Shown here in pieces: positions 1 to 60,000 of a stretch of 60,000 nt of DNA. How positions within the stretch are numbered: the first letter of the stretch is position 1; every line of letters begins with the position of its first letter. A program made the position numbers and the translations under genes. This DNA is from Lytechinus pictus (lineage: Eukaryota), in NCBI RefSeq assembly GCF_037042905.1, contig NC_087251.1, positions 33,296,001-33,356,000 on the forward strand. Direction: 5' to 3'. The notes below the pieces were generated by a model, which was given only the letters and a program-made list of their open reading frames with translations, was not told where the DNA came from and made no database searches.

Positions 1-139
1 CTTAATTGGATGAGCCTTGCTTATGAATGATTTATCAGAAATATGGGGCAATATAAATGCTGTGGATCATCATCAAAAGATTGAATATTTCCTATTTCTA
101 ACCTTAGATACACAAAACCTGTAGAGGGGCTAAATGAAC

Positions 140-335
140 GGTGACACAACATTTGCTCCTGCGACAAGTGCTGTGGGAATTATTTCATCAAAGAAGTAGG
201 GTTAGGGTTGCAATAGGGTTTTATGTTAGGTTTAGGGTAGGGTATAGTGTTAAATCCCAGGCTGAAGTTAGTCATTTGGTGAATGTGTCGAGTTTATAGT
301 GGAACAATTGTCGCCAGAGCAATTGTCATTGGACC
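140..335 (+). repeat. Interspersed repeat containing tagggttaggg-like motifs
   Basis: Closely similar copy at ~55905-56090 (atagggttttatgttaggttt...agggtagggtata.tgttaaatcc). Degenerate reverse copies near 7370-7520 and 7770-7910. Confidence 0.65.
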
Positions 336-509
336 AAATAAACTACATTTTCCATTAAATGGTACCATTATATAATACCAAACAATTTTTTATCAGAGTT
401 TGATGGAAAGTCTTTGTACAAAATGAAATCGGTTGTAGTTGCAATATATCGAACACTACTATTCACATCATGAATGCGAGTAATTTCATGTTGTATTTTG
501 TCTTTGCAG

Positions 510-615
510 AGAGTGGCGTATGAGTTTCAATATGGAGTCCAGTATGCCTGGATCCTAACAACTTTTACTGTTGTACTGGTATACAGTATAACATGCCCTC
601 TTATTGCCCCATTTG
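510..615 (+). CDS. TMEM63: TMEM63/CSC1-like (OSCA family) channel, internal coding exon (RVAYEFQYGVQYAWILTTFTVVLVYSITCPLIAPF-G)
   Basis: tttgcag acceptor and G|gtaag donor. The peptide matches the TMEM63 YEFQ(F/Y)G..YAW....F.V...YSITCP.I.PFG motif. Phase 0 to phase 1. Confidence 0.95.
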
Positions 616-1215
616 GTAAGTTGTATAACAGATTTCTAATTAAACATAAAATGTCTGCCAGTTCTAGCTGAATTGATGATGAAGTGTTTATGAAAATTAA
701 TAAAATAATTCTATCCCTTTTTGTTTTGCATTTAGCTGAATTGCAATCTGGTCTGATTCAAACTTGTTCGATGATCATTTGGGTACCATTTCACTTTGTT
801 CTATTAAATTTGTTCATGGCTATTATTTCTGAAATTCATTTGGTCAATTAGCCATGTACACCTATTTATCATCTCATTGATTTTCACTATGGCTAATCTC
901 ATTTAGTCCGATACCCACTTAATCCAAGAGGTATTGTCCAATACCTCTTAATCTTAATGAGTGCATGACCTAATAATTGACAACATAGTCATGAGAGGAA
1001 ATAGGTAGTACCAGGTAGGTAGAATTGGCCATTAGAAGATTGTTATCATCAGACAAAATAATAATAATCAGCCCAAGTGATACTAGAACAAATGGCTATT
1101 GACTAAAGTGATAGTACACCAAATTGAAGTTCTCGTAGTGATGTTAGATAATTGTGGTATTATACCTACTGATAACACCCCAAGTGGCTATAAACTGTTT
1201 TATCTGGTATGGTCG

Positions 1216-1517
1216 GGGGTCCTAAAGCTACGCACCACTCCATTGCGCATGCAATTTCAGTGGCAAAATAAATGCGCACTCTAGCTCTGTGTGTGGAACT
1301 GTGACTGCAGAGTGACGAACGATTCCTATTCAATTTTTCTACAGAGGCTGCAATAAATCATTGAATGCAGAGAAAACCAACAAATGTTTGGAATTTTAGA
1401 GTTATATTCACTTTAATTTCATATTTTCCTATAATAATATGGACATATTTTAGAAATTGAGACACAGGAAATACTATTTCTTTGCATGATAAATCGAGTG
1501 CGTAGCTTTAGGACCCC
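1216..1517. mobile_element. MITE with 20-bp terminal inverted repeats
   Basis: ggggtcctaaagctacgcac (1216-1235) and gtgcgtagctttaggacccc (1498-1517). No clear TSD. Confidence 0.8.
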
Positions 1518-2098
1518 TTCTACATTGGGCGGCGAAATCAAGAGGTGTTCGGAAAACACTGCAGGATTTTGGTATTAGTGAGTTTTGTGATATTATCTTC
1601 TTGGTTAAGAATCTTTAGAATATTTATTACAAATTAGTGAAAGATAATTTGTTCAAATATTAAAATTGGCATAGTTTTTATCATAATAACGATATGGAGG
1701 TAATATTTTCAGATTTTTGTAGTTTGCCGTGATTGATCACTTTTAAAACTTATAGGTGAATCATTTATGATGTGAGTTTGAACACATTTACTTGTACATT
1801 TGATTGACATTGATGTATTTTTTTTAAATCAGATTGTTGAATGCTTATTCTTATTTTAAAAATGTGAGAAAATCACACTCCCTTGACTGGGATTTGAACC
1901 TGGGAACCTGGATTGCATGACAAATGATCTATGATTATTTGAAATCCTACCAATTATGATACCATATATCATATCATATTATTATTCTTAAAAGTCTATG
2001 AAATAGCATAAAAAAGATATGACAATAAATGATAAAAGTGCATTTTTGCCAACATTATTACATATCTATGTACTTTTTATGAATATAATTCATTGCAG

Positions 2099-2266
2099 GT
2101 TTGATTTACTTTGTGCTGAAGCATCTAGTGGATAGATATAATATCTATTTTGCCTACATTCCATCAAGAATACATCAAGGTATCCATCAAAGTGCCATTA
2201 ACTTTGTGGTCATTGCTGGGATGCTCTTACAGCTATCCGTGCTCTTCTTTTCTGTTCTTAGACTTG
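2099..2266 (+). CDS. TMEM63: TMEM63/CSC1-like internal coding exon (LIYFVLKHLVDRYNIYFAY...LFFSVLRL-G)
   Basis: ttgcag acceptor, G|gtaagt donor, phase 1-1 and in frame with the previous exon. Contains the conserved LKHLVDRYN.Y motif. Confidence 0.95.
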
Positions 2267-2374
2267 GTAAGTATCCATTGAGTTATGCTAGAAAGTAGGA
2301 TAGAATGTATAAATGGATAGATAGCAATTACCAAATACCAATTTGCTGTACATTGATGATTATCATGAAAGTGA

Positions 2375-2425
2375 TCACGATGATGATGATAGTGGTACGG
2401 TGGTGGTGGCGGTGATGATGATGAC

Positions 2426-2469
<44 letters not shown>

Positions 2470-2600
2470 CGATGATGATGATGATGGTGGTGGTGGTGTG
2501 ACAATGATGATGAAGAAAGATCATCATAATGGTGACAATGATGATAGTTATACGGTTGTGAAGGTGATTATTCTAGTGATACAGTGGGATGATGATGATT
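2375..2600. repeat. (GAT)n/(GGT)n microsatellite
   Basis: Directly visible trinucleotide runs. Confidence 0.95.
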
Positions 2601-3504
2601 GTTTTTATTGCAAATGCTCGTATTATGAATTAGGCAAAAGTTAAATGAATCTAGGCTCTTGTTCTCCTTTAGCTATACAATGCAACAACCACACTCCTAG
2701 CACTCCACAGATAGTATATATCCCCTGAGAAACTAGCGAAAACCTTACCATTGTGGAATCATGCTCATACTTCCCCCTTCCTCCAACCATCTCCATGTGA
2801 CTGGATCTATTTCTAACCGAGACGATAATGTCATGTGCAAATGTTTGAGAACTTTGCATTTAAATGAATGTTCGCATGCACCATGCCCTGCAGTGCTAGT
2901 GAAGTCAATATTTGGCAGACGAAACTGATACGTCGATGGCTATGGCTGGAGGCATGAGAAAAGACAGACACGCTTGTACTAACACTGCCAAGGCATTTGT
3001 ACCATGGGAAATTCAAGCCATTTTCTATTTAGAAATACCTTGCCTTAAGATTTTTTCCGGATCTGGTGTTTGTGAAATGCAACCTTGTTTCTATTTGCCT
3101 TTGATATTTAACATTGCTCTTTGAATTTTACTTCAAACATATGTGGGCATTTTCACCACAGATGGACACAGAGGCAAAAAAAATCAAGTTGATATTCATG
3201 TCAAATGCTTTAAGTTTTTTAATAAAACAAGACCTGAAGTTTCTGAGACAAAATTTTTTTCCGACTCTGGCAGCCATTTTTTATTTCAAAATGGCTGCAA
3301 AAGTATGGATACAAATTAGTGTTGAAAATAGTATATTGATACATATTTTGTTTTGACAGATTTTTAAAGAACAGGTTTGATCATGATGTTTTCGCCTGTG
3401 ATTTAGCTTGCTATTATAACACTTTTTAAAATCCCACAGAAAGAAACACCAGTAATTCATTCATCTGATAAAAAAACATTGATGAAGTATGTGATATCAT
3501 GGTA

Positions 3505-5864
3505 TGTAATGTCAGTTACCGAAAACATGAACTTTTTTTCTAATTTCCTGGAAAAGAGGATATATTATATGAAACTTGGTAGATTTCCTCTCTAGGTAAC
3601 ACTCCTCCTTTCTACACCAAAATTAAAGATTACCAATTAACAATGAAGCCATAGTGTACCATTAAATATATGTAATGTCAGTTACCAAGTGGAAAATGTA
3701 ATGTCAGTTACCGAGATGTAATGTCAGTTACCATGATAAAACGTTGGTTACCAATATTGAAATGCAAATATGTGGTCAATTTTATGGTGAAGAAATATTG
3801 TATACTTGTTATTTAAGTCTTTCACTTTAAAAGTCACACCAGAAGGAGCTTGCTATTGACTTTTAAAAGGTATAGTTCACGAGGAATACTATATGAAATT
3901 ATGAAGGAAGTTGCATTCCCATCGTGCAAAAAAAAATTACTATGAAATTGTTTTGTACATGCACTTACCAAGTACCTAATTGTTTGTATCAGACAATTTT
4001 TTGTTTGGTTTTCGGGGGGGGGGGTAGGGGTACTTTTCCCAACCTTTAAGCTTAACATTGTGATGAAGGGGATTTCCAGGGTCCCTTTTTTAGTTTCTAG
4101 GATTCTTTTGAGCATTGCCTCGCTAAAAGTAAATTCCTGGTTTTTATACCTGTTAGTAGTGTGGATGTGTGATACCATTTTGTTTTTGGTTTACAAGTAT
4201 AGATGAAAAGTGAAATTTGACAGTTCTGATCAATGTTGCATGGATCTACTAAAACTGTGGTGTTTTTTCTAATTTACAAATAGTTCAGTTTCAGGTTAGA
4301 AGCTGGAGTTTATTTTTTGTTGACAGCTTATAAAAGAAATAAGCAAAGAAAATGATTAAACAAATTATGAAGAGAATTGAAATCCGACAGATATGAACAA
4401 GCATTGCTTGCACTGACCAGAATAGAAATCAATAAAACTACATGGCTGCATGAGATTCGGGGGAGGGGTACATGTAGCCTAGGGGAGGAGACCCTTATTC
4501 ATTTTGCCTTTTTTTAGGGGAGGGGGAGGTTTGAGAAGGGAAAGGTTTGAAAAGTCAATATAAAACTGATGAATATATTATGGGTGTATAGTCAGAAAAA
4601 TCCATGTGTACAGTCAATGCAATATTAAATTACTATAGGAAAACATGTAGCTGCTATGACCCCACCCCCCCCCCCCCCCCCCCGAGTAAGTAAAACATAC
4701 ATTTCTTATCTTTTGATAATTAAAAATGTAAAGTATTATGAAACTTTTATGATTTTAAAAAGCCTTACATATAAGTACCAAGAAAATTATGCCTTTGAAA
4801 ATCATATAGCACTGGTAAATGTTAATGTGTATTGTCAGTTACCAACAAGTAATGATAAAAATGTTCAAATCAAAGAAAGGAATTAAGAAAAAAAAAAGTT
4901 TTTTCATTGAAATGTTCCTTAAAACTCGGGTATACTTCCACATCAAGCTCACTTTCATGTGAAGCCCTGCACAGAAGATACAATGCAATGATTCCACACA
5001 TTTGACTTCCATGTGTTATCTCTATGGCAAATTAAGTGTAATGTCAGTTACCCTAATGTCAGTTACCAGCATGGTTGTGGAAAAATTATCATAGTCCCCA
5101 AAAGACAAAAACGAATTGTTTAATATTTTGACACATCTTAACCTAGTAACGGAGGTATATTTACATATTCAAATTATTACTCTATCTACTCAGGGACATG
5201 AGATATTTCAATTTTAATGAACACCCTGAAATTGCATGTCCTTTTGCGTAATGTCAGTTACCGACACATTTTTGCTTGCTGATGCGTAAAAAAATGTGGT
5301 TACATAGGAAAACTTAGTATCAGAGTATACAGCAAGGTTCACTTTATTAACTCTATCAAAAGCAAACTCCCATCATTTGTTGTTTTAAGGCCACCGCACA
5401 CCTTACGACCCGACCAGTCGCCGACTGGCTTGCGACTGGGTGAGGGGAGATGTGACGTCACAACTCTTGTCAGCTTCGAGTCGCAGACCGGTCAGAGACA
5501 AGTCGCAAGGAAAATCGGAAGGATTTGACATGTCGAATCCTTATGACTGGATCGCAAGCTCAATCCAACTTCCAGCCAATCACACAGCAGAGTTGCACGA
5601 TGCGTATTATGATAAACAACGCGCATACGCAGTAGTAAGCGCAATTTCTCAGGTGCTATGCCAAAAAGCAAAAAGCGCATGTGTGAGTCGCAGATCGGAT
5701 CGCAAGGTGTGCGGTGTCGAGGCTTATGACTGCCTTGCGATTCATCTCCTCTCTCTCAGTCGCAAGCCAGTCGCCGACCAGTCGGGTCGTAAGGTGTGCG
5801 GTGGCCTTTAGAGATACACACAATGAAAGGTGTGAAAACATTGTGCCATGTAATGTCAGTTACC
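3505..5864 (+). repeat. Region with 9 dispersed direct copies of TGTAATGTCAGTTACC (probable large non-autonomous transposon remnant)
   Basis: Copies at 3505, 3671, 3697, 3717, 4828 (1 mismatch), 5037, 5054 (partial), 5248 and 5849. Confidence 0.75.
5388..5807. mobile_element. PIF/Harbinger-type MITE, young
   Basis: ~50-bp imperfect TIRs starting aggccaccgcacaccttacgacccgac, TTA target-site duplication on both sides, CpG-rich interior. Confidence 0.9.
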
Positions 5865-6325
5865 GTGAAAATGCCCATGTATGGTATGGTAGCTGAAAGG
5901 AAACAAAATCATAAGGTCCTCTGCATATGCAAGTAACAATTCATGTTTGACACTATGAATTTTGAATATTAGCATGCAAACTATTTTATCCTAGTACTTG
6001 AAAAAATATTGAATAAAATAATTTAAAATAGTTTTCCATCTGATTGGAGTAGATATGAATATTGCCATTTACCCATAAATATTAAGGAGATAAACTTGGT
6101 TGAGGAAGTGATTTTAAAAGAAATAAAATAGTTTTACAGCTTATAGAAAATGTTTTATATTCTTAAGTCTAAATGGGGCAAAGCATGTTTTTTTTGGGGT
6201 TTGCAGAATTCAATATTTTTTATACTTAATGAAATTAAAACCCAAGACACATGGATAGATCCTGGTTCACTCAAGTGTTTGCTCATGTAGCCATGATATC
6301 TGTCAGTCAAGCAAATGTGATAATT

Positions 6326-6529
6326 GGGGGGTGTTTCACAAATAGTGAAGTATGACTTAAAGTCATGCTTATATGTGGACATGCACATGATTTGTAACAC
6401 GCAGTCTTATTTATTAATATGCAGTATGATTTGACCAATAAGGTGATGCCTTTTATCATACTACATGCAAATGGGAAGGAATTTAGGTGCAACTTAAAGT
6501 CACACTGAACTCCTTGTGAAACACCCTCC
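6326..6529. mobile_element. MITE of the ggggggtgtttcacaa family
   Basis: Termini gggtgtttcacaa / ttgtgaaacaccc. A related copy lies at 39232-39487. Confidence 0.65.
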
Positions 6530-7145
6530 TGGTGTAATAAAGCCCAGAAAATAAGCTAAAGCAACATGTTTGTGTTTAACCGCCCTTTCACACGGTAAAA
6601 AAAATCCTAATTTGAATGATGATTCCAGTGAAAAATAAGGCTAATGACGAATTTTAAACACATGTGAAACCAAACTAGAACATGATTAAAATCACGAACA
6701 CCTGCAATCATCATTACAATGATGATTCAAGATTCACATATGAAAAGGTCCTAAGTGAATAGGATATAAAGTATAAATGCTGTTGAAGCAAGAACCATGT
6801 GGAACCATCACATTCTTCTAAAAAGTTATGCAAACACTTTGTCGAGAGTTCTGCTGACAAACCTATTACATTATTTTCTCTGACTCATGACATCAGAATG
6901 AAATCATGTTGACATTATATAAGATTGGCCATCATCATAGTGAAAACATTTTGATGTGTGATTTTATTTGTCTTTCAACTTTGTTCAAGACTTGGAAGTG
7001 TATAATGCATTTTAACAGCATAAGTAGAATGATTTCTCATTTCATATCTGGAGGATGTTGAACTTTATTGAAGAATTTGACTGATGTCTTGCTGATCCTT
7101 TATTAATCTCATTGTTTATATTCATGTCTCTTTTCTTACTTACAG

Positions 7146-7312
7146 GTTCAGTGGATCCTCGATCTATCCTATTATTTGTATTCCTAGTCTTGACCATAGG
7201 ACTGTACATCGCCAAGGTTTGTTTCAACATCTGGATGGGTTACGTACCTCCAGCTTACGATGAATTCAGCAACGAGGAAGAACCGGTTCAAGAGAAAGAG
7301 GTTGAACACAAG
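7146..7312 (+). CDS. TMEM63: TMEM63/CSC1-like exon encoding the last TM helix and start of the cytoplasmic tail (SVDPRSILLFVFLVLTIGLYIAKVCF...EVEHK)
   Basis: Polypyrimidine tract + tacag acceptor, AAG|gtaaga donor, phase 1 to 0. Hydrophobic helix followed by an acidic tail. Confidence 0.9.
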
Positions 7313-8939
7313 GTAAGATAGACCAATTTTTTATTTTCTCTGTTCGGTAGCAAAATTATGTTTCTGAGACGTTCGCTCCTGTTTCATTTGCTCCAGGGAA
7401 ATATCCACACATTAGGCAAGTATAAATTCTAGTATATAATCTCTAATCCTATTCCTGACATCATTCTGATTTATTACAACCCTAATCCTAACTCTATATC
7501 TTGAGAGAAATTTAATAGCAAAAGTAAGGTTCCTTAATATTTGCTTCTTTTGCAATTTCTCCTATGAAAAATCCACACATTAGGGGCAATTCTATAAAAT
7601 ATGTACTTTCAACCCCACGTATGTGAGGCCTTCATGAAATTTTCTGTCTCTGATTTCTGGTTCTTATGATAGTCTGTAATGCTCTCAGATGATCATGACT
7701 TGGTCAGTTTATTAAAACTGGAGAAAAATGGGGGTCGGATCTACAAAAAGGTTGACTATATTTACGGAATAGCCCCTAGGCAAACATAATCTAGTCTTAA
7801 TGCCAACCCAAACCCTTATCCTACTCCTCACATCATTCTGATTCAAACTCCTATTACAATCCTAATGTAATCCTATATCTATTAGAATTTAGTGGAGGAG
7901 CAATAGTTGTAGGATCAACCACAGTTTAAATACTGATATTTTTTTTTTTTTTTAATGTGCTCTCCTGGGGCCCATAGCATATAACTTTTGCCGTAAAAAA
8001 CAAAAACTCTGGCAAATAAAATTATGCCATTGAAACTTATACATTAAAAAACTCAGGCCAAAAAATTGTCAGAGTTTTTATGGCAAAAGTTTTATGCAAC
8101 CGATCCCTTGTAGGCAATTTTTAATTCATGTGCATTAATCCTGTTGTGAAGAGACATGCCAGGCAAGGCATCATACATGAAGTATTACATTTGTGACTGT
8201 TTAACTTACAGATACATTTTACCCTTTCAAAGAAATTTTTTTTTCTTTACTTCCTTTTGCTATCACAGAGCACAGTTTTCTCTTATTGAAATCATGCTTG
8301 TTCTATATATTTCATGTTGTTTTCTGTGTATTGATTTATACATATTTTATTTTTCTGTTTCTTCTCCTGGGAAGGCTGAGTGTTTCAGTAAATAAGAATT
8401 TATCAAACAAACACTGGAGGAAAAAGGAGTATGAAAGAAACCATAAACATATATTTGTCTATTAGATTGCTAAGTATCTATATGCCTGTTTGCATTCCAA
8501 TGTTTTTATTATAATTTTTGTTGCGATAAACTTTCGCTATAATCAGAGACTTATGCTCACTTTGAACTAATATTTTATAATCTAATTCGGCCTTCAACAG
8601 TACTGAGTTAAGAGAGAAATTCAATGCAAGAGTAAACATTTTTTTTATAAATACTGTACGAGTTTTATGTCCTTTTATCTCCCAGACATGAATTGTATCT
8701 TATTGTACTCACAGTAATTTCTTAGCACAAGTTGAAAAGTTTGTAGATGAATAATAGAATCTTCAGCTATGAAGTAAAGAAAAAGCAGACACTAGTAATT
8801 AGGTAAAAGAAACAAGTTATTTTTTTTGTCTATATATATGTTAATCTTATATTTTGTTGTTATTTTCCATTAAGTCAGTAATTTCAAAAATGAAGAAAAG
8901 TGAAAAGGTGTAGGCCTTCATGTATGCCTTTTAATTTAA

Positions 8940-10400
8940 GGGACAGACTTATGTCATGTTTTACGACTTTTTAATCTGTAGCATCTTGTAATTATAGAGG
9001 AGAAAATTGTCATAGTGTAAGATCAAGATATTAGAATATTAAAATCTTGTCCAAAGTTATATCAAGAACTCTCAGATGGTAACGTCTTAAATGAATTTCT
9101 TGACTTGTAATCCATTTGTTTGGGAACAGTACCTTCATCCGTCTTACTCATTTGGTAACGATGATGACTTATCTCATCTCGACAAGGTAGGAATCACAAA
9201 ACAATTTTACTAGATGTTGGTTGGAGTGGTCATAACCAGTGTTGGTTTGCCAGGATTACTAAATAAACTGGTTGATTTACTAACCTTAATATATTAACTA
9301 ATATTAACCATGGGTTTGGGGGACTACAAGTTAAAGGCATATGACGTTTGGAAATATAGCTCCTGGACCCTATTGAATAAAAATTACCATTATGGTAAAA
9401 TTGCCATGCAATTGTAACTGGAATCTTTGACAGGTTTTAGATGCAGTGGTGCTCCAAAGTTAGTGATTCCCACCAGAAAATGAACATATTTGAAGTGTTC
9501 AAGTTCTGCCATGTTTTAGTTTTAGTCGGGTGAGGAATATTACATTCAATAAAGTTTTTTTCTTTGGGCTCGCCGAACATTGTAGACAGTGATGTTGTCT
9601 TCATACAGCATGTAGGAGTGCCTTTTGTGGTTGGGTTCATTAATTTTTGTGCACAACTTTATGTCAAGTTCATATATTAATCTTCATATATGTATAATGA
9701 CCTTAGTTTATGGGATTGCATATCACCCAGCTTAAAGCCCAAGGTGGTTTGAAATCATAGTTATTTGCAGATTTTATACATAGATTTTGCTTAATTCAGC
9801 GTGTATATTAAGAGAACGTCCGATAATGAACATTCTCTTTTGCCAGAGGGTACTATATTTATGCTTGTTACCAGGGTCACTGTATTAATGAGCCAACTCT
9901 TGTATATTTTAATTAACATGAAGAGTTGACTCGTTAATTAAAAATAGTGGGCTCATTTATGCTGTAACCTAAGTAACAATTGTCAATTTAGCACACTGAT
10001 AAATGCACACATTCAATATTCAAGGGCGTTTCCTGAATATACATGTACACCCTGAATTAAAACTAATCAGTGCATGAAATTTGCACAAACCATGATTTCA
10101 AACAACGGATATAAAACCACTGTGAATTCAGGCCTATGAGTTGCAAGATAGTCTTTCCTGTAACAAAATAATGTGAAAAGATGTTCAGGCTTCAAAAGTC
10201 AAATTTTCGAAAATCAAATGATCTGAACGATTATCTTACCAATTATCAAAATATGAAGTCATGAAATTCAATTAGAAATAATTTCCTGAAGAGCAATGTT
10301 TCGGAGTGCTGAGAGGTGCAAAAGTTTCAATCGTGCGCAATGTATCTCATGCTTGACTGAACCTCAATATACTTAATCTGAATTTCTTTTAGTCTGTCCC
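8940..10400. mobile_element. Possible Kolobok-like non-autonomous DNA transposon
   Basis: TTAA|GGGACAGACT ... AGTCTGTCCC|TTAT (13-bp inverted match including flank). Contains a decayed palindrome at ~9740-10110. Confidence 0.45.
9130..9186 (+). CDS. Candidate 57-nt cassette exon of TMEM63 (YLHPSYSFGNDDDLSHLDK)
   Basis: aacag acceptor with a weak pyrimidine tract, AAG|gtagga donor, phase 0-0, open frame. Confidence 0.4.
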
Positions 10401-13141
10401 TTATACTCTTTACCATTGAATCATGAAGTTCTCTTGAACTACGTGACAAGTTATATACCATTTTAAAGCTTAGGATATGTTTTTACTTATTATTATAGGA
10501 ACGATCCAAAATGCTTTGCAAACACTCAATCAAGGAAAGTGATCGAGATATGCAGCGTAAAGTAGTTGCCAATGACTTGTGTACAGAAGGTCCATCTCAG
10601 CAGTTTTATTTGTGTTAGTGATAAAAGATTTACTAAGACTCTGTGCCTGTAGTCTAGTCTTGAGCTGGGTGGTGATGTATGGTACTAATTAATGATTCAT
10701 ATGTCTGTGTAATATTTAACCAACTGTTATTTATTTTCATCTTCAAGTGGTATTTTTAGTTGTATTTTCATGCACAATGAAGTGAACGATTAAAAAGCTG
10801 TTTATCATTGAAATGTGAAGCACAGAGGAATGGCATAAGGAAACTCAGTGCTTTTTTGTGACAAACTTGAATTAGCTCACAATTGTCTTCAAATTAATCG
10901 TGATAAAGTGGATTTGCCTTTCCAATGATATGAATTTTATAATTACCTTCATAGGGTTCATTTCATCCTTGGCACAGGCATCAGCCCTCATGGCCATATG
11001 ATCTAATTTGGGCAATACAGATCTCTTTTGAGGCCAATCCATATTATCCAATTAATAATATTTAGTGGTGTGATGAAGGTCATGTGAGCAACATTATGCT
11101 ATGTAATGAGTTTTATGGTCAAGCTAATAAATTATGTGATGTGTGATGGTGGTGTTCAAGCTAGTATGGATAACATATACATGTCTGTAACTGACAGTCT
11201 CAGTTTAAGTAGAGGTATTTTTACATAACTAACGTTCTGTGTTATTTCATTCACTGTCCATTTATTATTATTATTATACAATTAACTTAAAAATGAAATT
11301 AGACTTCTTGAATAAGATGAAGTCTTAAGTACCTTCGGGTTTTTTTTGTTCTTACTAACTAAATTACACATTTCAGTCTTGGTTGTAAGGTTTCAATCAG
11401 CATGTGTCACATACTAAAAGATGGAATATCTAAAAAGTGAAAAATATAGATGTATATTTTCATTAGGTATTTTTTTATATTTATATTTCTCTATTTATTT
11501 TCATTTATTTATTGATTTACTTATTTATGTATTTATTCATTTGCTTATTATTTTTTCTTTATTTATTCAATATTTATTTTCTATCTGTTTATTCATTTAT
11601 CATTATTATTAATACATTTTTTAATTCTTAAATTGTTTTGGGTGTTTAGGAGATTCATCTGCATCCTCCAAGCTTTATTTGACACTTTACTTTATAATAA
11701 TGATCAATGGAATATGTGTGCGTCATTGTATATGTACATGTAGTACACATGAAAGTGCATGCATGAGCAGAAGAGCAGTTTGATATCTGAGCAGCGCCAT
11801 CTGAAGTTTAAAATTTGCCAGTCTGTTTGTGTGGGCACTTCAATTCATTAAAATAATAGTCTGTGTTTCTAATTTAAGTGTTTTGTTGGACAGGTTTATA
11901 ATGTCTAAGGATTAAATACTTTGATGAAATATACATTACAGTAGGGTTCACATTCAACATGCATGACTAAGTCTTGAGATGATAAAAGACCTAATAATAA
12001 TAATCAAGGCAATTGGAATGTTGAACCACAATTATCAATGACCTACATGTACAAGGGTTCACAGGAGAGAGAGAGAAAAAAAATATTGCGTTTCATACAC
12101 AGTTATGTGGAAGACACTTTTTTCATGTGAGAATTTGACTAACATCATACATTCTGTACATAATTTTCATAGACAAAAGATATAGAGGGAAAGTACAGAA
12201 TATATTAGATAGAGGTAACCTTGGCAGAAAGTCCGTGCTTTAAAATGTCTGACCTCCAATTCTCATTAGAGTCTGAGTGTATTTCAATTGGAGACAATCA
12301 GCTAATTTACATCCTAACAACGTGGCATGAGCACCTCGTAATGAAACTTGACATCAGCGTGGTGGTGGTCTGATGCATGTTTGTCACATAGCTTAAATTA
12401 ACCATGGACCGTTTTCCGCTCCTTATTCGTCGCTATTTTTGTCGAAAGAGGGGCCGTGTGTTCAGGACAACATAATGCAACCATTTTAGCATAGATTAAA
12501 GGAGGATGTATTATGGTGGAAAAGACATGGTGTTTCTCATTACCGGGGGGGGGGGGGGGGAGGGATTGTTGCCACCCCCTCCCCAATGGAATCATTTCAT
12601 CAAAGATTAAAGATGGATATATTATATATATATATGTGGAGTAGACCAAGTCCTCATTACCAAGGGTGGGAGAAGGATTGCCCCCGCCCCCACCTCCATG
12701 CCTAGATAAAATGTATTATGTACTTCAAATATTGATTACCAGTATGCAATAAAACCCAAATTAGAATGCTTCTTTTTGTTGCTAAAACTAATGTTTGCTG
12801 GGTGACTTTAATCAATTTTATATTTTAGCATAGATTAATATTTCATGCTTTCATGTTGAAATCATCATGAGTCATTCAGTTCTCATTTCTACAATTTAGT
12901 TGCCAATTTGAGGCTGCTCACTGGCAGGGTATCCCTCTCCCCAAGCCATATATGCTGAATGATTCATTTCCCTGTGTCACCCAGTCTACATGAATCTTGG
13001 TACACATTAGGTTGTATTTCATTATTTCACAGTAGAATGATATTGATTTCAGGCTGTTGCACATGATGCTCCTAAATGAATTTGTATTTGTTTTTTAATT
13101 AGATCCCAATCTTATATAGACCATTCATTTGAATATTTTGC

Positions 13142-14097
13142 TTTTTGTCTCACCTGCATAGCAGAGTGAGACTATAGGCGCCGCTTTTCCGACGGCGACG
13201 GCGGCGGCGGCGTCAACACCAAATCTTAACCTGAGGTTAAGTTTTTGAAATGACAGCATAACTTAGAAAGTATATGGACCTAGTTCATGAAACTTGGCCA
13301 TAAGGTTAATCAAGTATTACTGAACATCCTGCCTGAGTTTCATGTCACATGACCAAGGTCAAAGGTCATTTAGGGTCAATGAACTTGGACCATGTTGGGG
13401 GAATCAACATCAAAATCTTAACCTAAGGTTAAGTTTTTGAAATGTCATCATAACTTAGAAAATATATGGACCTAGTTCATGAAACTTATACATAAGGTTA
13501 ATCAAGTATCACTGAACATCCTGCATGAGTTTCACGTCACATGACCAAGGTCAAAGGTCATTTAGGGTCAATGAACTTTGGCCGAATTGGGGGTATCTGT
13601 TGAATTACCATCATAACTTTGAAAGTTTATGGATCTGATTCATGAAACTTGGACATAATAGTAATCAAGTATTACTGAACATCCTGTGCAAGTTTCAGGT
13701 CACATGATCAAGGTCAAAGGTCATTTAGGGTCAATGAACTTTGGCCAAATTGGGGTATTTGTTGAATTACAGCCATAAATTTGAAAGTGTGTTGGTCTAG
13801 TTCATAAAACTTGGACATAATAGTAATCAAGTATCACTGAACATCCTGTGCGAGTTTCAGGTCACATGATCAAGGTCAAAGGTCATGTAAGGTCAAAGAA
13901 CTTTGGCCACGTTGGGGGTATTTGTTGAATTGCCATCATATCTCTATAAGTGTATTGGTCTAGTTCATAAAACGTGGAAATAAGAGTAACCAAGTATCAC
14001 TGAACATCTTGTGCGAGTTATAGTAGTTTTCAAAATCAGCACTGCTGCTATATTGAATCGCGTGATGCAGGTGAGACGGCCAGAGGCATTCCACTTG
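13142..14097 (+). mobile_element. Helentron-associated (HINE/DINE-like) non-autonomous element with internal tandem array
   Basis: Subterminal IRs gtctcacctgcat (13147) / atgcaggtgagac (14065), a short 5' inverted partner gtgagac, a (GGC)n microsatellite, 5 tandem units of ~162-192 bp, T-rich flanks. Confidence 0.8.
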
Positions 14098-15224
14098 TTT
14101 ACAATCTTGTGGACTACATGTATGTTAAATTTTATAATAGAGATAATGGGAGAGAGAGAGTGAGAAAGATACACACACAAATACAAGAATGCTAGCTGAA
14201 AAACAGGACCTCATTGTTTGTATTTTCCTGAAAAATTGAGTGAAATTTTACTTGTTTTCATTACTTTTGGCATTGACGTCAGGATCACTCATTTTGGAGT
14301 GAATTTAGATGGAACCTATGAATGGTTCACACGAGTTTCACCTGTTAAAAAGAGTGAAATCCAACCAACAACAAGTGCAATTCTCTCGTTATCTGGTGAA
14401 TTTTATTCACTCTCCAAGGAGTGAACTATTCACTCAATTTAGAGCGTATTTGCGATGTTTAAGCGGAGAATGCGATTCAGTATATGGGCTCACCATCTCC
14501 GCAACTCATTCTCAGAAGTGATGTAAAATTGAATCAAATCCTTTTTAGGCCAAAAAAAGTAATCTTCCACCAAGAATCCTTCCTCACCATGACTCACTCG
14601 GCAAAGTGATGGCAGACATTAACCACATTTTATGCATAATGGTCCATTAGACTGTAGAAGGGATAAGAATGAGATTGCATCTGAAATGTCATTGACAAAT
14701 GGAAGCCCACAACATCTGAACATTTCAATAGATAGTGGTATAAACTGTCAGCCATGCATACTGCGGTTTCCTTCCAGTTTATTTCTTAGCACGTTTTAAA
14801 TTTTCTTGAAGTATATTGAATAAGATTGGTGTTTGAGAATGTTGAATGAGGGATTTTTTATGCCCTCATATTCTTAATGATTTACAGTATTTATATAATT
14901 TGAATAATAAATTTAAATAATCCTACTAATATCATGCAATTTAGATGCCTTAATAAAAGTCAGTGCTGCTGTATGTGGCGTCTTTCAGCAGAAATGTCAT
15001 TCAAATTCATTTCTTATCCTCCGTTTTCAGCATATATGGAGAGTGATGTAAGATCCCGCATACATTAATGTCACTAACATACCATGGATCTGACTTTTTA
15101 TCAGCTATACATGTATCTGAAATACTGGGTTGATACATGTCTTACATTTATATTGCACTTGTGTTTTAACATTAAGTTCTTGAATTACTTGTCACTTTAT
15201 TTACTGCTAACTTCACTCATGCAG

Positions 15225-15263
15225 CCAGATGAACCTAGCAGTACAATTCCAGATGAGTTGCAG
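15225..15263 (+). CDS. Candidate 39-nt cassette microexon of TMEM63 (PDEPSSTIPDELQ) with GC donor
   Basis: Branch-point-like gctaac, cttcactcatgcag acceptor, CAG|gcaagt donor (otherwise consensus), phase 0-0, no stop. Confidence 0.55.
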
Positions 15264-17003
15264 GCAAGTGGGATGCTTGTTCTTTAAACTTGTTTTCTCT
15301 TGATTAATCTCTCTTTGATTCAATTGCAACCATATTTAGCATGGACTTTGTAATAATTATCATTCACAACTTTATGTGTATCACCAGGATGCAAATGTTG
15401 ATTTCTGCTAGTCCGTCTTGCACTTGCCAAGATGTGTGTATCAATTATAATACATGTGCTTCTTACAATTTTTCTTTCTCTTCACTAGCTAAGCTTGCAG
15501 ATTTGTGAAGTAGTTTGATTTTGAAATTATAGATTTCTAGGTTGAATTTGTTTGACACAAGAAGAGGAAAAAACAATGTAAGTATGGAGGATGATGGAAT
15601 ATAATTGACATGGTAAAAAAAATCCAGATATGTATAGAAAAATATGAACCAAAAGGAGGTTTCTAGAATTTCATTATGTTACTGCAAAATTGGTTTCAAA
15701 GTTAGTTTTTTTTTTTCGAAATCTCATAAGAAAGAGATTCTCCTGCCTATAATGTGTCCAGGAACATCCAGGATAGTTTTCCATAGATTTTTTTTTCTTC
15801 AGCCTGTTAAAAAGAACGCTGAAAATTTTTAACATTATAAATGAAATGTACATATAGCTTAAATGTACTTTTCACACCATTTGAAACTAAAAAGAAATAT
15901 GAAGTAACCATATGAAAGTTGAGGTAGATACAGAAATATGATGATATTTCAGATCAGCAGATGTCCATGTAGAAAGATGAACCAGTTATGATATTGGGCT
16001 TATGCATTATTTACTAAAAATTATCAAAGTTTAACATAAAAGACCTCATAATAGAAAAAAAAATGGAGGAAGAAATAGATTGGGTATAAATTAAAAAAAC
16101 ATAAAGAACAAGAAGTTTTATTTGACCTTTTCTTCACATTTGCAGAGAAAGGGTCATCTTATCTCATCCTTCAAAAACATGAGAAAATTGACCAAATATT
16201 TGCTCCTCTGCCTGAATACACCAGAATATATAACTAACCTCATGTGTTCCTCTTCTTAACCCCCCCCCCCCCCCTCCCCGTTGGCTATTACCCAACATTG
16301 CATCTCATTTGGTCATTGGATGCAAGGATCTCACCAAATTACTTTGATATTGGTAACTTGCATCAAAGAATACCATGGATCACTTGACTTGCTTCGGCTG
16401 ATGTGAAATGGCTGGAGTAACTCCATCCTCCGGGGTGATCCTCCCCCGGGATACATTCCCTCCTCAAGCAGCCATGACACTTAAGCTGTTCAGTCACAGT
16501 GGATCGTTTTCCTGAGTGTGTGAAAGAAAGAAAGAAAAAAAAAGAGAGATCTGTGCTTACCCTTAAAGGTGTATCAAGACTAGCATAGAACACCCACTGG
16601 GGCATCAGCTGAGTTTCTGCTCCAAAATGTAACAAATAGCCCTACAGGTAAACATTTTGAAGGTTATTTGATCCCCACAAACTTTTATCTCGACCAGCAA
16701 TTTCATATATTATTTATAATTAATTATTTTTTACTGATAAAGCGAAATGGAATTGGCCCTCAAAAAAAATAATAATGCTGTAACTTGCAAAGGAACGACA
16801 AAGCCCTTCAATTCTTCTTAGGTTACATGAATCCCTTGAATTCTTCTTTGGTTACATTTGGACATAAAAAAATATCCTCTACAGAAAATCCCATTTGTTT
16901 TAACCCCCTGAATCTGAACTATTATGTAACTTTCATGATATTTGGATGCATAGAAAACTTCCTAAGATTTCAGGTATTACAATTTTCCAGATAACATTCA
17001 ATG

Positions 17004-17100
17004 CAATGTAAGACTCATATTGTCTCAATGTTACCCTTATATTGAATAGAAATTATGTTAAATGTGAGGGTAACATTGAGACAATATGAGTCTTACATTG
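17004..17100. repeat. Perfect 34-bp inverted repeat (hairpin)
   Basis: 17004-17037 is the exact reverse complement of 17067-17100. Confidence 0.95.
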
Positions 17101-19310
17101 ATTATGTACTATTATGTTAAATAGGTTGCATTATCTGGTAATCCTTAGGCAAGTATGGATGTCATGTTGAGCTTTATTTCTTTCTTTGAATTATGTATTT
17201 ACTTTTCTTTTAAAGAAACTAACTAAGAAAATAAAATTACAATTAATCTTTGCGTAGCTCCTTTACCATTTCTTTTTCTAGCTTCTTTTTACTTAGGTTT
17301 TTACAAGAAAATGTGTGCATTTGATCCCATTTATCTTCTGGCATTTATAAGCTTCCTTATTTTGATATTTTGATTGGTTAATATTTATTCTACATGAGAT
17401 TTCTGCATGGCTTTTTATCTTAAGCTAAGAAAACAAAATGATAAACGTTAATAAAAATCAAAGTGTTTCCAATATAATGTGTTTCTTCTGCATTAGCATA
17501 CTCATGGTACACTTTAAAAATCAATCACTATGTATTGTCACTAAATCTATGCTTGCATCTATTTTTATATGTGAATTATTTATCATACATTTATTTTCTT
17601 ACTGAATATCAAATTATAATATTCTTTTGTATGGATTATTCTTTGTAGCTTTTTGTCCGTAATAATGTAACCATTATATAAGTAAAACAATAATATTTGA
17701 CTATCTTTGCAATTATTCATACACTTAAGCTACATAGTATGCATGGATTTGATATTTTTCCCACTTTACTTATTGATTGCATCAGGTTTATAATGGCTAG
17801 TAAGTTTTAAAAAAATGTTATTTGTCGATTAGGGATTAATGAAAATCAATACTCCCAAAGGCAGTGCAATGAAAACAATTACAAAAGATTGCTTTATACG
17901 ATGTACTTTTTATTCAGAATGAAAGTTGTAACTTATTTTATGCTTATAAAAGGCATGTCTGTCAATTCATTGATAGTTTTTAAAGGTTTGTGCTTGTGTG
18001 TTTGTGAATTATAAATGTAATTTTCAATTTCTAGATTGAAGCTTGCAAATTATTTGCACAGTTTGCAATATCCTTCCTTTTCATCATCACTTGCTAAATG
18101 ATTAGCCAAATTACATGTATTGCACAATGCACATTGTATATTCTGTTTAACATGTATTAAAAATGAGATTGCCGGCTTGTTTGTTTGAACTGATACTTTG
18201 CCTGCAAGGAGAACACTTCAATGATTGTTAGGACTTGGTCGTTCCAGTACCAGGTAAACAACTTCAAACACTCGAATATGAGATGCTTCCATGATGTCTT
18301 GATGGAATATTCATATGTAAACTTAATAGATATCAAAACACAATTGCGTGAAAAAAACATTCAAATAGGGAAACATAACAATTTATATTTTTTTCTATTT
18401 ATTTGTAGCTCTGGTAATTTATTTTCCAGAATTTTCATTTTTTCAGTACCGGGATAACAAAGAGATATGTGAACAAAAATGTTAATGCATGCAGAGACAA
18501 CTGATTCTTAAATACTCTGTAAGAGAGAGAGAGTAGGAGAGAGAGCGAGAGACAAATGAAGAGAGAGATTGAGAGAGAAGCATGATCAAATCAAATACTA
18601 TCCTGATTTAGCTGTAGTAAGAGTGAGATGGTTAGATGGGGGGGGGGGGGAAAGAAGGAGAGAGATGGTGGAAAAGGAACGGGCCTAGAGGTTGTATTGC
18701 TATTCATAGATGAGGCATAACATATCTACTTTGAATATTACCCCCTAGGATTCCTCTATGGAACGCTTCTCTGGTTTCCTGAAAAAAGCATGTCTCCAGA
18801 GGGCCTACTACGCGTAGACTGCATCTTAAAACGGAAAAAAAAGTCATACATCACCTAACCCCCACTCCCAAGCTAAACCGACAAATCAAATTCCGTTTGA
18901 ACAGCCTTAGAATAAGAGTCTAAACATGGGTGTTGCTAGTCTGTTGTGCAGTGGTAGCTCCACCACGGGGACCTCCAGTAATGCATTGTTTTAAATTAAC
19001 GAGGTTTGGCCGCTCGTGTCCCATTTGCACTGCCCTTTTCAGACACATTATTCACAGTCACATAATGAGCTTTAGCGGAAATCCAGCCTGATAGCGCTAC
19101 TAGTGGGTGCTGAATCCAAATTAGTTTGCTTGTTTTCTTATGCTGCTGGCGTACAGTGGATACTGTGCAAACATGGACACTGTCATTTTGTATGCATTGA
19201 TAACAAAGTGTGCTGCTCTGACACTTGTTTCACTTTATAATGCCTTTTTATTTTTATGTTCATCCTTCTATCCCTTCATTTTTTTTTTCTTTTTTGGATC
19301 TCTCGGTCAG

Positions 19311-19385
19311 AAATTTAAACCTTATATTGGCTATGGGACATTGAGAGAAATAGTAGTTCCATATCTACCTCAGATTGTTATTTGA
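19311..19385 (+). CDS. Candidate alternative terminal exon of TMEM63 (KFKPYIGYGTLREIVVPYLPQIVI*)
   Basis: Strong T-rich tract + gtcag acceptor. Phase-0 frame open to TGA, with YGT and PYLPQI motifs. Confidence 0.4.
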   Translation, partial: KFKPYIGYGTLREIVVPYLPQIVI

Positions 19386-19489
19386 GGATTGATCAGTTAT
19401 TTCATTATCAAATCTCTTTCTGAATATAGTAGTGTAGTAATACTTCTGACCAATCCTATAGCAAGATTCTTATTATGCGGAATATAATG

Positions 19490-20500
19490 GCAATTATTTC
19501 ATTTCTACCCTGATAATTTATTCAGTTATAGTCACTGGTAATAGTTTCACATCTGCCCTGGATTATAGTCAGTTTGTCACTTGTAATAGTTTCAAGTCTA
19601 CCCTGGGTGTTAGTCATTGGTAATACTTTCACATCTACCCCGGATAATAGTCAGTTGTTAGTCATTGGTAATAGTTTCAAATCTACCCTGGATGTTAGTC
19701 ATTGGTAATACTTTCACATCTACCCCGGATAATAGTCAGTTGTTAGTCATTGGTAATAGTTTCAAATCTACCCTGGATGTTAGTCATTGGTAATACTTTC
19801 ACATCTACCCCAGATAATAGTCAGTTGTTAGTCATTGGTAATAGTTTCAAATCTACCCTGGATGTTAGTCATTAGGTAAAAATTTCATATCTTTGCTGGA
19901 TAATCAATCAGTGGTTAGTCACAGTTAATAAATTTAGTTTCTCATTGATGATTAGTTGCTGGTAATAATTCAAGTTCTGGCAATAGTTTCACATCTACCC
20001 TGGATAATTAGTCAGTGGTCATTCACTTGTAATAGTGAATAGGATGCTTTTCCAGTAGCTGCCGGTAAACTGTATTACTCTTTCATCTATCCTGGATATA
20101 TATAGCCAGGGGGTTAGTCACTGGTAATTATTTCACATCTACCCTGGTAATTAGTCACTTATTAGTCACTGATGGTAGTTTCAAATCTCCTCTGGATATT
20201 CAATCAGTGGTTAGTCACTGGTAATTTATTTCACATCTACCATGGATAAATTCAACATTGGTCATAGTTTCTCCTCTTCCCTGGTAATAAGTCAGTTGCT
20301 AGTCAGGGATGATAGTTTCACATCTACCCTGGATAATGAGTCAGTGGTCATTCACTTGTAATAGTGAACAGGATGCTTTTCCAGTAGCTGCCAGTAGCTG
20401 CCGGTAAATTGTATTACTCTTACATCTACCCTGGTTATTAAGTAAGGGGTCATTACTGATAAAGTGGTTATTGACTAGTTATAGTTCAGAGTTACCCTGG
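19490..20500 (+). repeat. Minisatellite of 37/48-bp monomers with an 85-bp higher-order core
   Basis: tagtcattggtaata(c/g)tttca(c/a)atctaccc units, with near-identical 85-bp dimers at 19611, 19696 and 19781 and degenerate flanks. Confidence 0.9.
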
Positions 20501-23500
20501 ATATTTTGCCAGCAGACGCGGACTAATATGATAGTTACGTCTACCGTGGGATCAAAGGTTATTGTTTCATCAGACTTGGGTACTAATGACAATCATCCCC
20601 ATATTTTAATACACATTTGCTCTTTTATTCTTCTATTATGTCAAAACAACCATGGAGTAGAGCTTGCCCTCCCTTTTTAGTTTGTTTTTTAAATTTAATT
20701 TTCCCCCCCCCATCTTCTCTCTCATACCATTTTTTCATTCACCTTTCCTCTTCCCTTCCTTCAAGCTAGTATCTCATGTTACACCTTGATAAGTCGATAC
20801 CTTCATTCACCATCCAATGGTACCCTACCTGGAGCTTTTCCACTGCACCATCCTTGTAATGCAATTTTGATTACAGTGCATGGGGTCTATATTGCACAGG
20901 TTTTTGTGAAGCTATGTATCATTAACAAACAACTTTTGTTATAGAAAGCTGAACAATTTTTTTTTACCTGCCAAGTGTCCCCATTTATCCTTTTGACTAC
21001 TGAATTCTGTGATTCCTATAGGGTTTTGACAGGGACTACCCAGTTCCAGTAGGCAATGGGTGAACAACAGAGAGTCCCAATTTATGTGCAAGAGGGAGCC
21101 ATAATTTCAACCACTTAGTCAATATTTTTTTGTAAAAAACCTGTCTGTAATAAAAGATGGGAAACTATGCGATGTTCCAATTTCCAGCCATGATCTCCTC
21201 ATTTGTTCCATTTTCTTGGATTTCAGGGTTGGCAGGTATGTTTCTTTTAACCACCTTAGCTAAAGTTAAAGTATGCATATGTTGGTCTTTTCTTAATTTT
21301 TTATCAAATGAACCGAATTATTTATGTTTCATTATCATGGGGGAGGGGGAAAATGATGGCTTATCAAATTTAATTAGTTTTATTTCTATGCTGTCATATC
21401 TTCTACAAATTGACAGCTCAATTATATTTCCTTCATTGTTACATTTTATCGAATTGCTCAAGTATCTCAAATGAATATGAATCGACACAAAAATGTGTTT
21501 AGACGTTGTAAATTTGCATTTAAGTACTTTTTATTTCCACTGACATTTTCAATTAAAGGAGTTGGGTGATTATTTTGTTCTATATGTTGTGAAAAAATGC
21601 ATAAAGTTGAAATACCACAGCTTGTATAGAGAATTCGACACTTTCTGCTTCTCTACTTGGTATGAATATGTGCGCCTCTGCCTGGAAATTTATCCATTAT
21701 GAATGGATATGACAGTCAGAATACTCATCTCAAGAGCTCATGGACAGGCAACTTGAGAAACGGAACCCCCTGCAGACGACATTGAGGGACGCCAAGGTCA
21801 CAGTCCCATGCAATTACTGATAACTCCCCAAGAAATCAATAATTTATCACGGATGAGGCGATAACTTGCGACTGATCGAATCCCTGCTCACCCTCGTCTT
21901 TCTTGCATGTTGTCGAATCCATCCTTGATTTAGCCTCCCTCATTTGTTTAGTGTTTAGTCCGCTGGGATCCTGCCAGATTCGTCCTGTCATGCCATATTG
22001 ATTTTCTGTTTATCAATGTTTCTTACTCTGCAAAGGAAAAGCTAAATTTAGATTTGGAACGTTTTATAAAAAGCTACATTTGACACAAATTGTGTGAGAA
22101 AATGGAGATTCTAGAATAAAGTATAGTAAGCCAGCAAATTTGTTTTGGTTTTCTGTATGCTTTGTTGATTGCTTACACTTTTTTGTTTGTTTGTTGTTAT
22201 TTTTTTGCTTTTTGGTGGTGTCTTCAAATCAGTTTAGGTTTAAGTTGTGGTTTAAATTAAAAAACAAGGTAATCCAGATTTATTTTACCAGATTACAAGA
22301 AAAATGTCTTTAAATGAAGTGATAGCAGTCTTAACAGTGTGTTCACATATATGTAGTTGAATTATTTAAGAAAACCAGCAACTTCAAATGCAGTCTATAG
22401 AGTGTAATTGGATGTATCCAACTTTGCATTAACGACTTGGCTTGCAGATTGGTTTATGCACGGTGCTGCGGTTTTCATTCATATTGGCAACACGATAATT
22501 GATTCTCTGTTGTATATTGTCTGGTGTATCTCCTTTGAGCTATTCCATGCCCACATTGTTTCTCATTAATTGGATGACATTCTGTATTCTATTATGTTAG
22601 TATGTTGTGGAAGGCTCCGCTTCATCATTGCCAGGCCGAGATGACAGGTTATCTAATGCACCATAAATCACAACCCCCTTGCTTTAGTCCTTTCCTCATG
22701 TTTTTACATTGCCATGGCTTTTGCTAGATTTGGTTTATTTGTATCTACTGCTTGGTTTTGAAATTTGAAAGATTGAGAGATTGTCCTTTTGTGACCTTGT
22801 ATTGATTCTAGCAGTATGTTCATTTTTTTTTTACTTAGGTTTCTGTTATTTTCTGTTTAGTGCTTCATACTTTTATCAGTAATTTTAAATGTTTTCCATC
22901 CCTATGCATTTGTCTCTCACACGTTTTTGTGCCCCCCCCCCCTCTGTATGTCTCGCATTCACTCTCTCTTTTACTTATTCTCTCTCTCTCTATCTCTCTC
23001 ATCCGTAATCTCATTATAACAACTAATAAATGAAATTAAACTTTGATTGGTATTGAATTCTTGGTAAAATAATGTTTTTCTTTTCTTTTTTGGCAGTTTT
23101 CTCTAACAATATCATAGGCTTGCACAACTAAAATTTCAATATTAATTACTTGTTATATCTTATAATAAAATCTAATCATTTTGTATGGGGGTAATGTAAA
23201 AATTGTGTTTGTCCCCCAATTTTCTAGAGATTCATTTTATTTATGTTTAAGTGGTATGGTCTACTCCTTTCATTATCTCAAAAGAATCATTGTCAAAAGT
23301 TTGCCTGAACAATTGGTGATGATGGCAAAAATCATCAAATCATCCAATTGTATTGAAAATATTCCTTTGTATTTGCAGAAATGTTGACAGTCCTTGAGAA
23401 TGGCCTTGGAGATATCCTCATGTTACAAATCTGCCGTAATCTTGAGATAGCCCTGTCCTTTGATTTCTTGAGAATGACCTTAAAGACATTCTCAGGTTAC

Positions 23501-24954
23501 AGAGCTTACATTACCTGGAGATTACCCTCTTATTTTCCTATTTACCCCCCTCCCCCCCCCCCAGTTATCCTCCAATTTCTTGAGGATGTCCTTGAAAACG
23601 TTCTTGAGGACATCCTTTGGAATCCATTGGCAGCTTAAGGTGGTCCTTGACCTTGACCTTACCTTGAGACCACCCTCTCACTCCTCTGCTACCCCAGCTG
23701 TTAACGAATTCCCAGGCAGCATGCCTTGAAGGATCATGTGTTGGTTGCAAGTATACTCAACATTTCATGCTGGATCTTCAATCACTCATCTTTCCTCTTC
23801 ACTTGGGAACTGCTCCTTCCGCTTTGTGTTGTGAAGTATTAGTATAAAGGGACCCATTTCATTGTCAACACCTTCCGTGATTATTTTCTTCATGTCTCAA
23901 GGGTTTCACCCAGTCTGTATTTAGTTAAAATAGGGCAGCTTGTTTTCCTTGGATGAACAAAGAAAAAAGGTGATGAATTCCAAAGAAATCATTAAAATGA
24001 TATTTCTAAGTAAGCAGAAGGTACTATGGTACATGTGGGTGAGCTCACCTCATATTTGATATAGTAGGACTGAAAAATAGAGAACATTAAGTGAAGTAAC
24101 CCATTATTATCTCACGATCTCTGTAACCCATTCACTTTTCTTCTCATGCTCCTTCTCTGCCTTCCTTCTTTTGTCCACCTCGTCACCATCCTTCTGTCCC
24201 TCTATCATTCCTTATTATTTCCACATCTTATCTTCTTTTCATCCTGTGTTCTATCTGTTCCTATTTTTCATCTTCTTCCTCATTCTTTCCCTTCCTTGCT
24301 ATCCTTTCCTGTTTCTCTCTTCATTATCCCCTTCCCTCCTCTTCTCCTATACCACTTATCTCTCCACTACACTCTTTAGATAGCATCTTCTCAAGTTGAT
24401 GTCCTCATTATTTAACACCTTCGTTTTGTTTTGCAACATGTTTGCACTGGCAGATCCTCAGTTTAATTTTGTGTAAAGAGGGTTGAAGTCTAGCAAGAAG
24501 AGGAATAGACACTAGACAGTAGTGCCAATGTAAAAGAGCCTGTTCATGGGATGGGGTGTCCTGTCTGTTGTTTACCCCCCCCCCCCCTCCCCCTCCACTC
24601 CCAATCCTGGTTCTAGCCACCATGTGGAGTTGTTGAGTCTCTCTCACAGTGTAAAATTGATAGCATTTAACCAAAGCAATGAATCATGGAGACTGTGGTC
24701 ATATTATCAACTACACCCAGACACCTTTGCTTTAATAGCATCCAGTAAACCTATCTAAGCTGTGATGTCCCTGTCTCATGCATTTATCAGCAAGCCTCCC
24801 GTATTTCATCATTCACTCTGATTAACCTTTTTTAACTCATGTTTTGGTGTTATTTTTCCCTGCATTTTGTAGTGTTCACATTTTAATCTTCCCACAAGGC
24901 CATTTTTACTTCCATTTTTCTTTTCTCATTGATGTAAACAAATATCAGTTAATC

Positions 24955-25089
24955 CTGTCGGGTACCAATTCACCTCACATAGGTTGAGTGCAGCAAAATG
25001 TGAGTATATTCTTGCTGAAATAAGATGAACCATGGCTGGGATTTGAACCTACGACCCTCTGATAAAAAGATGCGAGTCCGAACCACTAG
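24955..25089 (-). mobile_element. tRNA-derived SINE fragment
   Basis: Minus strand reads tagtggttcggactc...ggtcgtaggttcaaatcccagccatgg (A/B boxes), followed by gctgcactcaacc..gaggtgaattggtacc body. Confidence 0.7.
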
Positions 25090-28000
25090 TTTTTATTTAA
25101 CATTCATCCAGGAATGGTGTCTTTTCGGCAGGTTCCTTTCAACCCCTATGATTAACCAACCCAAATAACGGTTCTTAGCACCCCACCCACACCCCTACTA
25201 CCAGGCTACAGTCACACTTATCAAACCGACTCAAAACCAACCGATGGTATGTCATTGGTAATGAATTATGAGAGTTGGTCAGTCTGGAGTCAGTATCATT
25301 GATGTGACTGTGGCATGGTTATGTTATTGCTTTATGATTGGAACTCCTCACGCAAGAATACCCCCATCATCTTGACTGCCCCTCCTGTAAACACGATAAA
25401 AAAACATCCAAAGATGGTGGCAAATACCAAAGGTGAAAAGTAGAAAACATGGATGAATGCAAAGTGATTCATGGATGAAATTGTAGAGCGAGGCCTGGAA
25501 AAAACAACAACCTGGGATTCTTTTGTGAAGGGGAGTGAAGAGGTTTTTTTATTTATTGGTTATTTTGTAAAGGTGATGCAGCTTGGAAGTTGATCGTGCT
25601 GGTGGATGATGCATCTGGAATGGCGTTATTATCGTCGTTGAATGAAGAAGGAAAGTCAATCGGAATAACAATTCTGTATTAGGTGTGGTTTTCAGTTTTG
25701 CTACACGATTGAATAATTGGACATTCCAGTACTGTTTGAATTGAATAATCTTAGAAAAACCATATTTGAGTTTTAACATGGTATAATATGGATATTAGCA
25801 TATCTATTTCATTTACCATAGTTCATACTAAATTCATTTTATGGAGTTTTTAAAGATAAATTCAGTATAGTTTTGAGGTAATGGAGAATGTTCATGTACA
25901 ATACCCAAGGTTTGTAGCATTTAAAGGAAGACATTTTGCCAAATTTCATAAGAGAAAGCAAGAACAAAATTTATCCTCTATGAATGTACTAATGTGAGTT
26001 CTTCATAGAAAATGCAGATATTTTTCACAGGCAGCCTCTTCAACTTTCATCCAGGTGTTATTTTTCAGTTCATTTAACAAACATTTATAAAATCATTGTT
26101 CTCATTGATCATTTGTCTATACATGTATCTATTTTCTTTGTTCTGAAAGGTGATAGGAATAAAAAGATGCAAAAATTCTACCCACTGTGGAGTTTATCTG
26201 TCACAACTGGAGAGTTCATCAGAATAAAATGGGAGCAATCTAGAAGTCATAAAAATGGATGCCTGATTCGTGCCTATATCTCTATCACAGCATGCTCTAT
26301 AATAGTTTTGCATTATATGTCACACCCCCCCCCCCCCCAGAACCAATTTTGGGGCAATTTAGCTTTACACTGTAGGCCAAAATTGCCTTTTGATTTTTTA
26401 TGTCATTCTTTGTCACATTGCGTGAGAGGAAATGATCTTGTTGAAGGGGGTTAGGAAATATTACTAGTTTCCTCATTCTTTGGTAATATTACAACTGCAC
26501 ATGTTCTGGGGAAGTTTGTGAGTCAGTTAAAAAAAGAATTGAGAAATGTGTCCCTATCAAGTTTTGCTAGACTGTAAAAATCTGAATCTCACAGAAATAT
26601 CAAAATTTCTATGATGATAAGCTGAAATATGATTTTTTTTTCCCCCTTTACTTACATCTTGTAAATACTTGGAATGAAATTCACAAGTTCTTGTCATGCC
26701 CCGCATAATAAAAAGCTTACACCTAGAACTCGGATTAGCACAATCAGTGAGCAGTTTAAAATCAAAACTTAAAACGCATCTATTTAACAAGCATATCAGG
26801 AGTTTATATGTATATTTTTGTTGAATTGCTTATGCACTCTACAAATCTACTATATTATGTTATTTATATATTTACTAAAAAAGAGAAATAAACACATGTC
26901 TGAAATTGACATTTAGGAGGGTAATGGAAGCATGCATTATTCATACAGAGAAAAGAGAACATTCTGTTCAACTTCATCCATTGCGGACTCATTTGTGCCA
27001 CCATGTCTTGATTAAGACATGCATTTTTCAGCTCTGATACATGAGATCTCCTCAATTATTATAAAAGGACTGGATTTTTTTATCCTCTTGGTAGTAAATG
27101 CACTTTCATGCAGGAGAAATAGGATATTCTGGCCATTATGAGTGAAAATTAAATTCTTGAAATCATGACATGAATTTGAGAGATGTGAAGTGATATGACT
27201 AGAATTTGATATGAGCATTGTGTTGTGGGAAGAGCAGAACGTTGATGAAAGGAGACATCATTCAAATGCTGTGTGCTGTTTGAAATAAAATGACAGTTAT
27301 CAGCCCTAGCTCTCATGGTTACCACTCCCCCCCCCCCCCATAAACAAGTAAGTTAGTAATTTAGTGATTAATTCAAATAAATAAGAAAGTAATTTTGTAA
27401 GTAATAAGGTAAGTAAGTAGATAAGTGAAAAGATGAATGAATAAACTCATTGATCAGTTATTACAAAGATAAATATCTAAATAAACAGATAAATAATCAT
27501 AATCATATGATATATTTTTAATGGGAAAATGTCTCAATATAAATCATAAGGTTAAGGAGGATTTTATTTATGTGTGTTTTATACATTTTTCTGAATTTAA
27601 ATAACTTTGTTTTAATCAATACAATAGTGCAATTCTGAGGGCAATGAGTAGCAGCTGGATATGTCTGTATTTTCCTTCTGTTTCTGAAGTGGTAAAGAAA
27701 ACAGTATACCTGCTATTTATCATCATTTTTTAATCATTTCATTAGAACTAAAAAAAGGCTACAGAATCAAGTGGGACCTACTTGCTGTACAAGATTTGTG
27801 TCATATTCTTTGACCTACATTTAATCAGGAGTTCAGAGTACAGGCATCTCTAAGTGCACAAAGAAGGATAAGTCCTACCCTCTAAAGATCACTATCTTTA
27901 CATTAGATTCTCTGGTGACTTCAGGTTTTTTTAAGACTGTCATGTACAGAAGATAGTTTTTGGTCGGATTGTGTAGTAAAGGCAAGAAGATGGGAGGCCT

Positions 28001-29489
28001 ACTGATGAAGTTACTTCTCTAGAATAAGCATTGACCTTTGCTTAATGTAAAAATAGCAGTGAAAAACAGACATCCGATCATGTGCACATCATTCGCTTCA
28101 CATGGGCTGCATCCATACAATTTTTCAGCCCCGAAAGACAAGTTGTTTGTAACAATATTTCTTCAAAAGTGTACACTTGAAATTTGTAACTTGCATGGTT
28201 CTTGTATTTTCTTTGGCAAGGAACTGTTAGCTTTTGTTATTAATCAGTCAAATGACGGCCAACTTTGACATGTTCCAACAAGAGTAGTGTGAAAATGAAA
28301 ATTTATTTCACAAGGGCTGTTAGAAGTCAACCTATTATGTTATTAATGTACTTTGACCCATGGCCAGTTTGGAATCTAATTCAACAAAAACGGGGAGTTT
28401 AAGCCCCCAACTTGCAATTCTTAGATTTAAAGGAACCCGACCACCCCTTCTACACCCTCTTGTTACTTGAAGTGTTTATGGCTTGGATACCATCAAGGAG
28501 ATGATAGAATTTCTGTAAGCTGCAAATTGATGATTAACTTTGACATCGCTCATACCTTTCAATCCAAGCTGTCATGCTATATTGGTTTGCCTTGGCCAAA
28601 TAATTGTCCCTAAAACTATTCATGTGGTGATTACAGTTTCAATCTGTGACAAAAAAGGTGTTTTTTTTTTAATCTGCACTATTGATAAGCTTTGACATTG
28701 TAGTGAATGGGCATTTTCTTCTGTATATTTCCATGGCTCTGTTGAGCATTTTGGGGTAAATTGCCCCCAGCGCTCCATATGATGTAATTTCTCACCTTAA
28801 TTTATCCATGTCACCAATGCCTGGGTCACATTGAACGATGATTTATGATTTTTCAATCAATTCCTGAAGCATCACCTGTGGCTATGGGCCGCAAGGTATG
28901 TGTTAACATTATCAACAGGAATTGAGCGATTTCTTGTAGGAATCCTGGGGATGGGGTGGAGGCAAGCCATACTCAGACTGAGCACAGATATTGTGCTAAA
29001 TCAAAGCATTTCTCCCAGAAAGTGTACAATGATTCTGTACCTAGCATGGATTTGGAACAGTGGACTGCGATGCCTTCTATGGTGATGCTACAACCATGTA
29101 TTTTTTAAGATTGTCAAATTTCATGCTAAAAGATGGAGGATTTATTTCCTGAAAGGAGCATGGAAGCATGTCAGACAATGTCTCTCTATGAAAGCAATAA
29201 GAAATGGAAGATATGGTTTTAAAAGAAACATAACCAGAAACAGTTATTCATTCGTTTATGATGTTCTCTCCTTCATAAATATACTTGATGGAAACTTGTT
29301 CATTTCATTCAAATAACTTGGCAATAAATACAGCATACTGACTGGGGATGGGATACATGGTGTTCTAAACATTCCCAGGGCTTCCCAAACCCTGATATAG
29401 GATGCTGACATTTGCCAAGCATGGTCTCCGTACTCCCAGCTGACTTGCTAGATCTATAGGTCTGTCTCTTTTCATATCCTAGCTTAATA

Positions 29490-30290
29490 CTCCATGGAGG
29501 ATTGGGGTAAGATGTAAATATTGATGGAGAGGGAGACAGTTGGAGATAGAGATAGAGAAGTAGAAACAGGGAAAGGCGTTTTATAATGTCTCCTCCCCCA
29601 CCCCACCCCCATGTGCGATGTAAACGTATTATTCAGTAGATTTTTATTATAACATTGAGAATTGAGGGAAGAAGTAAATATTGATGGAGATGGAGGCAGT
29701 TTGAGATAGATAGAGAAGAATAAACAAAGAACTTTTTTTAATTTCCCCTATCCCACTCACCCCCCCCCCCCCTCTATCCAATCCACTCTGTTCTTAATAT
29801 AGACATATTATCCACAATATTTTTATTGTTTTATTGTCTGTGAGATTCAGATTTTTACAGTCTAGCAAAACTTGATAGGGACACATTTCTCAAGTTTTAT
29901 TGTCCATGAAGGGTCAGGGAAGATTTATATATTGATGGAGAGGAAGGCAGTTAGAGATAAGAGATAAAGAAGTAGAAATAGGAAAGTTTTTTTTATGTCA
30001 CCTCCCCACCCTACCCCACCCCATCCACAATGTAAACATGCTTTTCAAAAGATTTTGGTTTTATTATACATGGAGGGTCAGGGAAGATGTAAAAATTGGG
30101 AGAGAGAGAGAGAAAGTTAAAGATCGAGATTCAGAAGTAGAAATTTTATGAGTTTTTTTATGTCTCTTCCCCATCCTGCACCTGAACATATTTTTCAGTT
30201 GATTTGGGATTTACGGTGTATGTACATGAAGGATCAGGGACTATGTGACATTGATGAGAGAAACAGAGAAAGAGATAGAGAATTAGAAAC
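29490..30290 (+). repeat. Degenerate tandem repeat, ~5 copies of a GA-rich unit
   Basis: aagatgtaaatattgatggaga...gagatagagaagtagaaa recurs at ~29510, 29670, 29920, 30085 and 30240. Confidence 0.7.
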
Positions 30291-32017
30291 AGTGAGAAGC
30301 CTGTTAAGCCTTGTTTTTCATTTGCAAGTTTTAAAAAAGGGGAGGGGTATTGCAAGATGTGTACCCCCCCCCCCTCTCAAATAAACAAGTTAAGAGGAAA
30401 TAGCAAGGTGTGCTGTTCATGTATCTTTGCCAACATTCACAGCCTTGGATGTTTTGCATATCTGTTGCAAAAAAACACTGATCAGTGACAATAAAGTATG
30501 TATGGGAATGAAGGTGTTTCATTTGAATGCGGCTGTGAATTTGATACAGGGAGCTTCATTCAACAGTTACATCCCTGTGACAGTATGAGTGTCAATGACA
30601 TGCAGAGCCTTGGATGCTAGTGGGAATTAGTATCCCATCATGCATTGTTGATTTAGCTGTCGTCTGTTGAACTCCACCATCAATGTTGTGAGAAAGGATA
30701 TGCACTTGGATTTTAACATTTTCCCTCTTCCTTTCTTTTTTCTCAGATTCTTCTGTGTATTCTCATGAATACTATTCTTTCTCTTTTTTTTCTCTCTTTC
30801 TTTTTATTACAACTTTTATTGAAAATGAAATTGAATTAAAATTGAAAAGTTATGAATATTCATAAAGTCTTCAGATATTTTATTAATGAGCAAATGAAGA
30901 CAAAATTTAAGCTAAGAGGATTCAAGGCTCATTCAGCCAACAATATACATGTAATTATATAAAATATTGTCTCCTTTGAAAATATACAAAATATAGATCT
31001 GCTTAAGAAATAGAAGAAGATGTGGAGCTAATAAGATCATAGATTTTGAGTCATAAAAAAGTTAGGAAAAAAATGCAGTGTTATAAATATTTCAACATTT
31101 TGATGTACTCTCCATTTGAATTAATGAAATTACTGCTCCCCATGTGCCCATTAACTACTGTCACTGCATAACTTGTGCGTAATAGGATGGAACAAAATTA
31201 TTTAATCATGTGAGAGAAAAAAATGGAGTTATGCTTTTATGAATGTGCCTTCGTTACCGAGGACAGGATGAAAATGGAGGGTGCTTTGTGCATTTAGGCA
31301 TCATATTATATGACCGGCCTTGTTATCGCTAAGTTAATCAGGTTGTTTATTCCTCTGTAACTAATGAAGGTAAATGAAATATGAGCCCTTGGAGAATATG
31401 AATGGTATTTGAGCATGTTAATTAATTCCTCAAATTATGGGAAATGCATTGGATGGGTCATGTATCATTAAGTATGGATTGTGGTGTGTGATCGTGTCTT
31501 GCAGTGTGCATTGCATTCCATCCTCTAATCGAGAAATGAAACATTTTGCATATCATATTTTGTGAATTTATTCTATAAGTTAACTGAACTTTGGTTTGGT
31601 TTGCAGATATGCAGGGGTTATTAAAGACCGAATGTACTTAATGTTGATGAATACTATTTGATTATGTATCAAATTAATATATACATGTATCTCAAAGACT
31701 TAAGGTTCAGTAAATGTCAGTTTTATTACATTGATGAAAAAAGATGGGTTTCAGTTATGTAGTCATTGTAAGTATGAATATATTGATGTTGACTCTTGAT
31801 TTTATTGTATTATTTTATTTTAACTTATTATTTGAACTATAATGCATCCTATGTGACCATCCTTATTTGATGGATGCACATTTCTTTGTCATCCTCTGAT
31901 TTTCTGAGGGGAAATTTAAATTGCGATGTATGCGATCAATGTCTGCAATCATTGGTAGATATGAAATAATTATTTCAATGAATGAGGTCTATTTATATTC
32001 CATTACATAGAGACAGT

Positions 32018-32403
32018 AAATTGCCAGTTCGTCTACTGCCAACTAGTCCACTCACCACATGGTCTACTTTCATGTAGTGTAATGCCATTCCGTCCATCAA
32101 CATTTGGTCTAACAACCATTTTGTCCAATCTTCTCTTCGTCTAAACACCATTTCATGTATGACCATTGTGTCTCATAACTAGTTGGTCTAATATCCATTT
32201 CATTTTCATTCATTTTGCACAATCAACACTTAGTCCAATTAGAACAAATGGTATATGGACTAATGGCTATTGGACCAACTGGTTATTAGACGAAATGGTG
32301 AGTGGACGAATTGGCAATTAGACCATGTGGATAGTGGACAAACTGATGGTAGACCAAATGATAGTAGACGAGTTGGCAATTGGACGAATTGGCATTAGAC
32401 AAA
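32018..32403. mobile_element. Foldback-like MITE built of short gtcta/tagac subrepeats
   Basis: aattgccagttcgtctact ... agtagacgagttggcaatt inverted ends. Decayed relatives at ~740-1200 and ~39900-40205. Confidence 0.7.
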
Positions 32404-32637
32404 TTTGAAAAAACCACATTGAGACAATCTATAATCATTTGTTTGCATTTTCTCTCTTTTTTCTCTCAATCTCTCGGATTCATCCCCTCTTTATCTCACT
32501 ATCTCTCACCCTTCCTATTCACACACTCACCCAAACACACTCCATTTCTGTCCATCTGCTTTCCTCATCACTCCCTTTCTTTCACCCCTTATCTTTCTCT
32601 TACCATCCCTCTATCTCCTCTCTCCTTCATATTCCAG

Positions 32638-32805
32638 GACTTTGTGCCGGACGTCCTGATGGAAGATGCCGAGGCCGGAGAAGGGTCGGGCATGGGTCAG
32701 ACGGGGGCCAGAGGTCACCAGGCGTACGGTACCATGGACCACGGCAGCGAGCACATCTCTTATCAACCCCAGGTCGACACAGAATCGTCAGAACAAGAGG
32801 AATAG
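32638..32805 (+). CDS. TMEM63: TMEM63/CSC1-like terminal coding exon (DFVPDVLMEDAEAGEGSG...YGTMDHG...SSEQEE*)
   Basis: Very long CT-rich tract + ttccag acceptor, phase 0 matching the 7312 donor, GC-rich coding-like composition, TAG stop. FVPxVL and YGT resemble TMEM63 tail motifs. Confidence 0.85.
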   Translation, partial: DFVPDVLMEDAEAGEGSGMGQTGARGHQAYGTMDHGSEHISYQPQVDTESSEQEE

Positions 32806-35800
32806 GCTTGATAGGATTTCATTCGGCTTCCAACCGTACAGCTGCAGTAGAAAGAACTCGGGTTTGGTGAGAAGAAGTCTCCTCGTAGTTGGACTCGTAA
32901 GGAATACTCAAATACACACTTGAATCAACAAGTATGGGTGACATAGTGATTTACATTCTATTTTATTATATGCCTTCTAAATTACCGTATGAGTAATAAA
33001 ATACAGTTCTTGTGAAGCATGTATCAAATTACGACTTATCATTCCTATGCACTTCCTAAGGACTTGGATACTGTTTTCCTTCATTTTAAAAAAGTAGAAT
33101 ACAAGAACACATGCTTGCCAATGTAGTAACCTGTTGTCACGTTCCAAGGTTCCTTATTTCAAATTAAAAAGAAGGGATTTACTTCAATGATTCTTTTATC
33201 CAGGAACATGCATAATCTTTTGCATCAGAGAATGTAACTCATCAGTGTAGTGTGCTTTTCATTTGAAGTCATCCTCAGGGAAAAATTCTCATTTATTTTA
33301 TTGCCATTTCTTTTAACTGACTTGTACTGCACTCAAATCCCATCAGAATCTTGATGCACATGTAATCCATTCCGTTCTGTCTCGTCTAAAATCTTAGAAG
33401 TTAATTGCTTGAAGTCACTGATGGGGAAATGAGAGGGATAGAACATGCAGTCCCATACATTAGGATCTCTGCGGTGCAGGCATACGGTTGCTATGCTTAT
33501 AAGAGCTTCATAGTTGGTTTCTACTGCTATGTCTTTCCGCATGTTTAAAGCACAAGTTAGATTATTACTTCATGTATTATGAACATTTTACCAGGTGGTA
33601 AATGTTAGATTGTTTGGGTTTGTAGGATTGCATGAGCTTTGCATTGTACAGGATGGTTAAACAAAACCCCACCCACATTAGACCTGATTTGTTGTGGAGC
33701 TCACTAATTTGGTGAGTGATCCATTTAGACCAATTTAAATCTTGGTAAATGATGGGATAGCAGTGTTGTCTGTGCCCACGATGTTGCCTTATGACAAGTT
33801 CAGGCTGGCAAAGGATTTGCATTGAGTTTCCTCATTCTGTGTAGTGAAGGTTGGAAGGGATGATATTCAAACTTATTCTATCTATAAAAAAAGTGAGAGA
33901 AAAGGAATGTGATAATATCATAGATATGCTAGATTTTCTGTGTTTACAGAGTCTATCTTTTGACTAGAATATATGTTTGTATTTAAAAAACTATACAAAA
34001 AAAGTATGTAGTTACATATAGAATTATGTAAAGAGTATATGAATTTATGAATTTGAATTTATCAAGAGTTATGGATAGTTATATAATATGTATCTGTATA
34101 TTGGAAAGAATTTGGGTGTTACTCTATGTTATGTGGGTGTTGCAATATGTTCAAAATTCTATATTTGAAAAAAAAAATGAACAGTACATGTATATCTCTC
34201 TGTATAAGATCTCAAGATTTACAGTCATAGTTATCTTATTATTCAAGACAAAATTGCATTTCTTGAAATATATTAAAAGAATCTTGATTTTTTTTTTTAC
34301 TGTGAGGCTGTCTTGGAAGGCGCTTACTCTGAAATGTGCAGGGGCATACCTAAGTCATGAGATTGATTGAGAAAGTTGAGATGTATCCCAGAGGTCATGT
34401 AACTGCCTTAATTCTATATAGATAATCGCATGTTTGATGAATTGAAGGCAGCAAGTGGACAGTGTCAGTTGTTACCTTTCTTAAATGTTATAAATACAGT
34501 ATATGGGCATTATGACATAAGTATTTGTGTTATTCTGTTTACAAAGATGATTGTGATTGGTTGGATGGCCATGCTTTTAAAAAAGCATGCACATGCCTTA
34601 AGGACATTGATCAGCCATTCCTTTTTTTATGTCATTTGTCTTGATTTCTTTATGATTCTATAAAATGGAATAAGTCGGTCCAGTTGTCATGACATATTAT
34701 TCAAAATATTAATTTCGATATTGAATGGTAAATACTGTTTGTATCTCCAGTTACGATGCAACTTGGTTGTATCTTAATATTATGCACTATGCCTATCTGT
34801 AACATAATGACCCTTTTTGTCCTGAAATAGTTTTGAAATGAAAAAATGACATATGACCTGTTTACACTTAGGGGGTGATATTATCTTGACAGTGCATCAA
34901 TATTGATTATTCTTTTACTATTAATTGAATTTAATATCTATTTATTTCTGATACAATGGAGAAGGAAGAAATTAATTATAACAATTTATTCAATTTAATT
35001 GGATGTGCGCTGATGCCAATAAAGAGTTGATGTACTGTTTGCTGGATTGATAGAGATAAGAATTGAGTTTAAAAAAATTGATATTTCATTCTGTATATAT
35101 CATTTAAACTCTCGGCCACTAAATTACAAAACTACAATGTTTATTAAGTTTATGCAAACTTCATTATCTCAGCCAATGATATTTGTCATCCATATATTAT
35201 TTTTATTTAAGTAATTCTTATTTTTTCCTCAATGTGCCATTCAAATTTGTATGATTTTTTAAAAATAATATTTAGGGCATATTTCAACCAAATTTTTTAT
35301 AGCTTTAGAATTATTCCAATTCTGTTGTTATGCAATTCATATAGGTTATTTTAAAATCAGTGTCATGTACTTAGCAGCAGTCCTGTAACAAATATGTTCA
35401 CATTACTTGATTATTATACCATTAAAAATAAACCACATACCACTGGATATATCAAGTGTGCTAGCAATAGATTCATGGTATGAAATGCCATCCTGTGACC
35501 TTGCAAATTAATTAAGATATTGTCTACCACTTTACTCAGACTGATGATGCATGAAAACCAGCTTAAGTACAGGAAACAGAAAAGAGTTTTGAATACATAT
35601 TTTACTACCTCTCTGTCGATTGCATAGTACAAACATCTACTCCTACCATTTTCCCGGAATTTGGTGAATAAGGTGAATGGGATATTTGATGATGCACTCA
35701 GAATAGTTTGTGCAGATAATAAAAGTTTGATCAATTTGGCTGATTTCTGTTGTAATCTCACACAAAATTTGTGTACTTCCTCCTACACTGTCAAACTAAT

Positions 35801-36789
35801 TTAGCAATGACCCGTTGGTAGGGATTTTAGGTCTTTAAGTGTACTAGTTTGGTCATTATTAGATATGGTCTCTAAGAAGAGCTTACTGCTCCTAACGACC
35901 ATTTGCCATTGAATACCACGTAAATTTCTATCTCTTGATAGTATTTTTATATTGTCTTGTATAGCATTGGGTGTGTGCTAGAAGGACATAGAAATTATGC
36001 AAAAATACAGTGACAAAAGAAAGCATTCACTTAAAGTTTCATAGTATATGAAGGAGACTTATTCCTGCCATGTACATTGATGTCATTGTGGTACCATTTG
36101 TCTTGCCTAAACTTTGAGATAAGTCTTACTATATTCATTTTGCTTAGTAAAAGAGCACATTGAGTACAATACACACAAAAAATGCCACTAAATGAAATTT
36201 TGTTTTATATGTCATGTGCTCCCCTTTTCCACTAAAAATCAAGCATTTATCAAAATAACGGCTTTTTTGCTGGTAATATTTCATTACCTTTGAGGGAAGC
36301 GAGATATATCAGAGAGGACATCGAAATGTGCAGGAGGCAGAAAGTTGGTTGGGAGTTCATGGTCTCCGATGGCGTGTGAAATACACGGCTATCCGCAGCA
36401 GATAAGAATCAATTGTCATTGGTTCATTACGCTACACGGGAGACAGATTAGACCGTGGAACTCATTAATATCACGTCTGCTCTTTGTGAATATTGCAAAT
36501 AGTGAATCCCAGGATAAAAAGCTTAATGTAATCCTATTTTGTAGTAATGGGTATTAGCTTGGGGAGAGAGAGTAGTCCTAGTACATCAAATATCCATGAG
36601 AATTTGTAGCGGTGTTACTTGAAAATTTTATAACCTGTTGGTTGATCAATTGTAGTAATGAAATACCTCCCCGTCCCCCTTTCTGAAAGTTCATCAAGGG
36701 AATATTTGGAAAGAGAAAGTGGCCTTAAGAACAATGGGGAGTAATAAGGAATACAGTTAAGTCTTTGATACAGGAATTAACCTTAAGCA

Positions 36790-36980
36790 TGGCCATAGCT
36801 AATTTGGTAGTGATGGTCTTGTAATCCCGGTGATTCAGGTTCGAAACCTGGTCGATGCGCTGGTGCCCTTTGGTAAGGCACTTATCCTCATTCCCAGGTC
36901 CCTTGGAGAGGACCTCAAGCTGTTGGTCCTCTGGTTGCTTACAAGCATTCATGCTTTCTTAGCATCAGGTAAGAATAACC
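36790..36980 (+). mobile_element. tRNA-derived SINE
   Basis: tRNA-like head with B box ggttcgaaacc, followed by a gtgccctttggtaaggcacttatcctca core typical of metazoan SINE2 families. Confidence 0.7.
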
Positions 36981-39231
36981 ACCTCTATCCTTTTAACAGA
37001 CCTGTTAACAGTAACAAATGAAGAGTTTCTATAACAAATTTGCAATCAGCCAATCAGAGAGAAGGATTACAGTAGATTTTAATTGTTATTGTAAATTTGT
37101 TATTATAACAAGATGTTTGAAACAGGGCCCCCAAACTTGTTAACTTTGCAGATATAATTATTTTCTTCAGATAGTATGTTTTGCAATTACATTAGAGGAG
37201 AATGATACAGATAACCAAAAAGGGATAAACCCCTCCCTCTAACCCACACACACCCCTTTTTTTGCATCATGTCTCAACAAAAGACAAGCATGTCTGGAAA
37301 TAAAACCATGTCATGTGTGTTGATCACATTTTTCCCCTTTTCCATTAAACTGGGTCAGATGGTATCACCTTTTTTCCAAGCTGTGATTCCTCTTCGTATT
37401 GCTATATAGGTCATCCAAATTGCTTTCTGCTAGACTCTTCAACACCTCACTGTAGATCATCAAAGAAATTGTAGCTTCTCCAATTGATTCCAGTGTAGGG
37501 CTTCATGCATGATAATAGAAGCAGTTGAGACGGTGGAAGTTGACCCTCGATACCGTTCGCAATTTCCTTGATAACAAAATTGACGGGTTTCTTTTCTGGC
37601 TGTGGGGATATCTGACCTATTTCAGTGGATGTCTTCTAGTAATTGTCTGGGTTCCAGGCGAGAATCTGAGCTGCAAATATGATCTATCATATTTACTGTG
37701 GAATGAAAAGAGAATAGGGTAAAGTCTTTTCATTTCCACGGGATAGTATATTTGATCAAGATCTGTTACTATCTGGGCCTGAGGGTGGTGAAGGTAAAAG
37801 GGTATTTGATATTTGAGGGCAATTTGAATGCAGCTGTAGTTATTCAAGATTATGTTGCATACCTTTTCATTGAATTCATAGATTTATGACCCCCTTCTCT
37901 CCACAAATGATATCTAAAGATCTCATCAACATGAAGTTCTTTTGTAATGTCTCAAGTTTCAAGAACCTAGGGGAAAGAATTTCTACTTACACTTGTCCAA
38001 AAATACAGAATAAATTTATGTAAGTTATCGAAAGGATTGTTACCACTTTAAACCCTGAATTATTTAGGACGGTCCTGACCCTCACCCTGCATTTTTGGCA
38101 GGTATCAAGATAATCGGCAAAATAAAGAAATACATGACATTTGAAATAAATGATCTCCAATTCTCATGATACGAGCCCAGCTACGCCAGCGGCACCTAAC
38201 TGCGCTGGTACCTGGCCTGACCCGGCTGATGTTGCTTAGCTTTGATGGAAGTAAAATTCATCAATAGCTTATGCATAGTCTCTATACGACTTGCTGTGTA
38301 TTATCGCATGTGCCTCCTTTGTAGGTAGTATATTTTTATCATTTTATATACTAAAACCTTACAAATGAAAGCCAATCGTTGACAAAATTAATAACTGAAG
38401 TTATTGACTGAATATCTCTAAACTGGCGTCATTTTTAAGAGGTCACCTGATATCTAAAACCCTTGCTTTTCAAATCACATGACTTGAAGTCGCTCTTCTG
38501 GCTTTTAGGGTATATGCGCGTTCATGTTGAAGCCAGTTTTCCGGCTTTTTTGGTTCCAAAGGGTTAATATTGAATTGAATCCTCAAAAACATAATCACCT
38601 GGAAATCCTGTTTTTAGCCCTTATCATAAGTATCATTATATTATGTCTTCTGGCTCTCTGATAATTGAAGTAGAAATGTTGTTAATCATTGTGGGTCAAA
38701 ATTGTACAAGAATACAAAATGCAAATTCAACATTCCACAAATCTGAATATGAATATTTCTGTCACTATGTTTGCATTACTTAAAATACCCAAACACAGTG
38801 CACACTATATGGCACTCTAAATATAAAAGATTTTTTCTTTTAGCATTATCTCTGACATAAAAATCTAACAAAAATTATTCTTATTACCAAGAAAAAAAAC
38901 ACTAATGGAATATGGAAAAGTACCAATGTGATCTAGAAATGAGGGAGAAAAGAAGGAAGACATTTACACATCAGCGAATTGAGTCTTTGGCGAGTCATTC
39001 TGGTGACAAGTACTCGAGCATACAAGGTATCACTTAAAGCAATATCAGAATATGAAAAGCCTGTCAATCACTGTTTATAACTGTTGCTGAAAGCATTTAT
39101 GAGGGAGAAACTGTGTCAGCTCATAATTGCAGTATGAAATTTTGAAGAATGGTGACTGATCTCATGTTGACATACTGGAAGATTAAACATTCATTGTGGG
39201 AAATGGGATACTGGCCTGGGAATTCAGTAAG

Positions 39232-39487
39232 GGGGGTGTTTCACAAAGATTTAAGTCCGACTAAAATTTCACTTCAATTCCTAGTTGCGTGTGGTATAAA
39301 AGGCATCATTGCATTGATCAGATCATGTTCAGAGAGATGTACGCTATGGCATATTTAAAAATGAGATCATGTGTAAGATTTCATGTTCACATTGGGACAT
39401 TTCTTTTAGTCAGACCTTAGTCATTTGGTCAGACTTTATTCTTCGGTACACTTCTTTTAGTCAGACTTAACTTTGTGAAACACCCCC
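39232..39487. mobile_element. MITE with 17-bp TIRs
   Basis: gggggtgtttcacaaag / ctttgtgaaacaccccc. Confidence 0.8.
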
Positions 39488-40293
39488 AAATCTTTCTTCA
39501 GATAGGTGAAATGATTGTGGTCTTTGGCATATTTGTCAGTGAGATCACACATTGAATACCATGTGTGCAATTGATTTTATGCATAACTTTTTAGTCAGAC
39601 TTTACTCTGTGAAACTCCCCAGATCTGTATTCGAATAGGTGAGATGATTGTTTTTGTATGAAAAAGTAAGCGGCAGAGTCTATAACTATCACTCCAATAT
39701 GAAAAAAAAAAGAATGATATACATGTATGTCAGGGATCAATTTCAAATGATGGTGTGTAAGGAATATTAGGTAAAGTAGGTCTTTGGAAAAGTGATCCTT
39801 AAGTTTGCCAACAAATGAATTTGCCCGTGAATTATTTCATTAAGTAAAAATTGTAGGACTAGGGTATCGTTTGCAATCAGGTTGTAGTTCTAAATTATAG
39901 GGTTACTTGGTTGATTTTCATTTGGTCAGTTGTCACTTGGTCTAATAAGGGAATTCTCACAATTCCCTGGTCTAATATCGACTAAATCAAATCATTACAT
40001 TGCTTTAGTTGCTTTTGCTTTTGGTAGAATTATTTTCCCAATTTTATCAAACAATCATTGTGTCTATTACCAGTTCATAGACCAAGTGAGTTTTAGGTGA
40101 ATAGGTAAATGGCAAACACATTGTATTGTTAATTGGTTTGTAACTGGTTTTCACATAAACTGGTCGTAGACATTAGACTAAATGGGATTAGACCAAATGG
40201 CAATTTCTTCTCACGCTTAACATTCTTTTTTGCTCCATGCATATCATATCATGCATAGCATATCATCATGGAGGATGGTGATGGTTGTGACAT

Positions 40294-40857
40294 CCTGGGG
40301 GGCGTTTCATGAAAGGACTTGTCAGACATGTTATCTGACAAATCCCAGTTTATCAGACAGTTACCATAGGAACAGTGCCTCTCAGCCAATCAGAATCATC
40401 GAAAGATTTTAGATCTGGCAACTTGTTGGATGAAAATATTGATGAAACGCTCGCCAGGTTAGCCTTTTAATGATATCATTTGTCAGTGGTCGTCATTGAC
40501 AAATGTAAAAAGCTACTGAAAACCCTGCATCTGATTGGCTGAGAGCCAATTGAGATAAGGTAGTCACTGGCAAGTTGCTTCATGAAACACTCCCCTCCTA
40601 GAGAGCATTTCATGAAAGAAAAAGTCAGTGATTGTCACTGACAAATGTTATAAGCTACTGAAATCCTTGCGTCTGATTTGCTCAGAGCAAATTCAGGTGT
40701 GGAAGTCACCAGCAAGTTTCTTCATGATACACTCCCCTGGAGTGCATTTCATGAAAGAAAAGGTCAGTGATTGTTGCTGACAAATGTTATAAGCTACTGA
40801 AATCCCTGCATCTGATTGGCTGAAGTGACTGGCAAGTTGCCTCATGAAAGTGCACTG
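40294..40857. mobile_element. Cluster of ~4 adjacent related MITEs (tttcatgaaa...ctgattggct...catgaaac)
   Basis: First copy 40294-40458 has cctgg..gcgtttcat / atgaaacgc..ccagg ends. Three further tandem copies share aagctactgaaa...tctgatt. Confidence 0.7.
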
Positions 40858-42238
40858 CAGACAAATGGATATTAAAGAACCATGTCCACCCGTTTGAAAG
40901 TGCAACACCCCTTGTGTCGTATGAGGAAAACAATCCTTGTCAAAAATGGGTCATCCTGATTTATGCTCGTACAGTTATACCTAGGGAGCATTAGTGAGAC
41001 AGGCATTCATCATCTGCTTCTGTTTTGCTCTAGATGCTCTGTGACAGTGACCGTATTTCTCATTCATTGGTGTCATACCTATGGGTTGTAAAACTTGATG
41101 ACAGTGTGCTCTCTTTAGTCTGCTAAGTAAATGCACAGTGAGAGGTATTGGCAATCAGATCTCAATGCCAGTGTTGCGATTGGGTTTATATATGTTGTAG
41201 GAAAATAGACATTCAAAATCACAAAAATGTGTCATATTTTAGTTCGTGAATGAAAATATGTCCCTTTTCTTTGAAATGCTCACAAACATGAGAGTTGTTT
41301 CTTCATGAACATGAATAGACCTAGTATTATTGGTTGTCTTTTAATAGGAATAGTAATATGAACACTTGAAAATAATCACCCCATCCTATTTATACTCCTT
41401 CAGTTGTTTTTCTAACAGTGAAACATGTCTGATTCAAAAATGAAATAAACAATTTTTCATTACTATTATACTTGGAGAGTTGTTCGCTGAACATTTTTCT
41501 TTCTAACCATTCAGTGAAATAACCAGCTATTGCTTATATACTGTTGGTAATAGTGTTAGAGTTTTGAAACTATTTGTCTCTTTTGTTTGTGAAAATGTTA
41601 ATGTTAACAGTACTATGCATTGTAAGTTTCTTTAAACACGAGAGTTGTAATGTCTAAAACTTGTTTTTTCATCTATGTAAGGATATATTTAAGGTTGTAA
41701 CATATTCTGAACTTATAATTATAGGTGTATTATGAATAATAGGAGAGATGTGGTGTAATAACAGTCACAACTTAGATACTTGTATTTGTTAATATGCTTT
41801 GGTATATTATAAACCATTTGTTTATATTTCTTTTTTGTCTATTCTGTAATTTAATGTCAACAGTACTTACTTTTTACTTTTTATTTGTATCTTTTCTTTC
41901 ATATATATGATTTCTTGAATGGAAGAGTCATTCCATTGCTAGATGTAAATGTGCAATTTAACAACAAGTGATATTCTATATGGTACATGTATTCTATAGT
42001 AATGGTAGCCAAAGATATATTTTACCCATATATATTTAAGTAGAATCTAACATGTGACTTTCATTGTATTTCTGATCATATCCAAAAGGTCCCATCTGTC
42101 TAATTAACACTCTTGTACCAATTTAACTTCAAGAGCGGATTGAAAGTCAGCTCCTTTGTGACATGTTGATGAAGTCGCCTTTCGCCAAGGTGTAATGAGC
42201 AGAGGTGCCAAATCAACACCTGGGCCATGCATCATTAA

Positions 42239-42368
42239 GGGGCCCGTAACATAAAACTTAGCAATTATCGTAGAACAATTTTTTATGATTGATTGCAGTG
42301 ACTACAATGTACAATCGATCGTAAAAACCAAGCGTACGATCAATCGTTATGCATTGTGTTACGGAGCC
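42239..42368. mobile_element. Short MITE (ggcccgtaaca...tgttacggagcc)
   Basis: Imperfect TIRs. Related copies at ~7968-8107 and ~56937-57056. Confidence 0.6.
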
Positions 42369-42459
42369 AAGATTTGTGATTTATCCAATTTGGTATCAAC
42401 TATGGAAAACCATCGATGCCATAATTCATACATTTATACCTGTAAATGCATGTCTGTAC

Positions 42460-42677
42460 CACTAGCGTACCTACGGGGGGGGGGCAGTCTGCCCCCCTTG
42501 ACGAGCAACAACCCATGCAAAGGACGTATCCCTGCCCCCCTGACGAGCTTGTCAAATTTTTTTCTGGTACAAAATCCTTTATTTGTGATTGAAGACTTTT
42601 TTTTTTTTTTTTTTGCTTGTCAAATTTTTTGGTGGACGGTTTTGCCCCCCCTGTTGAAAATCCTAGGTACGCCACTG
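42460..42677. mobile_element. hAT-type MITE
   Basis: TIRs cactagcgtaccta / taggtacgccactg, flanked by a perfect 8-bp TSD gtctgtac. Confidence 0.9.
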
Positions 42678-43267
42678 GTCTGTACACAATGCTGATTAGA
42701 GATGCTTACTCTTACATTTATTATGGATATGAGGCATCAACTTGCTGCTTTTGGGGGGTTTTATTAAAGATTATTGCATATTAATGCCTTCTAGATAATG
42801 AATAATGATAATAGTTCTTGAAGCACATATCACAGTACGATATATAACGTCTCTATGTGCTTTCAAAGAACTTGGATATTAGCCTGGCGGCCTAACAGCA
42901 GCCGTGATAATTACTTTGTAACGGCCGTCTGCTAGATGGTTTAAGATGTGAACAAAGCGGAAGGGTGAAATGACACCATCTGTGTCAGAGGGAATGCATG
43001 TAACTGATTTTGTACTTTCTGAAGTAACACTACAAACATATTATATTAGATTGATTAGAAGAGGTGTTAATGATAACACCAGTTGTGTATGAAGGTTACA
43101 TTGTACTACAGAAAGTGTTAATCATATCCATAGTGTAGTGTTTTGATTTGATATTTGTGCCGTGGCAGTGCTGAAATGATTATCTTGAGGTTTGTATCGT
43201 AGAGTTTATTGATAGTCAACTGTGATGATATGATAGATCTGTGTGCCATGATATTTATGCAAATGAA

Positions 43268-43463
43268 CACTCTTAAAAATGTTGGGCAACATACGGTCCA
43301 CACAACAATTGGTTAAAACTTTATCCAATTCTGGGTAGTTTTACACCAATAATGTGTGCTTTGGGTGAAAACTACACAGTATTGGTGTAAAACTACCCAG
43401 AATTGGATAAAGTTTTAACCAATTGTTGTGTGGACCGTATGTTGCCCAACATTTTTAAGAGTG
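43268..43463. mobile_element. Palindromic CACTA/EnSpm-like MITE
   Basis: ~84-bp perfect inverted arms, CAC...GTG termini, 2-bp AA TSD. Confidence 0.9.
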
Positions 43464-46400
43464 AATATTTAACATGATGTTCTCTGGGCATCAGAATTAT
43501 TCTCAAATAAATACAAAATATCATGCTTTTACAGCGAGAAATTGTCAACTTACTTTTCTTCGTGTTTGTATCTATAGAGTGATATCCCTTATTGTAATAA
43601 TTCATTCTGCTTTGGTGTTACTTTTTCATCACTGAAAGAGTGATTGAGAGGAGGGAAGAGAGAGAGGGAGGGTGAGAGAACATAGACAAGGTAAAAACGA
43701 TTATTTTCCATTCCCCCTTTTGTATAATTTTTTTTTACTCTTCAGTCTTGCCTTGTTTACACCCCATAAGTAATTGTCTGGAAACGTGCACCCTTGCCCC
43801 TTTTCCCCACCTCTAGATACTTCATTGAATATGAATATGGTGAGATGAAGCGCATGACAACATTGCATTGTGTTGATGGTTTAGCCCCAATATGAAAGGT
43901 CGCTGCATGGATAAATCCAGAATCATTTTGTTTTTTTACAAGTGAAGGAGTAGGAAAATTTCACTCTTTAAAATGAAACTTGATTCTTTCAATTTCCCAG
44001 GTATTCCCTTTGCACTCGTGTTTATTCATGCCCATCACCTAACATACAAGCGCCTATAAATCCTATATTTGGAATGAATTGAAACAATTATAAGCATAAT
44101 TTAAACCTGCGACGTTATTTCTTGTGAACTGCTCTTATCGAAATATAATATGCAATTTCCATACTTCATCCCCATTCTCTCGCACTTGTTGAATATAGAA
44201 ATCTCTGGTAGGAATGTGCAATGGGAAACCAACACGAGAATGTTTCTAATTAATTTTTTGCAAGGCATCCCACCCCCACATTGAACTGGTGCGTCTGTGA
44301 CTTATCAAAGTGATTGGGCATCCTTGACAGAGCTTATCTGTTGATGTAGATGTGGTTCATATTTCCTATAATTAAGAATATTTTAATAAATCTTCGACTC
44401 TTGTTTCAATTTCTTATTATGTCCTTAACCCCCCCCCCCACATTTTCCGTCTGTCAGTTTTAAGTCCGTATCTTCTTCATTATACAATTTTGAAAGATGA
44501 ATTTTTAATACCATTACTTTCTACATATAAGCTCCATGCAGTGTTTATCATTTTTATTTTATTGGATATCTCCTAGGACCCATTGGTCCACTGCGCTATA
44601 AATGATTAAATTTTATGAATATTTCTTTCCTGGGAACATGACGAGGTTTTGATTCAACTTTTAATATGAAAGAAACTATAATCATGATAATGCTCGGAAT
44701 TGTGTTTGCATACATTACTTGTTGCTATGTTTGGAAGCCTTCTTTCTGGCAAGGCATTGGGTTATCAAGAACAATTTTTGTTTTAAAAAATCTGCGTGAA
44801 ATATGAATATATTCGTAAAATGTCTATCAGACGAAGTTTGTCTTTATCACTCATCATGCTTCCATTTTCTTTACTTCCTTCGCAGCCCAACAAATATATA
44901 TTTTCTGAATGAGTGCAATTCTCCGTTCTCCAAACAAACCGTTTGAAACAAAAAAGTTCACTTGCATTTATTTGTGAACATGTAGAACTCTTCAATCAAA
45001 CAGTTTTTAAGTTCTGCATAAGCAAATGACCCAGGAATTTTTAGGAGACCTTATATAGTGAATGGAACGAAATTTCTAAAAAAATGCTTTTATACATAAA
45101 TCTTACTTTTGAATAGATTTTTGACATAATATTCAGAAAATTTCACTCCTTTCCTTTTCTTTCTCCTTCTTTTCTTAGTGACTTAGAATGAATATTCATC
45201 TCGGCGGCGGCCCGGCTATGTATTTTTTTTTTATTATATCACATAAACATGTGAAATACTATTTTATTCAGAATAAAATTTAAAATCATGACATTCCTGT
45301 ATCGGCAGAAATTTTTTTTACTTTAATAGAAGTAAAGCTTCGTAAAGCCTGCACCTGTCATGTTGAAAGGAACACTCGATCGATCGGAGAATATGCAGGT
45401 GATTTTAATCCATTTTTCAGTCGTCGGCATGACATATTGCATGTAAGTATAGACCAATGATTGAGCTTAGTTTTATGAGAAGATGAATTATCCGTATTTC
45501 TGGTATTAAAGGGATTGGTAGTAGTAATTCTATTTGTGTCTTTCATCTTCTTTGCCTCTGTCCAACTCTCTTTCTCTCTGTCCCACTCCAGGGGCCGCGG
45601 AAGGGGGAGGGGCGGGGTGACTTCAACCCCCACTGTCAGTAATCATACAAAATAGCGTGAAAATAACTATATGTAATTTAATAATTGTTCGGCCCCCTTA
45701 AAGTCGTTCGTGGTTCCTGTATTCTCACTCCCTCTATCCCCTTCTCCCTCCCAGTTTCCCCTTTATTTTGTTTCTTCCCTTTCTCTCCTTTGATTGCACG
45801 AATTTGATAATCATTAGAAAGAACGGTAGAAATTGAACAAAGAATTTTCGTATCATTATGGCTCATGTTTGGTTCTAGCATCTAATCATGACTTAATTAA
45901 TGACCCCTATTTGAATAAAATTTCAAGTAAGAATCATCATTTTGGTCGCGTGATTCTTACTTCAATAATTAAGTTTATTCGATGAAAAATATGTTATTTT
46001 GTAAATTTGAATCAACTGATAACATTTTACTCTCCCTTCTTTTGTCATTACCTTTAATAAGGGCAATGTAACTATAATGAATATTGACAGACGGCATTCT
46101 ACCTTCCCTGCCATTGTTATCGATCGATACTTCTAACCAGCCAATAATCTCATTACACCTGCAATCGTATCGAAATAATGGAGATCGATAATGCAGCTGG
46201 GATTTGCATAGCTGGCATATCTGACATTCCATACAAAGAAATGTCAATATTTTCTCCGTATTCTACAATCAGTGCTTCCTGGCAATTGATGTGTTTCTCT
46301 TCTTTCATCCAATAAGTATGATTCCTACCCTGGTTCTTAGATTAGAAGAGGGATTTGAAAGAAGATACTAATTTTATTCCGTTAAAAAATGGGATCCTTT

Positions 46401-47370
46401 AGGAAAAAGTGGGTTTAAAAAAAGTGAATTCATAATGTCGAGTTTACATTTAGTTCATTTTATAAACATTAATGTTTTGGTTCAATATCTAGTGCATCTC
46501 TTCAACTTCAAATTAAAGATAAATAAGGTAAAGCTAGGGAAGTGTGAAAGTTCGAATCATCTTTCATAGTGATTGGTGAACGTGAAAATAAAAACAAAAT
46601 TATATGCCAGATACATACTTTTTTGTTTGATAGCAGATGGGATTTCATGTTTATAAACAAATAAACTTTTCTCGTAATTTATAGTTAATTTTCTTCTCTG
46701 TAAAATAAGAAATAAAGTCATTACTATTATTACAATAATTTTCTGTGACAATCAATAAAATATTTAAAAGTATCTACTTCATTCCATTCTTGAGTACCGT
46801 TCCCTTATCCTGAAAATATATAATAGTATCTATCTGGAAAGCGCGTGTCGCTTTTCTTTTCCTTTCAATTATGCCTGTATATGTTTCTCTCAGTATTGCC
46901 TTTCTCTCTCTTTCTCTCTCAAGCTCACGCAATAGGTTTGTTCTGCATAAATCGATGTTGAATTCATGCATAACAAGCAAATAAACGTCAACTTAAGTTT
47001 GTTGTCGACATGCTAATGCGATAATTCGCCATACAGTGTAAGTACATTAGGCCATTTAAGAGTTAATTGCATAGATTTACTTAGTGTGTTCACAAGGCTT
47101 GTGCATTTAGTGGGCTTGGAAAAACCATTATGTTGACGCAGTCGCCGCACTAAATTTGTTTAGATCTCTCCTCTTTTTTCTCTCTCACACTTTCTTTCTG
47201 CCCCCCCCCCCCCCTCTTCTCTCATGTTTCAAATTCTCTCTCTTCTCCTGTCTCTCCCTCCCTATTTAGCTACCTCTCTCACCAATATATCCTCTTTCAC
47301 AAAGAGAACGCGCGCTTTTCGTGTGCTAAGATATCAATATTTTATAATATATTCGTTTGCATCCCCCCTG

Positions 47371-47435
47371 AATAATAATAATAATAATAATGATAATAAT
47401 GATAATAATAAGAAGAAGAAGAAGAAGAAGAAGAA
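47371..47435. repeat. (AAT)n(AAG)n microsatellite
   Basis: Directly visible. Confidence 0.95.
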
Positions 47436-48446
47436 ATTTTAAAGGGGCATAGACATTTGATGGGCATAAATATTTGATGAAGTTACGATAATGTGATGAA
47501 CAACATGAAACGAATTTTATATGCAGTGTTACGAAAATGAACAGATTAATTCAAAGTCAATTCTTTTAGATCTAGTGTGGATTCCTCGACATTTATTATG
47601 GTATACATAGTTTGCGCAAAATGTTCTCACCCACTCTTTCAATGCTGATTTCACAAACATTTACATATACCCACACAGAGCCTTTCTTTCTTTTTGTTAT
47701 CTATTTCTTTACTTCTCTCTTTCTCTTATCTATACAATATACCAAAATACTCTCAATACCCCATTTTCGCTCTCTATGTCCTATATACATGTATTGATAT
47801 CTTCGAGCCATTTTTAACTTCTTCTCAAGTATTACCTTTTCCCATAATTCATGCTACACTTCCTGTACGCCAACAATCCTATATAGCATGAATAGTGTTT
47901 TTATAATTCTTACCCCTCATTTCTTTTCTCCCTTGTTTGCTGTCGAATATTCTTATACTTTTTATTTGCACGATTCCGTCCTTATTTTTGATGACTCTAT
48001 TCATTCTACAACAAGTTACATATCGCGTTTAACAGTTCAAAAATACAAGGAAATTGTCACAAAAATATTATATATGTGGCATGCAATCATAATTTAGTAA
48101 ATGGTCCTATTGCAGGCAGATTGATAATGACAAAGGCATGTATTGCACTGACGTTTTAAAGTTATTTCCTGTAAGCTAGATTAACTATATAGATTAATTT
48201 TTGATAATTATGTTTTTATTCCCTTGCTTTCCTGCTATAGAAATTAAATTATCAGAAAAAAGGACCCTTTTACAGTAAAATCGGCAAAGTGTTTTGCTTT
48301 TCATTCAAAGCATACACGGTGCACTGAAACATGCTCATTCCTACCACTTTTTTTCATAAATGTTATATGAAATGTCACGATATAAAAAAAAATACGATAT
48401 GCGCAAATTCGTTGTACATAATCATATTGCTATTGATGTCATCGCC

Positions 48447-48480
48447 ACATCATACCATCATCATCATCACCATCATCACC

Positions 48481-48511
<31 letters not shown>

Positions 48512-48590
48512 CCACCATTATCATCATCATCACCACCACTATCATCATCACCACCACCATCATTATCACCTCATCATCGTCATTATTGAT
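48447..48590. repeat. (CAT/CAC)n microsatellite
   Basis: Directly visible. Explains the poly-His and poly-Ile ORFs. Confidence 0.95.
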
Positions 48591-49140
48591 GTTATATAGT
48601 CGTGGTCATCATTATTATCATAGTTGTCCTGATCATCGTCACGTGTCATCATTTTCATTGCTAGTTTGACAGAAAAATCAAAGGAAAAAAACTCTACCTT
48701 CTACCCAAACTATATCCAAACAAGATCACCGTCACTATAATATCACTTTCCTTAGTTGTATTCCTTATTTCCCCTATTACCCCATCATTCCATCACCCCT
48801 CACCAGCGATCAACCATATTGATAATCACCGGCATCGTGCTAATTACTACCGACCTCCACTGATAATTATTACTAATTTACAAAGGGACGGGTACATAGG
48901 CGTGTCATGTAAATATCAATAATAGTATCAATTAACTCACCACATGAAGCAATTTTGTTTTTGGCTTGTGCGCCAATTAAACCCCTACCATGTCGTATAC
49001 GTGCTACTTTAGAACATCAAATGTTAAGAGTAATATCAGGGTGACTGGTGGGTGAAAAGGAAATAATTGAATAGATGGAGGTTGTATGGAGAATCAACCT
49101 CCATCCATATGTCAAATACGATAATGTACCCCCACCCCAA

Positions 49141-49342
49141 AATAATAATGATGATTATAATGATGATGACGATGTTGATGATGATGATGATGATAATAAT
49201 AATAATAATAATAATATAAATAATAATAATAATTAGATAACAGATCAAATGATCCTAGATTTCTAGAAGAGGTTTCCTTGCTTTTTGATATACCAAGAAA
49301 CCATCAAGTTGTGGAAAATGACAGTAATTATAGTAGTAGTAA

Positions 49343-49425
<83 letters not shown>

Positions 49426-49487
49426 ATAACAATAATAATAATAATAATTATAAAAATAAATGATAGATGATAATGATGATGATAATG
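49141..49487. repeat. (AAT/GAT)n and (TAG)n microsatellites
   Basis: Directly visible. Confidence 0.95.
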
Positions 49488-49494
49488 AGCAATC

Positions 49495-49759
49495 GGGTCG
49501 TGTGGTCCAGTGGTTAGAGCATTGGAATCATAATCGCGAGGTTGTGAGTTCGAATCCCAACTCTGCCATTGTCTCCACTTTGATAAAAAGGCCCGAGAGT
49601 GATATCTGTCGTCTATAACGTCAGCCACTATGACTGATTAACCTAGACGTAAAATGTTTCCAAGGTAATTGGTTATATACCAGCTTGGCGTTTACCAGCA
49701 AAAATGCTGTCCTGCCGAGTTCCTACGGGAGTTACCATAAACAGAAACAGAAACAGAAA
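49495..49759 (+). mobile_element. Full-length tRNA-derived SINE with (ACAGAA)n tail
   Basis: A box tggtccagtgg, B box gttcgaatc, a ~170-bp non-tRNA body and a tandem hexamer tail. Confidence 0.85.
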
Positions 49760-50299
49760 TAAGCATAGGTCCATTTTTAATAATCATCGAAAGGGATCAA
49801 AGGATACCTTTATTCACCTATACCTATAACATGTATAAGATGAGGCATTTGATATCACGTCATCTAAAGTAGATGTGAACTTTCTATTTTATTTTTTCGA
49901 AGATGAATGGTACATGGCCATTGCCATTTGATTATTAGTTAAACAGTACTAACAATTGTGTGATAGTGGCCCATCTCGCTCATTTTAACAAATAATGTAG
50001 GGGTGTTTATTTTTAGATACTATAGAGAGTTTAAATCGACACGACACTGAAAACAGCGTCATTGCATTAGTTTTGCTCTTTTCGTATACACCTTGAATGA
50101 GATAACCTTTCTTCTAAGAAATTAAAAGGTGAAAATTACCTAAGTCATATTACACCTGTACACATTTCTATAGCAATATAGTGTCAGAAAAATAAGCGCC
50201 CTTCGCTTACACAACTGTACGGGTTGAATATTTTACTAGCGTGAATATTACAAGCGAAATCACTATGCACTATTTATCTTTCAATACAAACGAATACTA

Positions 50300-50858
50300 T
50301 CTCAGTAGAAAGGCGCCTCTGTGTATGGGGAATGCTAATTGTACGGATATGCATGCACACTGAAAAACAGGGTGCAGACGACAGCTATCTCCGTCAAAAT
50401 ATGAAGCCGGTGTTTGGCGCGCAAAATGCGAGAGTAGCATGTTGCATGCTTTTTCCCCCCTCTGCCCTCTTTCAACGATTGTCGCCCCGCCGCGCACTGT
50501 GTGTGTGTGTTTGTCTATGCGCCCTTTTATCAGAATGCATGCATTCATGCAGTCCTTGGCTGTCCTCTCTCAATCACTTCGTCTTCAAATCTTTCCATAG
50601 TTTTTCATCTCTCTCCAGCCATATTGATGATGAGAGTTCATCTTCCAGTAGCAACCTGTTCACTCGCCGGCTGCCACTCTTGCCGCCATCATCCGTTGGA
50701 TTATTTCTGAAGGAATATTGCATTTGGGGTATGGGCTCGGAAATCGGGGCGTACATTCTGTGTTAGCATCGAACAGTGAATGTGTTGTTTTGGGTGTTTA
50801 AGAACATAAAGATATAGAAACACACAACCTTGAATCGGACGATACTATCGAAGAAATC
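50300..50858 (+). promoter_or_regulatory. CpG-rich putative promoter / 5' leader of the second gene
   Basis: Locally high GC/CpG (ggcgcgc, gccccgccgcgc) directly upstream of the ATG at 50859. The TSS cannot be determined from sequence. Confidence 0.5.
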
Positions 50859-50959
50859 ATGACCACAGACGCGGGTTTTATAGCGGGTGTAACAGTGGGC
50901 GCGGCTATCGCCTCAGCATTCTTATTTGCCTGCCTCTACTCCGCATACAGGGCCGTAAT
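50859..50959 (+). CDS. First coding exon of an unidentified gene with an N-terminal transmembrane/signal-anchor helix (MTTDAGFIAGVTVGAAIASAFLFACLYSAYRAV-)
   Basis: aaatcATGa start context, in-frame upstream TAA at 50799, a ~22-aa hydrophobic stretch followed by R, AT|gtgagt donor (phase 2), CpG-rich surroundings. Confidence 0.75.
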
Positions 50960-52770
50960 GTGAGTAGCCAAAAATTCCTGCTTTAAACCTTTCCAACGCC
51001 TTTTACATCGATTGTGCTAATGTATTAGTTTAATAATGGCATCATTTTGCAGTTAGCACCTTTCATCCTACTACTAGCGATATTCTGCTCTCGTTTTGGA
51101 CGGTAAGAAAATCGATTTAACTGCACATTTCGCTGTTGATACAACAGAACATTTTCCCCCGTCACATGTTCGAAGGGTAACGCCTATCTTTACTAATTCC
51201 CCTTCATTCAATGCAGCCGACAAAATATTGTGTAGGTGTCTATGTGAATTTATGCGACAAAGACTGAGTTGAATTTGGCTTGGAGATTTGTAATTCATCA
51301 TATTTTTTCCTCTTTAGCCTACTAGATTTTGTCGATTTATGTTATGCTTTAGAGATTGATTTTGAAGTGTATAAATCCATGTATTTCGTAAAAAAACTGC
51401 AAATTTGTTAAGCTAAAGATGAATATCATAAACTTAAGTGTTTTTTTTTCTTTGCCCCAAGGAACTAATGTTTTTGTTTTAGTTTTTAATGATCGATTCA
51501 TTTTCCTGCTTTTTGGTCACTTTATTTCAATTTACTACACGCGCCAACCTCGTGTGTCTAGCATCAATGGTTATATACATTGACATTCAGACAATGCACT
51601 TCAAGATCGACAGACATTACTTTTTTTTTCATTCAACCTATTTTACCTTTCCCTTTCGATGTACCTTCATTTCTTTCTACCACGTCATTTCGACATACTT
51701 GTGAAAATTCATTTAATCATTTTAGTTCCAGTGTTTGCGTTCGCTCTTCTTCCTGTCTATATCATCATGATCATAATATATTTGTGTATTAAAGGTTCAT
51801 AGATCCATTTGTATGTATTGAGTATGAATAAGAGACCTTTCTTTCAAATATCACGATCTGAAGTCTCCGCTAAATATTATATTATTCATTGTTCATCTCA
51901 TTTGTTATTATCAATCATTGTAATTTGAATGAGGCAACCGACCAGAAAAAATGTATTGTTCCCCTGACCGTCCTGCAAATAGAAGTGTGAATATTTAAAA
52001 TAGCCGAAAGTCATACTTAAATCCTAGTCTCTTTGGGAAGCAATAACTTAAGATGGTTTGTTTGACATGAGATCACAAAAAAAAAAACCAATGCAAAAGC
52101 AGACGGACCACATTCAAAGACGGACATTAAATGTTTCGGAATCCCTTTCTCTTTCTTCTCGAAAAAGTCTCGTGTTCTTTATTACGGCAGCCATATTAAT
52201 CGTGATCGTTCGGGTTATACCGTTGTCAGCCCTTGTCTCCTGATAAGCCAAAGCAATGCTAATTTGTTTGACATTGATTTTGGCCCTGCTAAACTGATTG
52301 CGAAAGGTTATCTGTTATTGAATCAAATATGAGAGCTATGAATCCTATTTGATACAATCGAAGGTCTGATTGTGAAATATACCCCTAACCAGAGAGGCTT
52401 GATGTTCTGCTCCGCCTTTTTACACTGGTTCACTTTGGATAAAGAATGAATTGGAAGTAAAATTTGCAGGGATTTCTTTTTATTGATGCATATTTTTTAT
52501 CATTATTGTAAATGAATGAATGTTTCATTTGAAAAAAAAATATGTAAATAGTAATATAATTCCACCCCCAAAATATATATTCCTTGAATGGTCACAGTAT
52601 CAAACTAATATTGCGATTCATCTAAAGCTCCTTCCAAAAGTGCTCAAATCACCATTTGTTATTATTAAACATCACCGTTGTAAGAACCATTTTTATGCTA
52701 AATTTTGTTTTAACGAAAAAATGTATTCTTTATTGAAAGTTAGAACAAAGTAGATCTACTTATAATTTCA

Positions 52771-53087
52771 TATGGCTCATATTATTTCTTCTTGTTTGAA
52801 AATTACCTGGTGAGAATTGAGATGTCTATCAACTGTAAAATAGATTAGGAATTATTAAGAATTAAACATATGTTTTTAAATGTGTTTTAGGATGCTTCTG
52901 ATCGTTACTTTCGTTGACAATCGAAAGATTATGGCTCATATTATTTCTCCTTGTTTGAAAATTACCTGTTAAGAATTCAGATGTATATCAACTGTAAAAA
53001 AGATTAGGAATTATTAAAAATTAAAAATATGTTTTTAAATATGTTTTAGGATGCTTCTGATCGTTACTTTCGTTGCCAATCGAAAGA
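52771..53087 (+). repeat. Tandem duplication, 2 x ~159 bp
   Basis: tatggctcatattatttct...aatcgaaaga at 52771 and 52930 with few mismatches. Confidence 0.9.
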
Positions 53088-53180
53088 AAGTATAAATGAG
53101 ATAAAGCATGTTTTCACGCACTGTACACGCATGCACACTATATTCATCTCTCCTGTAAATTACATAAAAATAACGAATAA

Positions 53181-53342
53181 TACCATGGTCACATTTGCTC
53201 TACGGCGGCCGTACGGCGAGTCGAAAACAGCCGTTACAACATTTTTTGTACCAACTACATATAGGTGGTTTGAATTAAAATTAATAAAATGGCTGTTTTC
53301 GACTCGCCGTACGGCCGCCGTAGAACAAATGTGACCAAGGTA
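53181..53342. mobile_element. PIF/Harbinger-type palindromic MITE
   Basis: ~55-bp near-perfect TIRs and a TAA target-site duplication. Confidence 0.9.
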
Positions 53343-55904
53343 TAAGAACCTAACCTTGGTCTGTCTACAGTACGCTTGATTACGATGCACAAAGAGTGAA
53401 GGGATAAAATTCGAGACAACGATTACTATCAGATGAAATCATGACTCAGCCTTGCAATGACACATCATTTTAATCTCGCTCTTTCTATCTCTCTCTTTTT
53501 TAAGAGAGTCATTACCCGGCATTGACTATTTCTATTTTTTTTCAATCTTTTTCTCATATCACCGTATTCCTCTTTCTTTTCCCATATCTCCCGTCTGTCT
53601 CGTTCAATCCATCTATCCAGTACCTTATTTCTCATTTTATTTTTTTTATCTGTCTCGTTTTACACGGGATAGTCGTGACCCAACTTATTTGATATTCGTC
53701 TCCCTTCTTCGCCCCCTCTCTCACCTTTTTTTCGCTCTTGTCTGTATGTCTTTCTTTCTCTCACCCTCGTACACATACACATTCTCACACCTACCCTACT
53801 TTTTTCACTTCCTCCTCTTCTATCTTCTTCTTTCCCCTAACACATCCCCTCTCTTTCTTTTCCCCTTGCTCCTCTTCTCCCATTCATGATCTTAAATCTT
53901 TCACTCGCCTCCCCTCCATGCCTCTCCCCTTAATAACGCAAGTAATAATTTGGTACGTGCTTACAGGCACGATGGTATCTATTCAGTATATTTGCACGTA
54001 CTCATTCACACACACACACACACACCCTCACACACTAATACGCACTCACGCTCAAACAGCTTTAAAAACGTACACTATCACACACTCACCCTTTCCAGAC
54101 TCTCACACACTCACCCAATATCAGGCACACACACATGCGCCCACCCACGCACATGATTTACCCCCACACACGCACTCTCACCCCCACACACAAACACACC
54201 CTCATGAAATCATATTTTCACGCACTCGCTCGTTTACACTCCTAACATTGGGCATATAGTTATATACGAGAGTGTGCATGTGTAATACATGTATCCGTTC
54301 TTCTATTTTGCTGATTGTTTTTTTTTTATCTATTATACCCTTTCACATTTTTTTTTTTGGGGGGGATTCATAGTAAAATTTTTAATGGAAATTCCAAAAT
54401 TTTATTTCAATATCTATTAATTGTAACTCAACATGCTCAAGTCAATATATGTTCTTATGTAAAAACCAAATGGAATTAAATTTGAAATTGTGCTTAGTCC
54501 ATACCTTTATGTTCCTCGATAACAATTTAAACTAAATTGCTGAATAAAAGTAATTTCGATATACATATATCGCGTTTAATTTTCTTCCTATACATTCCAA
54601 ACAAGAACTGAATTATAAAGAGTAGCCTCAGTGTTATACACCCATATTGTTAAATTAATGTTTTGCGTCAACTTGTTTGATGTATGTCTATATATATATT
54701 TATTAATGAAAGTGATAATTAGGGGGCCAAGAGCAATATCAAGGATGTATTGCAAAATGAATTGTGACATTGTTCTTTTTTTGTTTTGCATTTTGTCGCC
54801 ATCATGTTTGTCTGTACAGTTAATAATAAATAATCCATGCGTGTAATGATACTGCGGCTGCTTATACAGGCACGTAAAATGATATCCGCTGAATCGAACT
54901 CTTCAGCCGTGTATGGTCGTGTATTGTGAGTCTTATTAGTATCAAGCGCGCGCTTATTCTGTGGTTGCACGCTTTGACCGTATGTTGTCATGGCAATTTC
55001 TTCATTCACATCCTAGTTTATGATTAAGGGAATCGGTCATCAACGAAAATTAGATGGAATTTTCACACCGAGGTTAAAATCCAATCGGGGTGTGATAATG
55101 CGTGTCTAATTTCATATTTGATCGGAAAACAGATCGGAAGAGAGTATAGTATAATGATAATAATAAAAACAATCATATACCCGCATTTTGAGCTAGGTTT
55201 TGCATAGATATAATTTTGAATGTTGAATGATAAATCAATTGTTCATTTCTTTTAATGTAATTCTGTTGACGTACTTCAAATTGACACTAAAGATGTTAAA
55301 ACGTTATAAAGGTATAACGCATGACATGGTCATAATAATAAATCATTTACTTAGGTTGGTATATATTTTAATCAAATTACGACAAGCAAAAAAAATTAAT
55401 TTATTGGCACTTACTGGTCCTGGAAAATGCTAATTATTAAAACGAAATTACAAATACAATTTAGGTGGGAACAGACAAATAATTGATTTATGAGTAACCG
55501 AAAAATTGCTGAATTAATCAAGAAAAAAATAATAATTACATAAATCATTTACAGACTTCTTTTGCAGCTTACTGAATCGCTTTATTATAGAGATATTGTA
55601 AAATATTATTATTTTTATTATAATTGCTGTTGTTGTTATTCCTATTGGAAGATTTTCATTTTCATGGTTGCTATACCCTGCCATGTTTTGTGTATTTTAT
55701 GTGGAATTAAAAGGATCTTAATCAGGAAAATGTTCACTACGAAAATGTACAGGGCTCGAATTCATAAGCGATTCAAATATCAATTGGCCAAATTGAAATA
55801 TACAACTGCTTCGCCAGACCCTGGTGAATGTTATCTACGATAATAACCCGGATCTAAGATTGAATTGAATTTTTGATCAATTTGATTTTTAGGGTAACCC
55901 CGAG

Positions 55905-56090
55905 GGGTAAAACGACATTTGCTTTTTTTCGTCTAAGATAAAGCGTTAGGGTTGTGATAGGGTTTTATGTTAGGTTTATGGTTAGGTTCAGGGTAGGGTA
56001 TAATGTTAAATCCAATGTTGAACTTGGTAATTCCATTAGTGTGTGGAATTCACAACGGAGTTATTGTCACCGGAGTAAATTTCATGGAAC
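55905..56090 (+). repeat. Second copy of the tagggttaggg-containing interspersed repeat
   Basis: Shares a long motif string with 140-335. Confidence 0.65.
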
Positions 56091-57493
56091 CTCTGCGAGG
56101 CAAAGTGATAATCATCAATGCCAAAATTTTAATTTGTCGGCCTTTTTTTATTTTTTTATTAATGAATCCCCATTGGTAACATTAAATTGGGAGAAACTAG
56201 AGCCAACTAAACAGAAATATCTTTGTCCATAAAATCCAAACCTTAAAAATACTACTTCTGTTTCTCCAAAAGTAACATGCATAAATGTCAGGACTGCCCT
56301 GCGTTAGTTCCTTTCTTTCATTTCATTTATTCATTTTAGCAGGAGTCTACCTCAACCACAGACTTCTTTTTCGCAGGGCCATGCAAATTAAAAAAAATAC
56401 AAGTCGAAATGAAGCATTTAAGTCGAACAAAACGTACATCATTTAACAACGTGAACATTGTAATGACGTATTGTGTAGAAACAAAAACCATTAAAAAAAC
56501 ATTAATTAGATATAACATTGATGATAAAAGGGAGAAAGAGGTAACACAATAATAATAATTTAGTATATGTCTGTATGAAAAACTATTGATCTTTAAGTTC
56601 AAGCTTGAAATCTTTAAGTTACACAGTCATCTATATATACATCTACATTGTGTTGATCGACGTTTCCCAAAGGCACTCATCAAGCTTAACTTGCATTGAT
56701 GTCTCCCAATAACTTACTTGACAAGGTCTGTCTGACACGAACCACTCGCTTCGCTTCTTAGGTTGACAAGAAGGCGGGAGACACACAGTGTCTTCGAAAT
56801 TGCATTAAAGACAATTCTTCCGGCCGTCATGTCAGAAGCTTAGAATTACGGATAGCAGCTGTGGATATGCAAACACAGTGTACCTGTTGTCGTTTTCTCC
56901 GATGCTATGACCGACAGACAAGGCATAGACATGTCAGGTCCTTGTAACATAATGATTTGCGATTGATTTTTATGAAGGATTGTGCACAGTAATCAATGCC
57001 ATCAGTCGTAGAAAACAGCCCTACGATCATTCGCTAACCTTTATGATACCGGGCCCAGAAGATCGAATGAAGATATTAAGATCCGATAAGGAACTTGGAC
57101 CTGTTGCATAAAGAATTGTGTAAACGCAATCAACAAAAAACAAACGCAAATCTATTCTCAATGCTGACGAAAAAGGTTATGTGAAATTCATAATCTAACC
57201 CCATTTTGATGAACATGAATATAGCTCTATAGCTAGAGTACTTTTAAAATGCAGTAGCAACAAAATCAGTATCAACTGTAGTAGTATCACATTACAAGTA
57301 GTACACTGAGCGATAGTATCATTATTATAAGTAGTAGTAGTAGTAGTTGTACCAGATGTCTCCTCCGAGAAAACGCTGCCTGATATTGCAATGATTTTAT
57401 GAAGAGTAATAAGAGTAATATCAGAAGAAGTAGCAGTAATAGAAGAAGAGGACGGATGAGAAGAAGTAGTAGTAGTAGAAGAAGAAAAAAGGG

Positions 57494-57562
<69 letters not shown>

Positions 57563-57773
57563 CACTCTTTAAAAAATTTTACCCAATATTGGGTAGAATG
57601 GAAACATGCATATTTGTTGTGTAAAAAGATACCAAATGTTTTGTAAATTTTACGCAATGTTGCGTTGAAATTTCAAACATGCATTTTGCCCAAGGGGGGG
57701 GGGGATACCCAGCAAGCATGCATGTTCCCTTTCTACCCAATATTGGATGAATTATTACTCTCTGTTTTAGTGT

Positions 57774-57774
<1 letters not shown>
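57563..57774. mobile_element. CACTA-like MITE inserted in a (TAG)n microsatellite
   Basis: CAC...GTG termini, TA TSD, subterminal IR ccaatattgggtagaa..g.aacatgc, (TAG)n on both sides. Confidence 0.75.
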
Positions 57775-57828
<54 letters not shown>

Positions 57829-58994
57829 TAGTAGCACTAGCAGAAGTGGTAATAGAATAAGTAGCAGCAGCAGTAGTAGGAGTCGTAGTCGCGGCAGTAG
57901 CAGCAGTAGTATAGTAGTAGTATAGAAGTAATGGTGGTGGTAGTAATACTTGCTGTGGAAAAAAGTAATTTAGTATAGCATAGAAACATGGGCGGAAATC
58001 CAAAATCGAAGTAAAACATTATTTTGGACAAGATGGCCTAGCTTTTTGGGGTGATAACCTTTTTTTTCTTACAAATTGTTTACAAATTCCGGAGAAATAT
58101 CATTTACAAGTTCAAGAACATCGTCATCATGAATGCCATTGTCAAAGTTAAAACCCTTCATGCTATACAGTTGTACGCCAAAAAAAATGATGCACGCTTA
58201 ACAGAGACACATCATACATTATTCCAGCGAATTCTCAGTATACGGTATGCATAGCCATGATACGATAGGTTAGGAGGGAAGCTATGTAAACTAAGGTGTC
58301 ATTATTCAGATCACGGCAAGCAAGCCAACAACCTTCTCGACCACTCTTAGGCAAACCATCGATGATATTATTACGGTCAAAGATTTTGAAGTAAGGCCTC
58401 TTCACACTTTTGTCGTCTTCACCACCCATCATTATATTCTTATCTCAATTGAACTATAAGATATAAAATTAATGCTTGCAAACGGAGTAAAGACAGCGCC
58501 TTTATTTTCTGAAATCCTACATCATTATGAAATATGTATTCGAGCTAATAAACTACTTTAGCTCGAATATATCAAAATCAATATGTAATCTGATAAAATT
58601 AACAATTGACAGCTGTCTTTCAATGTATCACTGCCATAATCTTTTTTTTAGAAGAAACCATTTTGGTGACAATGTAACATATAGCTCTCACTTGATACCA
58701 ATTCCAATTGCATAAAACACTTCTGCATTATTCACCGTAGGTGAAAGCGATGGGCAAACTCTGAATTAATTATATAACGATAACATATGTTGTTTCTCTA
58801 AAGTATTCATTTTTCTATGTTTCTTTCTTTCTCTCTCTCTCATATAGAATTGTGATATGCATTTTAAAAAAAATTCTTTAGATTGATATTATGCTTACTA
58901 CAGTCTTCTATCACGATCACATTTAACAAATCGGAATCCAATATTAATATTTATTTTATTTTCAACAGAAAAATAAATACAATGACATTGTACG

Positions 58995-59022
58995 ATATAT
59001 ATATATACACACACACACACAC

Positions 59023-59121
<99 letters not shown>
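58995..59121. repeat. (AT)n/(AC)n/(GT)n dinucleotide microsatellite
   Basis: Directly visible. Confidence 0.95.
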
Positions 59122-60000
59122 ATGTGCGTGTGTATTATTTTCTTTATGAATATAAACATAATACGATATACATGATATCTCTTAAGGGGAAATCTGTGTA
59201 ATTAAGGTGAAAATAATAATATATTTTTTGCATAAGGAGTAAAAAGTGGAATAAAGTGTTTGATTGGAAGACTTCACAACGCCTCCCTAACACACATAAA
59301 CAAACCCATCCACCCCACACGCATATGAACACCCTCCCTTGCCATAATAATTAAAACAATCTAAAGCACGTTGTCCCTTTCCTCGTCTAGCCAGCCTGAA
59401 CGCACCACCTCACGCTTGTGAAAATCACCCAATTTTACTTCGGCGACCAAGTTGACCTTCTAACGTGCAATTAAGTCGTTCACCGCAATAACTGCCCACT
59501 AAATTGGTCTCCAGGAGCATTGGAAATTGATGAGCCTGGTCACTTTAAGGATCTCCACGGGTCATATCTGCAAATTTACCAATCTTTGGCGGTATGAGGG
59601 GAATTCTTGGGGTCTGTTATTGCCCCGAGGAAATTTCCTAGTTGCAACTTGTTTTTTGTCTTTAGTTTGTAAAACCTTTCCACGGCGAGCAGCAATATTT
59701 TTCGGATCTATCTGTTTAGTTTGTTCACGTATATAAGGCTTATCGTTTTTATTTCATTTGAAAGGAAAATTTACAGTAAACATTATTGTTAGATGTGTTC
59801 CCTCTCTCTGTGTGTCTCGTATCCAATATAAAAGTGAGCTAAACCCTGAAAGATCTTTAATCAAATTGTTTCATATCTCTAGATTTCACATTCAGTCAGT
59901 ATTTTCCAATACTTATGTATTGAGTCAAAATACCCTCATATCTTCTTTCATTTCCAACAACATAAATCATGGCATAGAACCATTATATTATAACAATTAT

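Follow-up and report, generated by a model that had tools for sequence, protein, structure and literature searches.

The window, a 60,000-nt stretch of Lytechinus pictus DNA (NC_087251.1, 33,296,001-33,356,000), carries the 3´ end of a TMEM63/CSC1 gene; all features described here lie on its + strand. The penultimate constitutive exon (7146..7312), which encodes the last transmembrane helix and the tail linker, shows 100% identity across 55 aa with the L. variegatus RefSeq protein XP_041468379 (CSC1-like), the best among 11 hits from 21 candidates. The L. variegatus CSC1-like protein in turn matches mouse TMEM63B with an E value of 1.5e-187 (phmmer). When the genome was searched with the full protein, 20 of 20 matches fell within one locus, which is therefore the only TMEM63 gene detected by sequence search in L. 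pictus. The three domains expected of an OSCA/TMEM63 architecture (PF13967, PF14703 and PF02714) are all present in the urchin protein, and structural alignment places the model of its long form, without optional exons, on 9N95 (Z 44.1, rmsd 3.8, 564 aligned) and 8EHX (Z 42.5, rmsd 3.4, 594 aligned). By domains, relatedness and predicted fold, this is a member of the OSCA/TMEM63 (CSC1) family, with putative channel or scramblase activity.

The donor of exon 7146-7312 (AAG/GTAAGA) is in phase 0 and is common to all tail forms. When both optional exons are skipped, 7312 is joined to the distal last exon (32638..32805; 55 codons plus TAG) across a phase-0 intron of 25,325 nt (7313..32637), as found in four public protein models (P0012, P0017, P0018 and P0019). 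A preliminary description of this DNA had placed here a phase-0 intron of 25 kb, after introns of 1.5 and 4.9 kb, and these figures hold (25,325, 1,483 and 4,879 nt). Its remark that the intron is far larger than those before it is correct for the window and does not extend to the whole gene, since two TMEM63 introns further upstream, outside the window, measure about 12.1 and 11.1 kb. The intron is the largest measured in the gene, yet no outlier, and given the two long upstream introns its size alone is a weak signal.

Five segments of the intron, here called A to E, had been named as compatible with phase 0. Each indeed follows an AG and is open, with A and C ending at GT, B at GC, and D and E at a stop codon. 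As had also been proposed, all of them would alter only the cytoplasmic tail, because in the model the last transmembrane helix stops at about residue 714-719.

Two optional exons in the last intron

Protein models support A and B as optional tail exons. Among 11 named models (five from L. variegatus, two from L. pictus and four from Strongylocentrotus purpuratus), A is present in five and B in four. The combination of A with the distal exon and the form with neither A nor B are each found in both genera, B without A occurs in all three species, and A and B are found together in L. pictus (P0160). All four combinations of the two exons are thus represented in public models, in line with the combinatorial use that the preliminary description had envisaged. 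Its wider idea, that the intron hides an array of alternative tail exons, stands for A and B, both contained in annotated proteins from two genera of urchins, and fails for an array of five or more. Two L. pictus RefSeq models end in exactly the translation of the window; we count them as same-species evidence and not as independent conservation, as they are probably not independent of this genome. We consider A and B very probably real alternative exons, a view that derives from the gene models and from conservation, which was compared at the protein level only, and not from observed junctions. One L. variegatus model ends oddly, within the last helix, and fragments with other tails gave one hit among four candidates and nothing new.

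Exon A (9130..9186) is a frame-preserving cassette of 57 nt and 19 aa bounded by AG and GT, and is single copy in a genome search. Its inclusion in five of the 11 named Lytechinus and Strongylocentrotus models means that, by gene models, inclusion and skipping both occur. The S. purpuratus version differs from that of the window by one substitution and a 2-codon indel that keeps the frame. Inclusion of A lengthens the tether between the last transmembrane helix and the tail motif described below from 23 to 42 residues. The tether of the skip form is 22-24 residues long in 38 of 38 other ambulacrarian models and in the skip forms of amphioxus; tether length is more variable across animals at large.

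Past the donor of A lies a GU-rich stretch (9193..9312) with 11 GU-rich 4-mers, which ranks in the top 0.6% of the 120-nt windows of the intron and, judged post hoc, is a possible splicing-regulatory element. We considered control of A by ESRP and set it aside: the GU-rich stretch is present, but the gene is not named in the list of sea urchin Esrp-dependent exons. In the available material of PMC5703972 the urchin gene appears only in the expression table, at a low 3-4 cRPKM, and is not found by name in five other supplementary files. Among the 25 longest of 41 long-range inverted repeats, none of note flanks A or B, and a 33-nt pair with 76% identity (9193-9225 and 14360-14392) is probably due to chance.

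Exon B is also single copy. As a last exon, its coding part (15225..15287) comprises 20 codons plus TAA; it would be a 39-nt exon, ending at 15263, if the GC donor within it were used. A branch-point-like CTAAC (15207..15211) lies 18 nt ahead of the acceptor. Four models end with B, namely XP_041468381 (L. variegatus X4), XP_011673868 (S. purpuratus X4), and the L. pictus models XP_063957509 (X1) and XP_063957510 (X2), and all of these read seven codons beyond the GC donor and stop at codon 21. The Lytechinus B tails are identical to the translation of the window, and residues 1-17 are identical in Lytechinus and Strongylocentrotus, the last three residues differing before a stop at the same codon. 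By gene models and sequence, then, B has its own acceptor, an in-frame stop, and is left out of the long form. For a B-ended RNA, candidate poly(A) signals lie at 16090..17455 (ATTAAA at 16090, AATAAA at 17230 and 17450), with an A-rich tract near 16520.

The GC donor GCAAGT (15264..15269, context CAG/GCAAGT) is a consensus donor in phase 0 with the distal exon, and its use is putative. The pattern [AC]AGGCAAGT has one match in the sense strand of the intron, which is this donor, and none in the antisense strand. All three amino-acid differences in B fall after it (p 0.03 for the last seven of 20 residues).

A conserved motif at the start of the distal exon

The distal exon opens with the codons of a motif, FVPDVLME (32641..32664), of which FVPDVL matches AQVLQD of mouse TMEM63B; the Leu codon at 32656-32658 corresponds to mouse Leu776. 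Of the 120 best hits, 118 have a tail that can be used; the motif pattern is present in 110 of these, and several of the eight misses are near variants. In a 90-sequence alignment, Leu is found in 89 of 90 and Val in a fraction of 0.90, and by these alignments no other part of the tail is as conserved as the motif. In mouse TMEM63B, AQVLQD is reported to be autoinhibitory, as L776A or loss of LQD gives a constitutive scramblase with phosphatidylserine exposure, and it adjoins Y276, V278, L281 and V354 in structure 8WG4 (accessible text of PMC13332465). When aligned via bird and rabbit sequences, these four residues correspond to Y271, I273, L276 and A345 of the urchin protein, and L776 to L750.

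Structure prediction suggests that the motif is ordered. In the AlphaFold model of the long form, residues 741-750 have a mean pLDDT of 82, compared with 31-55 for the rest of the tail, whereas the tail of the B-ended form stays below 50 with no ordered island. This contrast is partly built in, as the homologue columns match only the distal tail. The long form aligns with mouse 8WG4 up to residue 752 of the model and 778 of the chain, in the expected register (Z 34.5, rmsd 3.5, 633 aligned), while alignment of the B form stops at 725 and 743 (Z 38.6, rmsd 3.0, 628 aligned). With most plant OSCA chains, too, alignment continues to about 750 with the distal form only. The urchin motif is therefore modelled to dock where the mouse motif docks, with its Leu on the beam helices, at the level of superposition and not of atom-by-atom contacts. 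Scores against a motif profile were 24.0 for the distal tail, at least 12.5 for true motifs, 0.5 for B (a value reached by 3-6.5% of controls), and negative for A, C, D and E. B was also considered as a duplicated copy of the motif, since its IPDxLQ resembles starfish FIPDVLQ, and we discarded this idea given its chance-level profile score.

Neither A nor B was found in any of 38 models of Diadema, starfish, sea cucumbers, a brittle star, crinoids and hemichordates. In amphioxus, an 11-residue insert is located directly before the motif, at the same junction, in four of 15 models, and is absent in ten. When anchored at the exon start, A of the window scores 20 against this insert, the best of 1,170 AG-started peptides from the intron (shuffle p about 0.001; the next-best score, 11, is antisense), and A of S. 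purpuratus scores 23 (p 0.0005-0.0008). We regard possible homology between A and the amphioxus insert as a lead, first spotted by eye and scored post hoc, with the amphioxus insert known as protein only. The 38 models from the intervening groups are without an insert like that of amphioxus.

RNA reads across the intron

Reads of four runs (of 21 listed) were placed on positions 7100-27099, a stretch that ends short of 32638. The listing gave no matching run registered as RNA, a blank to which we attach no weight. They cover about 6% of each raw run, and repeats swamp the tables. Among the 15 of 335 joints listed, which are dominated by repeats, none departs from 7312 and none falls at A; the bins of A and D are hidden by repeats. 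A contig from run X1 (depth 10.5) stops precisely at 7312, the behaviour expected of a branch point in the assembly graph. A contig from run X15 (depth 39.5) matches to 7313 and then extends 4.3 kb beyond the stretch, which is consistent with the skip form, the first letter of the distal exon being the same G. All sampled words of 32638-35000 occur in runs X15-X18.

X15 spans B unspliced at depth 5-8 (14075-16510), and B bin depths are 0 in X1, 0.06 in X19 and 0 in X21. The depth of this unspliced contig is mostly 2-10 up to 17771 in repeat-poor bins and mostly below 2 beyond, a profile that a gradient of nascent RNA gives as well. No RNA end was called at the hexamers at 16090, 17230 and 17450 in the repeat-swamped reads of the four runs. 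In the same reads, about 6% of each run, none of B, C and E was seen as a spliced exon, and the depth of the C bin was 0-0.17 in the four runs.

Candidates C, D and E

Candidate C (18209..18253; 45 nt, phase 0) has a CTGAT at -19, a donor CAG/GTAAAC, a 43-nt AG-free zone and an upstream TGC. Candidates D (19311..19385) and E (23565..23729) are phase-0 segments that run from an AG to a stop, E having an internal donor at 23639 and an acceptor in a poly-C run. Segments of this class are as frequent as chance predicts: by loose rules, 42 AG-to-stop segments of at least 20 aa are found in the intron, against 39.2+/-6.5 expected from 100 local Markov shuffles, and D and E therefore need no explanation. 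The caution in the preliminary description that some candidates would be chance matches fits these two.

Among 457 fetched proteins, many of them fragments that lack a tail, not one has a tail that shares a 5-mer with C, D or E. In the same search A and B each match one unrelated protein by chance. Cassette-like segments, in contrast, number seven against 1.35+/-1.24 expected, a count that 0 of 100 shuffles reach. Three of the seven share the donor of B and the filter missed A, which leaves four segments, C among them, and by sequence a mild excess. We also considered that C, D and E are derived from repeats, an idea dropped as C and E are single copy and a repeat lies only in the downstream flank of D, and that D is a shuffled copy of the last exon, which we rejected for its negative motif score. 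A search of Rfam gave zero matches. Our splice-site scores use approximate frequencies from general knowledge and give negative values to two genuine acceptors, that of A and that of a constitutive exon; they serve for rough ranking only.

We take C, D and E to be, most likely, unremarkable parts of the intron. It is quite likely that no further exon is to be found among them, and we doubt that C is a real exon.

Discussion

The explanation that we favour, with some reserve, is that the gene can produce up to four tails by two independent choices, of which the use of B removes the motif. Public models show both choices. By the first, cassette A is in or out, its 19 residues lengthening the tether. 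By the second, the transcript would end either at the distal exon, with the motif, or at B within the intron, with a 20-residue end that lacks it. B would act as a terminal exon that can be skipped and whose transcript is cut and polyadenylated within the intron. We favour this route because B has no donor other than the GC one, with 17 kb of intron behind it. In human genes, according to the available text of PMC8559711 and PMC3708835, intronic polyadenylation is promoted by large introns and weak donors. Once the acceptor of B has been used, cleavage at 16090, 17230 or 17450 could win over the GC donor. The B-ended protein, without the brake in its tail, might then be a leakier or a poorly expressed channel or scramblase, and A could tune how easily the brake engages. 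By the gene models there are two-by-two tails and no array, and we think it rather more likely than not that B is mainly terminal. Both uses of B, terminal and as a GC cassette, may occur.

What B-ended protein does is less certain. It is possible, at a tentative level, that it is de-inhibited. A related reading keeps B terminal and makes it an attenuator of dose: the protein without the motif would fold or traffic badly and so lower the amount of channel, which we also rate as a minority possibility. In the accessible text of PMC13332465, mouse motif Ala mutants are at the surface at 24-40% of wild type and deletions at 70-75%, and the Leu776 contact is tied to folding; the overall mean pLDDT of the B-ended model is also slightly lower (77.7 against 80.1 for the distal form). 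However, the same mouse mutants are reported to be strongly active despite their lower surface level (PMC13332465), and the identity of 17 residues of B across two genera suggests constraint on the peptide or the RNA. In Ba/F3 cells, scrambling was seen only with TMEM63B and not with all paralogues (PMC13332465, accessible text), and the urchin protein may therefore not scramble. The stronger statement, that urchins switch TMEM63 autoinhibition by splicing and that exon B marks a natural, regulated isoform without a brake, a channel or scramblase that is constitutively more open, seems to us rather unlikely as things stand. Its combination with A as an old deuterostome exon for tether length, homologous to the amphioxus insert, is improbable.

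The preliminary description had read B as a cassette with a GC donor. The donor is there, but B is the last exon in four of the four models that contain it, and the cassette reading survives as a live rival, if an unlikely one. It holds that B is a 39-nt cassette followed by a GC-AG intron, that the terminal models result from read-through in annotation, and that every mRNA keeps the motif, with A and B changing only tether length. Such a reading would account for a perfect, phase-0 donor that is unique in the intron, and for the identity of 13 of 13 residues up to that donor with all differences after it. Annotation is also capable of this kind of error: that of L. pictus splits the TMEM63 gene and omits the distal exon, and P0158, the half-gene model next to it, terminates via read-through of a GT donor, an artefact that could make B look terminal as well. 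Against this, B is joined to the distal exon in none of the 11 named models, which come from three separate species annotations, and in neither of two unnamed echinoid proteins, and the stop is at the same codon in both genera.

More doubtful is a larger array in which annotation has overlooked rare exons specific to certain tissues, namely C and possibly E (internal donor at 23639). Four cassette-like segments against 1.35 expected (roughly p 0.05, a Poisson estimate) and the branch-like CTGAT, AG-free zone and upstream TGC of C are what such exons might show, and the silence of the four runs on C is weak evidence, as they are also without B. The proposal of an array nonetheless fares poorly given that C, D and E are absent from the tails of the 457 proteins, that depth in the bins of C and E is 0 in X1 and below 0.2 in X15, that the acceptor of E is a poly-C run, and that segments like D and E are no commoner than chance predicts. 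Finally, A and B as splicing noise without function would agree with their absence from the 38 other ambulacrarian models and with neither being seen directly in reads, but both peptides are kept between two genera and A keeps its frame through a 2-codon indel, and we find this hardly credible.

The pattern itself, one cassette and one intronic last exon, is of an ordinary, common kind. B resembles terminal exons made by intronic polyadenylation in its large intron, own acceptor, skippability, stop, downstream poly(A) hexamers and weak donor, and mixes features of skipped and composite terminal exons, as it has its own acceptor and an internal GC donor, the poly(A) site being a candidate only (compared with the available text of PMC8559711 and PMC3708835). 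A parallel within the family is exon 4 of vertebrate TMEM63B, a small cytoplasmic-loop cassette that alters surface level and response (PMC9830214, in its accessible part); upstream of the window, a cassette of 42 nt occupies the corresponding position in the urchin gene.

Dscam-type arrays have several optional exons in one large intron, duplicated and mutually exclusive. The urchin intron differs in that only two exons are supported, and these are able to co-occur (P0160) and are unlike the motif of the distal exon; with motif scores that are negative for A and 0.5 for B, we rejected an array of mutually exclusive duplicated exons.

The urchin tail shares with mouse AQVLQD its position after the last transmembrane helix, the Val-Leu core, conserved contact residues and, in models, the docking place (PMC13332465, accessible text; 8WG4). 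The mouse work, in that text, used engineered deletions and not natural splicing, whereas the urchin motif drops out naturally, through the choice of another last exon, in a protein of putative activity. The A and B tail forms are already present in automatic RefSeq annotation ('CSC1-like / calcium permeable stress-gated cation channel 1-like'). A literature search by titles and term matches, mostly outside subscription journals, found no paper on urchin TMEM63 tail isoforms or on an alternative last exon of TMEM63, and the available text of a 2026 review (PMC13494684) makes no mention of splicing, autoinhibition or the C-terminal tail. What is new is the link between tail splicing and a recently found autoinhibitory motif, together with a natural isoform that lacks it. 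The earlier suggestion, of variants in trafficking or gating, is plausible, and sequence and models now allow it to be attached to one tail motif.

The tail brake of TMEM63B was described only in 2026 and, in the accessible text, with engineered mutants only (PMC13332465). This locus points to a motif that is kept across animals and that is predicted to dock in the same place in an invertebrate orthologue. The four natural tail variants, of which two do without the motif, come from an embryo model in which one TMEM63 gene was detected, and they would offer a test of whether autoinhibition is ancestral and of its regulation at the level of RNA.

Gene models and a probable exon of the downstream gene

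In the L. pictus annotation (protein models P0158, P0159 and P0160), the TMEM63 gene is split at an 11-kb intron, with the first half terminating by donor read-through, and the annotation contains no form that uses the distal last exon (32638-32805). The L. variegatus isoform X5 (P0046) stops inside the last TM helix, where its final 10 residues are unrelated sequence. Downstream, the segment at 50859-50960 lies in a CpG-richer region and consists of an ATG followed by a hydrophobic 34-residue stretch and a GTGAGT donor; it is probably where the coding sequence of the following gene starts, as its initial exon. The hydrophobic stretch resembles a single N-terminal membrane anchor.

Repeats in the TMEM63 introns

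A MITE-like element with 66-nt terminal inverted repeats (5387-5808) occupies the intron preceding the large last intron (7313-32637), which itself holds a 65-nt inverted pair whose members are 3.2 kb apart (26531-26595 and 29837-29901). A dispersed repeat at 13142-14099, with internal units of 163/192 nt, attracts thousands of one-strand RNA reads that originate elsewhere in the genome. A tight inverted repeat at 17004-17100 (48-nt arms, 90% complementary) is found shortly 5´ of an AATAAA at 17230, within the possible 3´ UTR of the probable alternative last exon B (15225-15287). Shortly after candidate segment D (19311-19385) are an 85-nt tandem repeat and its degenerate 48-nt continuation (19529-19921 and 20131-20345).

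Apparent alternative splicing of TMEM63 across animals

Protein models also define a 42-nt cassette upstream of the window, at L002:6124-6165 (G000:C7:33257623-33257664). Urchin and bird models, and those of one sea cucumber, one crinoid and one hemichordate, contain both inclusion and skip forms, and this distribution suggests that the alternative event is old. The Lytechinus peptide encoded by the cassette lacks an RXR signal.

In the tail linker, between the last TM helix and the conserved tail motif, an 11-residue insert distinguishes amphioxus models P0064, P0168, P0170 and P0173 from P0167, P0171, P0174 and P0175. The insert is located at the junction matching that of urchin exon A (9130-9186), the 19-residue cassette, and sequence comparison reveals a likeness between the two. 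Among molluscs, models of Mytilus, Haliotis, scallops and a freshwater mussel carry optional tail-linker inserts one junction further upstream (examples include P0094, P0184-P0207, P0384-P0397 and P0440-P0442); in Haliotis, a 12-residue insert occurs in two differing versions. From these models, TMEM63 tail-linker splicing looks recurrent among invertebrates.
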